The notes under the pieces: generated by a model | The model's input: the letters and a program-made list of their open reading frames with translations, nothing else | Database searches by the model: none | What the model was told of the DNA's origin: nothing | Shown here: piece by piece, positions 1 to 64,000 of the stretch | Layout of the letters: the number at the start of each line of letters is the position of its first letter | Position numbering within the stretch: position 1 is the stretch's first letter | DNA from: Aulosira sp. ZfuVER01 | Lineage (GTDB): Bacteria; Cyanobacteriota; Cyanobacteriia; Cyanobacteriales; Nostocaceae | NCBI GenBank assembly: GCA_034530615.2 | Contig: JAVRCV020000055.1 | Span: 39,617 to 103,616, forward strand | Reading direction: 5' to 3' | DNA: 64,000 nt | Made by a program: the position numbers and the translations under genes

Positions 1-496
1 AGATAAACATGACGACTACACCTGTTAAGAGATAGCGCGATCGCACTTGTTTCTCTTCATCCCGACGGGTAACAAAGCGCTGGTATCCTCTCCAGACAGT
101 CATACCGATAATAATTGCTAGTAACATCACACCACCGACACCATGCCACAGCATCGTATCCATTGCTTGGAATCCCCAAGCGCTTTTCACATCAGTTGGT
201 GGCTGTGCAAGCATCATTTCGTAAAAGCCAGCTGCTACTGTGAAAAAGGTAATGGCAGATGCAGCTACCATGTTGTACCAGCCAACATCAAAGAAGTTGT
301 TACGTTCAACAGCGATCGCCAAAAATTTGAAGACCCATTTCTGGAAGGGGAACAACGCCCCAACGAAATCAAAGGTAATCCCAATGATGAATAGACCTAG
401 GGTGAGATGGACTAAGTTGGGATGAACAGGAATGCTGTAAGGTAAGCCGTTTGGCCCTAATTGTGTGCTTAATTGATTAATGAGTTCTGAGTTCAT
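1..496 (-). CDS. DUF2231-like membrane protein, 3' end runs off the window
   Basis: Manual translation from ATG at 496: MNSELINQLSTQLGPNGLPYSIPVHPNLVHLTLGLFIIG... It has the HPxxVH motif and an ATGA overlap with the upstream paralogue. Confidence 0.8.
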   Translation of the reverse strand, partial: MNSELINQLSTQLGPNGLPYSIPVHPNLVHLTLGLFIIGITFDFVGALFPFQKWVFKFLAIAVERNNFFDVGWYNMVAASAITFFTVAAGFYEMMLAQPPTDVKSAWGFQAMDTMLWHGVGGVMLLAIIIGMTVWRGYQRFVTRRDEEKQVRSRYLLTGVVVMFI

Positions 497-993
497 GGCA
501 AGATACCGTCTCTGAGTGCTTCAACAACTGGTACTGTGTGCAATCCATATACCCAAACCAATTGATCTCCGAGGTATACTTGCAAGCCAACTATTACTGT
601 CAAAATTAGCCCTGCGCCCAGATAATAAATCGTAATTCTCTGGGGGTCGCGGGCACGAATGACATAACGCCAAGCTGTAACCGCTGCAATGATTCCTGAC
701 AACGACCAGCCAATAAGTGTATGCGTATTCAGCACTGATTTGGCTGCTTCGTAAGGCTGTGCTAAACCTGCTTCAAATTGTCCAAAAATGATGGCAACAA
801 AGATGGAAATGGTCGCAATGAACATATTCCACCAACTAACCTCAAATAGCCGGAAGTTGCGAGTAAAATAGCCAATTACATCACAGCAAAAGGCAAACAA
901 CACCATCGCAATTACGAAGTGAACAACGATGGGATGTAACGTATCTGGATAGGGTAGATTGTGATCGTTCAAATTTGTCAAATACTCAAACAC
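493..993 (-). CDS. DUF2231 membrane protein; pairs like this precede cyanobacterial cox3/ARTO oxidase operons
   Basis: HPIVVHF motif and four hydrophobic helices, in tandem with a paralogue. Confidence 0.8.
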   Translation of the reverse strand: MFEYLTNLNDHNLPYPDTLHPIVVHFVIAMVLFAFCCDVIGYFTRNFRLFEVSWWNMFIATISIFVAIIFGQFEAGLAQPYEAAKSVLNTHTLIGWSLSGIIAAVTAWRYVIRARDPQRITIYYLGAGLILTVIVGLQVYLGDQLVWVYGLHTVPVVEALRDGILP

Positions 994-1740
994 GGTATTC
1001 TCCTAGGCATATCTGCTTTACCTCAAACAAACTTCTATGATTGACACCCAAGAGACTTCACCACAAATTCTCTACCCATTACCGGAATATATAACTACAT
1101 ATATTTGGGGCGATATCCGGTTGTTTAAATAATAGGTTCGTGGTAGAGGAATTGAGCGATTGAGTTCAATCTTTAGTGAAGGATTTTAGTTTCGATTCAT
1201 TGGTTCATAAGGAAATTCTGAGATAACGACTCTTACTGTTGACCAAAGAAAATCGCCGTTTTCTCTTTGATTAGTTAAACCTATCTTTTAGCTTAAGGAT
1301 TTTTTTATCAGTTGTCAAAAGAGTCCAAATAAAAAAAGTTGGGAGTATTTTTTTTATCAAAAAAGTGTTTCTTGATATGTATCGCAGTTAGCAGCTTTAA
1401 AAAACTTAAATGTAACAAGAAAAATTTTAGTTAATTTGCTGACAATTTAAGATTATTGATTTGTTGTTTAAAGTACAAAAATTTTAATTTTTTGTTATTT
1501 ATTCAAATTAATTCGCTTCAACGCAGAATAAGTATATCTTGATGATCGCTATGGCAAAATCCCTCAAATTTAGGATTATTCAAGGTTTTATGCTGCAAAC
1601 TGAAGATTTATTAATAAATGCTTTTAATATTCATAGTAATCTGTAGAGCAATAATATATCCTGCAATAGGATTATTTAGCAATAAATCAATGAATAGAAA
1701 TTTTGAAGGTAATTCCTAAAATCGGTGGTGCAAAGGAATT

Positions 1741-1826
1741 GCGTAGATGCGCAGCGGTGAGGCAGTGCGTTGGACGGGTTCCCCGACTTGTTCGCTGAAA
1801 GCGTTCCCGAAGGGTAGCAACTGCCG
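1741..1826. repeat. Nested Nostoc-type small dispersed repeats (SDR)
   Basis: GGCAGTGCGTTGGACGGGTTCCCCGACTTG...AGCAACTGCCG closely matches an uninterrupted copy at about 59667-59710; this copy carries an internal insert. Confidence 0.7.
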
Positions 1827-1851
1827 ATTTTCAATGTGGAAGAATACTACA

Positions 1852-2010
1852 GTTTTAGTCCCCTTACGGGGATTTATTGAGTTAGAAGTAGTATCTGCAG
1901 CAGCATTAGAAGATTTTGTCTGACTGTTTTAATCCCCTTGCGGGGAAGGTATTGAAAACTTACTCAACAGTTCAGCAATACAACGAGAGAGCTAGTTTCA
2001 ATCCCCTTAC
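1852..2010 (-). CRISPR. Degenerate CRISPR array remnant: 2 full repeats, 1 truncated repeat, 2 spacers
   Basis: Repeats at 1852-1888, 1926-1959 and 1995-2010 (partial). On the minus strand they read ...CCCC-G(C/T)AA-GGGG-A(C/T)T(A/G)AAAC, a hairpin plus 8-nt handle. Spacers are 37 and 35 nt. RAMP pseudogenes lie next to it. Confidence 0.8.
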
Positions 2011-2335
2011 ACAAGAGTTATTACACTTTCCTAGAATTAAATATGAAAGCGATTTTTGGGAGGATTATAAAAATATTACTGATTTAAATTATAAATTTTT
2101 ATTGCAAAAAACTATCGCTAAAGTCTCAAGATTGCTTGAAGAATCTAATGGAGATACTAGGTCTGTTGCAAAGCAAGTTGAGTATTACCCATATCAAGGA
2201 GCAAAAGATAAACAAGGAGTGGACCATTTTTATGTAGGTAAACAATTTAGAGTGAGTTGCCAAAAACGCGGTGATATATTAATGCTGCGACATTATGGAA
2301 CTCATAAATATGTAGAAGGAAAAGAAACCACTTAA
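2011..2335 (+). pseudogene. 3' fragment of a probable cas-associated gene (possibly a RelE-like C-terminal domain), fused to the broken repeat
   Basis: ORF 1916-2335 starts inside the array. Only the part after 2010 looks like natural protein (...DHFYVGKQFRVSC...LRHYGTH), and it ends 15 nt before csx7. Confidence 0.45.
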
Positions 2336-2350
2336 ATCGAGGCAATAATT

Positions 2351-3221
2351 ATGTTTGACACATCAAAAATCGCCTAGAAATCACAGGTACATTCACTACA
2401 ATCACAGCATTACGCATTAGTGCAGGTCGTTCTGGTGAACCAATTGGCTCAGATTTATCTGTCATTAAAGATGCATTAAATCGCCCATTAATACCAGGTT
2501 CTAGCTTTAAAGGTGCAATGCGATCGCGCCTCGAAAGTTTCCTTAGAGGTATTCTCGGAAATAATCGCCAACTCGTTGCAAATCCAGCCATTGAGGATGA
2601 ATGGTCAATTACATCTCAACAAATGAAAGAGTTAAAAGAAAATTATGATAATGACGAAATTTTGACAAGGGAAATTATCAACCAGACTGATTTACCATCT
2701 CGTCTGTTTGGTTCACCCTGGATTGCGAGCAAATTCCAAGTCAGAGATTTAACTGTAGTCCCTGATACTTGGTTTGGACAATACCAAGAAAGAGACGGTG
2801 TAGCCATTGATAGAGACACCGAAACAGCCGCAAATGGGAACTTTACGATTTTCAAGTAGTTCCAGCAGCGACACAGTTTGAGTTTAAGGCTGTAGTCGAG
2901 AATGCGGAACCTTGGAAATTGGGTTTACTGATGATTGGATTACACCAGTTTGAAACAGAACAAATACCTCTGGGTGGAGGGCGATCGCGTGGCTTGGGTG
3001 TTGTTAAACTAGATATTGACAAGATGCTGTGGATTGATGTCGATAACAACCCGGAAAAACTGTTGCAATACTTGCAAACATTGGTAAATGAAGATAATAG
3101 CAATACATCAATATATGAAGATGGTAAGCAGTTTAAAAATACTTGGACACAGTCTTTGATCAATCATTTAACTGACAAGTTAGCTCAAAATTCTACCAAC
3201 TCAATTGCTTCAGGAGGGTAA
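2351..3221 (+). pseudogene. csx7: Type III CRISPR RAMP (Cas7 group, Csx7-like), two frameshifts
   Basis: MFDT/KNRLEITG...LRISAG...PLIPGSSFKGAMRSRLE, RDGVAIDRDT and G-loop LGGGRSRGLG. Frameshifts near 2364 and 2840. Confidence 0.85.
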
Positions 3222-3223
3222 TT

Positions 3224-3844
3224 ATGGCTTTCAGTGGCTACAAAACTATCGGTGAGGTTCTCAAGGCGTTTCAAGTCACCTATACCGAAGCTAATTTTAT
3301 CAGTGAACTTGCTTTTACTATTTCTAATTACTTCCGTGAAGATTTAGAACTGATGATGCGAGATGCTGTTGTTGATAACTCAGAGTTTGCTATTTGTGAA
3401 AATCTGATTTATCCCGTTATTAAAGAAGTTTGGAAAATCTATCGTCAGCATTTTATTTTATGGAGTCATCAATCCTTGAATTATGATGAGAGATTGTCAG
3501 GCTTTCCTGAATATATTTTGGCTAAACGCTCTCCTTTGGGTAAAGTTGTCTTTGACAAACCATATTTCATTTTAGTAGAAGCTAAACAAGATAACTTTGA
3601 AACAGGTTGGGCACAATGTTTAGCAGAAATGATTGCTGCTCAAAGACTGAATGGGGAATATCAAATAGTAATTTTTGGCATTGTATCTAATGGCGCAACA
3701 TGGCAATTTGGAAAATTAGAAGATGAGAAATTTACTAGAAATATCACTCCTTATACCATTTATGAACTAGATAAACTTTTTGCTACTGTTAATTTTGTAT
3801 TTCAACAATGCGAAGTACAGCTAAATAACTTAGTAGCGGCTTAA
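3224..3844 (+). CDS. Putative PD-(D/E)XK restriction-endonuclease-like protein
   Basis: Intact 206-aa ORF with a G-x-P-E-Y...LVEAK...AQCLAEM pattern typical of a cyanobacterial family. Confidence 0.65.
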   Translation: MAFSGYKTIGEVLKAFQVTYTEANFISELAFTISNYFREDLELMMRDAVVDNSEFAICENLIYPVIKEVWKIYRQHFILWSHQSLNYDERLSGFPEYILAKRSPLGKVVFDKPYFILVEAKQDNFETGWAQCLAEMIAAQRLNGEYQIVIFGIVSNGATWQFGKLEDEKFTRNITPYTIYELDKLFATVNFVFQQCEVQLNNLVAA

Positions 3845-3874
3845 TTCGCAATATTTCTTCAACTAAATATAGCT

Positions 3875-3976
3875 ATGCATAAAAGATTTGTTAATCACTG
3901 CACTATTGATTTAACCATAATTACCGACGGGCCGATTCTCATTAAATCTGGGAAGGAAGGGGCTGATCCGACTAAG
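3875..3976 (+). pseudogene. 5' fragment of a second RAMP (Cas7 group) gene
   Basis: MHKRFVNHCTIDLTIITDGPILIKSGKEGADPTK, ending abruptly at an IS-like terminus. Confidence 0.7.
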
Positions 3977-4090
3977 AGGTCGTTTTAAAAGTGGTTAGCT
4001 GCGATTTTGCGCTATCCAACCGACCGTGAACCCCCATCTGGAATGTACTAAATCATGATGCAATCTCTAACAGATGCACAGTGGGAAATT
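3976..4090 (+). mobile_element. IS5-family left-end remnant
   Basis: TAA followed by GAGGTCGTTTTAAAAGT (resembles an IS1031-group terminal repeat), then LTDAQWEI, the typical IS5 transposase N-terminal motif. Confidence 0.5.
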
Positions 4091-4363
4091 TCTACTCCGA
4101 CAACGCCACTTGTTGAGTCAGCGCGTCAAGTGGAAATCGCTAAAGTGGCGCAAGCTCAAGACTTTCAAGTTGAGCAAATTATTGAGGCAAAAGTTACTAA
4201 AATAAATGGTAACAAAGTCACCTATGAAATCTTAGGAACGATTAAGTTAACTGAGAAGGAACCGAAGCAAGCTAGTTTTCTCCAGGAAGGACAGACGGTG
4301 AAGGTGAAAATCGCGTCTTTTAAGGATGACGGCAGCATTAAAAGTGTTAAGTACCTAAACTAA
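4091..4363 (+). pseudogene. C-terminal S1/OB-like domain fragment, probably from a RAMP gene; chimeric with the IS5 remnant in ORF 4055-4363
   Basis: FQVEQIIEAKVTKI...LQEGQTVKVKI is an S1-like pattern; it sits at the end of the cas remnant. Confidence 0.5.
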
Positions 4364-4651
4364 CTTAATATTTTGATTGGAATATTTTTATAGACTAGAG
4401 TTGAATAAACTGAGTAATTAAACGCTAGACAAGCGGTTGATACATTCAGGACTTACGCAACTGGCACATATATCTTTTGTTATGAGGGTCAAGAGTCATT
4501 AGTTATTTCTCCTCTACTTCCTTGTCCTCCCTATCCTCCTTGTCCCCCTGCTCCCTGCTACACCAGTTGCTACAACGCGGGGAAAATCCGGTTTGATTGG
4601 TGAATAATTCCCGTACACTGGTGTTGAGACTAACATAAGGAGAAAAAACTT

Positions 4652-5173
4652 ATGGGACTTTTCGATCAAATTCTCGGCGCAGTTGCTAATCCTAATCAGC
4701 AAGGCAGTTTGGGACAATTGGGAAGTATTCTTAGTACCGTGAATCAATTGAGTAATAGCACTGGTGCAGACCCTTCTACTATCCAATCGGTGTTGTCGAT
4801 TGTAGGTGGTCAAGTGCGATCGGCTTTACAAGAAAAGCAAGCCACAGAGGGTAATGAAGCAGTGCAATCTACAGTAAATCAATTTGCGGGTACTTCTCCT
4901 GACCCCCAAGCTGTTTATTCGGTATTTGGTGGTGGTATTCAACAAGTAGCTGAGATTGTTGCCCAGCGCACTGGCTTAGATGCTGGTACAATTCAACAAT
5001 TACTGCCTCATATAGTGCCTGTGGTGCTGAATTTTTTACAGTCTGGTGCGAACGCTCAAAATCCACAAGCAGGGGGTAATCCAGTGCTGAATTCGTTCCT
5101 AGATGCAGATAATGATGGTGATGTTGATATTGCTGATGCCATGCAATTGGCTAGTCGTCATTTCGGACAGTAA
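4652..5173 (+). CDS. DUF937-like protein with a C-terminal EF-hand-like motif
   Basis: MGLFDQILG start, LDADNDGDVD motif, AGGAG ribosome-binding site. Confidence 0.75.
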   Translation: MGLFDQILGAVANPNQQGSLGQLGSILSTVNQLSNSTGADPSTIQSVLSIVGGQVRSALQEKQATEGNEAVQSTVNQFAGTSPDPQAVYSVFGGGIQQVAEIVAQRTGLDAGTIQQLLPHIVPVVLNFLQSGANAQNPQAGGNPVLNSFLDADNDGDVDIADAMQLASRHFGQ

Positions 5174-5326
5174 TTAAATTCATTTGCTACTTTGTTGGCG
5201 AAATAGGTTTTCTGGTCAGGATCGGAAAAAGAAGAAAGAGAAGATTAGGAAGACAAGGAAGAATTGTTAAAGAAACTTCTTCCTTGTCTTCCTTTATCGT
5301 GATATAAGACCACAGGAATAGCAGAT

Positions 5327-5533
5327 ATGACCAGAAATCCGCGATTGATATCTAATGATTATTTCGCTTCTCGTAAACTTCATATTGATGAACTTCTGGC
5401 AAGTTAATTGAAAATATTATCCAAACTGATGCTGCACTTACCGAACGAGTGAGAGTGCGATCGCAACTTAACAATTCTACGCCGCAATCAAAAACTAATC
5501 CTCAACATTGTGCCTGAAGAGCCACCGCAGTAG
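5327..5533 (+). pseudogene. Collapsed remnant of a trypsin-like/PDZ serine protease
   Basis: SGKLIENIIQTDAAL is joined directly to a PDZ-like tail (VRSQ/TILRRNQKLILNIVPEE*); the catalytic NPGNSGG is missing. Confidence 0.55.
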
Positions 5534-5604
5534 AGAATGGTGATTGGGGGGATGAGGGAGATGAGGAAGCAGAGGAAACTATTGACCCTTAAATCTTAAC
5601 CAAT

Positions 5605-6135
5605 TCAACCATTCTCATCCAAAATTGTCCCTTCCAAATTAGCTTTCTCTAAATTTGCGCCGTTCAAATTAGCTTCGTTCAAATCTGCTTGAGCAAGATT
5701 AGCTTGGGTGAGGTCGGCTACAGTTAAGTCTGCGCCACTTAAATCAGCTTTATCTAAATTTGCAGCTATTAAAGTTGCTTCATGCAACTCAGCATCGCTG
5801 AGGTTAGCTTCAATCAGCTTGGCGACAGTTAAATCAGCCTGAGTCAAATTTGCTCCATCCAAAACAGCACCATCTAATATCGCTCCATCTAAAATGGCTC
5901 CAGTTAGATTACTACTAGTGAGATTAGCATCACTTAAATTTGCTCCGTTCAAGTCTGCTTCAATCAAGCTAGTTTGGGTTAAATTAGCATGACTAAGATT
6001 AGCACCATCTAAGATAGCTTTATCTAAAATTGCTCCACTAAGATTGGCTTCCCGCAAATTTGCTTCGCTCAGGTTCACACCAGTAAAGTCTCTTGTGCCT
6101 GCGGCGTAGTTTTTCAGGAGTTCATCTGCCTTCAT
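5605..6135 (-). CDS. Pentapeptide repeat protein
   Basis: Continuous A(N/D)Lxx repeats. Confidence 0.95.
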   Translation of the reverse strand: MKADELLKNYAAGTRDFTGVNLSEANLREANLSGAILDKAILDGANLSHANLTQTSLIEADLNGANLSDANLTSSNLTGAILDGAILDGAVLDGANLTQADLTVAKLIEANLSDAELHEATLIAANLDKADLSGADLTVADLTQANLAQADLNEANLNGANLEKANLEGTILDENG

Positions 6136-6546
6136 AATTATCTTCCGCTAGTTTCTATTGCTTTTCGAGCCACGGCAATCTATTACCCAGCACTGGCAAC
6201 AGAGGATCTCAAACTATATTTAAACTATGGTAGCTATTTGGACTTTTTTGTGTAACTAGCTAAAGTTATTAGTTAATTTCATACCTAAGATAGTGGATGT
6301 TGCTAAAACAAGGAATGAAATTTTTGCATCATGCATTAAAATATCAAAACCTTCATCCTCTCTTTGTCTGAAGCTTTATACTAATTCACGAAAATTCTGA
6401 TACAGATTGCTAAACTCTCTACCACATATTTGTACCTTATTGTCAGTTTTCAAGAATTAATAGACTACGGTTGAAGCGCAAGTGATAGAAAAGCCCCCTG
6501 AACCTTTAATAATGGCAAGAGGTTTTGAGTAGGAAATAAATTTGCA

Positions 6547-8001
6547 TTACAGGAATAATCCTGCAATTATTTGGTCAAAGTTGCGGGTGTATACTTTTTG
6601 GCTATATTCTTGCCATGCTTGGTTTGAAGAGTTGGGAAATTGTGTTAATGTTGCCTGTTGAATATATTCCATGAATGGGCGACGAAGTCGCTCATATTTC
6701 TCGAAAGCTGAGGCTATGGCTTGCTTGTTATCCCAATTATTTGCTTTAGCAATATTACTAATTAATGTTGTAACTACTATTGCATCTTCAAATCCTTGAT
6801 TAGCTCCTTGAGCTAGAAAAGGAGGCATACCATGCGCAGCATCACCAACTAATACAACTCGTCCTGCACTCCAGACTGGTGGGATATTCTCAGCTATAGC
6901 AGCACGATGAATGTAATACGGACGTTGCAAAATATTTTCTGGCTGAGATAATCGCACTAATTGTTTTAGTTCATCAGGAAAACCAGCTTTTTCTAACTCT
7001 TGCAAAGTTAAGTCAAGCAAATCGCTACCAGGCTTCTCTTGCACCGAATGCAATGGTACAGCTATATGTAATAAATAGCCGATCCCTTGTCTGTTAATTA
7101 ACAACATTCTCGGAGATTTACTAAAAACGCTCTCGCTCAGATCGTAGTTAGCTACTGTTAAAATTGGCGAGCCTGCAAAAAATTTCTCTTCAATATGCGA
7201 TCGCAGTTCGTTGGGTATATTAGGTATTTCTCTACAAGATATTGCCACAAACCCAGAGTATTCTGGTTTGGCAAATGCTTGGTTAGCGTTATCAGCATAA
7301 AGTATCTTCCGAACTGTAGAGTTAATACCGTCTGCTGCCACAATTAGTTTAGCTCGGAATGATTTTCTGATTGATGGTTGAGAGGCGCTGTCTGAATTTT
7401 GGGATTGTGGATCGCGATTATTTTGTCCATCTGACCAATATGCATAGGGATTAGCCTCGACACTAGTACTACTAACGCAATCGAGCCGGACGCATCCAAA
7501 TTCTTGCTCATCTATAACATTGATGCAACGGTGATTAGGTTTAACTTGGTCTTCAGGAAGCAGTTGCCTTAAACTAGTCTGCAAATCATACCAAGAAATT
7601 GAAACTCGACCTTCACCATAATTACTAAACCAAACATCAAAACTTAGAGAAGAAGCTCGAACTTTTTCTCCCTGAAAGTTTCTACAAGCCCATTCTAGTG
7701 AAGGCTTTCGAGATTTTGGCTCAATTACTTCAGTTTGCTGGTACTTAGTGAAAGTAAGACTCGCTGTTTTGACTGCTTGATATGCGTTAGTATCTACATA
7801 TTTCAGAGCTTTTAACCCATTAGGCAGAAGATCAACAACCTGACCAACCTGACGAAAAGCACGAGTTTGATCTATTACCAAAATATTGTCAATACCACGT
7901 TTGCGTAAACCAACAGCAGTTGCTAAACCAACAGGCCCAGCACCAACTATCACAACATCGTAGATTTTGTTGATGGGTGTATCTGTTTGGGGGATATTCA
8001 T
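6547..8001 (-). CDS. FAD-dependent monooxygenase
   Basis: GAGPVG, ADGINS and GDAAH...QGANQG motifs. Confidence 0.9.
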   Translation of the reverse strand: MNIPQTDTPINKIYDVVIVGAGPVGLATAVGLRKRGIDNILVIDQTRAFRQVGQVVDLLPNGLKALKYVDTNAYQAVKTASLTFTKYQQTEVIEPKSRKPSLEWACRNFQGEKVRASSLSFDVWFSNYGEGRVSISWYDLQTSLRQLLPEDQVKPNHRCINVIDEQEFGCVRLDCVSSTSVEANPYAYWSDGQNNRDPQSQNSDSASQPSIRKSFRAKLIVAADGINSTVRKILYADNANQAFAKPEYSGFVAISCREIPNIPNELRSHIEEKFFAGSPILTVANYDLSESVFSKSPRMLLINRQGIGYLLHIAVPLHSVQEKPGSDLLDLTLQELEKAGFPDELKQLVRLSQPENILQRPYYIHRAAIAENIPPVWSAGRVVLVGDAAHGMPPFLAQGANQGFEDAIVVTTLISNIAKANNWDNKQAIASAFEKYERLRRPFMEYIQQATLTQFPNSSNQAWQEYSQKVYTRNFDQIIAGLFL

Positions 8002-8100
8002 AACACAACAAACCTAAGTTTGTATTTTTACAGCAGTCGTAAACATCCCTAATAATAGACAAGAAGGTAGACACAACGTTCTACCCTCTTGTTATCTTAA

Positions 8101-10113
8101 CTATTGACTACTAGCTTGTCTGTAACAGGCAAATTCCATTGTGAAAGTTGCCATTCCCGCAGTTTGCGATCGCAAGTCTGTAGAATAGCCAAACATCTGC
8201 GCTAGGGGTACTTCTGCCCGAATCACTGAGTATGCTTGCATGGTTTCGGAACCCAATAGCAAACCGCGACGGGCGGCGATATCACCTTGCACTCTACCTA
8301 GATACTCGTTGGGTGTTTCCACCTCTACCAACATAATTGGTTCAAGAATGTAGGCATTGGCTTTAGCGATCGCACCATCAAGGGCTTGATGAGATGCTGA
8401 CCGAAATGCCAATTCGGAAGAGTCAACTGGGTGATAGGAACCCCCTTCCAGCACGACTTTTACCCCGGTGACGGGATAACCTTCCAACGGGCCTGATTGC
8501 ATGGCTTCGCGGAAACCCTTCTCGCAAGCCGGAATATACTCCTTGGGAATTGCACCCCCAACTACCTTACTTTCAAAGACAAACGGCTCGTCTGTAGGTT
8601 CAATCCATCCACTGACATGGGCGTATTGACCAGATCCCCCGGTTTGTTTCTTCAGTCGGTAATCAAAGTTAGTTTTTCGCCCAATAGTTTCCCGATATGC
8701 GACTGCGGGTGTACCAACGTATACCTCAGTGTTATACTCTCGTTGAATGCGTTCCAAGTAGATTTCGAGGTGAAGTTCACCCATCCCAGAAATTAGAGTT
8801 GCGCCTGATTCTGGGTCTATGCTCAATTTGAAGGTTGGATCTTCTTTTTGAAAGCGGTTGAGGGCTTTGGAAAGGCGATCGCTATCTTCTTGTTTTTTAG
8901 GTGTTACAGCCAGTGTAATTACTGGGTCTGGGACAAACATTTTCTCCAAAGATAGCAGTGGTTCCCCACTACAAAAAGTATCGCCAGAGGCACAATCTAC
9001 ACCCAATAGCGCGATAATATCGCCTGCTTCGGCAACTTTCACCTCTTCTCGCTTGTTGGCGTGCATTCTCACCAATCGACCAATTTGCACTCGTTGTCCG
9101 GTACGAGAGTTGTAAACAGTATCGCCCTGTTTCAAGGTTCCGGAATAAATTCGGGTGTAGGTCAATTGTCCAAAGGACTCTACAGTGAGTTTGAATGCTA
9201 ACGCAACTAAAGGATCGTCAGGGTTGGGGTAAAGGCTAACAGACTCTACTGTTTTGACGACTTCCCGATCTATAGGCGATGGGAGATAAAGTGCGATCGC
9301 ATCTAACAAATTCTGCACACCTTTGTTTTTGAATGCCGAACCCAGCAATACTGGTGTTACTTGCAGGCTCAAGGTGGCTTGGCGGATGGTTTGCCAAATT
9401 AGTTCTCTGGGAACCTGCTCATTTGCTAGTAGCATCTCGGTCATAGGTTCCGAGAAGAGCGATAAAGCATCCAGCATCTTGTCCCGTGCTTGTTGTGCTT
9501 CCTGCACAAGTGCGTCAGGAATTGGCTGTTTTACCCAATGTTCGCCGTTTTCACCTTCAAAGTAGGAAGCAGTCATTTCTATGAGGTCAATCACCCCTTG
9601 AAATTGGTCTTCGCTACCGATGGGATACTGGAGCAACAAAGTATTTAACTGCAAGCGATCGCGCATAGCTTGTACAACCCGAAACGGATTTGCACCTACC
9701 CGATCCATTTTGTTGATAAATGCGATACGCGGTACACGATATCGCTTCATCTGGCGATCCACCGTGATTGACTGAGACTGTACCCCCGCCACGGCACACA
9801 GCACCATCACTGCCCCATCCAATACCCGCAGCGCACGCTCAACCTCAATCGTAAAATCCACGTGTCCTGGCGTATCAATTAAGTTGATTTGCGTATCATG
9901 CCACTGACAGGTAGTAGCAGCTGAAGTGATGGTTATGCCATGTAGTTTTTCCTCTGGCATAAAGTCCATCGTTGCTCCCTTGCCACCTCCCCGTACTTCC
10001 TCAATTGCATGGATTCTGCCTGTGTAGAAGAGAATTCGCTCTGATAGCGTAGTTTTACCAGAGTCGATGTGAGCAGAAATACCAATATTCCGGATGCGTT
10101 CTCGGGGAATCAT
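8101..10113 (-). CDS. fusA: Elongation factor G paralogue, outside the str operon
   Basis: AHIDSGKTT, DTPGHVDF, NKMD, GMGELHL and YHPVDSS motifs; 670 aa. Confidence 0.92.
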   Translation of the reverse strand: MIPRERIRNIGISAHIDSGKTTLSERILFYTGRIHAIEEVRGGGKGATMDFMPEEKLHGITITSAATTCQWHDTQINLIDTPGHVDFTIEVERALRVLDGAVMVLCAVAGVQSQSITVDRQMKRYRVPRIAFINKMDRVGANPFRVVQAMRDRLQLNTLLLQYPIGSEDQFQGVIDLIEMTASYFEGENGEHWVKQPIPDALVQEAQQARDKMLDALSLFSEPMTEMLLANEQVPRELIWQTIRQATLSLQVTPVLLGSAFKNKGVQNLLDAIALYLPSPIDREVVKTVESVSLYPNPDDPLVALAFKLTVESFGQLTYTRIYSGTLKQGDTVYNSRTGQRVQIGRLVRMHANKREEVKVAEAGDIIALLGVDCASGDTFCSGEPLLSLEKMFVPDPVITLAVTPKKQEDSDRLSKALNRFQKEDPTFKLSIDPESGATLISGMGELHLEIYLERIQREYNTEVYVGTPAVAYRETIGRKTNFDYRLKKQTGGSGQYAHVSGWIEPTDEPFVFESKVVGGAIPKEYIPACEKGFREAMQSGPLEGYPVTGVKVVLEGGSYHPVDSSELAFRSASHQALDGAIAKANAYILEPIMLVEVETPNEYLGRVQGDIAARRGLLLGSETMQAYSVIRAEVPLAQMFGYSTDLRSQTAGMATFTMEFACYRQASSQ

Positions 10114-10362
10114 AATGACTTCCTTGATTATTGAAGCAACAAACGGTTACTGCTGAGGCAGTAACATTATTCATATTACAATTGTAATACAAAATGATTT
10201 ATTGTCCAACAGATATACTTTGAGCGATCGCTCAAATTACTGGTGATGACAAAGTTATCAGTCATGCGATCGCAATATCCCCACGAAAAGAACAACGCAC
10301 AACAGTAGCTAGAGAAGAAGAGAAAATGAGAAAATAAAGGGTGGGGTGACAAAATAATATCC

Positions 10363-10590
10363 ATGCCCAGGAAGATTCGAGAGTTGAAAGCTCAGATTGC
10401 GCGTGAAGGATTTGTTTACTTACCCAAGCGCGGCAAGGGTAGCCATGAACGTTGGCGGCATCCTCTCCTTAGAAAAACACTGACAATCCCAGGCAAGGAA
10501 GGAGATGATGTACCAATCTACCTGGAGAAACAATTAGAAAAGTTATTGGCTGAACTAGAGGAGTTAAGGGAGGAAAACGAGGATTCATGA
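10363..10590 (+). CDS. hicA: HicA family toxin
   Basis: GKGSHE..RHP motif; overlaps hicB. Confidence 0.88.
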   Translation: MPRKIRELKAQIAREGFVYLPKRGKGSHERWRHPLLRKTLTIPGKEGDDVPIYLEKQLEKLLAELEELREENEDS

Positions 10591-10805
10591 ATCGGTATAG
10601 CATGATTATTCAATGGTCTGATGAAGATCAGCTTTTCCTGGTAACAATCCCAGAGTTTGCCGACCTAGTAGTGATGCCTTGTACTCACGGCAAAACTCGT
10701 GAGGAAGCAATTCATAACGGTGAAGAAGTTATTGAAATGTATTTGGAAGCTTGGCAAGCAGAAGGTGAACTTATCCCTGAACCTAGAACGCTTCAAGTTG
10801 CTTGA
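10587..10805 (+). CDS. hicB: HicB family antitoxin (short form)
   Basis: VTIPEF...THGKTREEA...IPEP motif. Confidence 0.88.
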   Translation: MNRYSMIIQWSDEDQLFLVTIPEFADLVVMPCTHGKTREEAIHNGEEVIEMYLEAWQAEGELIPEPRTLQVA

Positions 10806-10940
10806 TAATCTTAGTGATTGCGCCGAATTACCGAAAGTTTACCAAAACTAGACTACAGCCAACGCTCGCCTATTGCAGCGATCGCTCACGACGCTTACAC
10901 AATTTGAGGTTTACAATATTAGGAAAAACTCGATTGCAAG

Positions 10941-11507
10941 GTGACTCAATCAGCCGTGAATCATCATGGGGCAATGCCAAAAAGCAGTGAACCCAGTTAT
11001 TACTCCCTGCTAGGACTGCATCCCTCGGCATCGGTAATCGACATCCGTCGCGCTTATCGAGAACTGAGTAAACGCTATCATCCTGATAGTACCGATTTAC
11101 CTGCCACTATCGCCACTGTTAAATTTCAGCAACTCAATGAAGCCTACGCTACCCTAAGCAACCCAGAACGCAGGTTAAGCTATGACCTGAAAATTGGCTA
11201 TTCTCGCTTTGGGGTGATTCAAGCACCCGCCGATTTGAACCATCCTGTAACTAATACCTATGACTGGTCAAAATCGGCTTACCTTGACGCTAGCGATCGC
11301 CCTCTCTCATCAGGCGAAATTTTTGCTTTGTTTATTTTGGGGTTGACTTTTTTGGGTTGTTTGTTACTGGCGATCGCTATTGGCTTAACACGGGGTGAAG
11401 CTGCTTTCCAAACCCAACTTTCACTACCAATTCCTGCCACCCAACAGCAAATTAACCAAATATCCCCATCGGCTAGCCTAGGGGAAATTAAAAATTATTA
11501 TTGTTAA
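10941..11507 (+). CDS. J-domain (DnaJ-like) membrane protein
   Basis: YYSLLG...YHPD J domain and a C-terminal transmembrane helix. Confidence 0.9.
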   Translation: MTQSAVNHHGAMPKSSEPSYYSLLGLHPSASVIDIRRAYRELSKRYHPDSTDLPATIATVKFQQLNEAYATLSNPERRLSYDLKIGYSRFGVIQAPADLNHPVTNTYDWSKSAYLDASDRPLSSGEIFALFILGLTFLGCLLLAIAIGLTRGEAAFQTQLSLPIPATQQQINQISPSASLGEIKNYYC

Positions 11508-11526
11508 GGTTGAATTTTTACAAATT

Positions 11527-11799
11527 ATGGCTTTTCTTCCCCCTGATGCTCCTCTCTATAACCATACCCTTCCACAAATTGAGCAATGGCTCAAAGACCA
11601 AGGCTGCAAACAAGATGAAGAACAGTTACATTGTTGGCACGTGGAACGCCCCCATTGGCAAGCTGATCTCTCCCTCGATGTTGAGCAACTGACTGTGCGA
11701 TATATCGAAGCAGGAGAAAATCAGCAAGATATCCAACGCGCATTCAAATATTCTCTCAGTCGAGAAGATATTGAACAGGCAGTTTTTTCTGGGCCGTAA
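11527..11799 (+). CDS. DUF3143-like conserved cyanobacterial protein
   Basis: PLYNHTLPQIEQWL...YSLSREDIEQAVFSGP; usual neighbour of the J-domain gene. Confidence 0.8.
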   Translation: MAFLPPDAPLYNHTLPQIEQWLKDQGCKQDEEQLHCWHVERPHWQADLSLDVEQLTVRYIEAGENQQDIQRAFKYSLSREDIEQAVFSGP

Positions 11800-11894
11800 G
11801 GGTAGAGAAAGACACGGAGACTGGGAGAGGGGGGACGCGGAGAATATTTCAGTTCTATTCGCCGCGTCGCCGCGTCTCTATGTCCCCCAGTCCC

Positions 11895-12644
11895 TTACAC
11901 ACTCCCAAACCTCCGCTCTCGTTGCTGATAGGCACACAAGGCGCGGTGGAATTCTGCGCGGTCAAAATCTGGCCACAGAGTTTCGGTAATATAAATTTCC
12001 CCATAAGCCATTTGCCAGAGGAGAAAATTGGAGAGGCGCATTTCTCCGCTAGTACGGATTAATAAATCTGGGTCAGCAATTCCGGCTGTGTAGAGATGGC
12101 GTTCAAAGACTGCTTCATCAATTTCATCGGGTTGTAGCAGACCTTGCTGAACTTTTTGGGCGATCGCCCGACAAGCCTGTAAAATTTCTTGGCGTCCACC
12201 ATAATTTGTGGCGACTGTAAACTTGATACTGCGATTATCCTTAGTTTCTGCCATAGAACGGGAAATTTCTGCTTGGAGCGATCGCGGTAGAGCATTTAAA
12301 TTGCCGACAAACTGAATTTGCACATTCTCCTCTACCATTTCCCGCAGTTCTTGGCGTAACACTCTTTGGAATAGAGTCATCAAAAAATCAACTTCTTCTT
12401 GGGGTCTTTTCCAGTTTTCTGTGGAAAAAGCATAAGCTGTTAACGCCTGAATTCCCCAATCTTTACAACAACGGAGCAAATCCTTAAGTGCATCTACTCC
12501 TCGCTTATGACCCATAATTCGGGGTAGACCTTGACGTTTGGCCCATCGACCATTGCCATCCATAATTACCGCAACGTGCTTGGGCAGTAGTTCTCGTTTT
12601 AAGCCAGGGGGCAATTCTTGCAGTTCAGTTTGTTGTGCTGTCAT
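11895..12644 (-). CDS. uppS: Undecaprenyl diphosphate synthase (isoprenyl transferase)
   Basis: [15 protein letters not shown] and [15 protein letters not shown] motifs. Confidence 0.97.
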
Positions 12645-13564
12645 TTTTTATCTCGAGAAGCGGTCGATGGTAATCCAAGTAACCGTGAAACTAGTGCTAT
12701 TGCCTTACTACTAATCTGACGACCCAAGCTTAACAAACCAGGAGCCACAGCTTCCCGATCTACCGTTGGAGATAACAGAGCCTCTAAAGTCTCTTTTAGT
12801 TTCCTAATCGTCAGCGGTCTATTTAGAATTCCCCGTTCCGCTAAGGAAATAGAACCAGTTTCTTCTGATACAACGACACAGATGCAATTTTCGACCCGCT
12901 CAGTAATTCCCATCGCCGCCCGATGGCGTGTTCCCAACTGGCGCGAGGCTGTGCGTCCCGAAAGTGGTAAAATTATACCCGATGCAATAATCCGTGAGCC
13001 ACGTATCAAAGTTGCTCCATCGTGCAACAAAGTTTTTGGTTGAAAGATAGTTTGAATTAATTCTTTAGTAACCTCAGCATTGAGTCTTACTCCTGGTACA
13101 GAAAAATCTCGCTCGTCAATTGGGCCTGTTGTTTCCAAAATTAATAAAGCTCCAATCCGGTTTTTTGACAGTTCTTTGACTGCATCAACAATTTCATCAA
13201 TTACACTATCTGATTTAGGTACTGCCAGACTGGATGGTTGAAACAACTGGCGAAATTCGCCACGCCCTAATTGTTCTAAAAATCGCCGAAATTCTGACTG
13301 GAGAGCAACTGCCATTGCCACTGCGCAGCCAATTACTAACTTTTCTAGTACAAAATTTAACAGTGGTAGCCCCAATCTATTACTAAGTGCTGAGGCTAGC
13401 ATCAAGATAATAAATCCTCGTACCATCCACAGCGTCCGGCGCTCGCTAATAATAACTAGTATCATGTACGTCAGCGCCAACACGAATACAATATCCAGAG
13501 TCCCAAGCAGCAAGGACTGCGACCATCCTAGGTTTGTCAGCCATTGCTTCCACCAATCTCTCAT
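12641..13564 (-). CDS. cdaA: Diadenylate cyclase
   Basis: Three transmembrane helices, LHDGA and GTRHRAA motifs. Confidence 0.95.
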
Positions 13565-13624
13565 GACATCTGGATTACTATTTTGCCTCTAAATACGGTG
13601 AGTTAATAGTCCAGAGTCACTAGT

Positions 13625-13826
13625 CCAGGGGAGCCACTGCGGTGAGCCTTCCGACTTGTACTCCAAAGGAGAACCCGCAGGGTAGCAACTGCCGTTCCTC
13701 GAAGGGGTTCTCTAAGAGTACCCGTAAGGGTCTTGGGGAATCCTCAAGTGGCGTTCACGAGTCAAGAGTGAAATTTATTGACTCTAGACTGTGGACTGTG
13801 GACTGTGGACTGTGGACTTTTGACTA
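13625..13826. repeat. Nested SDR cluster followed by a (GACTGTG)n heptamer tandem repeat
   Basis: Shares CCGACTTG...AGGGTAGCAACTGCCG with 1741-1826; GACTGTG repeated about four times near 13787-13820. Confidence 0.7.
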
Positions 13827-15227
13827 TTTCTTAAGTCTTTCTGGTAGGCAATCTTGTCGAATCAAGTCCTGATAAGTTTCGCGCTGCAAAATCAAATTTG
13901 CTTCGCCGTTTGCCACCACAACTGCTGCCGGTCGGGGTAAGCGATTGTAGTTTGATGCCATACTGTAATTGTAAGCACCAGTTCCCATAACTACGAGAAT
14001 ATCCCCAGGTTCAGTTTTGGGGAGTAGAGCATTTTTAATCAAAATATCCCCTGATTCACAATGCTTACCAGCAATTGTGACAGTTTCGGTTAAGGGAACA
14101 GCAATTTTATTTGCTACTACAGCTCGGTACACTGACTGGTAGGTAATCGGACGGGGATTGTCTGACATACCGCCATCTACTGCTATGTAGGTACGAATTT
14201 CGGGAACAACTTTGGATGAACCAATTGTATAAGCAGTAACGCAAGCTGTGGCAATTAGCGATCGCCCTGGTTCACATAATAGCTTAGGTAAGGGTAAATT
14301 TGCGGCTTTACAGGCTGTTTGCACTACTTCACAAATCGCCTTTACCCATTCCTCGATACTGGGTGGATCGTCTGATTCTACATAACGAATTCCTAAACCA
14401 CCACCGACATTTAACTCTGTTACATTTAAACCGTACTTAGCTGCATCTTGCAACCACTGCACCATGACAGCAGCTAAATCTTGATGGGGTTGGCGTTCAA
14501 AAATTTGGGAACCAATATGAGCGTGTAAACCTACACAGTCTAAAGCAGATTGCTTACTAACAAACGTAAAAACTTCATCCAAATCGTTCGGATCGAAGCC
14601 AAATTTACTGTCTAGATGCCCCGTGCGAATATATTCGTGAGTGTGACATTCGATACCTGGGGTCAGCCGCAACATTACGCGGATAGGCACAAGGGAAGAA
14701 TTGTCTGCTTGCTCCTGTGCGATGTCAACCAAGGTATTTAACTCATACCAGTTATCTACCACAATGGTGGCACCAGACTCGATTGCTAAAGTTAGCTCTT
14801 GGCGAGATTTATTATTACCGTGGAGGTAGATTTTCTCAGGGCTTACACCAGCGGTGAGGGCGGTGTAGAGTTCTCCCCCAGATACGACATCGATTCCTAA
14901 TCCTTCGGAGGCAATAATCGCAGAAATTGCCAAACAATTCCAAGCTTTGGAAGCATAAAGTACTTGAGATTCCCCCTGGTAGTATTGCTTGAAAGTATCC
15001 CGGTATTGCTGACAAGCCAAACGTAGGGTTTCTTCATCTAAAATATATAAGGGTGAGCCAAACTGCTGCACTAGGGTTGCGATATCACACCCACCAATTT
15101 CCAAGCAGCCATGACTATTTACTCTAGCCGTCAAGGGTAGGAGTTCTTGATTGGGCGAAGTGTTACGCCTTGGAGGTAAATACTGAATACCAGTATGTTG
15201 AACCCCAATAGGGTGAGTCGATACCAT
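13824..15227 (-). CDS. lysA: Diaminopimelate decarboxylase
   Basis: YASKA, HIGSQ, EPGRS, HCESGD and GAYNYSMASNYN motifs. Confidence 0.96.
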   Translation of the reverse strand: MVSTHPIGVQHTGIQYLPPRRNTSPNQELLPLTARVNSHGCLEIGGCDIATLVQQFGSPLYILDEETLRLACQQYRDTFKQYYQGESQVLYASKAWNCLAISAIIASEGLGIDVVSGGELYTALTAGVSPEKIYLHGNNKSRQELTLAIESGATIVVDNWYELNTLVDIAQEQADNSSLVPIRVMLRLTPGIECHTHEYIRTGHLDSKFGFDPNDLDEVFTFVSKQSALDCVGLHAHIGSQIFERQPHQDLAAVMVQWLQDAAKYGLNVTELNVGGGLGIRYVESDDPPSIEEWVKAICEVVQTACKAANLPLPKLLCEPGRSLIATACVTAYTIGSSKVVPEIRTYIAVDGGMSDNPRPITYQSVYRAVVANKIAVPLTETVTIAGKHCESGDILIKNALLPKTEPGDILVVMGTGAYNYSMASNYNRLPRPAAVVVANGEANLILQRETYQDLIRQDCLPERLKK

Positions 15228-15319
15228 AACTATAAGAGTTGTCCTTGTTCAAATTATGGGCGTGAGTTAGTCTCCCGATTCCCAGTTTACAAAGGGTTTG
15301 TAATCTTATTCAAATAAAT

Positions 15320-15871
15320 GTGATCTCATTAGACTTAAAAATTCAACCACTGACATCAGATGATCTCAGTGCAGTGCTAGAACTTGATAAAGCCTGTTTC
15401 GGCGGTCTTTGGACGTTGGAGGGCTACCAACGAGAGTTGGACAGCCCAAATAGCGATTTACTTGGTTTATTTTCCCCTGTCTCTAGCTTGAGTTTGCTAG
15501 GGATGGGTTGCTTTTGGTCAATTTTGGAAGAAGCTCACATCACAATTTTGGCAGTACATCCCCAATATCACTGTCAAGGTTTGGGTCAAGCTTTACTATA
15601 TTCCCTGCTCAAGACAGCTAGCGATCGCGGTTTGGAGCGAGCTACCCTCGAAGTTCGAGCTTCCAACCTAGCGGCTATATCTTTATATCAAAAATTTGGC
15701 TTCAAAACAGCTGGGCGACGGCGGCGTTACTATAAGGATAATGACGAAGATGCCTTGATTCTTTGGCTTTCAGATCTTCAACAGCCACATTTTACAGCAA
15801 ATTTGCGCTCCTGGGAAGCTATGGTAAGCGATCGCCTCAAAAAATCTTCGTGGCAATTCCAGCTTCCGTAG
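15320..15871 (+). CDS. rimI: Ribosomal protein alanine N-acetyltransferase
   Basis: GNAT fold with LEVRASN..A..LY.KFGF...GRRRRYY. Confidence 0.9.
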   Translation: MISLDLKIQPLTSDDLSAVLELDKACFGGLWTLEGYQRELDSPNSDLLGLFSPVSSLSLLGMGCFWSILEEAHITILAVHPQYHCQGLGQALLYSLLKTASDRGLERATLEVRASNLAAISLYQKFGFKTAGRRRRYYKDNDEDALILWLSDLQQPHFTANLRSWEAMVSDRLKKSSWQFQLP

Positions 15872-16515
15872 TTCGACATCGGAAAATCACTACTCAATAG
15901 TTAATAGTCAACATTTCCGGGCGATCAACTCTTGTACTATGAAGCGTGGAAATTTCATATAGCAATCGCTTTGATTCTTGAACTTACTTGCTTAGGTAGG
16001 CAATAGGCTACAAGCAATCAGCAATAGTTATTTCTTTGCTCCCCTCTACTCCCCTGCTCCCCTGCTTTTCCCCCTCATCCCCTCACCTTTTTGCCGAACT
16101 TTTGATAATTTTGATAACTTTGCGGTTGACTCTTGACCATCTTCATGAAAAAAATAAATTTCCTGCGCGTATTTATTATGAGTATTTTTTATAGCTTTGA
16201 ACTTTTATTTTTAAAATTTATATAAAATCAACAATATTCTTGACTTTGTTGAATAGAAATGTTAAATATATCTGTTTGGTAGTGGTTGGAAAAATTAGAA
16301 TTTAGAAGTTTTTTGTGTGCGATTAATGCCAAAAAGGCTTGTTATGTCGCTCCCCTCAGTATAACAGCCACACATAAGTAACAAATATTAAAGAATTACG
16401 CCATCAGCTTGGGTGATTACGCTTGGATTTCTAGTATTTTTTATACAGATATCCAAAAGTCTAGCCTGTGCTAAAATCAGCGTACCGGCACGACGCAGGT
16501 GATGGGAAAAATGCC

Positions 16516-18984
16516 ATGTTTGAACGCTTCACAGAAAAAGCTATTAAGGTAATCATGCTGGCCCAAGAAGAGGCCCGCCGCTTAGGCCACAATTTCGTCG
16601 GCACTGAACAAATCCTCCTGGGTTTGATTGGTGAAGGGACGGGAGTTGCGGCCAAGGTGTTGAAATCAATGGGTGTCAATCTCAAAGATGCCCGAATTGA
16701 GGTAGAAAAAATCATAGGACGGGGTTCAGGCTTTGTTGCCGTGGAAATTCCCTTTACGCCACGGGCAAAGCGGGTTCTAGAACTATCCTTAGAAGAAGCG
16801 CGCCAATTAGGCCATAACTACATTGGCACCGAGCATCTCCTGTTAGGCCTGATCCGGGAAGGGGAAGGTGTGGCAGCTAGGGTGCTAGAAAACTTAGGCG
16901 TGGATCTATCTAAGGTGAGAACCCAAGTCATTCGGATGTTGGGAGAAACGGCGGAAGTATCACCTGGTGGTTCATCCAGCCGCACCAAAACTCCAACTTT
17001 GGATGAATTTGGCTCGAACCTGACCCAAATGGCAACGGACAACAAGCTCGATCCGGTGGTGGGACGCGCCAAAGAAATCGAGCGAGTCATTCAAATTTTG
17101 GGTCGCCGGACAAAAAATAACCCAGTATTGATAGGCGAACCAGGGGTTGGTAAAACAGCGATCGCTGAAGGTTTAGCATCGCGGATTGCCAACAAAGATG
17201 TCCCCGACATCCTGGAGGATAAGCGCGTAGTCACTCTGGATATTGGCTTGCTCGTAGCAGGAACCAAGTACCGGGGTGAATTTGAAGAACGTCTGAAGAA
17301 AATCATGGATGAAATCCGCTCTGCGGGTAACGTGATTCTCGTAATTGACGAAGTTCACACCCTAATTGGTGCAGGAGCAGCAGAAGGCGCAATTGACGCA
17401 GCGAATATTCTCAAGCCAGCTTTGGCCAGAGGTGAGTTGCAATGTATTGGTGCAACAACCCTAGATGAATACCGCAAGCACATTGAGCGCGATGCAGCCT
17501 TAGAGCGACGCTTCCAACCAGTAATGGTGGGCGAACCCTCAGTTGATGAAACAATTGAGATTTTATATGGTTTGCGCGATCGCTACGAGCAACACCACAA
17601 GTTAAAAATCTCCGATGAAGCCTTGGTGGCGGCGGCAAAATTATCTGACCGTTATATTAGCGATCGCTACCTGCCAGATAAAGCCATCGACTTGATCGAT
17701 GAAGCAGGTTCGAGAGTACGGTTGATTAATTCCCAACTACCACCAGCAGCTAAAGAGTTAGACAAAGAACTGCGACAAATCTTAAAAGAAAAAGATGATG
17801 CAGTTCGCTCCCAAGACTTTGACCGAGCTGGGGAATTGCGCGATCGCGAAATGGAAATCAAAGCCGAAATTCGTGCAATCGCTCAAAGCAAAACCAACGG
17901 CTCTGGGAATGAAGGTCTAGAACCAGTCGTGACTGAAGAGGACATCGCCCACATCGTCGCATCCTGGACTGGCGTTCCGGTGAACAAGCTCACCGAATCC
18001 GAATCTGAGAAGCTGTTGCACATGGAAGACACCTTACATCAGCGTCTCATTGGACAAGAAGATGCTGTCAAGGCAGTTTCCCGAGCAATTCGCCGCGCTC
18101 GTGTCGGTTTGAAGAATCCCAATCGACCCATCGCTAGCTTTGTCTTCTCTGGTCCCACCGGCGTTGGTAAAACTGAGTTGGCAAAATCCTTGGCTTCTTA
18201 CTTCTTCGGTTCCGAAGAAGCAATGATTCGCCTGGATATGTCGGAATACATGGAGCGTCACACCGTCAGCAAACTGATTGGTTCGCCTCCAGGTTATGTT
18301 GGCTATAACGAAGGCGGTCAGCTAACCGAAGCTGTAAGGCGGCGTCCTTACACTGTGGTGCTATTCGATGAAATCGAAAAAGCCCACCCCGATGTCTTCA
18401 ACATGCTGCTGCAAATTTTAGAAGACGGTCGCTTAACCGATGCTAAAGGTCGCACCGTTGACTTCAAGAACACCTTGCTGATTTTGACATCCAACATCGG
18501 TTCTAAGGTAATTGAAAAAGGCGGCGGCGGTATCGGCTTCGAGTTTGCTGATGATGTCAGCGAATCACAGTACAACCGCATTCGCTCCTTGGTGAACGAA
18601 GAATTGAAGCAATACTTCCGTCCAGAGTTCCTCAACCGTCTAGATGAAATTATCGTCTTCCGTCAGTTGAGCAAGGCAGAAGTCACCCAAATTGCGGAAA
18701 TCATGCTCAAAGAAGTCTTTGGTCGCCTAACCGAAAAAGGTATCACCTTAGAAGTTACCGATCGCTTCAAAGATCGCCTGATTACAGAAGGTTACAGCCC
18801 CAGCTACGGCGCACGACCGTTACGTCGAGCTATTATGCGCTTGTTAGAAGATAGCTTGGCCGAAGAGATTCTCTCTGGTCGCATCAAGGATGGCGATATA
18901 GCCCTTGTTGATGTCGATGAAAACGGCAATGTTCAAGTAAGTTCACAACAGCGTCGGGAATTGTTATCCCAAGGCGTTGAGTAA
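16516..18984 (+). CDS. clpC: ATP-dependent Clp protease ATPase subunit
   Basis: MFERFTEKA start, two Walker A motifs ([16 protein letters not shown]) and a short UVR middle domain. Confidence 0.97.
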
Positions 18985-19030
18985 GATTTAAAATTTCAGA
19001 TTTGGGATTAAATCTCAAATTTAAAAATTT

Positions 19031-19064
19031 AAACGGTAGAGTATTCATTACTCTACCGTTTTTT
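19031..19064 (+). terminator. Intrinsic terminator after clpC
   Basis: AAACGGTAGAGTA / TACTCTACCGTTT stem followed by a T run. Confidence 0.8.
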
Positions 19065-19196
19065 GTTGTTAATACAGCTTTTTCCACAAAAATAAGCAGC
19101 AACCTTTCATCGTAGTTTGGATGGTACTCGGATATTTAATTATGGGCAATGGAAAAATAAGGAAGCATAGGAGGCTCTGTAGATTTTGTATTCGCA

Positions 19197-19234
19197 TTGT
19201 CTATACAAATTTTGTATACTCATTGTATAGACAA
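19197..19234. promoter_or_regulatory. Probable toxin-antitoxin operator
   Basis: Perfect inverted repeat TTGTCTATACAA-N14-TTGTATAGACAA, 15 nt upstream of the antitoxin ATG. Confidence 0.6.
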
Positions 19235-19249
19235 AAAAGCCAGCGATTT

Positions 19250-19558
19250 ATGCAACCCCAAACAGGATCTTTCAACCATCAAAACCGTGATGTTACCATC
19301 AACATTAGGGCACACCAGGGACAACGGGATTTAATTGACCGCGCAGCAGAAGCCCTTGGTAAGAACCGTTCCGATTTTATGCTAGAGACCGCCTGTCGGG
19401 AAGCAGAAGCAGTTTTGCTAGCTCGGCGGCTGTTTATGCTGGATGATGAAAAGTTTCAGCAATTTGTCGAACTACTCGATCGGTCACCTGTTACCAACGC
19501 CAAACTCCATAACTTGCTCACCAAGAAAGCGCCGTGGGAACAGAGTGTGGAGGAGTAG
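19250..19558 (+). CDS. DUF1778 / TacA-like ribbon-helix-helix antitoxin
   Basis: TINIRA...LIDRAA..LGKNRSDFMLE.AC..AE; true start is probably the ATG at 19250. Confidence 0.88.
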   Translation: MQPQTGSFNHQNRDVTINIRAHQGQRDLIDRAAEALGKNRSDFMLETACREAEAVLLARRLFMLDDEKFQQFVELLDRSPVTNAKLHNLLTKKAPWEQSVEE

Positions 19559-19561
19559 GGC

Positions 19562-20080
19562 GTGACAGGCTCTCCAGAACAACAAATTCAGGCTCCAGAA
19601 CCTCTCAATGCAGGGCATCAATTAGAAAATTTTGATTCCGGTAATGCCGAACTAAATGAGTGGTTAAAAAAACGTGCCGTGAAAAACGAAGCTAGCGGAG
19701 CTTCCAGAACTTATGTGGTAACGGTGGGTCAAAAAGCGATCGCCTATTATTGTTTGGCAAATGGCAGTGTCATCAATATCACTGCTCCTGGTAAAGTCCG
19801 GCGTAATATGCCAGACCCGATTCCGGTCATGGTCATTGGTCGGCTGGCGGTAGATATTAATTGGCAAGGGCAAGGTATTGGCTATGCTCTGGTGCGTGAT
19901 GCGGTACTTCGTACCCTCCAAGCAGCAAAGATTGCCGGAATCAGGGCGATTCTTGTTCATGCCATTTCTGTTGAAGCGAAGCAATTCTATGAGAAATGCG
20001 GTTTTATCCCCTCACCTGTGGCGCCGATGACCCTTATGGTAACGATCGCAGATGCTCTAGAAGCGTTTAAAGCTGGGTAG
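19562..20080 (+). CDS. GNAT family toxin (TacT/AtaT-like)
   Basis: FDSG...LN.WL, RNMPDPIPV..IGRLAVD..WQGQGIG and FYEKCGF motifs. Confidence 0.88.
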   Translation: MTGSPEQQIQAPEPLNAGHQLENFDSGNAELNEWLKKRAVKNEASGASRTYVVTVGQKAIAYYCLANGSVINITAPGKVRRNMPDPIPVMVIGRLAVDINWQGQGIGYALVRDAVLRTLQAAKIAGIRAILVHAISVEAKQFYEKCGFIPSPVAPMTLMVTIADALEAFKAG

Positions 20081-20497
20081 TTTGGAGCGGCTTGGGAGCG
20101 ACAATTCGCTGTCAAAATTTATTAGTCGCAAAGAGCATAATCAAATAGAAATACGGGGATTATTTTATTGACCCAGATATAGAAATTGCTGAACAAAAAT
20201 CACACCACAAATATCCTCATCGCTGGATTGTTACTTTCCCCATAACAAAAAATTTGTTCCCTACCTCTACGCATAACTTTAATTTTGTCTCACTACTTAC
20301 AATTGTTCTACCTTTTCCAACTCGTCTCACTCACGTTAAAATTATTTCACCTGGGGCAGTTTAAAATAAAGAACAGCCTGAAAAGTTGAATCTCATTAAT
20401 AATGAGATTAAATCTCAGATAGAAGATGATAAACTGGGCGATCGCGCATAATTTGAATTGGTCCTGAAAAATCCAGGGCTAAATTCCTGACTACAAA

Positions 20498-21205
20498 TTA
20501 CTCATCCCCAGTTCCTATACTTAAGACAGCTAGAGTATGCAAATCTGGAACTTCTAACTCAGGTTGAGCAACTACTGGTAAATTAGCACCAACCCCTTCT
20601 TTGCTTGCTCTCCGGTTTACCCAAACTGTTGATATTCCTAAAGATTGGGCTGGAACGATATCATGATAAATACTGCACGCAACGTGTAATATCTGTTCTA
20701 GCGGTAGGTCTATTCTCTCAATTGCAACTCTGAAGTTGTTGAGAGATGGTTTGTAGCTTTTGACTTGCTCTGCTGTAATAATCCAGTCAAATTCAACCTC
20801 TAAATGTTGGGCAGAGAAAGCAAAAAGATTATCATCTACATTAGAAATAATTGCTAGCTGATACTTTTTCTTGAGAGCTTTCAGTGCCTCGACTGTATCC
20901 GGGAAAGGTGGCCAATGCTTAATCGAATCAGCAAGGGAATATAATTCTTCAGCAGCCGGAGTAAAGCCAAAATATTCACCAAACTTTTGGATTACTCTTG
21001 CGAGAACTTCTTTATATTTTAGATATTCTCCTTTTTGAATTTCTGCCTCAAATTCAGCAAAAAGTTGCAAAATTTGTTCATCATCTAAATTATGACCGTG
21101 GGTAGATAAAAGTGGCTTTAGTGCTGCTAAAATACCGCTTTCCCAATCAATTAGAGTGCCATAACAATCGAATGTTAAAACTTGGAATCGATCAAAGTTA
21201 ATCAA
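20498..21205 (-). CDS. Haloacid dehalogenase type II (HAD family)
   Basis: FDCYGTLIDWE, SN, YKPS and HD motifs. Confidence 0.9.
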   Translation of the reverse strand: MINFDRFQVLTFDCYGTLIDWESGILAALKPLLSTHGHNLDDEQILQLFAEFEAEIQKGEYLKYKEVLARVIQKFGEYFGFTPAAEELYSLADSIKHWPPFPDTVEALKALKKKYQLAIISNVDDNLFAFSAQHLEVEFDWIITAEQVKSYKPSLNNFRVAIERIDLPLEQILHVACSIYHDIVPAQSLGISTVWVNRRASKEGVGANLPVVAQPELEVPDLHTLAVLSIGTGDE

Positions 21206-22043
21206 ATTCTCTACTCCGCGTTAACTTAACGGTGTTCAGTGGCTTTTCGCCTAGAAGTACTATAGTATTTTTACCATGTGTAGATGTTGGTCTTTCCTTG
21301 GACTAACTATTGTTTTATATTTAGGGCTTTAGGACTCACGCAAAATCGTCAACAAGCATTTATCGTAGATGCAGTTTCCCAAAGTACTCCGTCTTCGAGT
21401 TGGCGATCGCGATCTACCTCGATTTTTCTTAACCAAGGTTTAATATTAAATTAATTTAATAATTTAAAAACCTAATCCTAAATTCTAAAATGAAGGTGAT
21501 TAGCTAGGCTGCTTTCAACTTAGAACATTTTTGCTATTTTTAACCTATTCATAGTAAAAAGTTTACTGTAGTTTAGCAGTATTCTTTATTGGAATTTCTT
21601 AACCTAAATTTGTACCAATTTTAACTCAATCTTTGCTAATCCTGTAAGTCTTAATAAGAAGATTGTGAAGTCAATATGCTAAAATACGGTATTTCGATTG
21701 GAGTTTAGATGTATTTATTCCATCAACCCAGAGCAAAAATTCAGATTAGAGGCTCTTACAAGTTGCTATGTAATGCTTTCAGGTCATTAAATTCAGAATA
21801 TGCAACTTTCTAAAGTGTTGATATTCTGAGCAAAACAGGTTGATTGTAGACCTACAAAGTTTATAAATACAAAAAATTAGAGGACTCTGCAACGCAGAGT
21901 TTCCTTTGTAGCACTGTGCAAAGAAAAAATCAGAATATATGATTACTTTTTTATAAAGCCAGTGTTCGTAGCGTCTACATCTAAACCATGACATCTGCAT
22001 TTTTTTTCTTTGGAGTTTTCTTAACTAGATGTGAGGAGTACAA

Positions 22044-22544
22044 ATGCTTGAGGCTATCGCTGTTGCTTGGCTATTATTGTTTTTTGGTGATTTCCTTTCA
22101 ACTTTTGTTTACCACGTACCCGAGCATGTTTTTGGTAGCCTCCACCTGAAAACGCATCATTCTTGGAAAAAAGACTTCCGCCATTATGCTATTTTGACGT
22201 TAAATACCCAGGTTTTATTAGATGGGATTTTGGGTGCGTTGCCTTATTTAGTAATGGCAATAATTTTGTGGTCTTTCTCTCCAATTGGTGTAATTTCTGG
22301 ACTACTATTGGGTCAGTTTCATGTTTGGTGGAGACACATCAGTGTTTTGGATTGGCAAACTCCAAAGCCTGTAACTATTTTGTGCCAGATTTTATTCATC
22401 ACCACACCTGAAAGACATTGGTTACACCATCAAAAAACTAACCAGGGTTTTGGTGATATTTTTACTTTTTTTGAGCAACCTTCACTTATCTGGTTGCGTT
22501 GGTTACGCTTGCTGAGAATTCGTTTTCGCTACTCGCGTATCTAG
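22044..22544 (+). CDS. Sterol desaturase / fatty acid hydroxylase family membrane protein
   Basis: His boxes HxxxH, HxxxHH, HxxxxH and HxxHH. Confidence 0.75.
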   Translation: MLEAIAVAWLLLFFGDFLSTFVYHVPEHVFGSLHLKTHHSWKKDFRHYAILTLNTQVLLDGILGALPYLVMAIILWSFSPIGVISGLLLGQFHVWWRHISVLDWQTPKPVTILCQILFITTPERHWLHHQKTNQGFGDIFTFFEQPSLIWLRWLRLLRIRFRYSRI

Positions 22545-22796
22545 CTAATACTAATGAGTTTTGTACAGTCAATCTTGGTTTTTGGCTAGTCAAAGGATCG
22601 TATTGCACAATGCAGTTCAGTTAAGTTCTCTCGCATACCCAAAATAACGCCCGCAGGTTGGAAGCCTGGGGCTTTGTTCGATTAGCCGCACCATTCTATG
22701 GTGACGGCTAAATTTCGTGGAATTGCTTAAAATCTTTTTCCGCAACCAAATTACTGTAATATGCTTCAATAGCTTTTTTTATACTAAACTCTATTA

Positions 22797-24695
22797 ATGC
22801 TTCTCCGACATACATCAGTAATACTCGCTTCGCTTTTCACATTATCAAACCCCATCACTCTCGCTTTTTCTGATACCTCAAAATATTGGGCAAAAGATTG
22901 TGTTCAACAACTAGGAGAACGTAAATTAATCACAGGCTACCCTGATGGTAGTTTTCGCCCAGATGCAACGGTGACACGCGCTGAAGCAGCCGTATTAATG
23001 TTGAATGCTTTCCCCGATGCAGCAGTGAAGCGCAGTGCGACTACATTTAAAGATGTCCCTGCTAATTATTGGGCAAACAAAGCAATTACTACTGCTTATC
23101 AAAAAGGCTTTTTTTCTGGTTATCCAGGAGGAGTTTTTCAACCTAACCAGGCGATTCCCCGCGCCCAAATTATCGGTGTTGTTGCTGGGGGAAAAAATTA
23201 TAGTCCTTTACCTAACCCAGCGCAGAGATTACAACAGTATTTTAACGATGCGGCACAAATTCCTAGCTATGCTCAAAATGCGATCGCATCTGCCACTATT
23301 AACAGTATTGTCGTCAACTATCCCCAAGTCAAACAGCTAAAACCCCAACAAAGTGCTACCAGAGGCGAAGTCGCAGCTTTGATGTGTCGGGCGTTAAATA
23401 TTTACACTGTACCACCACAATATATTGCTGGCGTGGAAGTACACCAGCAAGAAGTGCGCCTTTTACCCGGAAAACTCGATACTATCCCCACCTTTAATAG
23501 CAATAGTCCCGAACTAGTAACTACTGAAGGAATTTTACTGTCAACCTTCCCCCCTGATAACAAACAAGTCCCGGAAGCACACCTTAATTATCCCTTCCAA
23601 GGTAGGTTTGATTTATTTGCCCATCATATCGTCAGGGCGGAAACGTCAGCCCAAAGCCGTACTGTTTACCAAGGAATTATCGTCCATAATCCAGGTAATG
23701 AACCTGCGACACTGCAAGTTTTACATGCAGCGAGTTACCTTTCTGTTGAAGCACCTTTTATATCTTTGCCTGATATGGTGGATAATCCCCAAAGTACAGT
23801 TTACGCTGGGCCTGGTAGTCGGACAATGAGTGATGTACTGCGGGGAATTAGGCAAGAGAATTTTCCTGAAAAGCTAGTCATAGAACCAGGAAAAACGCAA
23901 ATATTAGCGAATTTACCCATTCCTGTACAGGCTCCCTCTTCTAATGGTCGCACAACGATGATGCGATTAGCGAGCGATCGCCCAGTTTATCTTGCAAATT
24001 TAGCAAAAAATAGCGATCGCCCTCCTACCGTAGCCGAATGGCAAAAGCTGTTAGATACAGGCAGTTTAGCAGGAAAACGCGATCCCATTCCCACACCGCT
24101 TGACCCTCCTAGAGAACCGACGGTGTTTAGCCGCGTTGCTGGTGTCTCCCAAGGAACGCAATGGCAAGCAAATCTGACGGATAATCCAAATGTGTCAGAG
24201 TTGACGATACCACAGCCAGGAAAGGCTTTTTCTTATCCTTTAGGTACTGTGCATTTAATTACCCTCAGCACCGGGCAAATTCAGAGTGCGCCGATGTTGA
24301 AACGCTATCCTGATACGGCGTACTTTGCTCACAGTAACTATGGTGTAGAGTACAATCTGACTTTACCGCTACACAATTCTAGTAATGAAAGTCGGATAGT
24401 CACAGTATCAATGCATACACCTGTAAAGGATGAAGGAGGGACAGATAGACTGCTATTTTTAAAGCCACGGGTGGAACAGATATTTTTTCGCGGTACGGTG
24501 AGGGTGCGTTATACCGATGATAATGGTGGGGAAAAGACGCGCTATGTACATTTGGTACAACGTCGGGGACAAATGGGTGAACCGTTGGCGACGTTGAAGA
24601 TGTCAGGGGGAGAGAAGCGACAAGTACAGGTAGATTTTTTGTATCCTCCAGATTCTACGCCGCCGCAGGTAGTGACGGTGAGGACGGAGGGGTAA
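22797..24695 (+). CDS. S-layer homology domain plus DUF3370-like protein
   Basis: Signal peptide, three SLH repeats (GYPDGSFRP...TRAE) and a C-terminal NSNSPE...YPPDSTPPQV domain. Confidence 0.85.
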   Translation: MLLRHTSVILASLFTLSNPITLAFSDTSKYWAKDCVQQLGERKLITGYPDGSFRPDATVTRAEAAVLMLNAFPDAAVKRSATTFKDVPANYWANKAITTAYQKGFFSGYPGGVFQPNQAIPRAQIIGVVAGGKNYSPLPNPAQRLQQYFNDAAQIPSYAQNAIASATINSIVVNYPQVKQLKPQQSATRGEVAALMCRALNIYTVPPQYIAGVEVHQQEVRLLPGKLDTIPTFNSNSPELVTTEGILLSTFPPDNKQVPEAHLNYPFQGRFDLFAHHIVRAETSAQSRTVYQGIIVHNPGNEPATLQVLHAASYLSVEAPFISLPDMVDNPQSTVYAGPGSRTMSDVLRGIRQENFPEKLVIEPGKTQILANLPIPVQAPSSNGRTTMMRLASDRPVYLANLAKNSDRPPTVAEWQKLLDTGSLAGKRDPIPTPLDPPREPTVFSRVAGVSQGTQWQANLTDNPNVSELTIPQPGKAFSYPLGTVHLITLSTGQIQSAPMLKRYPDTAYFAHSNYGVEYNLTLPLHNSSNESRIVTVSMHTPVKDEGGTDRLLFLKPRVEQIFFRGTVRVRYTDDNGGEKTRYVHLVQRRGQMGEPLATLKMSGGEKRQVQVDFLYPPDSTPPQVVTVRTEG

Positions 24696-24744
24696 TATCT
24701 CACGCAGAGGCGCAGAGGTTTTTTAGTTACAGTTGAAAAAAGTG

Positions 24745-24939
24745 GCTGCAAAAAGTCGTAATTATTTTGCGGCGGGTACGTTGGTAGTGTGGGACGTGGA
24801 TGTACTTAAAGAGGAAGTTATTACAGTGTATCGTGCTAGTAATCCTGAAGAACCTCAAATCTATCGCTGTGGTGAAGTAGCAGAAGCTGAACCTGCTGTG
24901 CCAGAGTAGTCTATGTTAGTGGATAATTTGTTTGTTTAG
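24745..24939 (+). pseudogene. Uma2-family endonuclease 3' fragment
   Basis: YFAAGTLVVWDVDV...AEAEPAVPE*SMLVDNLFV*, with an internal stop and no 5' half. Confidence 0.7.
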
Positions 24940-25032
24940 CGAGCGCCTATATACTAGTATAAAAAAATGCGTTAACAAGTGCGCTCGCTTTTGACTTTCG
25001 GTTAAAATAGCAACAATTTAGATATTAAAATA

Positions 25033-25494
25033 ATGGCTGCAAATAGAATTAGGGTTGCTAAAGATAAGGCTGAGTTGGTGAAATCTCTAGTCGCATCAAA
25101 AGACACAACTGGCCCTTTTCAGACTTATGTAGAAGTTATGGTGTTTGCAGCAGCATTGGGCGTTAAATATAAAAAACGTGTTTCTTTAGACGTAATTTCT
25201 AAAGATTTATCCCCACTTCGACAAGATTATTTTACTAGCAGCTTCACTCTATTAATTAATTTGTTGGCTATCACTGAAACAGAACATATTAAGATTATAG
25301 GTGATGATAATGTAGCTGACGAGCAACGCATTCATATTTTTGAAGAGTATGCAAATGGTGGACTAGAAATTCTACAAAATGAACTACGAGGAGCAGTAGA
25401 CTACTCGGAGAGGCTACTATTAATTCTTAATTCTGAAAGATTTCAAGATTATGGCGAAGAAGAGGAATTTGATCTAAGTAAATTCCTTTCTTAA
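25033..25494 (+). CDS. DNA phosphorothioation-associated protein 4-like
   Basis: RIRVAKDKAELVKSL...GPFQTY...FEEYANGGLEIL signature. Confidence 0.75.
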   Translation: MAANRIRVAKDKAELVKSLVASKDTTGPFQTYVEVMVFAAALGVKYKKRVSLDVISKDLSPLRQDYFTSSFTLLINLLAITETEHIKIIGDDNVADEQRIHIFEEYANGGLEILQNELRGAVDYSERLLLILNSERFQDYGEEEEFDLSKFLS

Positions 25495-26119
25495 TTTTAC
25501 TTCAGTTGATTTTACACTTTCATAATACTGTGTATTTATGTTTATTATTCCGAATCAAGTTCTTCTTCCGAGTGTATAGAAGCAGAAGGTTGATTATGTA
25601 ATTCTGGTAAACCAGCAGCAAGCAGAGCAGAAAATCTATCACGAACCATCTCTTCTTTCTGCTATTTCTTCATTTTTTCATGTTCTCTACCATAAAAGGT
25701 TACAATATCAAAACCCTAATATAATACTCGCTGAATTGCTTTCCTAGAGGTGTTTTGCCAAGTAGGTAAACTGGAATTCTGTTTGCTTCCATATTAAAGA
25801 AAAGAAAATTAGCTCAAATAATGTCTAGCCTGAAGTTATTACTAAATTAGTGTGACTTTGAGGATGTTTAGTTGCTGTTTAATGCACAGCAACATACTTT
25901 GCTGCTGACTTTTATCGATCGCACTCTTTCAAGTAAGTTTCTACATATAGCGAACTACAAATATCAAGTTTTGATGATTTATGATAGCAATTCGCTACAT
26001 ATAACCTATTCATAACCCATCTGTTATTAACAATCCTGTAGTCTGAATTGCTGACAAAAATGCGTGGGCAGAAGCTACTTGTCCACAAGGCATTTACGGA
26101 TTTAAAAATAATTGAGGAT

Positions 26120-27244
26120 ATGATGGTGACAAAGCTTGGCTACTCAGTATTTCAACGCATCACGACTTCACATTTACTGCGAAAAGTGTGTTTACTGGGA
26201 CTGACTTTACCTTTCCTGGCAACTGCAACCAGTAGTTTGGTGGTTGCTGGAGATAATGAGAATGCGAATGCACCTTATGAAATCGGGCTTTGGGGCGATT
26301 TACCCTACTCGGAAGTACAGGAAGTTGGTGTAACCAGACTAATCGAAGACATGAATTCGCAGAGACTTAGTTTCACTGTTCATGATGGCGATCTCAAGGC
26401 TGGTTCTAACAGTCTTTGCGACAACGCGCTGTACGCCAAAGCGCTTGGCTACTTCAACTCCCTAGAGGCACCAGCCGCCTTCACACCGGGTGACAACGAT
26501 TGGACTGACTGCGATCGCCCTTCTAATGGTGGATACAACTCACGCGATCGCCTCGACTACGAGCGTCAGCTATTCTTCAGTACGAATTTTTCCCTAGGGC
26601 AACGTCGGCTAGCCCAAGAAGTGCAGAAAGAGCCTCTATGCCTCGGCCTCAACGGTGCAATGCCTTGCGTCGAGAACCGCCGTTGGACGGTTGGCAGAGT
26701 TACTTATGCGACGCTGAACATCCAAGGTTCGTGCAATAACCTCTGCGATACTGCACCCGATCCAGACGAGTATAAGGCACGAAATACGGCCAATATTGCA
26801 TGGATGAAAGAGACCTTTAGAGTGGCAAGAGAACGCAACTCGGCAGCAGTGATGTTGATCTCCCAAGGGAATCCAGGGTGGGATCAGAGCGATCCAACCA
26901 GAGCGCCTGTGCGTAATCCGAGGACGCTCGTGCAAACAGATGGACAGCCTGATGGCTTCAAAGACTTTTTACTAGCGTTGCGCGATGAGGTAATCGCTTT
27001 TCGTAAGCCAGTTGCTTATGTTCACGGCGACTCGCATTACTACCGTATTGACAAGCCATTTCTAGATGCTCAAGGCAGACGCCTTGAGAACTTTACTCGT
27101 GTTGAGACATTTGGTGACAATCAGGGAAACGGCACCAACGATGTACAGTGGATCAAAGTGACTGTCGATCCTCGTAGCCGAGAGGTGTTTTCATATCAGC
27201 CACAAATTGTTCCCAGCAATCGAGTAGCGGTTCCTGCTCCGTAA
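26120..27244 (+). CDS. Secreted calcineurin-like metallophosphoesterase
   Basis: GDLPY, HDGD, PGDNDW and HGDSH motifs; signal-like segment; GAGGA before ATG 26120/26123. Confidence 0.75.
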   Translation: MMVTKLGYSVFQRITTSHLLRKVCLLGLTLPFLATATSSLVVAGDNENANAPYEIGLWGDLPYSEVQEVGVTRLIEDMNSQRLSFTVHDGDLKAGSNSLCDNALYAKALGYFNSLEAPAAFTPGDNDWTDCDRPSNGGYNSRDRLDYERQLFFSTNFSLGQRRLAQEVQKEPLCLGLNGAMPCVENRRWTVGRVTYATLNIQGSCNNLCDTAPDPDEYKARNTANIAWMKETFRVARERNSAAVMLISQGNPGWDQSDPTRAPVRNPRTLVQTDGQPDGFKDFLLALRDEVIAFRKPVAYVHGDSHYYRIDKPFLDAQGRRLENFTRVETFGDNQGNGTNDVQWIKVTVDPRSREVFSYQPQIVPSNRVAVPAP

Positions 27245-27276
27245 TACTAGACGATTTCCAATCAGCGATGTTGACG

Positions 27277-27320
27277 ACAACTCCTCCCATGTTTTGTTGT
27301 GTGCGGGAGGAGTTGTTTTC
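27277..27320 (+). terminator. Terminator-like hairpin between convergent genes
   Basis: ACAACTCCTCCC...GGGAGGAGTTGT followed by TTT. Confidence 0.65.
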
Positions 27321-27405
27321 AAGCGATCGCGAAGTACACAGTTGAATGAAAATTTGAGGATTTTTTTACGTGAGTTCTACCTATTACTGGACAACACAAA
27401 CGATA

Positions 27406-30255
27406 TTACGCAATACTCAAATTGAGTTTGACAATGACATCGTTGAAATCTTTATCGCCACCATTTGCTAAATCCTCAAAGCCAAAGATGTTATTACCTA
27501 ATAGGCGAATATGATCGGTTTTGTCAGAGTTAGCACCTAAGAAGGGAAAGTAAACTGCTGGATCGTTGTTAGGATTTGTATCAACAACTGTATCGGGTCT
27601 GCCATTAATAATGATAAATGGCACGAAGATAGCACCTGGTTTAAAAGTGCCACTGTAAGTTGCTGTACCTTGGTTGTTAACTGTCAAGTCAATTCCTGCA
27701 ACCCTTCCACGAATCGCAGCTTGTGTAAAACTAGCTTGTCCAGGAAGAATATCTGCTTTACCATCGTTATTAGTATCAATTCCGCCATTCTCATCAATCG
27801 CCTGATAGAAGCCAACAAAATTGTCGAAAGCTGCTTCTCTATTCACTACAAAGTCAGCTTTAACTTGTTTTGTCACATCTCGTAAATCAATCAATTCTCC
27901 CTGCGACTTACTTTGCAGATTTGTACCTAAAGATAATGGCTCATTTGTAGCCTTAATTTTCACTACTAAATCTTGGAAGCTGTTAGTGCTATTTCCCGAA
28001 CCATCCTGCCAAGCTATGGAGAATCCATCAGATCCTAAATCTGTAATTTTCTGTGTTGTAGGGCTAGAAAATAGTACGTCTGTAATTTGAGTGATTCCAG
28101 ATCTTACCGCATCAATTGTACTATTTTTCACTAAATAGAATCTCACATTCTCACCGGAATTAAATTCCAACAAACTTTGGAGATTATTATTACTAAATCC
28201 ATTAGGACGATTGGCGATCGCAGAGAAAATTACTCTAGCACGCTCTAAAGCTGCTTGAGCATAACCTGCTGCACCTGGAGCAATACCGTTAATCGTACCT
28301 TGAGCATCATCAACAACATATACTCCCAACTCATTAACTAATTTAGAACTATTTCCGGTGAGGGTAACTTGCAGTCTGGCATTATCGCCATCACCTTTGA
28401 TTGTAAAGACATCATTGTCAGCACTCTTGGCTAACGGGATATCGTTATCGGTGATGCTCACACCTATAGAGTTAATAGCAATGCCATTGTAGTTGACATC
28501 AGTACTTGTAGCTGTATGTTGGATAGTATCGCTGCGATTCCCTTCGACTATCGCATCATCTATTGCTGTCACCGTCACCTCTTGTTCAACATTCCAGTTC
28601 TGTGCGGTGAAAGTCAGAGTCTTGGCACTAGCTTTGATTTGCTTTCCAGTGTTAATCGCAATCGTAACATCAGCTTGTGGTTTACTCTTGAGTACGACAG
28701 AATAGCGATCGCCTGCACCGCCTTCGGTTACTTTAGTACTACCATCAGTCTGGGTAATAGTTACACCTACATCATTACCGCCACTTACATCAGTAATATT
28801 TCCCTTAGCTTTACCGTTAGTCGGACTGATAGTTGCTCCATTTGTGGGATTGTTTAAACTGACGCTGAAAGTTTCATTTCCTTCCGCTAAGGAATCGGTT
28901 GTTGTCTGAACGCTAAAGGTTTTATTAGTCTCTCCTTGCTTAAAGGTAAGAGTTTCAGTTTTGGCTGTAAAGTCATCGTTACTAGCTGTATCTCCTGTAT
29001 TTATAGATGTGAATATAGTGACGCTTTCCTCAGCTTGCGCATCTCCTGTACGAGTGATAGTGAATGCGATCGCGCTTCCCTCTACTCCAGAAGCATCTGC
29101 GATCGCAAATATCGGCGCTAGGTCATCGTTAGTAATAGTTCCTATTGCTGTAGCGTTAGTAGAACTGATGATTGACTCGTTTGAAGAATTGCTCAAACTG
29201 ACGGTGAAAGTTTCATCAGCTTCAAACAATGAGTCTTGAGTCGTCTGCACGGTAAAGGTTTTACTAGTCTCTCCTTGTTTAAAGACGAGAGTCTCAGCTT
29301 TCGCTGTAAAGTCGTTGTTACTGGCTGTATCTGTTGTAGCTATCGATGTCGATACAGTAACGCTTTGCTCAGATTGTGCATTTCCACTACGGGTAACAGT
29401 AAATGCGATCGCCTGACCTTCAATAGCTGAAGCATTAGTAATTGAGAAAATATCAACTATAAAATCGAAGTCATCTGGTGTGAGGCTATTGGCTTGGACA
29501 TTTCTTAAAATGCCTAATTCCTTCAATTCTCCATTGATGGTGGCTTTGATTGATGTATCCGGGCCTGGTTGACCGTTTACCAAAATTTGCTCCAATGTCA
29601 AATCTTGGAATTTCTGAACTTGCGGAATTGCTGCAATGACAACTTTATCTTCGCCTTTGGTAAAATCAAATACTTCTACAGGTACTTCCGGAATGGCTGC
29701 ACTAGCAATATAAAAGCGGTCTTGGCCAGTACCGCCTGTAAACTGGCTACCTTTTGTACCAGCAAATAGTGAATCATCACCTGCACCACCAAATAAGCGA
29801 TCGCTAGCTAATCCGCCAATCAGAAGATCGTCGCCTTCGCCACCATCAAGGTTGTTGTTACCTGTAGGATTGGATGCATCAAGAAAGTCATTACCAGAGC
29901 CACCAAATAACGTGTTGTAACCGTTTCCATCAGAAACAACAAGCCGATCTTCTCCCTTACCGCCATCGAGGTTGTTATTACTACCCTCTACGACAAATAG
30001 GCGATCGTTATCTTCGCCGCCTTCAAGGGTATTAAAACCTAAGCTACCTACAGCAAATAAACTATCTCCGCCAATACCACCTCTTAAAGTATCGTTATTG
30101 TTGCCCAAAAGCTGGTCATTACCAGAACCACCATCAAGCAAATTATTGCCTTGACCATTTGATGAATCTAGTATGTCATCTCCTTCAAGACCAAATAATT
30201 GATCGTTTTTTTGAGCGTATAACTCATCTTGATTTGCCGTTCCGTTAATAATCAT
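27406..30255 (-). CDS. RTX-repeat / Calx-beta / DUF4114 secreted Ca-binding protein
   Basis: GGxGxD repeats, two Calx-beta-like repeats and C-terminal GFEDL..GGD.DFND. Confidence 0.85.
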   Translation of the reverse strand: MIINGTANQDELYAQKNDQLFGLEGDDILDSSNGQGNNLLDGGSGNDQLLGNNNDTLRGGIGGDSLFAVGSLGFNTLEGGEDNDRLFVVEGSNNNLDGGKGEDRLVVSDGNGYNTLFGGSGNDFLDASNPTGNNNLDGGEGDDLLIGGLASDRLFGGAGDDSLFAGTKGSQFTGGTGQDRFYIASAAIPEVPVEVFDFTKGEDKVVIAAIPQVQKFQDLTLEQILVNGQPGPDTSIKATINGELKELGILRNVQANSLTPDDFDFIVDIFSITNASAIEGQAIAFTVTRSGNAQSEQSVTVSTSIATTDTASNNDFTAKAETLVFKQGETSKTFTVQTTQDSLFEADETFTVSLSNSSNESIISSTNATAIGTITNDDLAPIFAIADASGVEGSAIAFTITRTGDAQAEESVTIFTSINTGDTASNDDFTAKTETLTFKQGETNKTFSVQTTTDSLAEGNETFSVSLNNPTNGATISPTNGKAKGNITDVSGGNDVGVTITQTDGSTKVTEGGAGDRYSVVLKSKPQADVTIAINTGKQIKASAKTLTFTAQNWNVEQEVTVTAIDDAIVEGNRSDTIQHTATSTDVNYNGIAINSIGVSITDNDIPLAKSADNDVFTIKGDGDNARLQVTLTGNSSKLVNELGVYVVDDAQGTINGIAPGAAGYAQAALERARVIFSAIANRPNGFSNNNLQSLLEFNSGENVRFYLVKNSTIDAVRSGITQITDVLFSSPTTQKITDLGSDGFSIAWQDGSGNSTNSFQDLVVKIKATNEPLSLGTNLQSKSQGELIDLRDVTKQVKADFVVNREAAFDNFVGFYQAIDENGGIDTNNDGKADILPGQASFTQAAIRGRVAGIDLTVNNQGTATYSGTFKPGAIFVPFIIINGRPDTVVDTNPNNDPAVYFPFLGANSDKTDHIRLLGNNIFGFEDLANGGDKDFNDVIVKLNLSIA

Positions 30256-30842
30256 AATTAGGTTTTCACGTAGATAATATTTTCAGGCAAGGATTTTACC
30301 TAAATGGTTTGTGCTGATTTTAAACTTCACACCATTTAGAGATTTTTTTATTATTGAAAAGATATATTTTTGAAAGCTTAAATATATTTGTACGATAATT
30401 CACAACGCATTATCTCATCTGTTTATAAAGAATTATAGGTAAATATATGAGGTTTTGATTAATTGCAAATACCAACATATATAAACTCACTAATAGATTA
30501 AAAATTTATTATCAAAAGGTTATTAAATAATTAAAATATGTTCGCTTTCTAACTAAGTGAAGTAGTAGCTAATATACTAAAGGTCTTTGTTTAAGCCCAA
30601 TATTAAAGCTAATACTAATTTTTATATTACTCACTGAGGTTTGGTTCTATACCAGGTATTAGCTAACTGGGAAATACAATATAGATGTGGGGAGTCAATC
30701 TGTTCTAGTATTTTTAATTTCTAAATCCCATTACTAATATGCATAAATAAAAAAAGCGAGGAAGTCTCGCTCCCTCGCAATTAGAAAATTAGTACAGCCT
30801 AACTAAATTTGGTTGTGAGATTGAGATGTAATAACTTTCTTT

Positions 30843-33518
30843 TTAAACTACACTAACCGAGAAGACAAAGCTATTTGCATTCAGGGAACTAGCGGTAATT
30901 CCTAATAATGAAGCTAATTCAGTATTGCCGACTTTTATCAAAGTGTTATCACCTTGTTGTAAAAGCGTTAGGTCACTAAACTTACTCACGCCAGTAATCC
31001 CGCCAATTCCAATTACATCAATTCCTGGGGTAAAGTCGGTGACGATATTCTTGTTAGTTGGCAGACTGGCATTTGCAATCCAGAAAGAGTCAGCACCAGC
31101 ACCACCATTTAAGCGATTACCACCCTTATTTCCAGCAAACAGCACATCATCACCGTCACCACCGAATAGGGAATCATTAACGCTGGAGAAGAGCTTATCA
31201 TCCCCAGAGCCACCATAGAGTCGGTTATTGCTACCGTTACTGGTGAGAGTATCTTTACCAGAACCGCCGAAAAGTAACTGACCTGAACCTTCAATGACTT
31301 GCAGGTTATCAGAACCGGCGGCTCCAAACAGGCTATTACTACCGTTAGCTTCTACTACAGTGAGTTGATCGTTACCTGCACCACCATCAACAGTGGTATT
31401 GCTAGCAGGACTATTGACGCCAACAAACACTTGGTCATTACCGTTACCACCGTTGACGGTAGAGTTACTGCCTACAAACACAGTAGCATCACCGTTTCCG
31501 GTAATAATAGTGTTTTTATTGGTTGAATCTACAGTATCTCCTCCATCACCTGTAAATAAGATTTCCCCTGCCTTAGGAGTAAGATTATCGCTATTGCTAG
31601 AACCAAATTTAATTTCTGGTAGTACCTTAAGTCCTACAGTGCGATCGCTAAATCCTGCGGCTGTAAAGTATTTAGTATCGCCTACAGCTTGATAATTGAG
31701 AATAGTTTCCTGACCGTTGGCAGATGGTTCAGACCTTAAAGTTCCTTTAGTATAGTCAACTGTATCAGGCCCTCCTACTAAGGCCTCGGTAATTGCCCGA
31801 CCTTTTAAATCTCCACTACTGGGAATATTCAACCCAAGAATTTTGGCAAGTGTGGGTGCGACATCAGCATTACTTACAGGCGCAGAGTCTACATAACCTG
31901 CTTTGAAGTCAGGGCCAATAGCCGCCATGTTATTAAAAGTATCACCACGACCAAAGCTGCCGTGCATCCCTTGCCCTTGCTGCAACCCTGTATCCGCAAT
32001 CTCTACTTCAGTATTGACAGGATTGTTGGGGTCTGTAGCAAAAGTTTTAAAGTTAATCACAATAGCTGGCACAGGTGTTTTAGCATCACCTTTGAGGCCA
32101 ATACTACTCAGCGGTAATGCACCAGGAATGTTTCCATAGGCATCGTCTACAAAAATTCCGCTGATATAGTCTTTCTGGGAGAGTAAAGCGACTATCTGCT
32201 GTGCTGTCGCTTTATCGCCATTAGGTAGATAGATCAAGTCAGATCCACCATTAGCAGCTACAATTAGCTTCGTGTTAGGGTCAATCTTGCCATTTGCGAT
32301 TTTACCCGTACCACCAATCACACCATTTCCAGATGTAGGATGTTGACCTTTTGTAGCATCAATAGCAGCATACTGAACGTTATTGATGTCTAGAGGAGTG
32401 ACTGTATTTTTATCAGGATCGTATAGAGGTAGACCTAGATCATGGGCTAAATCAATCGCTACAAAGCCAACAGGTAAAAATCCTGGATTCACATCAGAGT
32501 AGGTTTGAGTAGCAGCATAGCTATTGGTCTTTGTGCCTTGATTATCAACAAGTTGTCTGCTGATGGTAGAAAAACCGTGATCGGAGGTAATAACGACATC
32601 TGTTGTTTTGTCTAAACCTGTACTCTTGAGGTAGTCAAGCAGTTGCTTTAGGTTATCATCAGCATTCTTGACTCCAGCTTTGGAAGTTGAGCCATTAATA
32701 CCTGGAGTTAAAGAGTTTAAGCTGTCACCTTGATTATGTTGACTACCATCAGGATCTCTTGACCAATACACCAAGGCGAATGGTTTACCATCTTCCTGAA
32801 ACTTGGGTAGAACTGCTTTGGTAGTAGCATCTATAAAAAACTTTTGCTGATCGATGTTTGCAACTGTCGTTCCGGGAGTTGTGTTATTACCAGAACTACC
32901 ATTTGCTCCTCTACCGGGAGTGGTTGTTGGTAAACCAGCCGCAGTCAACCGCGCAGCCACATCGGGATCTAGTGGGACAGCTTGAGGTGAACCTGTAGTT
33001 GTACTAGCTGCTGCACCAGTGCGATCGTCAATAATTACTGTTTCTGGCGTGGGAATGCTTCCCGCAACCCCACCTTCGCGGTTAACTTGGGTAACATCTT
33101 GAATAGCAACTGGCCCTAACTTCCCAATTGCAGCTGTATTGAAGCCCTGCGCCCGTGCATAAGCAAGTAGCGATTCCTCATCAAGGAAGTTGTTACCGGG
33201 AAACTTTTCGTCAATATCCCCCAGGACAGCATCATTTTCAATGAACGGAGTGACGCTACCATTGGCGTTAGGAGTAGGAAAGCCACTGTAAACAGTGTTA
33301 CTGAAATCACCCGTATCGCCAAGATAGTGACCCGTTGCGATCGCAGAAGCATTCGGGGTTGTAAAAGTAGGAAATAGCGAATGGCTATTGGTAAAATTAA
33401 CTCCTTGCTGACGGACGCTATATAAAGTTGGAGTATCAATTGGATTTACAGAACCGTTTCGCAATCCATCCGCAACAAAAATAATGACATTTCTACCGTT
33501 GCTGTTTGTCTCAGCCAT
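30843..33518 (-). CDS. Alkaline phosphatase superfamily (nucleotide pyrophosphatase/phosphodiesterase-like) with RTX tail
   Basis: FVADG, PTFTTPN, DPDGSQH, SDHG and GMHG motifs; C-terminal GGxGxD repeats. Confidence 0.88.
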
Positions 33519-33870
33519 GCCTACTACTCCTTCAGTATTTATTTCTGCAATTAATAGGGAGATTGGATCGCTAACATATAGCCCTATTGAGGTGTCGTAG
33601 GAATTTCGTATTTATGTAAGCCAATTAGGTGAAAAAACAGATACAAATGAGTATTTTTTACATTTAAATATCTGTTCGCTTTTCTGATTTTTACAAAAAC
33701 ACCTTCATAGGACTTTGTTATTAATTAATTGCCAATCCCTATTTCACATTTCAATTTTTTAACTAGATAAAAGTAGTATTTGGTGACAAAATGCTCTAAA
33801 TCCACTACTCATGCGTGTGGATTATTAAAAGTGTTAGATTTTAGTAACTATATAAAAGGATAACAGTTCA

Positions 33871-33900
33871 AAGTTGAAGAAAGGTTATAAACAAGTTAAG
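33871..33900 (-). promoter_or_regulatory. Putative SphR Pho box
   Basis: Minus strand reads CTTAACTT-gtt-TATAACCT-ttc-TTCAACTT: three 8-mers at an 11-bp period, upstream of the phosphatase. Confidence 0.6.
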
Positions 33901-34143
33901 TTCATCAATCTGAATTTTCTTGTAATGCAACAGTCTCAGAAGTGTATTAAATCCTGAAACGTACAAATTAAATTAGCAAAAATCCCCTATGGGATAGAGG
34001 CATAAATAAACTCTTGTATTTTTTATTTTAAACATTAAAATTCAGTTAATAAAAGGTAAACAAAAAGAGGAAGTTTGCGGATCAACAATCCATCAAAATA
34101 TAGCTATACCATTGCTCCCTATTGACAAGAACTGCAAACTGTA

Positions 34144-35224
34144 ATGAAGAGTAAAACCGGATTGATCCCAGGCATCTACATTGCAAACAACGCCCAGAAA
34201 GGTACGCTCCCCTTCTTTACCGTGCAAGAAGATGGAGCGATCGCAACAACTGTGGAGATCTCCTCTGGTGTTGACGTGGAATATAGTGCCGCGTTTAATC
34301 TCTTTGCACCGAACAACTCACAAGTTTTGTTCTATGACGGGCATCTGGGACTTTTGCAACAAGACAAGCACTACCTCTGGGCGATCAACGAATCAAACCA
34401 CGAGGACAACATTCATCCTATGTGGCGAGAGGTGCGTCTAGCACTTAAAGCTATGCTACCGGGTGTGTATGAAGATCCCTTACATCCCGATATCCCCTTC
34501 CGCACGATGATGATTGGCGATCGTGGGCTAGAAAGTCGGGTGAAAGTACCACCACAATCTGCCGTACTGTTTTATGGCAATCGTGCCCTTAGGCGATCGC
34601 TGTGCTGTTAGGATGATGCTGTACAAGATGGAGTATGACGGACCCGCCTTTCCTTTTGATCTGACGCGCACTACGAATATTGCAGATATCATCGAAAACC
34701 ACTTTTATGATATGTGGAACCCTGCCTGTCTGCATTACAATCCAGAGGCAGGCAGAATCTACCACAGCAAGTGGACGGGTTTGTCTTTTGCCCATGAAGT
34801 TGAGGAAACAGATGACCCCGTAAACGATATGTCTCCCATATATGAACGAATGCGCATTCGCTATAAAGCACGCTCAGAAAGGTTTTGGTACACAACTGAG
34901 AATTCCGACAAACTGCTTTTCGTCCGCACAGGTATTAGCGATCGCGGTGGTGCGATCGATCTAGTCAACAAGCTAGAAAAACAATGCCAAGGGAAGCCAT
35001 TTCACCTCCTGCTTCTTTCTCCTCAAGCATCTGATGAGTTCTCAAATCTCCCTCATGTGCTGCATTATAATGTCGAGTTTAATCCCGATCGCATGTATGA
35101 CGATTTGGGACATTGGATGTACTGGAAAGAGGTGATGCGTGGAATTCTGGAATCCCTTGGTGTGTCTAGCAAAAACCTTTTCTGGTGTCCGCCAAATCCG
35201 CCAAAGGATACTTCAAAAAGTTAG
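34144..35224 (+). pseudogene. DUF1796-like (putative papain-like) protein split by a frameshift
   Basis: Deleting one T from TTTT at 34570-34573 fuses ORF 34144-34611 to ORF 34574-35224 (VLF-MAIVPLGDRC...FPFD). Confidence 0.65.
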
Positions 35225-35278
35225 GAGCGATCGCTCCTACTCTTTGACTGTTAACTGTTGACTGTCAACGCTCAACGC

Positions 35279-36163
35279 TTATATGCTAATGCTTAAAAGT
35301 TTGGCAACAGTAGGGAGAATTGTATTGCAAGCTTTGAACATCTCTGCTGCCGGAGGTAAAGCTGCTGCTGTTCCCCTCAAAATCTTGATTGCATTGCGGG
35401 CAACTTTTTGTATTGTGCTTTCTCCTGGTTTCTGTCCAGCCTCCGCTAAAACTTTGACTTGTTCTAATGCATCTGCTTTATCTTCAGAACTAAGTGCAGT
35501 TTCAGCCTCAATTACCTGCTGAAGACGGCTCAGTAATTCCATTAACTGTAGTGCATTCGGTTCATTAGTCTGTTGTAGCTGGCTGATTGTATTAGTAACA
35601 GTACCACTGATGTCGTTTCCAGCATACACGACATTACTGCCACTGCTGGCTTGGATATTGATTTGATGATTCTCAGACATTGTTCCTCCTTGGTTGTAGT
35701 ATTTTTCCACGTAAAATCCTGCGTTTGCTTGCTTAGGGTATTCTTCCGCTAATCTTGCGATCCCTTTTTTGCCAAGTGCTGTGACAAAATTACCCGTGAA
35801 TATTAGTGCCATACCGCCAAACCATCTAGGAATAGTAGCAGCAAGCATTTGTGAGAAAATCTGTTCCTTTCTGCGACCTTGTGCTTCTATCTGGCTCCAC
35901 CGTGCATCTGCCTCACGGTTAAAATCTTCAAAACTTTGACCAGGTTTTGATCGAGGCAAACTAGGATGGTCATCTGGTTTGATGAATTCTATAAACCCAG
36001 ATCCAAATACAAAAAAACCTGAGAAGAAAATAATCAGACCCGTTGTTGAGATGATCATTCCCAGGTATATGGCTGCTTTTCTAGAAGCTGGAATTGGCTG
36101 CTTAAATTCGATAGGGCTGGAGGTAGGCATAAGCTGCTGGGGGCTAGCAGAAAGATGATGCAA
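35279..36163 (-). CDS. Hypothetical membrane protein: two transmembrane helices plus a helical C-terminal domain
   Basis: 294-aa ORF; its C-terminus resembles a tail found on many cyanobacterial proteins. Confidence 0.65.
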   Translation of the reverse strand: MHHLSASPQQLMPTSSPIEFKQPIPASRKAAIYLGMIISTTGLIIFFSGFFVFGSGFIEFIKPDDHPSLPRSKPGQSFEDFNREADARWSQIEAQGRRKEQIFSQMLAATIPRWFGGMALIFTGNFVTALGKKGIARLAEEYPKQANAGFYVEKYYNQGGTMSENHQINIQASSGSNVVYAGNDISGTVTNTISQLQQTNEPNALQLMELLSRLQQVIEAETALSSEDKADALEQVKVLAEAGQKPGESTIQKVARNAIKILRGTAAALPPAAEMFKACNTILPTVAKLLSISI

Positions 36164-36321
36164 ATTGGGGAGTAGTGAAACTGCTCAGAACATTTTTCTA
36201 CCTACATTGATACAAAGTGGAACTAGCAAGTTCCGGAAAACACTTAGTTTCTGTATACATTAGGGTTATCCTGGTAAATAAGCGGAGGGTTGCGTTAAGG
36301 CGTCGCTTTCTAATTTTATAG

Positions 36322-36884
36322 TTAATTAAGGACTGAATATGCCCGAAATAGCTCAACCACTGTCGGCTTAGTCACTTTTCCCATAGCGTTGCGTGGTAAT
36401 TCTTCAACTATCAAAATTCAGGTTGGTATTTTATAAACTGCCAATTGCTCTTTTGCCCAACTCCGAAAAGATTCTAATGTCAACTGGCGTCGCGATTTTA
36501 ATACCAACGCAGCACAGACTCGCTCACCCCACTCTGGATCGGCAACTCCAACCACTGCACATTCCTGAATATCTGGATGCGATCGCATACTCCAATTCTG
36601 GTCGCGGGTGGGAAATACACAGAGGTACGGCTATTCCGCCAGCGCGCCAAATTCCCCACTGTGTAGCTACATACTCAAACCCAGGCGGGATCAGAAATGC
36701 AACTCGTTGCTCTTGTAAATCTTCTGCATCCTTCAGCAAAAATGTTGCTATTTGACTGGATGTGTGCAGCAAATCCCCATAGGTAAATGCTCTTTCAATT
36801 TGTAGCGTTGGCGCAGCCTCTCGGAACGAGAATCGCTATTTTCTCGTTATGTTCTTGAGCACGAGTAATTAAGGAGAGATTCAC
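36322..36884 (-). pseudogene. Acyl-CoA synthetase with a large internal deletion
   Basis: N-terminus (MNLSLITRA...GIWRAGGIAVPL...ELEY) is joined at a HIP1 site (36579-36586) to the C-terminus (HPDIQECAVVGVADPEWGERV...LPRNAMGKV). Also has a frameshift, an internal stop and an SDR insertion. Confidence 0.85.
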
Positions 36885-37036
36885 TTTTCTTTACCAATTG
36901 ATGGTTGATTCAGTCTAGTTAGTGAAAGAATACAGCAATCTCAAATGCTTTTTTAACTCTCGTAATTGTATTTATAAAATCTGCTAAAAAATGCTCCTTA
37001 ACAGGTTGATAATCATCAAACCGATATATCATAAAG

Positions 37037-37336
37037 ATGACTTTACAAAAATCTACAATGATAGAACGCCCAATTAAAAAATCGGATCGTCAGCCCCAAG
37101 CAAATACTGACGAAAATTTGGATTCTGTGCTTCCTATAGAGTCCAATCCTAAAGGCTCAAAACCAAGCGGTAATCGCTCCTCTGGTAAAGGAAAAAAAGC
37201 ATCTTTTGGTGATGAAAGCAAGCAGCAGGTTAGCGCTGCACTAGTGCGTGGACCGAAACCTGTTAAACCTAAAATTAATGTCAAAACAGACCCTGAAACT
37301 GAATCAGAACCTATCTCTGAAGAGTCTCAAGATTAA
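37037..37336 (+). CDS. Hypothetical disordered protein
   Basis: ERPIKKS...ALVRGPKP motifs; true start may be the second Met. Confidence 0.6.
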   Translation: MTLQKSTMIERPIKKSDRQPQANTDENLDSVLPIESNPKGSKPSGNRSSGKGKKASFGDESKQQVSAALVRGPKPVKPKINVKTDPETESEPISEESQD

Positions 37337-37364
37337 TTAAGGACGAGCTAAGGAGCCGTAACTA

Positions 37365-37726
37365 GTGAAAACAGATAAGCTGAGAAACAATCAGCTTTTA
37401 GATCAAGCCTACAAGTAGTATCTCACCTACTTGCAGGCTATTGATACCAAGAACATTGAAGTGTACGGCACTTTCTTAACCAATGATTGTGTAATGCAAT
37501 CCAATAATCATCCTCCTGTTCAAGGCAAGGCTGCCATTTTGCAGGGTCTATCTAATTACTGAACTACCTTTGATAACTTGACTTCTACAGCGCAGCTATT
37601 GCCGCAGGTGGTCGCGATAACGGTAGTCCTGGCCTTCGATCTCACTACCATCCAAACTACTATGCGGCTTTCGTTCTCGATCCAGATGGACACAAAATTG
37701 AAGCGGTCTACCATGAGCCTGCATGA
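37365..37726 (+). pseudogene. Chimeric remnant: SnoaL/NTF2-like 5' part joined to a VOC/glyoxalase 3' part
   Basis: YLQAIDTKNIE...PPVQGKAAI with two stops, then FYSAAIAAGGRDNG.PG.R..YHPNYYAAFVLDPDGHKIEAV. Confidence 0.7.
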
Positions 37727-37780
37727 GCAGCATCTTCTACTTTGAAGTAATTTAGAGTGCGATCGCCTCTAATTCAGCCC

Positions 37781-38602
37781 CTAATCCCGTCTGTGCTTTG
37801 TCATCCCTCGCATCACCTGTCCCATGATCTGAACACGCATCCACCGTGGCAACGGCATGAGCGAGTACGTAAGCAGCTTCGATAACAAGCCAGGCAAAAC
37901 CACAGACTTGCGCCCTAAAGCATCTAGGGTTGGCTGTGCGACATCAACAGGGTTTAACGCCATACCCATCCGCATGTTAGCACGGGCAGCGAAGCCACTA
38001 TTAGTAGGCCCAGGCGCGGACGCTATAACATCAACTCCTGCAGGAGCGAGTTCCACATGCAGCGCCTCGGCTAGGGTATGGACATAGGCCTTGGTTGCTG
38101 CATAATGCGCGGCGTTTGGCATCCCTTGAAAACCCACGATTGAACTCATCAGCACCATCCCACCTCGACCACGTTTAGCGAAGCGTCGCCCAAAATACCA
38201 GATCAACGCCACAAGTGAGCGGCAGTTAACGTTGAGCATTTCCAGTTCTTGCTCTAATGCGGAATCAAGAAACGAACCCGATGTGCCAAAGCCCGCAGCC
38301 GCAACCAGCAAACCGACATCCAGTCCGCCAGTCACCGCCGCCAAGGTTTCAACCCCAGTCTCGCGGGCTAAGTCAAGGCTGATTACTTGAGATTCGATCC
38401 CATATTTCGCAGCTAAATCAGCGGACATCTGCTCCAGCACGGCTTGGCTTCGTGCGATCAACACGAGGTTCAATCCGGATTCGGCGAGTCGGAGTGCCAT
38501 CTCGCGCCCAATCCCCGAAGAGGCACCAGTGACGATCGCCCAAGGGCCATACCGGGTGCGGAACCGCTCTTTCCGAAAACTTTGAGACTGCATTTGCTTC
38601 AT
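37781..38602 (-). CDS. Short-chain dehydrogenase/reductase
   Basis: TGASSGIG and YAATK motifs; visibly GC-richer than its flanks. Confidence 0.92.
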   Translation of the reverse strand: MKQMQSQSFRKERFRTRYGPWAIVTGASSGIGREMALRLAESGLNLVLIARSQAVLEQMSADLAAKYGIESQVISLDLARETGVETLAAVTGGLDVGLLVAAAGFGTSGSFLDSALEQELEMLNVNCRSLVALIWYFGRRFAKRGRGGMVLMSSIVGFQGMPNAAHYAATKAYVHTLAEALHVELAPAGVDVIASAPGPTNSGFAARANMRMGMALNPVDVAQPTLDALGRKSVVLPGLLSKLLTYSLMPLPRWMRVQIMGQVMRGMTKHRRD

Positions 38603-38862
38603 CCTCTCATGCTGTAAAAAATGTTTTTTGGCAAAAGTATTTTATTAACATAACAAGCTTGCCATTCAATTTTGACCCAAATAATTAAAACGGCAGGATG
38701 CATCATCTTGCATTTTTGCGATTAAACGGCAAAGTTTTAGAACATAAATATTTTATTTTTGTTCAATAAAAATTTATAACTAACGCTTAAATAATTTTTC
38801 TCTACCCTAAAATCAACAGATATTAAGCCTCAATTCAGTTATAAATTCTGAGGAGAATCAAC

Positions 38863-39108
38863 ATGGAAAAGCACAAAAGAAGTTACAACGGTCATCTAGA
38901 AATTAACAGCCTAATTGATGATGCTGTAAATAATGCGATCGCAAGACGCAATCAAGGTTTGGATTCAGAAGATACTTTGGCAGATGTATCTGATGAAGAA
39001 GCGAAAAATGTTGCAGGTGGTCTAGCATCTACAACTACAACCATTGGTTTGATTGCTAAACCTCCGATTGTTGTAGGCATCATTGCCATCCCAACTGAAA
39101 CTATTTAG
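38863..39108 (+). CDS. Putative RiPP precursor, leader class 1 (double-glycine)
   Basis: GAGGAG ribosome-binding site; ...DVSDEEAKNVAGG followed by core LASTTTTIGLIAKPPIVVGIIAIPTETI. Confidence 0.7.
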   Translation: MEKHKRSYNGHLEINSLIDDAVNNAIARRNQGLDSEDTLADVSDEEAKNVAGGLASTTTTIGLIAKPPIVVGIIAIPTETI

Positions 39109-39140
39109 CCATCAAGATTCTCTTCGCTGAGGCGCAATTA

Positions 39141-39578
39141 ATGGAAAACATTGCTGCTGAAAAAACTACACTTTGCCCCAGTGCTAGACCTGAACCTAAG
39201 AATAGTGTGGTTTTCGGTATCATCAGTGGAACAATAGCAGAACCTCGTGTAGCTTATCTAAAGCAGCCCCAAACACTCACAGATGAACTCATCGCCAAAG
39301 CTAGCCCAATTACACCCGCTGAAATTTTTCGCACAGCCTCACCTTGTGCCACAAAAGGTTGCCAACATTTTGATGGACAAGATTGTCGTCTAGCTACGCG
39401 CATTGTCGAAAAGTTACCTGCGATCGCAGAGGAATTACCCCCTTGTCCTATACGCCGAGATTGTCGGTGGTGGCAGCAAGAAGGTAAGGCGGCTTGTATG
39501 CGTTGTCCTCAGGTAATTACAGATAACTACAATGCCTCTGAACTAGCAATTGAAGTAGCAATACCAACTGCTATTTAA
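39141..39578 (+). CDS. Cys-rich protein of unknown function (8 Cys)
   Basis: CPSA, Cx4C-x7-C, Cx5C and Cx2C; lies between precursor genes. Confidence 0.75.
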   Translation: MENIAAEKTTLCPSARPEPKNSVVFGIISGTIAEPRVAYLKQPQTLTDELIAKASPITPAEIFRTASPCATKGCQHFDGQDCRLATRIVEKLPAIAEELPPCPIRRDCRWWQQEGKAACMRCPQVITDNYNASELAIEVAIPTAI

Positions 39579-39597
39579 CTAATCTCAGGAGCAGATT

Positions 39598-39906
39598 ATG
39601 TCCTTAGAAAATGTTAGATCTTTCTACGAAAGACTAGCATCTGATGAAGCTTTCCGTACCCAAATACAAAGTGTAGAAAGCAAGGAAGCAGGTAGAGAAA
39701 TCCTGCAAAATGCTGGTTTTGATTTCACCAAAGAAGAGTTTGAAGAATATACGGCTCAATTATTAGAGTCAGAGAATGAACTTCAAGATGTAGATCCAGC
39801 AGAACTAGCATCTGTAGTTGGTGGATTAGTTGGATTATATCCCATATTTTTCTTAATTTATGGAGCGCCAAGTGGTCTGTGGAATTACACAAATCTCTTG
39901 CCTTAA
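39598..39906 (+). CDS. Nif11-leader RiPP precursor (spliceotide-like)
   Basis: Nif11 leader (MSLENV..FYE.L..DEAF...AGFDFT.EE), ELASVVGG, core containing LIYG. Confidence 0.9.
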   Translation: MSLENVRSFYERLASDEAFRTQIQSVESKEAGREILQNAGFDFTKEEFEEYTAQLLESENELQDVDPAELASVVGGLVGLYPIFFLIYGAPSGLWNYTNLLP

Positions 39907-39971
39907 TTAAGAAAAACCTGCTTTTAAAGTTGACCCAGTTGTAGAGTTAAATAACTACTAGGAGTTATTTT

Positions 39972-40310
39972 ATGTGCCTAGAAAATGTCAGAGATTTTTA
40001 CAAAAAGCTAGCAAATGATGAGGCTTTCCGTACTCAAATGCAAGCTGTTGGAAGTAAGGATGAATGTAGCCAAGTTGTCAAAAACGCTGGCTTTGATTTT
40101 ACTCAAGAAGAATTTGAAGAATATACAAGTCAATTATTAGAATCAAATGCGGATGAGAGTGAACTAAAGGATTTAGGCGAAAAAGAACTAGAAGCCGTTT
40201 TTGGTGGCATTCTTGGTAAGCCGATAATCCAGCCTTTATATGGAGTTACTTGGTGGCCGCCTATTTATGTTCAGCCTTTGTATGGAGTTATTACGACCGA
40301 TAATGTCTAG
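39972..40310 (+). CDS. Nif11-leader RiPP precursor (spliceotide-like) with two QPLYGV motifs
   Basis: ELEAVFGG followed by core ILGKPIIQPLYGVTWWPPIYVQPLYGVITTDNV. Confidence 0.92.
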   Translation: MCLENVRDFYKKLANDEAFRTQMQAVGSKDECSQVVKNAGFDFTQEEFEEYTSQLLESNADESELKDLGEKELEAVFGGILGKPIIQPLYGVTWWPPIYVQPLYGVITTDNV

Positions 40311-40398
40311 AACAGCTTAACAAGAAGCTCAAGGTATGGGGACAGATGAGAATATATCCGTCCCCTTGTAGAGAAATTGATTAAGGGAGTTTACTCTC

Positions 40399-41655
40399 AT
40401 GTCCTATCGCAGAATTAGCTATGCGGTTTGGGAAATTACCTTAAAGTGCAATCTTGCTTGTCAGCATTGTGGTTCTCGCGCTGGCCATACAAGAACAAAA
40501 GAATTATCCACCGCCGAAGCCCTTGATTTGGTCAAACAAATGGCGGAAGTTGGGATTACAGAAGTAACAATAATTGGTGGTGAGGCTTTTCTACGTTCTG
40601 ATTGGTTAGAAATTGCCCAAGCAATTACCAAAGCAGGAATGCTTTGTGGTATGACTACCGGAGGCTATGGTATCACTCTAGACACAGCCCATAAAATGAA
40701 GGAAGCTGGAATTAATGTGGTTTCTGTGTCTGTTGATGGCTTAGAAGCAACTCACGATCGCATCCGTGGTAGACAAGGTTCATGGCAATGGGCGTTTAAA
40801 ACCATGAGTCACCTTAAGCAAGCGGGTATTCCCTTCGGTTGCAATACACAAATCAATCGCCTATCTGCACCAGAATTTCCTCGTATTTATGAACATCTGC
40901 GCGACGCAGGAATCTTCGCTTGGCAAATTCAATTAACTGTACCGATGGGGAATGCAGCCGATAATAACGAGATTCTGCTGCAACCTTATGAATTACTGGA
41001 TGTATACCCAATGATTGCGCGTGTTGCTCAACGAGCCAAGCAAGAAGGGGTACAGGTACAGCCAGGGAATAACATCGGTTACTATGGCCCTTATGAGCGA
41101 TTTTTACGAGGCGGCGATGCTTGGACTTTTTGGCAAGGGTGCAGTGCTGGATTGTCTGCTTTAGGAATTGAAGCCGATGGGGCGATTAAAGGTTGCCCTT
41201 CACTACCAACTACAGCTTACACCGGTGGAAATATCCGCGATCGCTCTTTGCGCAGCATCATTGAAGAAACAGAAGAACTGCGGTTTAATTTGGGCGCTGG
41301 TACTCCCAAGGGTACAGAACATTTGTGGGGTTTCTGCAAAACTTGTGAATTTGCCGAACTATGTCGAGGTGGTTGCAGTTGGACTGCACACGTCTTTTTT
41401 GACAAACGAGGTAACAATCCCTATTGCCATCATCGTGCCCTCACTCAACAAAAACAAGGTATCCGCGAACGAGTGTTTCTCCAACGTAGTGCTGATGGTA
41501 ATCCCTTTGATAATGGAGAATTCGCTTTAGTAGAAGAGCCTATTAATGCTCCTTGGCCAGAAAACGATCCGCTTCACTTTACTGCCGATCGCATTCAATG
41601 GCCAGAAAGTTGGCAAGAAGAATTATCGCTACCATCGTTAGTTGTTTTGAGTTAA
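40399..41655 (+). CDS. Radical SAM/SPASM maturase, PlpX/PcpX-like splicease
   Basis: CNLACQHC, GGE, SPASM cysteines (C..G...IKGCPS...CKTC...LCRGGC...YC); adjacent to XYG-containing Nif11 precursors. Confidence 0.88.
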   Translation: MSYRRISYAVWEITLKCNLACQHCGSRAGHTRTKELSTAEALDLVKQMAEVGITEVTIIGGEAFLRSDWLEIAQAITKAGMLCGMTTGGYGITLDTAHKMKEAGINVVSVSVDGLEATHDRIRGRQGSWQWAFKTMSHLKQAGIPFGCNTQINRLSAPEFPRIYEHLRDAGIFAWQIQLTVPMGNAADNNEILLQPYELLDVYPMIARVAQRAKQEGVQVQPGNNIGYYGPYERFLRGGDAWTFWQGCSAGLSALGIEADGAIKGCPSLPTTAYTGGNIRDRSLRSIIEETEELRFNLGAGTPKGTEHLWGFCKTCEFAELCRGGCSWTAHVFFDKRGNNPYCHHRALTQQKQGIRERVFLQRSADGNPFDNGEFALVEEPINAPWPENDPLHFTADRIQWPESWQEELSLPSLVVLS

Positions 41656-41679
41656 ATCAAGTTCAGCAATCTGAATCTT

Positions 41680-41874
41680 ATGCATGATAGCTCTAGCGAT
41701 CATCTGCCTACAACAGATGGCGATCGCTCTCCATCTGAATTAGGCTCTCAAGAACCTCTTTTACCTCGTTTAGCTTGGAACAGTCAAATAGCTTATATGC
41801 GAGTTGTTTTTAAAGCTAAAAAGGCTTTAGATCGCATCGAGCAAGAAGCAGGTATTTTGATAATCAACAAATAA
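41680..41874 (+). CDS. PlpY/PcpY-like small splicease partner
   Basis: 64 aa directly after the radical SAM gene; LPR..W.....KAK..L pattern as recalled for PlpY. Confidence 0.65.
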   Translation: MHDSSSDHLPTTDGDRSPSELGSQEPLLPRLAWNSQIAYMRVVFKAKKALDRIEQEAGILIINK

Positions 41875-41902
41875 CTTTTTGATAAATCTTCAAAATTTAT
41901 TT

Positions 41903-42100
41903 ATGTCTAGAATAAGAGTTTCCGACTTAAATTCTGCTGGTTCTGAGTTTTTTCAAGATTCTGAGACTTTTCTCTTAGACTTAAAAGATGATGAACTTTG
42001 TATGCAACATGGTGGAATTTTTATTACCACTAACATCAGTGTAATTAACGTTCCTATTTCGGAAGATATTTTTGCTCAGTCTATTTCCTTCATTCGGTGA
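41903..42100 (+). CDS. Putative RiPP precursor, leader class 3
   Basis: I.VSDL...GSEFF.DSETFL.DL.DDEL....GG leader shared with the 46839-48146 peptides; Ser/Thr-rich core. Confidence 0.75.
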   Translation: MSRIRVSDLNSAGSEFFQDSETFLLDLKDDELCMQHGGIFITTNISVINVPISEDIFAQSISFIR

Positions 42101-42498
42101 TTGAAAATTGACAACTGGTTTAGCGGCTATTTATGCCTCTAACCTTACCTCTGTAAATACCTACCCGCCCATAATCTGAAGAATCACGATTGCTGGACAA
42201 TACTAAAACAATTATGTTCCAAAAACATAATTATTCTAGTTGCTTTAACAATAGTTAAATGTCAAACTTTCAAATATAGCGATCGCATAATATCTAATCT
42301 CGAAACAGATTCCAACTCAACTCAAAAACCACACCGAGGTTTTATTGCTTTGTTTTCGCTGTAGGTTATTTCTAACAATAAACCCTCACTAGCCATGAGG
42401 GTTTGTTACTTAAATATTTAAAAAATTATTTCACTAGCAATATTGAATTTTAAACCAAGCATTTAAAGTTATAAAAATTGTTTAGACATTTCAAGGTT

Positions 42499-43632
42499 AT
42501 GAAATTCATTTTAAACTCCGATAATGTTTTTGCTTATTTAATTGAGCAGGACGTATGTAATCAATCTGATGCAATTCCCTGCACGATAGAACCAATAACT
42601 GCAAAAAACTTTAATTTATTACTAAGTCTTGCAGATAGTCGTAAGCTTCTTGTTAAGCAAGAACGACATAATCAAGAAGGTAAAACTGCTGGTGAGTTTT
42701 TGGCTGAGTGGAGAATTCAAAAGTTTTTACAGCAATTTCCCAAACTTAATAACTATCAGCATTTTTTGCCAGAAGTACTGCATTTTGATCGAGACAATTC
42801 CATTATTGTCTTTAGATACCTAGACGATTATCGGGATTTAATGGATTTTTACACCAAAGAAAACTCCTTCCCTACAGAAATTGCCACAGCAATTGGCACT
42901 ATCTTAGGCACCATCCATCGTGATACTTTTAACAACCAAGAATATCAAGAATTTTTCTCTAACCCTTCAGATAATCTCATGGTTGATCAAGTATCGTACT
43001 TGGTGCGGAGATTGGAAAGAGTTGAACCAGAGATTTTTGGCTTGATACCTGATGATGGGTTAAAGTTCTTTGCCCTCTATCAGCGTTATGATAGCTTAGG
43101 AGAAGCGATCGCAGAACTAGGTAATGCTGTAATTCCTTCTTGTTTGACGCACAATGACCTGAAACTGAATAATATCCTGCTGCAAAAAGATTGGCAGTTT
43201 TCCAGTAATCATACAATCCGCTTAATTGATTGGGAACGCTCTGCTTGGGGAGATCCAGCATTTGATTTGGGAACACTGATTGGTAGCTATGTGCAAATCT
43301 GGCTGGGTAGCTTAGTCATTAGTAATTCTTTGAGTATTGAAGAATCTCTGCGTTTAGCAATTACGCCTTTAGAACTACTTCAGCCTTCAATTGGCGTATT
43401 AACCCAAGCTTATTTAACTAGCTTTCCAAAAATTGTAGAAAACCGCCCCGACTTTTTACAGCGAGTAGTGCAATTTACAGGTTTTGCTTTAATACAACAA
43501 ATTCAGGCAATGATTCAATATCAAAAATACTTTGGCAATACAGGAATTGCAATGCTTCAGGTTGCTAAAACATTATTATGTCGTCCTGTACAATCCATGC
43601 CAACAATTTTTGGTACTGCTGCTGTTATATAA
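42499..43632 (+). CDS. APH-like peptide kinase (LanK/TvaC-like)
   Basis: LLVKQE, HNDLKLNNIL, IDWE and GDPAFDLG motifs. Confidence 0.85.
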   Translation: MKFILNSDNVFAYLIEQDVCNQSDAIPCTIEPITAKNFNLLLSLADSRKLLVKQERHNQEGKTAGEFLAEWRIQKFLQQFPKLNNYQHFLPEVLHFDRDNSIIVFRYLDDYRDLMDFYTKENSFPTEIATAIGTILGTIHRDTFNNQEYQEFFSNPSDNLMVDQVSYLVRRLERVEPEIFGLIPDDGLKFFALYQRYDSLGEAIAELGNAVIPSCLTHNDLKLNNILLQKDWQFSSNHTIRLIDWERSAWGDPAFDLGTLIGSYVQIWLGSLVISNSLSIEESLRLAITPLELLQPSIGVLTQAYLTSFPKIVENRPDFLQRVVQFTGFALIQQIQAMIQYQKYFGNTGIAMLQVAKTLLCRPVQSMPTIFGTAAVI

Positions 43633-43657
43633 ATCATTTCATTGCAACTAAATAATT

Positions 43658-44770
43658 ATGCAATTATTAAATTCTCCTCAATCTCAGTTAGATAATACTT
43701 CAACTGGGCAATTACTGAATGTACTGCAAGATATTGTTTGCAAAATCGAAATTAAATCTGATTTCTCCATTTACCATCCAGACTATAAACCTTTAGAATT
43801 ACCATCTCAAATTATTGAACGGTTTCAAAAAATGCCAACTCAGATGCAGCAGAAATATCTGAGTCTGCAACTGCGGAGTTTTCTTTATGGGATTTATTAC
43901 AATGGTTCAATGCGAACTGCGCTAGCGTTAAATGGTGAAGGAAATGCTTTGCCCCTCGATTTAGAAAATAATACTATCTTAGGGATAGATATCAGTTTTT
44001 ATGAGCAATTGCATGAAAGTAATTGTGGAGAAGGTTATTTCGATCCTGGTTGGTCTGTAATTAGAGAAGAAATAGATGATAGTTTAGCTGTAACTAAAGG
44101 TGGTTTGAGGTTACATATTCAGCGACATAAGCATCTTCAAACTATTGAACAAGCTGCCGTAGTTGGCGATATAGTAGCTATCCGAATGCCTAAAAACCGG
44201 GTGCAAAATGGCTTTTATATGGCAGTTGGCAATCTAGGGTTTCCCGGTCTTACAAATCCTAAAAATTCCCTAGTGACTGTACGAAGCTATTTCAATTTAA
44301 CTCCTGAAGGGGCTGTGGAAGTAATGAGAAGCCTGACACAGATGTTAAATGATTTAGCAATTTATTTTAGTTTTAAGGTTTTATATAATCCCAAAGATTA
44401 CGGACGGCATGATTCTGGAGTTTTATACTTTGATAAAAGCGATTATCCAGTAGTTAGGGAAGTTTTAGAGATTGTTTATCGAGAAAATAAGTTACATTTT
44501 CAGCCAGAAATCCCCTTATTTACAATGCAGCTTCAACCTGGATTAGGTTTAGCAGAAGAACCAGATCAAAAGTTTGCCGAACATGAAAGCTTTGGTATGA
44601 ATCGCTGTCAAATTGTAGCCAATGGATTACTAGCGGCTTGGTATCCAGGTGATAATTCTCCAGCAGGGCGGATGCAAGCTATCCGTCAGGAATTTTCGCG
44701 CTTGGGTATTGATTTGCAGCGTACCTACTTAAATGCTAATTCTGAAGACATCTACCAGTTTTTGAACTGA
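43658..44770 (+). CDS. HopA1-like protein (LanY/TvaD-like phospho-lyase)
   Basis: DPGW, R.YFN, FKVL, R.DSGVLY, PG.GLAEEP and SFGMNRC motifs; paired with the kinase. Confidence 0.82.
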   Translation: MQLLNSPQSQLDNTSTGQLLNVLQDIVCKIEIKSDFSIYHPDYKPLELPSQIIERFQKMPTQMQQKYLSLQLRSFLYGIYYNGSMRTALALNGEGNALPLDLENNTILGIDISFYEQLHESNCGEGYFDPGWSVIREEIDDSLAVTKGGLRLHIQRHKHLQTIEQAAVVGDIVAIRMPKNRVQNGFYMAVGNLGFPGLTNPKNSLVTVRSYFNLTPEGAVEVMRSLTQMLNDLAIYFSFKVLYNPKDYGRHDSGVLYFDKSDYPVVREVLEIVYRENKLHFQPEIPLFTMQLQPGLGLAEEPDQKFAEHESFGMNRCQIVANGLLAAWYPGDNSPAGRMQAIRQEFSRLGIDLQRTYLNANSEDIYQFLN

Positions 44771-45786
44771 TGCTAATAACAGATCTTTCTGCACAGGTTT
44801 TAGTAGAAACAAATAAAAATACTTGTCCAAATCCTAAATTTCCAGAATCAGATCTGCCTTTCTATCGAAATTTGGGACGAACTGACCTGACAGTTAGCTG
44901 TTTGGGTTTAGGAGGCGGTGGTCACATTTCCAGTGAAGATACCCTTTACGCCTTTGACCAAGGAATTAACTACTTTTTTTATTCCAGCGACCTGCATCAC
45001 CATATCTACAGTTCAATGGCTGGGGCACTGCGCCAACTGTGTGGTCGTGGTTCTGCAAAGCGAGAACAAGTTGTACTCGCAACAGTGACTTATATCAAAA
45101 GTCCAGAGATGGCGATGGCTGCTTTGTTCGATCAATTTGTCGATTTACAAATTGACTATATTGATGTGTTTTTCTGGGGCTGGATTGGCGTTAAAGATGG
45201 ATCAGCTTTAGAAGATTGCTTGCAACTTTCTCCTGATTTAAGAGGGCCTAACTCTGTATATCAGCGCAGCATTGAAAAAATGCTTGGCATCTCAGAACGC
45301 CTAAAGAAAATGGGAGCAGTTCGCTATATTGGTGCTTCTTTTCACGATATCAATCTTGCTCAACAGTGGTCTAATAGCCCTCTGTTGGATGTAGTCATGG
45401 TCAGGCACAATGTTGCGCATCGGTCTGCACAATCGCAGGTATTTAATCGGCTAGACCCCCAAAAGCCTCATCGTCCTGGTATCGTGACGTTTAAATCTAC
45501 AGGTTCTCATACAGGAGTTCTCTGGAATGCGCCGCAAAGCTTACCAGCAGGTTGTTGGCAACCGTCAGTACCCGATTTATATCGCTACTCTTTAAGCCAG
45601 AATTGCGTCGATGTTTGTTTAGCCGGATGGCGATATCGGGAAGAAATTGATGCCGCGATCGCCGGAATCCAAAAAGGCAAGCTTTCTCCAGCAGAAATTG
45701 ACTACCTCAATCTATACGGAGATTTACATCGCAATAGTCTTTCGCTGGCAGATATTTCACCAGAAAGCTTAATTTATCGTTCCTAG
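44770..45786 (+). CDS. Atypical aldo-keto reductase family protein
   Basis: YRNLGRTDLTVSCLGLG, IDYID and G.VRYIGAS motifs; start overlaps the HopA1 gene stop codon. Confidence 0.8.
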   Translation: MLITDLSAQVLVETNKNTCPNPKFPESDLPFYRNLGRTDLTVSCLGLGGGGHISSEDTLYAFDQGINYFFYSSDLHHHIYSSMAGALRQLCGRGSAKREQVVLATVTYIKSPEMAMAALFDQFVDLQIDYIDVFFWGWIGVKDGSALEDCLQLSPDLRGPNSVYQRSIEKMLGISERLKKMGAVRYIGASFHDINLAQQWSNSPLLDVVMVRHNVAHRSAQSQVFNRLDPQKPHRPGIVTFKSTGSHTGVLWNAPQSLPAGCWQPSVPDLYRYSLSQNCVDVCLAGWRYREEIDAAIAGIQKGKLSPAEIDYLNLYGDLHRNSLSLADISPESLIYRS

Positions 45787-45809
45787 ATATCAAAAATCAA
45801 CTACAGCTT

Positions 45810-46544
45810 ATGCTAGATTCCATACCACAATTAACATTCCCAGAAATTACACCCGCCTCAGATGAAGATATTCTGGCTTACTTACGTCACTCTTTTACAA
45901 TTGCGACAATAGCGGCAGCTGCGGAACAAAATATATACATACTTAAAGTATGCGATCGCTTGGGAATTTCTGTGACTGATGAAGAATTGCAAGCAGTAGG
46001 AGACTCATTTCGCCACGATCGCAAACTGCTAGGAGTTTCCGAAACAATAGCATGGCTGACACAGCAACGAATTAGCGCAGAAGATTGGACGCAAGGAATT
46101 CGCTTATCCTTACTCACTCAAAAATTAAAAGAACATCTCTTCGGTGAGAACGTTGATGCTCACTACATTAACAACCGTGATAGTTATAAGCGTGTAGCTT
46201 TGTCGCAAATTTTAGTCAAGGATTTAACCGTAGCAACCACTATTGTTCAACTTCTACAAGAAAATCGAGTATCATTCCCTGCGTTAGCATTGGAATATTC
46301 GCAAGGGAAACAATCAAAAGAAAATGGCGGTTTCGTTGGCATCCGCTTTCTTGCTGAATTATTGCCAGAAATAGCAAGAGCGATCGCTGATGCACCGGAA
46401 GGTGAAGTAGTTGGGACAATTCAAACTCAAATGGGTTATCACATCCTCCGAATTGAGAAATGGATGCCTGCAAATTTAAGTGAAATTCGAGAAGAAATTT
46501 TGGAGTCTTTATTTCAAGCGTGGTTAAAAAATAAACAACTTTAA
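45810..46544 (+). CDS. PpiC/rotamase-type peptidyl-prolyl isomerase (RiPP-associated)
   Basis: F..LA..YS.....NGG.VG and I.TQMGYHIL motifs. Confidence 0.85.
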   Translation: MLDSIPQLTFPEITPASDEDILAYLRHSFTIATIAAAAEQNIYILKVCDRLGISVTDEELQAVGDSFRHDRKLLGVSETIAWLTQQRISAEDWTQGIRLSLLTQKLKEHLFGENVDAHYINNRDSYKRVALSQILVKDLTVATTIVQLLQENRVSFPALALEYSQGKQSKENGGFVGIRFLAELLPEIARAIADAPEGEVVGTIQTQMGYHILRIEKWMPANLSEIREEILESLFQAWLKNKQL

Positions 46545-46838
46545 TAAAAATATATAATTTTGATTGATGGCATAGCAAAATATTTTTTTAAATCATCAAG
46601 CCTACCTATAACTTGTGTTTAGGTAGGTTTATTCATATATCTATAGTTATCAAATTCTTCTTTTGCCTTGAGATTATGAAAATAAAAGTAACTTTTATGT
46701 TCATTAAATAGAGCGCTATCTGTAGATACATTAATTTATTTATGGCAATTTATTAATAGAAAGCTAGAAATTCAATTGATGAGTTTCAGCAACCTATATC
46801 TCTAACCAAAAATTGTTAAAAATTCTCAGGAGATTGAA

Positions 46839-47054
46839 ATGGCTGCTATTACAATTCATGATTTACGTCCTGTCGGTGCAGATTTATTTGCTGGTTCTGA
46901 AAACTTCATGAGTGATTTAGTTGACTCCGAACTAAATGCAGTTAATGGTGGTATTTCACCTTTAGTTATTTGGGGTGTAGCAATCACATCAGAATATATA
47001 ATTAGTGCTTTTGGCGTAGGCGTTGGTGCTGGTATTTATACAGCACTTAAGTAA
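46839..47054 (+). CDS. RiPP/bacteriocin precursor A1
   Basis: AGGAG ribosome-binding site; ELNAVNGG followed by core ISPLVIWGVAITSEYIISAFGVGVGAGIYTALK. Confidence 0.88.
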   Translation: MAAITIHDLRPVGADLFAGSENFMSDLVDSELNAVNGGISPLVIWGVAITSEYIISAFGVGVGAGIYTALK

Positions 47055-47080
47055 CTTAAAAATAAACTGAGGAGTAAACA

Positions 47081-47272
47081 ATGGCTACAATTCGCATTGA
47101 ACAATTAAGCGCAGGTTTTGAACTGATTGCTGACGAAGAAACATTCTTGGATGAACTCACTGATAGCGATCTAGATCTGAACAAAGGTGGAATCACCCCC
47201 GTAATTACAAGCCTGATCGTATTCTCCGCAGGCTATGGTGTAGGTAGAGCAATCAGTGAAATTTTCAAGTAA
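47081..47272 (+). CDS. RiPP/bacteriocin precursor B1
   Basis: GAGGAG ribosome-binding site; DLDLNKGG followed by core ITPVITSLIVFSAGYGVGRAISEIFK. Confidence 0.88.
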   Translation: MATIRIEQLSAGFELIADEETFLDELTDSDLDLNKGGITPVITSLIVFSAGYGVGRAISEIFK

Positions 47273-47300
47273 CCATTGATATAACCAATAGTTCAATAAT

Positions 47301-47350
47301 AAAATAAGAGCAATAGTTATGGTTTAACATAACTATTGCTCTTATTTTTT
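47301..47350 (+). terminator. Terminator/stabilising hairpin after the A1-B1 cassette
   Basis: Perfect 21-bp stem AAAATAAGAGCAATAGTTATG / CATAACTATTGCTCTTATTTT followed by Ts. Confidence 0.8.
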
Positions 47351-47698
47351 TGGTAATTTTTAAATTTTTAGTCATCAATATATTGCGCAAAAATTTGATT
47401 ATAATTTTTAGTTAAAAACGTAGTATTAAAGCAGGTTAATATATTTGGTACAGGTAAAATCTCAGATTAAGTTTCTAATTTAAAATTTCTTTTAAAACAC
47501 AGAAATATAAAATTATTTTTTAGCATTTCATTAGATATTTTGAAAATAACAGTAACTTTTATGTTCGTTTATTAAAGCGTTATCTCTAGATCCATAAGTT
47601 TATTTATGGCAATCTATTAACAGAAAGCTGAAAAGCATCAATTGAATTTCAGCAATCTACTAGCTATTAATAATTGTTCAAAATTTTAGGAGATTGAA

Positions 47699-47914
47699 AT
47701 GGCTGCTATTACAGTTCATGACTTACGTCCTGCTGGTGCAGATTTATTTGCTGGTTCTGAAAATTTCATGAGTGATTTAGCTAATTCCGAACTAAACACA
47801 GTTAACGGTGGTTTAACACCTGTAGTAATTTGGGGTGTAGCAATTACATCCGAATATGTAATTGGTGCTTTTGCTGTTGGTGTTGGTGCTGGTATTTATA
47901 CAGCAGTCAAGTAA
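47699..47914 (+). CDS. RiPP/bacteriocin precursor A2
   Basis: Paralogue of A1; core LTPVVIWGVAITSEYVIGAFAVGVGAGIYTAVK. Confidence 0.88.
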   Translation: MAAITVHDLRPAGADLFAGSENFMSDLANSELNTVNGGLTPVVIWGVAITSEYVIGAFAVGVGAGIYTAVK

Positions 47915-47948
47915 GCTGTAAATTCAGAAATTATGTGAGGGGTAAATA

Positions 47949-48146
47949 ATGGCTACAATTCGCATTGAACAGTTAAGTGCAAGTGTCGGTTTTGAACTGA
48001 TTGCTGATGAAGAAACATTCCTAGATGAACTCACCGATAATGACTTAGATTTGAATAAAGGTGGAATCACTCCAGTAATTACAACCCTGATAGTTTTCTC
48101 CGCAGGCTATGGTGTAGGTAAAGCAATCAGTGATATTTTCTCATAA
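47949..48146 (+). CDS. RiPP/bacteriocin precursor B2
   Basis: Paralogue of B1; core ITPVITTLIVFSAGYGVGKAISDIFS. Confidence 0.88.
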   Translation: MATIRIEQLSASVGFELIADEETFLDELTDNDLDLNKGGITPVITTLIVFSAGYGVGKAISDIFS

Positions 48147-48318
48147 TCTTTGATATCATAATCAAAGATTATTTCCAATTTTTTTAACTGTAGAATAATT
48201 AATAGCAGGAGTCATAAAAATTTAAGTTCAGACCTCACATAAAGTCTGACTCCTGCTTTTCCAGCAAAGATTAGGCTGTAAACAAAGATTTTGTCAACAC
48301 TTAAAAGAGGTAGAATTT

Positions 48319-48576
48319 ATGTTCAGCAATCGTTCTAACCCTCTGGATATTACAATTCCCTTATTTGTAATTATGGGAATTTCACAAATAATTCTTGGTA
48401 ATTATGTACTCGCTGGTATTTTGCTAATAATAGCTTTAGGGCAATTTGTTGTACCTAGAGTTGGAGTTAACAATTTAAATCAATTGCATAGGCCTGAAGT
48501 TCTGTTTGTCTGGGTGATTATTACAACATTTAGCTGTTTAGTCATCTACCAAATTTATAGAGATGCGTTTTCCTGA
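48319..48576 (+). CDS. Small membrane protein, candidate immunity factor
   Basis: 85 aa with about three hydrophobic segments, GAGG ribosome-binding site, directly after the precursors. Confidence 0.6.
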   Translation: MFSNRSNPLDITIPLFVIMGISQIILGNYVLAGILLIIALGQFVVPRVGVNNLNQLHRPEVLFVWVIITTFSCLVIYQIYRDAFS

Positions 48577-48669
48577 TTGAGCCTTCGTAGCATCAAACTC
48601 GCCAATTTTATTGAGCTTTAATATAAAAAATTATCCCACCTATTATATTAGTGGGATAAAGCTTCTTAT

Positions 48670-49431
48670 TCAGTTGTTAACTTTGACTAAATCTTGTGTA
48701 ACTGGTAATAAATAATTCATAGATTCAGTTTTTTTCTTTAACCATTCAGAGAATAATTTGGTGAATATTTTAGTACGTATATTATCATCTAATTGCGGTT
48801 GAATTATTTCTTCTACAAGAATGAGATGTATCCCAGATGATGTGATAATGGGCTTAATTAACTGTGGTGGTTGAGCGGCAAAGACTGTAGCGGAAATTTC
48901 CGATTTCATATCCTTGCGTTGTACTATACCTTTATATCCTAATTGTCGCCTTAGTTCTGTATCTTTAATGTATTTGTGAGCAACATCATAAAAACTAATT
49001 TCACCCTCTTGAATAGCATAAAAAAGTTCTATTGCTAAATCTTCATCATCTAAGACGATTTCATATATCACGGCACTCAAGTAATCTAGTTGATGTTCAA
49101 AGAAGTATGGTTCGATTTTATCTGCAAATAGATAAAGAGCTAATTTGTTAGAGATAATAGTATGGTGAATGATGTCTTCAAAATCATCTAATGAAAGTCC
49201 ATGTTTTTCGAGCCATTCCCAGGTCTCATCAGCATTATGGAGTTTATTAGCTAACCTGATTTGGTCTGCTGTTTTTTGCAGTTCTTCAACCTCTACTTTG
49301 ATTCCAAGTTCCTCAGCAGTAGATATAATTACCTTGCGGTTAAGGATTTGTTCAACTATCTCAGGAATTTTGCAAGTTAACTTGATTTGATGAAGAATAT
49401 CTTCGTTAGTAATAGTGATGGGATGTAACAC
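48670..49431 (-). CDS. PpiC/rotamase-type protein of a bacteriocin export operon
   Basis: VEELQ..AD..R, F..VA..Y and PI.T..G.HLI motifs. Confidence 0.85.
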   Translation of the reverse strand: MLHPITITNEDILHQIKLTCKIPEIVEQILNRKVIISTAEELGIKVEVEELQKTADQIRLANKLHNADETWEWLEKHGLSLDDFEDIIHHTIISNKLALYLFADKIEPYFFEHQLDYLSAVIYEIVLDDEDLAIELFYAIQEGEISFYDVAHKYIKDTELRRQLGYKGIVQRKDMKSEISATVFAAQPPQLIKPIITSSGIHLILVEEIIQPQLDDNIRTKIFTKLFSEWLKKKTESMNYLLPVTQDLVKVNN

Positions 49432-49574
49432 TCTCTTCCTCCTAAGTTAAGTAAATTTCCTATTTAATTTATTTCGGCTAGCAACTATGTGATTTTCAAC
49501 TCTAATTATTAGAGATTTATAGACAAACAAGCTGAAAATATGAGGTTGAAAACTATATAATTTAGTTGAATTTC

Positions 49575-51098
49575 TTATAATTTTATGCCACCCTGTTGCA
49601 ACTTTTTAAATGGGTCGATAAGAAAATCGATAATACGGCGCTGGCGTACAATCACTTCAGCCGTGGCTGTATCTCCTGGATGTAAAGCAATACATTTATT
49701 AGCAGAAGGTATACAATTCTGTTTTAAGGCAATTTCTAAGTTATAAGCTGCTACTTTTCCATTAGGTGTATCTATCTCCGTTGTAGTAGGAGAAATCTTA
49801 ATTAACTCTCCTGAGAGAATACCATAATCCTGAAATGGATAAGCATCAAATTTTAATTTGACTGCCAATCCTTTTTGTAAAAAACCGCTTTCCGTAGTTG
49901 CCATTTGTGCCCGAATAATTAAAGGTGAGTTTAGGGGGGAAATCTCTGCTACCATTGTTCCTGGCTGAACTACAGAGCCAGCTTTTTGAATTGGTAACTG
50001 AAATAACGTACCATTGACAGTAGCTTTTATCTCTCGTTGACCTAATTGAAATTTTAATGATTCAATCTGACTTTTAGTTTGAGCGATTTCTGCTTTTAAA
50101 GAAGTAATTTCTGTATCTAATGTTTTCTGTTGATCGGCAATTTTTAGCACGGCTAGTTGACCAGAGCGAGTCAAGGACTGATAACCCCTTTCTTGTTCTT
50201 TGAGCCGTAACTGAGCTTGTTCGATATCTGCACTAGCTTGGCGAAGATTGCGCTCGTAACTACTTTGCTGTTCTGCTAAACGTAACTTAGACTGTTCAAT
50301 ATCTGATTTGCTTTGTTCATATAATTTTTGTTTATCTTTAGCGATGTCTTGCTTTTCTACCAAATTAATCTCTGGTACAATTCCTTCTTGTTTGAGCTTT
50401 CGATAACGTTCCACTTCTCGCTGGGTACTTGCTAAAGTACTTTCCATCAATTTACTAACAGTTCGGCTGTTTTCCAGAGTTTGTCGTACCTGATTTAATT
50501 GAGATAGTTTCTCATCTTTTTGTAATGCATATGCATTGTTTAACGTATTAATATTCTGCCGTGCTTGGTCGATTTGAGCTTGCTTTTCTAATTGTTGAGA
50601 TTGATTTTGTTGTTGTTGAGTTGTCAAAGATACAATTAACTGATTTTTCGATGAACTTAACTGTGAAAGTCGATTTAATTGTCCCTCTAATTTATCTTGA
50701 TTCTGACGCAATTCGGTTTTGACTAATTCTGATTCTAATAATAATAAAGTCTGTCCAAATTTAACTGATTCACCCTCCTTGGCTCTAATTTCAGCAACAG
50801 TTCCAGCCACAGGAGCATCGAGTTTAATTGTCCGATCTTGGGGTTCAATTCTTCCTCTAGCTGTACCAGTTTCATCTACTTTAGCGAGGATTGCCCAAGG
50901 TAAAATTATGGATATAAAGATGACCAAGAAATATAGCAATCCCCTTGTCCAAACTTGAGGTAGGCTTTCAAGTGTTTCTTTCGTTATTTCAGACCAATCA
51001 TCCTTTGCTGTTACTGGTGATGGGGGTGGTAAAGTTTCTGGATGAGATACATCTTCTATTAAAGGATTTTTAACCCGTCCATTCAAGATATCTGTCAT
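49575..51098 (-). CDS. HlyD family membrane fusion protein
   Basis: N-terminal transmembrane helix, long coiled coil, KFDAYPFQDYG motif. Confidence 0.93.
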   Translation of the reverse strand: MTDILNGRVKNPLIEDVSHPETLPPPSPVTAKDDWSEITKETLESLPQVWTRGLLYFLVIFISIILPWAILAKVDETGTARGRIEPQDRTIKLDAPVAGTVAEIRAKEGESVKFGQTLLLLESELVKTELRQNQDKLEGQLNRLSQLSSSKNQLIVSLTTQQQQNQSQQLEKQAQIDQARQNINTLNNAYALQKDEKLSQLNQVRQTLENSRTVSKLMESTLASTQREVERYRKLKQEGIVPEINLVEKQDIAKDKQKLYEQSKSDIEQSKLRLAEQQSSYERNLRQASADIEQAQLRLKEQERGYQSLTRSGQLAVLKIADQQKTLDTEITSLKAEIAQTKSQIESLKFQLGQREIKATVNGTLFQLPIQKAGSVVQPGTMVAEISPLNSPLIIRAQMATTESGFLQKGLAVKLKFDAYPFQDYGILSGELIKISPTTTEIDTPNGKVAAYNLEIALKQNCIPSANKCIALHPGDTATAEVIVRQRRIIDFLIDPFKKLQQGGIKL

Positions 51099-51169
51099 GA
51101 TTTCCTTGGAGCAAGATTTTTAACTGAGGACATTAATAATAAAGTGGACATTGCCCACCTTACTTTTGT

Positions 51170-53920
51170 TTATGCTACGCCTTGTAATTGCTGTTGATTG
51201 AGGTAAAAATAATGCCCTCGCTTTGCCATCAATTCTGCATGAGTTCCACTCTCAATCAATACGCCTTTATCTAGTACCAAAATCATATCTGCATTTTGTA
51301 CAGTGGAAAGACGATGAGCAATTACTAAAGTAGTTCTTCCTTGAAGAATTGTGTTCAAATTTTGCTGAATAATTCTTTCTGACTCAGTATCTAAATGGGA
51401 AGTCGCTTCATCTAAAATTAGCAATCGAGGATTACCTAACAAGGCTCTAGCAATAGCTATTCGTTGTCGTTGTCCACCAGATAATAAACCGCCACCTTCA
51501 CCAATTTGGGTTTCATAACCCATTGGTAATTTTTTAATAAACTCATCAGCACCCGCTAATTTTGCGGCTTCGATAACTTCGGTTAGAGGTGCGCCGGGAT
51601 GTCCTAAGCTAATATTTTCTCTAATTGTTCCGCCAAATAAAAAGGTGTCTTGGTCAACTACCCCAACTTCTTGGCGCAAGGAACGCAAGGAAATACTAGT
51701 AATATCTTGTCCATCAATTAGCACTTTACCATCGGTAGGCGGATATAAGCCTAAAACTAACTTAGAAATAGTAGTTTTTCCAGAGCCACTACGTCCAACT
51801 AGCGCTACCATTTGTCCCGGTTTTACTTCAAAATTGAGATTTTCTAAAATATTGACATCACTTTCTGGGTGATAGCGGAATGTGACATTTTCAAAGCGGA
51901 TATTTCCCCGAATATACGGGAGATTTTGACGTGCTTGGTGTTGTAAATCTTCTTCTGGGTCTGTATCTAAGACATCATTAATACGTTCGACGGCAATCAC
52001 GACTTCCTGCAATTGATTCCACAATACTATTAAACGTTGGAATGGTGTAATAATATTGCCTAAAAGCATATTAAAAGCCACTAACTGCCCAATAGTTAGC
52101 TGGTTTTGAATTACCAAATGTGCCCCAAACCATAGTAAGGCAGTAGTTACTACTGCTTCAATAGCATTGCTAAAAATTTGCAAGCGGTTACTAATAACTT
52201 GCCCAGAAAAGTTGGTTTTGATTTCTTTATTTAATAACTCTTCCCAATGCCAACGAACTGTATGTTCTACTGCCGTAGCTTTGACTGTTCGGACACCAGT
52301 TAAGGCTTCAATTAAGTAACTACTTTCATTGGCAACAGCATTAAATATTTCTCGTGAAATTCTTTGTAAAAAAGGCGTGGCAATTAATGCTAATAAAGCA
52401 AACGGCGGTACAATCACCAACACTAGCAACGCCATTTTCCAACTGTACCAAAACATTAATCCTACATAGATAAATACTGTGAGTAAATCTAGGAGGATAG
52501 ATAATGCTTCGCCGGAAAGAAAGCGTTGGATTTTACGGTTTTCCTGGACGCGGGAGATAATATCCCCTACATAACGGGACTCGAAGAAACTCAAGGGTAA
52601 GCGCAAGGTATGGCGAATAAACCCAACAATTAATGCTAAGTCTATACGATTAGCTGTGTGGTCTAGTAGATATTGCCGCAACCCTGTCATCGCTACCCGG
52701 AAGAGGCTAAAAATCAGCAAGCCTATTCCCACCGCTGTTAAAGTCAGTTGCGATCGCTGTACAACTACCCGATCTAAAATTAACTGGGTGAACAGGGGCG
52801 TAATCAGACCAAATATCTGGATAAATACTGAAGCAACAAATACTTCCAGCATCACCAGACTGTGAGGCTTGAGTAACTCAAAAAATTGCCAAAAAGGGGT
52901 AGAACTTTCTTTAGCATCTTTCAGCATGGCTGTGGGTTGCAGTAGCAGTGTATAACCAGTCCAGCCAAGTTGAAATTCTGCGTGACTCAGGGTGCGTTGA
53001 CCAATACCTGGGTCTGCAACAATGACGTGTTTCGGGGTAATTTCGTAGACTACAATGTAATGCTTGCCTTCCCAGTGGACAATTGCAGGCAATTTTTGCT
53101 TTGCTAACTGGTTAAGGCTAGCCTTTACAGGTCGTGTGGCAAAGCCAAGACTTTCCGCCGCCGTTAATAACCCCCGCAACGATGCACCATTGCGGTCTAC
53201 ATTGGCGATATCCCGCAAACGATTCACACTAAAGCGTTTACCCCAATAGCGAGACACCATGACCAAACAAGCTGCACCACAGTCTGATGCACTTTGCTGG
53301 GCAAAAAACGGATAACGGCGAGTCACCCGTTGCCATAAATGCCCGACTCGCTCGGTAGGTTTGGGAAAATAGGCTTTACTAATCTTTTTTTGTGGCGGCT
53401 CTGGGGTAGCCGTTGACAAATTATTTGTTTTATGTATTGAGGTCGAGGCGTAGGCGTAGCCCGTCGTAGACATCGCTGTTACAGGGAAACGATCGGGTTC
53501 TACTTGTAGGGAATTACGAGATAGTGCTGCTTGCCACAAATGTTCCCTAATTGGGGGATGATTAGCCATTAATCGCCACAACACCTCAGCAGGAACAAAG
53601 CATAATTGCAAATTTATCGAAGCCCTAGCAGCATAAGGCTTGAACTCAGCTTCTGGAAATAAGGTAAATTCACCAAATGAACTGTCCCGATCCAAAGTGG
53701 CGATCAACTCATCTGCATGATTAAGTAACCTCACCTTACCAGCGATCGCAATGTAGATACCTGGTTCAACGTCAGTTCCTTGCCAGAACTTACCAACTTT
53801 GGGGTTGATAAATTTAAATTGTTGCAGACAGCGCTGAAATTCTGCCTCGGAAAGCGAATACCCCAAAAGATTGTTGAACTGTTCCAGAGATACTAACGGA
53901 TCTGATAGATTTTGCACCAT
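51170..53920 (-). CDS. Peptidase-containing ABC transporter (cNMP-like + C39 + TMD + NBD)
   Basis: QQSASDCGAAC, HYIVV, VADP, GRSGSGKT and LSGGQRQR motifs. Confidence 0.95.
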   Translation of the reverse strand: MVQNLSDPLVSLEQFNNLLGYSLSEAEFQRCLQQFKFINPKVGKFWQGTDVEPGIYIAIAGKVRLLNHADELIATLDRDSSFGEFTLFPEAEFKPYAARASINLQLCFVPAEVLWRLMANHPPIREHLWQAALSRNSLQVEPDRFPVTAMSTTGYAYASTSIHKTNNLSTATPEPPQKKISKAYFPKPTERVGHLWQRVTRRYPFFAQQSASDCGAACLVMVSRYWGKRFSVNRLRDIANVDRNGASLRGLLTAAESLGFATRPVKASLNQLAKQKLPAIVHWEGKHYIVVYEITPKHVIVADPGIGQRTLSHAEFQLGWTGYTLLLQPTAMLKDAKESSTPFWQFFELLKPHSLVMLEVFVASVFIQIFGLITPLFTQLILDRVVVQRSQLTLTAVGIGLLIFSLFRVAMTGLRQYLLDHTANRIDLALIVGFIRHTLRLPLSFFESRYVGDIISRVQENRKIQRFLSGEALSILLDLLTVFIYVGLMFWYSWKMALLVLVIVPPFALLALIATPFLQRISREIFNAVANESSYLIEALTGVRTVKATAVEHTVRWHWEELLNKEIKTNFSGQVISNRLQIFSNAIEAVVTTALLWFGAHLVIQNQLTIGQLVAFNMLLGNIITPFQRLIVLWNQLQEVVIAVERINDVLDTDPEEDLQHQARQNLPYIRGNIRFENVTFRYHPESDVNILENLNFEVKPGQMVALVGRSGSGKTTISKLVLGLYPPTDGKVLIDGQDITSISLRSLRQEVGVVDQDTFLFGGTIRENISLGHPGAPLTEVIEAAKLAGADEFIKKLPMGYETQIGEGGGLLSGGQRQRIAIARALLGNPRLLILDEATSHLDTESERIIQQNLNTILQGRTTLVIAHRLSTVQNADMILVLDKGVLIESGTHAELMAKRGHYFYLNQQQLQGVA
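53451..53471. repeat. 21-nt SDR5-like element inserted in a HIP1 site, in frame within the transporter
   Basis: GCG[TAGGCGTAGCCCGTCGTAGAC]ATCGC. Confidence 0.85.
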
Positions 53921-54539
53921 GAATCCCTGAGTCTGTTCCTAATTTTGCAAAATTGATAGGCAAAAATTCACTATTATCTGGTGTATTTTCTGATTTAAGG
54001 TCGCTAATTAAAATTTTGGCACTCTTGCTTTTTTCTACACTGTTTTCCTCAACAGTCACAGATTTTGGTCGAATCGATAAACCCATTTGCTTCAGCAGTC
54101 GATTAATATGATGACCGCTGACTTTAATTCCCAAATCTTTCGCCAACTGTTGACTCAACCAGTTACCTGTCCAACGCCCAAAAGAATAGCCATAATCGCG
54201 GGGACTATGACTGATAAGTTCTTTTAAACGTTCTAAATATTCTTCATTTACTGCTTTAGGGCGACCAATTGCACAATCCTGCCATTGATGCGCCATACCA
54301 GTACGCGCTATGTGCATCCAATGTCTGGCCGTTGCTGGACAGCAGCCTACTATCTGACAAATTGTGGTTTGAGATTTTCCCTCATCTGCCATTAACATAA
54401 TTTCAATACGCTGACGGTAAGACTCAGGTAAATCTTCTTGTAAACTCTTTTGCAGAATTTTGCGTTGAAAAGATGTTAAACACTTACCATCAAATTTCCC
54501 TGAATATTTAGTGTCAGTTTTCGTTTGGTAGTGCGACAT
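53814..54539 (-). CDS. Helix-turn-helix protein resembling an IS630 transposase N-terminus, with no DDE domain; candidate regulator
   Basis: HTH, GRP motif and P..YGY....WT...L winged-HTH pattern. Confidence 0.75.
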   Translation of the reverse strand: MSHYQTKTDTKYSGKFDGKCLTSFQRKILQKSLQEDLPESYRQRIEIMLMADEGKSQTTICQIVGCCPATARHWMHIARTGMAHQWQDCAIGRPKAVNEEYLERLKELISHSPRDYGYSFGRWTGNWLSQQLAKDLGIKVSGHHINRLLKQMGLSIRPKSVTVEENSVEKSKSAKILISDLKSENTPDNSEFLPINFAKLGTDSGIHGAKSIRSVSISGTVQQSFGVFAFRGRISALSATI

Positions 54540-55151
54540 ATTTAACTAGATATCTACTAAGTTTTTAGGTACATTAGCCAAGTGTTGCTTTTTTATTTAT
54601 AAATTATAAAAGCAAGATTAACACCATATCAATTGTTAGCAAAGATAAATTATTCAGGACAAAATCGATTAAAAGATACTAACAAAAACAGTTGACTGCA
54701 TTTTAATTTGAGAGCCATCTACAACTTTCAAGCAGTAAATTGAAAGTATGTCGAAGTCCCTTTGAGTCGATATAGAAGCTATTTAGGCACGAATTATGCC
54801 AATATATAAATAATTAAAACCGTAATAAAGTAAAGATAAGGTTAAAAAATAGTATTTCCATGTTTAAGATTTATTAGCTTATTAGGATAAGCCCAAGGTT
54901 GATCTAATTCCGGCATATATTTAAAGTTCATTCCATAGAATTCTGTAATAAAAGTTATTGGTAAAAATACAGTTGAAAGTATAGTCAAACGATTAATTCT
55001 TTCGCCGGTTGATCTTATTAGCTAGTTGGTTCATGGTATTGCTCCTTTGTGAACATGTAAAAATGTTTCGTGTGAATAAATGCTTTAGAGACACCTTGTT
55101 GGTTCCAAGCGTCTCCTACAAGCAGCGAACTTCAATGCTTGGGTATTAGCT

Positions 55152-55584
55152 TCAACCTCTAACTACAGGAGCTAGTTTCATAGCCTTTGTTGTAGCTCCA
55201 TAGTTCGAGTTGTTGACGATGTGTTTTACTTTCTTGAGGAATGTTTTGAAGTTCTCCACTGAGGGAGTGCATCTGAACTTTCCGTTATCTTGCACTTTGA
55301 AGTGCCAGCCGAGGAAATCAAACCCATCTGTCGAGGCAGTCAGCTTAGTTTTCTTTTCACTTACTTTCATTCCTCGTTCTGCGAGGAACTGGCTTATTTT
55401 TCCAAGTATTTCATCGGCGTTATCTTCAGGTTTGGGCAGTATTACCATGTCGTCCGCGTAACGGACTGATGGGTGTATGCTTTCTATCCCGTTGAGCGCG
55501 ATGTTAGCTAATAAGGGACTTACCACTCCCCCTTGCGGGGTTCCTTGTTCTGGGTACCGTGATTCATCACACAACGAATCGCAC
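55152..55584 (-). mobile_element. Group II intron remnant: 5' end plus reverse transcriptase domains 4-7 and start of X
   Basis: GTGCGATTCGTT at 55584, then after about 30 nt GTPQGGVVSPLLANIAL, RYADD, GFDFLG and LAPVVRG*. Confidence 0.85.
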
Positions 55585-55658
55585 TCAACTCCTAAATGCA
55601 ACTTCCGTCACGTCCGTCTTTTAGCTACTCCATGTGTGCGGACTTTCCATTCACCTTC
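55585..55658 (-). mobile_element. IS5-family (IS903-like) transposase fragment, the intron's 5' exon
   Basis: Translates EGEWKVRTHGVAKRRT*RKLHLGV, matching the conserved GEWK..HG..KRRTWRKLHL motif. Confidence 0.75.
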
Positions 55659-56130
55659 AGAGAATGCTCAGACTGTGCCAAGCGATCGCTATATTGCTGA
55701 TGGCGAGATTTTACAATTAGGCTCTGTACAAATTCAAGCGATCGCCACTCCCGGACACACCGACAGCCACATGGCTTACCTAGTTAACGGTACTCATTTG
55801 TTAACCGGAGATGCCTTATTTATTGGAGGTTGCGGTCGTACCGACTTCCAAAACGGCGATCCTGGGTTACTCTACGATGTCGTTACCCAAAAACTATTTA
55901 CCCTACCAGATGACACATGGGTATTTCCCGGCCACGACTATCAAGGAAGAACAGTATCTACTATTGGCGAACAAAAGTCCTCGAATCTCCGATTTGTTGG
56001 ACGCAACCGCAGCCAATTTATTGAATTGATGAACAATTTGAATCTTCCTTATCCTAAAAAGATGTCAGAAGCCGTACCAGCTAATCAGCGTGGAGGCAAA
56101 GTTTTAGTGACCTTGGATTATCAAATTTGA
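55659..56130 (+). pseudogene. 5'-truncated MBL-fold hydrolase (ETHE1/persulfide dioxygenase-like)
   Basis: TPGHT, TGDAL..GCGRTDFQ and PGHDY are present; the N-terminal HxHxDH motif is replaced by mobile-element debris. Confidence 0.82.
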
Positions 56131-56546
56131 GCCATCATATAGCACACGCTTTGAATACTAATGGTAAGGGTACAACAATGTTGCACCCTTACTTAGTCTG
56201 TTCAATTACTTTGATTATAAATTGACTAATTTACTGTTTCTAATTTCATAAATTCAGTTTATCAATTTCAAAATAAAAAATATTTGCTTCTCTTATTTAG
56301 CAAGTTCTATCTTATAAATAAGAGCAATTAAATACTGCTCTGAAAGAATTTTAATTTGTATTTTAGAAAAAAAATCATCAGCCGTTAGATATATAAATCT
56401 GACGTTGTTAAATTCTCTACTGCCATGTGGCATATCAACAAAAGTGGCATCAACCTTTAGTCATAAATTGGCTATTACTTGAGGATGCTTTTGCAATTGA
56501 ATTGCCAATTTCCCTGCCTGATTAGACTATCCATCCCGTCAATGCC

Positions 56547-57053
56547 ATGAAAAATATTTATAGCTTATCTAAAGCTGTGTTGGCTTTAAGTTTTGGAATG
56601 TTTATGCTGCCTATTTCCAAAACCTATGCCGTTGATGCCAGCACTACGTATAGTCAAACGAGTATCCCAGGAGTAACTTATTATTTCACTATTGCTGTAC
56701 CTACTTTTGCGGCAAAACCCTTACAACAAGTAACGCTGACGCAAATCGAAGGTGGCGAACATATTGAGTTTGATGCTAAACAGAGTAAGGCTTTTGTGGG
56801 AACAAGCGATCGCGCTGCTGAAAATCTGCCAGTTTCCCTAGTCAAGAACCCCAGTCAAGACGATTCAGTAATAGTCCAGTTCGCGCAGCCCTTACCGCCA
56901 GGGAAAACTGTAACAATTGCTCTCAAGGCGTACAGTAATCCTACTTGGGATGGGGTTTATTTATTTAATCTCAACATTGCTCCTGCAAACCAGAATACAG
57001 AAGCTCTACCTCTTGGTATAGCTCGCTTACAATTTTATCCACCAGACTTCTGA
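56547..57053 (+). CDS. DUF2808-like secreted protein
   Basis: Signal peptide; TYYFTI.VP, F..P.PPG.TVTI.L and NP...GVYLF motifs. Confidence 0.75.
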   Translation: MKNIYSLSKAVLALSFGMFMLPISKTYAVDASTTYSQTSIPGVTYYFTIAVPTFAAKPLQQVTLTQIEGGEHIEFDAKQSKAFVGTSDRAAENLPVSLVKNPSQDDSVIVQFAQPLPPGKTVTIALKAYSNPTWDGVYLFNLNIAPANQNTEALPLGIARLQFYPPDF

Positions 57054-57147
57054 AGAATTTGCTTGCAAACTACTACAGACAAATCTCATCACCAGATTTG
57101 TGATGTTTTAAAGTACACCTTTACTAAGGTGTATTTTTTGTTAACAA

Positions 57148-58119
57148 CTAATAACCAGCATCCTTATCTACAATATTCCTTAGAGGTTGACCGTTGTAAT
57201 GGCGTGTAAAATTATCGAGAAAAAGTGCGTAGGCGCAGCCCGCCGCAGGCATCGCTCGCTCTTTGGTTTTGGGAGAATGACCAGAACAGTGAGGTGTAAT
57301 AAAAATATTTGGTTGAGTCCACAAAGGACTTTCCGGGAGTAGCGGTTCTGTAAATACTGTATCTAAAGCTGCACCAGCAATTTTACCTGCTTGCAACGCT
57401 TCTATCAGTGCGGGTTCATCAACAATCGCACCACGCGCAATATTAATTAGATAAGCATCGGGACGCATAAGGTTGAAGACTTCTGCATCTATTAATCCCT
57501 TAGTTTCTCTAGTCAGAGGAGTAGCAATAACAACATAATGGGCTTCACTCAGGAGTGGTTTCCATTCATTTGCACCCACTACTTTGTCAAAATTAGCTAA
57601 TGGTTGCGGATGACGACGACTACCATAAATATTTAATCCAAAAGCTTTAGCACGCTTGGCAATTTCTTGCCCAATTCCACCCGCACCAATAATTAATAAT
57701 GTTTTATCTTGGAGTTCTTCACTTCTTAAGCCTCGCTGCCAACTTTTTTGAGCTTGCAACTCATGCAATTTCTGAAAATTCTTGGCGTAAGACAAAATAT
57801 AAGCAATGACAAATTCGGCCATAGGAATCGCATGAAGTCCCGCGCCGTTTGTTAAAATGATTTCCCGTTCTAAATATTGTGGTGTGAGAATGTTATTTAC
57901 ACCTGCATTTGTTGCTTGATGCCAACGCAATTTAGGTGCTGCATTTAGAACCTTCTGTAACGTTGTCGGTTTTATATAATATAGCCAACTAAAATATACT
58001 TCTGCATCTGTAGCATCACCATCAATATTACCATCAACATCTGCCCGGACAAATTTTATATCTTCAGGTAGATGCGGCTGAATTTCATCAGCAACTTCTA
58101 TTGGTAGAATTAGCTTCAC
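57148..58119 (-). CDS. D-2-hydroxyacid dehydrogenase
   Basis: GAGGIG, NIARG, LD...EPL and TPH motifs. Confidence 0.92.
   Translation of the reverse strand: MKLILPIEVADEIQPHLPEDIKFVRADVDGNIDGDATDAEVYFSWLYYIKPTTLQKVLNAAPKLRWHQATNAGVNNILTPQYLEREIILTNGAGLHAIPMAEFVIAYILSYAKNFQKLHELQAQKSWQRGLRSEELQDKTLLIIGAGGIGQEIAKRAKAFGLNIYGSRRHPQPLANFDKVVGANEWKPLLSEAHYVVIATPLTRETKGLIDAEVFNLMRPDAYLINIARGAIVDEPALIEALQAGKIAGAALDTVFTEPLLPESPLWTQPNIFITPHCSGHSPKTKERAMPAAGCAYALFLDNFTRHYNGQPLRNIVDKDAGY
57230..57250. repeat. 21-nt SDR5-like element in a HIP1 site, in frame
   Basis: GCG[TAGGCGCAGCCCGCCGCAGGC]ATCGC. Confidence 0.85.
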
Positions 58120-58210
58120 GATATCCTACTCCTTTAATATTTTGAGTGTAATGGAGCAATACGCGATCGCTATTACAACAATTTTCACTTACATTTTGAA
58201 TTTTGAATTG

Positions 58211-59215
58211 TTATTGTTTTGGCTGTGTCACAAACCAATCATTCAAGTTAAAATCAGACTCAGCTAATTTCTGGGAGATTAAAAACTTCTTTGTGCCTTC
58301 TAAAAGTTGCACTCCTCGATCTGGCAACGGTTCTACTGGGAATTGAGTAATGGGAAAAGAAGCCTTGACTACATCAAGAGGATATCCCGACACATCAGCA
58401 TGAAATTTGTAGTAAGCTTCTGAGTTCGCTTGAATATCTTTGACAGATGCTTGTTTGATTTGATTCCATTTTTGGGGAAAATCTGGATGTTTCGCCAGGA
58501 AAGCTTCTGTGGCTACAGTCACGCTTGTACCTGGTAAATCTGGATGTTTAACCGCTTCATCAATTACCGGATACCCTTTCGCTTGTAATAGCGGCCCCGT
58601 ACCAGTGGATGCAGCGATCGCAGCCACATCACCCCGTTCTAATGCGGCTTGGGCTTCACTTGGTAGCAGGTGAACAACAGTGACGCGATCGCTAATTCCA
58701 GACTTTTGCAACAATCCAATTAAATAGCGATGCATATAAGAACCTTTGGAAGTTGCTACCTTCTGCCCTGTGAGTTCGGCTACAGAACGAGGGCCGTTTT
58801 TCTTAGCCACTAACCAAGCATTCATCCCTACTTGTTCTTGCCCAACCAATCGCGTTGGCAGTCCCTTAGCTTTACCAACCAATGCAGGTGTATCACCGTA
58901 AATACCCACATCCACTACCCCCGAAACTAAGGCTTCATTCAGGTTGGGGCCGTTAGGAAAATTCAGCGTCTTGATTTCTGTAATCCCTATTTGTTGCAAT
59001 TCTGGCAAGAGTTTACCTTGATGCATTGCCCATCCTGCTGGTCCAGTAGGCGCTTTCACCTTACCGTTACTAATAAAACCCAAACGCAAGGTGGTAGTTT
59101 TAGCCGCAGATGTAGTTGTGGGATTGGGTACAGCTTGGGAAACAGTCTGTTGGGAACTGCAAGCTGTAGTGAGAAATAACAAACTAGATACAGCTAGAGT
59201 TGATAGTTTAAGCAT
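58211..59215 (-). CDS. SsuA/TauA-like ABC substrate-binding lipoprotein
   Basis: Lipobox TTAC, FPNGP..NEAL, GDTP and G.KVATSKGS motifs; start uncertain (59215-59242). Confidence 0.85.
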   Translation of the reverse strand: MLKLSTLAVSSLLFLTTACSSQQTVSQAVPNPTTTSAAKTTTLRLGFISNGKVKAPTGPAGWAMHQGKLLPELQQIGITEIKTLNFPNGPNLNEALVSGVVDVGIYGDTPALVGKAKGLPTRLVGQEQVGMNAWLVAKKNGPRSVAELTGQKVATSKGSYMHRYLIGLLQKSGISDRVTVVHLLPSEAQAALERGDVAAIAASTGTGPLLQAKGYPVIDEAVKHPDLPGTSVTVATEAFLAKHPDFPQKWNQIKQASVKDIQANSEAYYKFHADVSGYPLDVVKASFPITQFPVEPLPDRGVQLLEGTKKFLISQKLAESDFNLNDWFVTQPKQ

Positions 59216-59304
59216 TGAGAAACGAACCACAGAGGAGGACACTTCCGTGCGGGGGTTTCCCCTGTTGAGGAAAGTGTCCGTCGCACGGAGGACACAGAGT
59301 TTTT

Positions 59305-59634
59305 TTATTTGAGCTGCTTAAGTATTTGGTGTGTGGAATCTTCTTTCGCTAACGAAGTGCGATCGCGTCCCCAACCGACATTTCTGCGGTAGCTACCCAG
59401 AAGTTCAGCCTGTTTGAGTAATTCTTCATCCACTGAATCTAAAGGATCGACTTGTGGCGCTACATACAAAGCATCCACCGGACAGTACAGTTCGCACATG
59501 AAACAGGTTTGACAATCACTTTGCCTCGCAATAGTAGGCGGTGTATCTGGCACTTTATCAAACACATTTGTTGGGCAAACGTTAACGCAAATATTACATT
59601 GAATGCACCGCGACGCGCTTACTAACTCAATCAT
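59305..59634 (-). CDS. 2x[4Fe-4S] ferredoxin family protein
   Basis: CIQCNICVNVCP and CQTCFMCELYCP motifs. Confidence 0.92.
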   Translation of the reverse strand: MIELVSASRCIQCNICVNVCPTNVFDKVPDTPPTIARQSDCQTCFMCELYCPVDALYVAPQVDPLDSVDEELLKQAELLGSYRRNVGWGRDRTSLAKEDSTHQILKQLK

Positions 59635-59635
59635 A

Positions 59636-59930
59636 CGATTTTGGATTTTAGATTTTGCGAAAAGTTGAGCCAGTGCGTTGGACGGGTTTCCCGGCTTGAA
59701 GCAACTGGCGTTGCGTGCGGGGGTTCCCCCCGTTGAGCAAACTTTTCAAGACGGATTTTAGATTGAGGAATGAGGCGCATTGTTGAACATATTTCTTCTT
59801 CTTTGCGCGACAGACACTTTCCTCAACAGGGGAAACCCTTTCGGCAGTTCCTCCTGGGAAGACCCCCAAGATCGGACTGCTTCACCACGGAAGTATCCTC
59901 CTCTGCGACTCTGCGTGAGAAAAAAAGATA
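59636..59930. repeat. Stack of SDR and heptamer repeats inside the operon
   Basis: GATTTT(A/G) heptamers, a CAGTGCGTTGGACGGG...GCAACTGGCG element, and GTGCGGGGGTT..CC..GTTGAG elements also present at 59236-59282. Confidence 0.75.
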
Positions 59931-59933
59931 ATT

Positions 59934-61571
59934 TTAGGAGGATGCGATCGCCAATTCCTTCTTTATCCCTAATCCCTCACTTCTCACCCAGACTCGATCC
60001 AAACCCCCACTAACTAAATAATGTTGCTGATTTGCATCCATCTCTGGATAATCTTGATGTTTGTGCATCCCGCGACTTTCTTTCCGTTGTAGGGCACTGC
60101 TGTACATCCATCTAGCTGTAGCCACCATTGCAGCAGCTTCTCGCACCTGAAGAATTTGAGAATTCGCAGCTTGACTAGTACGAATCTCTTTCCAAAGACG
60201 ATCTAATCTCTGCAATGATTCAGTCAAACCTTGTTCGTTACGGAAATAATTGCGATCGTAGGGAAAAACTTCTGCTTGTGTTGCTTGGATGACTTCTTCA
60301 GCTTTAATCTTATGTTTACTACCGTTTGCCAATCCTGCTTCACCAACTGCTTCTACAGGGCGTTGCTGACCCCACTCTCCCAAATTCCGGGCGTACTCAG
60401 CCGCAGATTTCCCCGCCCAGTAACCGGAAGATATCGCCCATGCTGCATTATGACTACCACCACCAGTAAAGCCACCGCAAATTAATTCTCTGGTAGCAGC
60501 ATCACCAGCTGCATAAAGCCCTGGAACTGATGCAGCACAGGTAGAATCAACGATGCGAATCCCACCCGTACCGCGTACTGTGCCTTCTAAACGCAAAGTC
60601 ACAGGGAAGCGTTGGCTAAAGGGATCGATACCTACGCGATCGAATGGTAAGAAGAAATTAGGCTGTGCTTTGCGCATATATGCCTGCATATCTTCAGTTG
60701 CTCGATCTAAGATGGCATAGACTGGCTGTGTCAACAGAGTGTTAGCAATTACTGAACGCCCTCGTTGTGAACCAGCATCAGGTATTGGTGTGCCGTCTTC
60801 GTAGGTAAAAGTTGCCCAATTGTAGAATAGAGTCTTGGTGACTGAGGAAAAAGCGGGAGAGATGCCATATGCGTTAGAAAACTCCATCCCTGACATCTCC
60901 GCACCCGCCTCTGCTGCCATGAGGTATCCATCCCCAGTTAAGACATTGCAACCTAGTGCTTTGCTCAAAAAAGCACACCCACCTGTGGCAATGATGACTG
61001 AGTTGGCGCGTACAACCCATTGCTTGCTTGTCTGACGGTTTATGCCTGTTGCCCCAGCAACTGCGCCTTCTGCGTCTACTAATAGTTGCAATGCGGGACT
61101 ATTATCTAAAATTGTTACCCCCGCCCGTTTGATTTGCTTCCGCATCAGGCGCATATATTCAGGCCCTTGTAGACTTCGCCGATAGGGTTTTCCCTCTTCA
61201 TCAACAGGAAAAGGATAGCCCCATTCTGCTAATAGGTTGACGTTGGTATATGTCTGATTTAATACCTGCTGCATCCAATCGCGATTGGATAGAAATCCTC
61301 CCAAAGCTTCCCGACTGGACATTGCAGCTTCTCTCGCTTCCTTATCTGGTGGTACATACCACACACCATTACCTGATGCTGCTGCACAGCCACTCGTACC
61401 ACAATAGCCTTTATCAACCAAAACAACTCTTGCACCAGTAGATGCCGCACTCCAAGCAGCCCAAGTTCCAGCCGGGCCACCACCAATCACGAGAACATCT
61501 GTCTGTAAGTTGGGATCGACATCAATATCGATAGTAGATGAATTCTGCGATCGCCAATGGTAACTACTCAT
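59934..61571 (-). CDS. SdhA/FrdA/AprA-family FAD-dependent oxidoreductase
   Basis: GGGPAG, IATGG, TGDG, GLYAAGD and RKESRG.H...DYP motifs. Confidence 0.9.
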   Translation of the reverse strand: MSSYHWRSQNSSTIDIDVDPNLQTDVLVIGGGPAGTWAAWSAASTGARVVLVDKGYCGTSGCAAASGNGVWYVPPDKEAREAAMSSREALGGFLSNRDWMQQVLNQTYTNVNLLAEWGYPFPVDEEGKPYRRSLQGPEYMRLMRKQIKRAGVTILDNSPALQLLVDAEGAVAGATGINRQTSKQWVVRANSVIIATGGCAFLSKALGCNVLTGDGYLMAAEAGAEMSGMEFSNAYGISPAFSSVTKTLFYNWATFTYEDGTPIPDAGSQRGRSVIANTLLTQPVYAILDRATEDMQAYMRKAQPNFFLPFDRVGIDPFSQRFPVTLRLEGTVRGTGGIRIVDSTCAASVPGLYAAGDAATRELICGGFTGGGSHNAAWAISSGYWAGKSAAEYARNLGEWGQQRPVEAVGEAGLANGSKHKIKAEEVIQATQAEVFPYDRNYFRNEQGLTESLQRLDRLWKEIRTSQAANSQILQVREAAAMVATARWMYSSALQRKESRGMHKHQDYPEMDANQQHYLVSGGLDRVWVRSEGLGIKKELAIASS

Positions 61572-62157
61572 TGCATTCCTCGCCTCAATATTTGAGTTTA
61601 GGTACTACACAAAAACTTGGATGATAATGCCAACTGCAATGATGAGAATCAAAACAGTTAATCGATGCATATCCTACTTGGGCTGGCATCTACAGTACCA
61701 CAAACTCCGGTTTATTGGTCAAGATATAGTATTTTACTTACAATTAAGCCTTGCATAATTTTTTTGGAAAATCAAGGGTTGTTTTGATAAAAATTACAAA
61801 TGATCTTTAAAGGCTTGCTTTTTTAGCATTTATATGGGATTATTGCAGCTTAAATTAGAGTATTTTGGGTAAATTCTAATTTTTTTAGCTGTATTGCTTT
61901 AGCTAAGATTGATATCTTTTAATTTGTGAATTTTTCTAAAAAAGAATCACCAAATGCAGGTGGAAAAATCTCTTGAACCTGCATATTTGTGTTTCGGTAG
62001 ACATTGCCCAACCAGCCCTTTCAACGCGAACAAATGAACGGGCTGGCAATACCCACCCTACTAGAAATTATAGTCAGGCGATCGCACTTTGAAAAACAAC
62101 ACTAAAGTGCTGACTACGAATTTTTCATCTGAGTTATTTGCCAGTGGAGAACATCCT

Positions 62158-62352
62158 ATGTCAGTAGATCCCAATTCTCAAAAAATTTCCGAACAAACGG
62201 TACAACCGCTAACGCCATTAGCAATTAGCTTGAGTGGGGTAAATACTTGCCAATTGGCGATTCCAGTACCGCCTACCCTCGATAGTGCTGAACAAGCGGC
62301 AGAATTCCTAGAAATTGCTTGGCAATTGGTATTCTCAGAGATGAAAAGCTAA
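62158..62352 (+). CDS. Small hypothetical protein
   Basis: GGAG upstream of ATG 62158; no recognised motif. Confidence 0.4.
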   Translation: MSVDPNSQKISEQTVQPLTPLAISLSGVNTCQLAIPVPPTLDSAEQAAEFLEIAWQLVFSEMKS

Positions 62353-63289
62353 CGTTCCGCGAACAATTTGAAGGTTTCAGCTTCACCAAATTTGATGGCA
62401 CAAAAGTCAGGATTTAATTGCCATTAGGTTAAGAGGGAACATTTGGAAGAATCTCTATCAATATTTGGGGCTAAATTTCTCTTCTGCTCATCCTCTTTTT
62501 TTAGCAAAAATCTTGCTCTCAAGACAGAGTGAATAACGCGATCGCTTTTTCTATGAGAGCGAAATAGTGTAGTTATCAACACATTTTTTGACTTTTTTTA
62601 TAAAAATATACTTGCCTTTTTTACCTGCCTATGTGAGACTACTAGAAATAAACTACTAAATATCTACCAACTTATAGTATTTTGTAGTTAATGCCTACTC
62701 TTATCCTATGAGTTAGACAATACACTGCTTAATCGTTGATTACCCGCCCACTTGTATAGTCATTTTGCCTCCGCTAGTGAAGCGTTGCGTAAATCCCTAG
62801 TCCTCAGGCGACTAACGTAGCGCTTCCCTTCCCTCAAATAGTTTTAAAAAAAGTTAGTCTTTACTACTTAGCAAACTTCAACATACATGGCATAAGGGAA
62901 GAGAATTTGTTCCTCTGAAAAAGAGCGACATTTTTCTTCATCCCATTTCCTAACTCCCTTGCCATCCTAAACTTTACACAGCCATGAATCAAAAATTAAC
63001 AATATTTTTCAAGCACAATTTTATCTTAGGTTTAGCCCACCTTAATTTTTTAATTCTAAATTGAGCGTTCGCTATATATATCTATATTTATTTTCTTCAA
63101 AACAATATTCTATTACATCAATATCTAATTTTTTATAGTGCTTTTAGCTGAGGCTTAACAACATCGTATGAAATCTAAAATCAGAATCACAAAAATATTT
63201 TTAAATACTCTAAATTGTTAGCTTATGGTATTTAAAACTGTCCAATTTGGTTTTTGCCAATCGTTTCAAAAGCAGAGGTTAAACAATTA

Positions 63290-63985
63290 ATGCAAAATCT
63301 GAAAGATAAATTCCAATCTTGGAAACGCGGACGTATTACTCGTCGTTCAGCGCTATTTGGGCTTGGTTATAGCTTAGTGTTATCGACAACACTATTGAGT
63401 TGCAGTACGCCTGATAAAAATACTCAAAAACAAGCAGATTCATCTTCATCTAATACAACTAATACAACCAACACAGCTAGTACATCTACAGCTAGTAGCG
63501 GTCAAAAACTAATTAGAATTGTACGTTCTAAACAACTGACTGCCTTAGCGGTTCTAGAAAAACAAGGCAATTTAGAAAAAAGATTAGCAGACCTTGGTTA
63601 TAAGCTTGAATGGCCTGAGTTCGCTGCGGGGCCACAACAATTAGAAGCATTAAACGCCAACGGTCTGGATATTGCTTCCACAGCAGAATCACCCCCTGTT
63701 TTTGCTCAATCAGCCGGAACACCTTTAGTATATTTAGCTGCTAATTCTACTGATGGTAAAGCAGTTTCGCTCTTAGTTCCTAACAACTCGACTGTTAAAA
63801 GTATCAAGGACTTGAAAGGTAAAAAAGTTGCTTTTCAAAAAGCATCTATTGGTCATTACCTATTAGTCAGAGCTTTAGAAAAAGAAGGGTTAAAGCTTAC
63901 TGATGTACAGTCAGTTTTTCTCCCACCTCCAGATGCGAATGCAGCATTTAATCCCTCTTTTGTTACTTCAGGGAAAGAAAAATAG
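63290..63985 (+). pseudogene. SsuA-like aliphatic sulfonate-binding lipoprotein, apparently C-terminally truncated
   Basis: TRR..L and LLSC signal, EFAAGP..LEAL, LKGKKVA and PPDANAAF, then a stop 11 codons later; the expected DAW..W.P region is absent. Confidence 0.7.
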
Positions 63986-64000
63986 TCAGAAATTCAACTG

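Follow-up and report, generated by a model that had tools for sequence, protein, structure and literature searches.

Our analysis of a 16-kb island within a 64,000-nucleotide stretch of DNA (the window) suggests that the island is likely modular, an exporter locus with several independent peptide pathways in which each enzyme set works on its own leader class. Eight double-glycine precursors are encoded there, along with a splicease and its partner, a kinase/HopA1 dehydratase and, in convergent orientation, a C39 exporter. The main leads of the island are an aldo-keto-reductase (AKR)-fold protein and the pair formed by an eight-cysteine protein (Cys8) and the precursor A0, both overlooked as such in a preliminary description of this DNA.

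Gene content of the island

38863..39108, + strand: precursor A0, 81 aa, with helical leader, GG and a 28-aa core without Tyr-Gly
39141..39578, + strand: Cys8 protein, 145 aa, candidate metal-binding maturase with eight invariant Cys
39598..39906, + strand: Nif11-leader spliceotide precursor with one IYG site (TIGR03798, 58.7 bits, cut-off 32.3)
39972..40310, + strand: Nif11-leader spliceotide precursor with two LYG sites (TIGR03798, 52.4 bits, above cut-off)
40399..41655, + strand: radical SAM/SPASM splicease, PlpX type (TIGR04103, 853.5 bits, cut-off 725)
41680..41874, + strand: putative Y-type splicease partner, 64 aa (homologue at 77 of 79 splicease loci)
41903..42100, + strand: precursor B0, Family-1A-type leader, Cys-free and YG-free core; final gene of the splicease unit
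42377..42408, + strand: hairpin in the 398-bp inter-unit gap (z -4.65, 0 of 200 shuffles)
42499..43632, + strand: APH-like Ser/Thr kinase, LanK-like (PF01636; longest ORF from TTG 42478)
43658..44770, + strand: HopA1-like phospho-Ser/Thr lyase, LanY-like (PF17914, 203 bits)
44770..45786, + strand: atypical AKR-fold protein, candidate LanJ-like dehydroamino-acid reductase (PF00248, 31.6 against 24)
45810..46544, + strand: PpiC-type rotamase, belonging with the kinase/lyase/AKR cassette
46839..47272, + strand: peptides C1+D1, a pair with Family 1A leaders and hydrophobic, Cys-free cores that bear Ser/Thr and GxxxG
47699..48146, + strand: peptides C2+D2, the second copy of the tandemly duplicated C1+D1 unit, upstream DNA included
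48319..48576, + strand: 85-aa hydrophobic protein, candidate immunity protein (hydropathy)
48670..49431, - strand: SurA-like rotamase of the exporter operon (profile matches)
49575..51098, - strand: HlyD adaptor (TIGR01843, 222.4 bits, cut-off 208.65)
51170..53920, - strand: long-type C39 peptidase ABC exporter, cNMP + C39 + ABC (Pfam domains)
53814..54539, - strand: HTH protein resembling the IS630 transposase N-terminus (67.9 bits, below the cut-off of 100)

All genes named in the preliminary description were found at the location and on the strand assigned to them, including eight small GG-leader ORFs on the + strand (starts 38863, 39598, 39972, 41903, 46839, 47081, 47699 and 47949). The rotamase it reported is present and has to be corrected to two, one on each strand; the 85-aa hydrophobic ORF at 48319 had been missing from it. 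Hairpins occupy the gaps between units, with one in the 398-bp gap separating the splicease unit from the kinase unit (42100-42499) and a strong one directly after C1+D1 (47298-47351). A scan for sigma-70 promoters was uninformative (47 sites against 50.5 expected). A divergent SDR (37781-38602) was considered as an island member and placed outside it because only 2 of 79 splicease loci carry a match (30-34%).

Precursors and maturation modules of known type

The precursors fall into the three leader classes originally proposed, namely an unnamed helical leader (38863), Nif11 leaders (39598 and 39972) and a leader of 37-39 aa carried by five peptides. Of the 60 ORFs in the whole window that start with ATG and encode 55-120 aa, exactly these eight match a GG-leader pattern, a result that speaks for the absence of further candidates rather than for significance because the pattern was drawn up after the eight had been seen. 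The original count of eight stands for ORFs and comes down to six precursor types, since the last four ORFs are two copies of a tandemly duplicated unit of ~860 bp (spacing 860-874 nt, 83-86% DNA identity). All eight cores are free of Cys, their Ser/Thr residues lie at position 2 or later and never at position 1, and the -4 residue is polar in B0, D1 and D2. Loss of 135 Da at XYG is the hallmark of type I spliceotides, and XYG occurs in the cores of both Nif11 precursors (IYG; LYG twice). The five peptides with the 37-39 aa leader have variable cores like the precursors of Family 1A HopA1/phosphotransferase clusters, a likeness judged with the published logo outside the comparison. A GYG site is present in the D1 and D2 cores, and YG is lost in most D-type homologues. 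Homologues of the 85-aa hydrophobic protein adjoin C/D-type peptides at six other loci (L005, L007, L174, L236, L243 and L244); the class IIb two-peptide bacteriocin model TIGR03949 gave 16.7 and 16.4 bits, below its cut-off of 21.5, with GxxxG present.

The two chemistries assigned in the preliminary description are both supported, the splicease by its model score and the kinase and lyase by intact catalytic motifs, and the number two is probably too low. The splicease carries CxxxCxxC at 17-24 plus the SPASM cysteines, and its family call rests on the TIGR04103 model, which we take to represent the PlpX family, rather than on alignment to PlpX itself. Its small partner is conserved in its C-terminal half and is a putative Y protein, judged independently of the PlpY sequence. 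The kinase has the motifs HxDxxxxN and DWE and matches the LanK model NF038156 with E 9e-26 (90.8 bits, below the cut-off of 315), and the lyase residues R209, K240, R250 and Y257 are spaced as R187/K219/R229/Y236 of CaoY. This is the Family 1A arrangement, a phosphotransferase adjoining HopA1 in a cyanobacterium; the same genome has four HopA1 loci. Filing the cassette under class V lanthipeptides was rejected as its cores lack Cys. Neither lanthionine nor AviCys is expected, because the cores are Cys-free and Pfam and NCBIfam profiles found no cysteine decarboxylase or cyclase among the window ORFs.

Two candidate maturases

The AKR-fold protein is assigned to the TIM-barrel fold by its PF00248 match, by profile matches to AKR structures at E 1e-20 and by Foldseek on a low-confidence model (pLDDT 53) that was too poor to give active-site geometry. 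The canonical AKR catalytic tetrad is Asp-Tyr-Lys-His. The island protein lacks it, having F70, L75, V106 and G137 at the aligned positions, and the nearby D74 and Y80 may act as substitutes. Proteins of this class occur in 52 of 200 genomes of the host's family, and at 63 of 64 places they are accompanied by a Ser/Thr dehydratase (56 kinase/HopA1, 7 LanM only), with a PpiC-type rotamase at 55. A splicease is found at only 12 of the 64, on which ground we dismissed a role as splice-ketoamide reductase. At 5 of the 7 LanM-only places LanM is without the first cyclase zinc-ligand Cys, and of the 35 cores there 34 are Cys-free, as are the cores of the NpnM/NpnJ system; four of the seven LanM-linked proteins were included in the AKR tree, where their grouping was without support. 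The protein matched AKR families alone and none of the LanJ-A/B/C families (zinc-, flavin- and F420-dependent). Its co-occurrence with Ser/Thr dehydratases suggests that it reduces dehydroamino acids to D-Ala/D-Abu as a new type of LanJ enzyme, a proposal to which we give an even chance; kinase-only loci (13 in the composition set) indicate that it is dispensable. A search of the openly available literature returned no publication that gives an AKR a part in making RiPPs.

Across phyla, Cys8 and the first peptide, A0, occur together as a standalone pair without a fold match. All eight cysteines are invariant across 85 alignment rows and the predicted structure is confident (pLDDT 88.7), with no match in Pfam, NCBIfam, PDB sequences or folds (Foldseek, VIA-align); an Atlas search returned only unnamed 'nitrogen fixation protein' clusters. 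A0, likewise without a match in Pfam and NCBIfam, carries two [TV]-[IV]-G-[LI]-I-A motifs in its core, and among homologous cores a hydrophobic-x-Gly motif recurs in 51 of 52 and YG in 1 of 52. Of the 46 distant metagenome loci inspected, 39 have a conserved peptide upstream of Cys8, and cyanobacterial A0 matches the distant ~100-aa partners weakly by profile (probability 5.4%, E 0.007). Prediction of the Cys8-A0 complex gave 0.46 against 0.00 for the best control, with partner pLDDT of 47-52. This is a weak pass: of 157 solved pairs 116 attained the mark, as did 2 of 215 mismatched ones, and among these only 18 solved pairs and both mismatches scored 0.60 or less. Cys8 may be a third maturase with A0 as its putative substrate.

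Both roles have competitors. Within the same modular island, the AKR-fold protein could instead be a non-catalytic partner, a protector against reactive dehydropeptides, or a reductase of N-terminal keto-acyl groups, the groups that ElxO reduces. Phe, Val and Gly at the Asp, Lys and His positions fit such roles, as do certain LanM-linked cores that start with Ser/Thr and the identical tetrad loss in three short AKR paralogues outside RiPP loci, by which loss alone is no sign of a RiPP role. Against them, residues D74, H76, Y80, Y108 and K242 are invariant in the dehydratase-linked clade (57-59 of 59) and absent from the three paralogues, the fold accompanies two unrelated dehydratases, and Ser/Thr never occupies position 1 in the window's cores; we regard these roles as somewhat doubtful. 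More weight, still short of an even chance, goes to Cys8 as a non-enzymatic partner of A0 (a chaperone that binds the peptide, or a protein of immunity or metal handling), or to A0 as a second type of splicease substrate. The small size of Cys8, its lack of a fold match, its many distant partners of ~100 aa without GG or exporter and the resemblance of the A0 motif to the P-x-Y-G-V of Nif11 cores favour these readings. The maturase reading draws on the invariant cysteines, on the pair's occurrence apart from any radical SAM enzyme (none among 103 ORFs scanned beside distant Cys8 genes) and on the persistence of the Gly motif over four leader types, NHLP and signal-peptide-like included.

Module linkage and possible shared export

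The link between splicease and kinase modules is recurrent rather than unique to this genome, the kinase cassette being present at 31 of 79 close splicease loci, and the pairing is optional. In an order-wide sample of 150 other genomes, compared by eye, linked copies numbered 4 of 14 for the splicease and 4 of 57 for HopA1. The cassette is inverted at 10 of the 31 loci and represents several kinase lineages in a quick tree (38-93% identical); one kinase clade is linked to the splicease with unchanged orientation in 22 rows, a pattern expected of a stable link of long standing and one that counts against independent modules. The exporter has intact Cys, His and Asp motifs and Walker A, and the position of the HTH protein ahead of it is conserved. 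The same operon adjoins most kinase cassettes, and most kinase loci are without a splicease. One exporter shared by the modules is plausible because each occurs with this exporter type in the absence of the other. Shared export is not guaranteed, since in the available part of PMC11626197 a Rheinheimera C39 domain cut a graspetide precursor and not the co-clustered spliceotide precursor.

The preliminary description had suggested that the pathways cross-modify each other's substrates. YG occurs in 122 of 122 Nif11 cores, and in Family 1A cores in 5 of 113 beside a splicease and 2 of 31 without one. The Ser/Thr fraction of Family 1A cores is 0.204 with kinase and AKR (86 cores, 27 loci), 0.155 with kinase only (27 cores, 13 loci) and 0.088 with no kinase in the locus (29 cores, 19 loci), against 0.086 and 0.085 in Nif11 cores with and without a kinase, statistics that overstate independence because the loci are related. 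Tyr-Gly thus goes with Nif11 cores only, and it is in Family 1A cores alone that Ser/Thr content follows the kinase. This composition argues for parallel pathways, and on it we rejected cross-modification, the inter-unit gap with its hairpin pointing the same way. A true hybrid pathway, with splicease and dehydratase modifying each other's precursors and the AKR-fold protein turning the splice ketoamide into an alpha-hydroxy-beta-amino acid, could appeal to the module linkage, to Thr in Nif11 cores and to B0, whose kinase-type leader within the splicease unit counts against orthogonality. PlpX is also leader-independent (PMC11414181), so that incidental splicing at the GYG of D1/D2 is possible. 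The unshifted compositions, the scarcity of spliceases beside the AKR-fold protein, the loss of YG in most D-type homologues and the inter-unit hairpin make the hybrid highly improbable; in the one cross test reported in the available text of PMC11626197, between two ATP-grasp ligases of a spliceotide/graspetide multi-cluster, no cross-modification was seen. Neutral accretion, in which an insertion hot spot took up modules that each use other exporters and have zero functional coupling, is improbable too, if a little less so. It fits the 11 C39 matches in this genome (one an 80%-identical paralogue of the exporter), its several HopA1 loci, the 10 of 14 unlinked splicease copies and the variable cargo between loci, and is opposed by the same exporter operon lying within 10 kb at 42 of 79 splicease loci (20 without a kinase) and beside most kinase cassettes, and by the fit of every leader to the GG pattern.

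Proposed model

In the modular reading, a Wang group II-type C39/HlyD/SurA locus would gather independent peptide pathways, and co-location would mean shared export, not hybrid products. The splicease and its Y partner would excise tyramine at three XYG sites of two Nif11 precursors to leave alpha-keto-beta-amino acids, a reaction we infer from the PlpXY precedent on top of the observed family membership. In the Cys-free Family 1A peptides the kinase would phosphorylate Ser/Thr and the HopA1-like lyase carry out the elimination, to give dehydroamino acids without lanthionine, as the CaoKY precedent and the catalytic motifs suggest, and the AKR-fold protein could then reduce Dha/Dhb to D-Ala/D-Abu in LanJ-like fashion. 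The products might be two-component hydrophobic membrane-active peptides accompanied by a small immunity protein. Cys8, as a metalloprotein, would bind the helical leader of A0 and act at the hydrophobic-x-Gly motif, a step we place just short of even. The C39 transporter would cut every leader at GG during export. Taken as one claim, that four chemistries are present and two of them undescribed, with the AKR-fold protein a fourth dehydroamino-acid reductase class behind kinase/HopA1 or LanM across Nostocales and Cys8 a stand-alone new-fold metalloenzyme on a cross-phylum hydrophobic-x-Gly backbone motif, is unlikely.

The AKR link predicts for many kinase/HopA1 clusters linear D-amino-acid peptides, made by dehydration and then reduction through an enzyme outside LanJ-A/B/C, and enzymes that install D-amino acids are useful in peptide engineering. 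A new backbone chemistry could be tested for with just the two genes of the Cys8 pair. One 16-kb clone holds all the pathways and would allow the sharing of an exporter by three leader classes with separate enzymes to be measured.

Relationship to known systems

Each module has already been described singly. Our literature search found no publication joining a splicease with kinase/HopA1; subscription literature and MIBiG, which lay outside its scope, may show the architecture. The plp cluster carries an epimerase gene. The comparisons that follow draw on the available portions of the cited papers. Like the PlpAXY/PcpAXY systems of Pleurocapsa spp. (PMC11414181), the island has a radical SAM/SPASM X protein, a small putative Y protein directly downstream and XYG precursors; unlike them, it adds the A0/Cys8 pair and the kinase/HopA1 cassette on its flanks and has no epimerase gene. 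With the Family 1A clusters (PMC8153245) it shares the kinase and HopA1-like pair and several non-identical GG precursors with variable cores. The co-occurrence table in the accessible part of that survey has aldo/keto reductase and PPIase columns and no radical SAM column, and lists the AKR without interpretation. The survey counts 183 cyanobacterial kinase/HopA1 clusters with 570 peptides, none with a characterised product.

The class V lanthipeptides cacaoidin and lexapeptide (PMC9486802) show LanK/LanY-type dehydration, as predicted for the island, and have in common with it conserved lyase residues and an adjoining reductase gene; the island differs in its five Cys-free cores, in having no decarboxylase or cyclase, and in a reductase of AKR fold rather than F420H2-dependent type. 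LanJ-A, -B and -C (PMC11519912) likewise adjoin a Ser/Thr dehydratase and act in systems whose cores have more Ser/Thr than Cys, and are zinc/NADPH, flavin and F420 enzymes, whereas the island's candidate has the TIM-barrel fold of AKRs and an altered active site. Wang group II bacteriocin clusters (PMC3140520, PMC4558948) match the island in the long C39 transporter with a nucleotide-binding domain, HlyD, SurA, modification genes and many precursors (3.78 on average), and the island's maturases are unrecognised in the available parts of that scheme. The RiPP multi-BGCs of Rheinheimera (PMC11626197) also combine a spliceotide pathway and a C39 exporter with RiPP pathways of unrelated kinds, and differ from the island in their type II splicease and ATP-grasp partners.

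Architecture of the island

The island at 38863..54539 is real and recurrent. All genes named in the preliminary description are present in the window, including eight small plus-strand ORFs with GG-terminated leaders, and these leaders fall into the three classes it had claimed: an unnamed helical class, Nif11, and a class of 37-39 aa. The whole window has 60 ORFs that start with ATG and encode 55-120 aa; a GG-leader pattern, devised after the eight were known, matched those eight and none beyond them. Cys is absent from all eight cores, and C2/D2 is a duplicate of C1/D1, upstream DNA included. Gene spacing resolves tight units parted by gaps of 398, 294 and 426 bp, each containing one hairpin (z -4.65, -4.62 and -10.2).

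Units and precursors of the island (window positions)
38863-42100: splicease unit
38863, +: precursor A0, unnamed helical leader
39598 and 39972, +: two precursors, Nif11 leader class
41903-42100, +: precursor B0, 37-39 aa leader class
42499-46544: kinase unit
after the kinase unit: two peptide pairs and an 85-aa hydrophobic ORF
+: precursors C1, D1, C2 and D2, 37-39 aa leader class, as B0
convergent to the other units: exporter operon

B0 also lies directly behind the Y gene (the putative splicease partner) at L029, which has its kinase cassette in reverse orientation, and at L037, which has none within 10 kb, and its core keeps an S-E-D-[IL] motif (window 41903-42100; L005, L029, L032, L037, L042, L045). 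Just past the island, a group II intron reverse-transcriptase fragment (55152-55601, -) is overlapped by a metallo-beta-lactamase-fold (persulfide dioxygenase-like) ORF (55477-56130, +). A DUF1796 papain-like peptidase (34144-35224) is apparently split into overlapping ORFs 34144-34611 and 34574-35224.

Recurrence of the linkage

The modules might never have been linked elsewhere, an outcome the preliminary description had said would count against it; kinase and HopA1 were found at 31 of the 79 loci taken from the nearest relatives of the splicease (the 80 best of 462 stretches, with flanks of 10 kb, some of the contigs being short). Within this same best-80-of-462 set, the 79 loci carry the AKR-fold protein with its rotamase in 16 cases, Cys8 in 57, A0 in 53 and HlyD in 42, 20 of the last being kinase-free. 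In an order-wide draw of 150 other genomes, 4/14 splicease and 4/57 HopA1 copies were linked, counts that were compared by eye and in which fragmented assemblies may conceal links. Ten of the 31 splicease-linked loci have their kinase cassette in the opposite orientation, and identity ranges over 38-93%. In a quick tree, same-orientation kinases mostly form one group of 22 rows, and inverted-cassette kinases are scattered over several lineages, among unlinked kinases. The linkage counts, the inversions and the kinase tree therefore show a splicease-kinase link that is recurrent, partly old and optional, and the stretch from splicease operon to exporter is a cargo zone.

The source genome has three more kinase/HopA1 loci, on contigs C17 (L094), C52 (L095) and C11 (L096). 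One combines an intact LanM with cores that contain Cys and with an exporter of 80% identity, another has a core with Lys/Ser repeats, and at the remaining one a nearby precursor was not found.

Probable separation of the two pathways

The preliminary description had proposed that the splicease and dehydratase pathways may cross, giving hybrid products. Speaking for this idea are the leader-independent action of the Pleurocapsa splicease PlpX (PMC11414181), the GYG present in D1 and D2, and the location of B0 inside the splicease unit, but the composition of the cores argues against it. With identical cores counted once, and cores under 12 aa or without GG/GA dropped, YG occurs in 122/122 Nif11 cores and is mostly confined to them, being found in only 5/113 Family 1A (kinase/HopA1-type) cores next to a splicease and 2/31 without one. 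The Ser/Thr fraction of Family 1A cores shifts with the kinase, from 0.088 at loci without it (29 cores, 19 loci) to 0.155 with kinase only (27 cores, 13 loci) and 0.204 with kinase and AKR (86 cores, 27 loci), whereas Nif11 cores show no shift (0.086 with kinase, 49 cores; 0.085 without, 73 cores). Across these related loci, the target residue of each enzyme follows its own leader class only, and crossing of the pathways is not supported. The Rheinheimera multi-cluster, in the portion of PMC11626197 consulted, offers a precedent for co-located pathways, with cross-modification absent in the test made, but also a warning, as its C39 domain left the spliceotide precursor uncut.

The AKR-fold protein

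Pfam, profile and structure comparisons assign an aldo-keto reductase (AKR) fold to the protein encoded at 44770..45786 (+). Its F70, L75, V106 and G137 occupy the positions of the usual AKR tetrad Asp, Tyr, Lys and His; the tetrad is also missing from three shorter paralogues outside RiPP loci. Five other residues, D74, H76, Y80, Y108 and K242, are kept in 57-59 of the 59 copies that lie beside a dehydratase but absent from the three short paralogues, and the fold model is too poor to position them. Of 200 genomes of the family, 52 encode a close homologue. Sixty-four AKR places were compared (63 of the 64 homologue rows outside the source locus, one duplicate contig being omitted, plus one further): kinase/HopA1 lies alongside at 56 and LanM only at 7, and the remaining one is a broken copy whose contig is 6 kb long; a splicease is present at 12. 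LanM identity was confirmed for four LanMs, in L182 and L183. Five of the seven places with LanM only have a LanM that lacks the first cyclase zinc-ligand Cys, a residue kept in five control LanMs, and 34/35 cores at those five are Cys-free; the other two have near-intact cyclase motifs and cores with one Cys and several Ser/Thr. Because the AKR-fold protein accompanies two unrelated dehydratases, both with Cys-poor cores, it most likely acts on dehydroamino acids. By analogy with the three known LanJ classes, which reduce dehydroamino acids to D-Ala/D-Abu and none of which has an AKR fold in the excerpted account of PMC11519912, there is roughly an even chance that it is a reductase giving these D-residues.

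AKR + LanM clusters with many, mostly Cys-free NHLP precursors (L183, L230, L231, L232, L229), which have ATP-grasp genes of the MvdD type (L183) or unassigned genes for proteins of 360-490 aa beside them, are more multi-pathway islands. The AKR-linked rotamase has an orphan copy, at 58% identity, elsewhere in the source genome (G000:C3, L097:7563-8369), with AKR and kinase absent nearby. Some AKR-linked Family 1A cores contain repeated N-A-N-T/N-V-N-T (L016:16478-17038, L028:16761-17321, L015:17503-19320, L179), suggestive of the alternating pattern of polytheonamide-type peptides; the repeats would fit D-residues derived from Thr/Ser.

The Cys8/A0 pair

Cys8 (145 aa, 39141..39578, +) has about 2,000 homologues, eight invariant Cys and a confident model (pLDDT 88.7); searches against Pfam and PDB sequences and with Foldseek and VIA-align gave no match, which does not itself prove a new fold. 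A hydrophobic-x-Gly-hydrophobic motif occurs in 51/52 A0 cores, and YG in 1/52. Short proteins with a similar motif and differing leaders precede Cys8 in Spirosoma, Streptomyces, Agrobacterium and a Nostoc plasmid; at the Polymorphobacter locus a peptide of this kind was not found, and there is another type of radical SAM gene nearby. An upstream ORF of this type was recognized by eye at 39/46 distant metagenome loci (46 examined of 60 found), and none of 103 ORFs neighbouring Cys8 at 26 such loci encodes a radical SAM enzyme. Complex prediction for Cys8/A0 supports the pairing weakly, with 0.46 vs 0.00 for the best control and a partner pLDDT of 47-52, a kind of pass more often wrong than right unless likely beforehand. 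We place the chance that Cys8 is a third maturase slightly below even.

High-GC Cys8 homologues are preceded by an 83-86 aa peptide with E-W-x-G-[LI]-W (L145, L147, L148, L151, L153, L155), three of these peptides having W-Y-G; L121 has I-Y-G. A link between the Cys8 peptide motif and the spliceotide XYG motif is possible.

Comparison with known systems

The literature searched, with subscription papers, MIBiG and two supplements outside its scope, described neither the splicease + kinase/HopA1 combination nor any RiPP reductase of AKR type. The island's value lies in its AKR and Cys8 leads. The radical SAM protein exceeds the TIGR04103 cut-off (853.5 vs 725), the Nif11 cores carry one IYG and two LYG, and the 64-aa ORF after the splicease gene, a candidate Y protein, is conserved at 77/79 related loci; together these are of the same kind as the type I spliceotide system of PMC11414181. 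Catalytic motifs are intact in both the kinase and the HopA1-like protein, and the latter shares the residue spacing of R187/K219/R229/Y236 with the cacaoidin lyase CaoY. Family 1A comprises 183 cyanobacterial kinase/HopA1 clusters with GG-leader peptides and no known product in the sections of PMC8153245 consulted, where the co-occurrence table includes aldo/keto reductase and PPIase among its domains but no column for radical SAM enzymes.

The exporter, with intact catalytic residues, consists of a long C39 transporter, HlyD and SurA, as in group II of PMC3140520 (partial text). With 11 C39 matches in the genome, a single exporter common to all pathways of the island is likely rather than certain. 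The HTH gene and the start of the C39 transporter ORF, which share a strand, overlap over 107 nt (53814-53920), as in 13/30 HTH/transporter pairs listed; the true transporter start may lie further downstream. The island is composed of two described modules and one described exporter.
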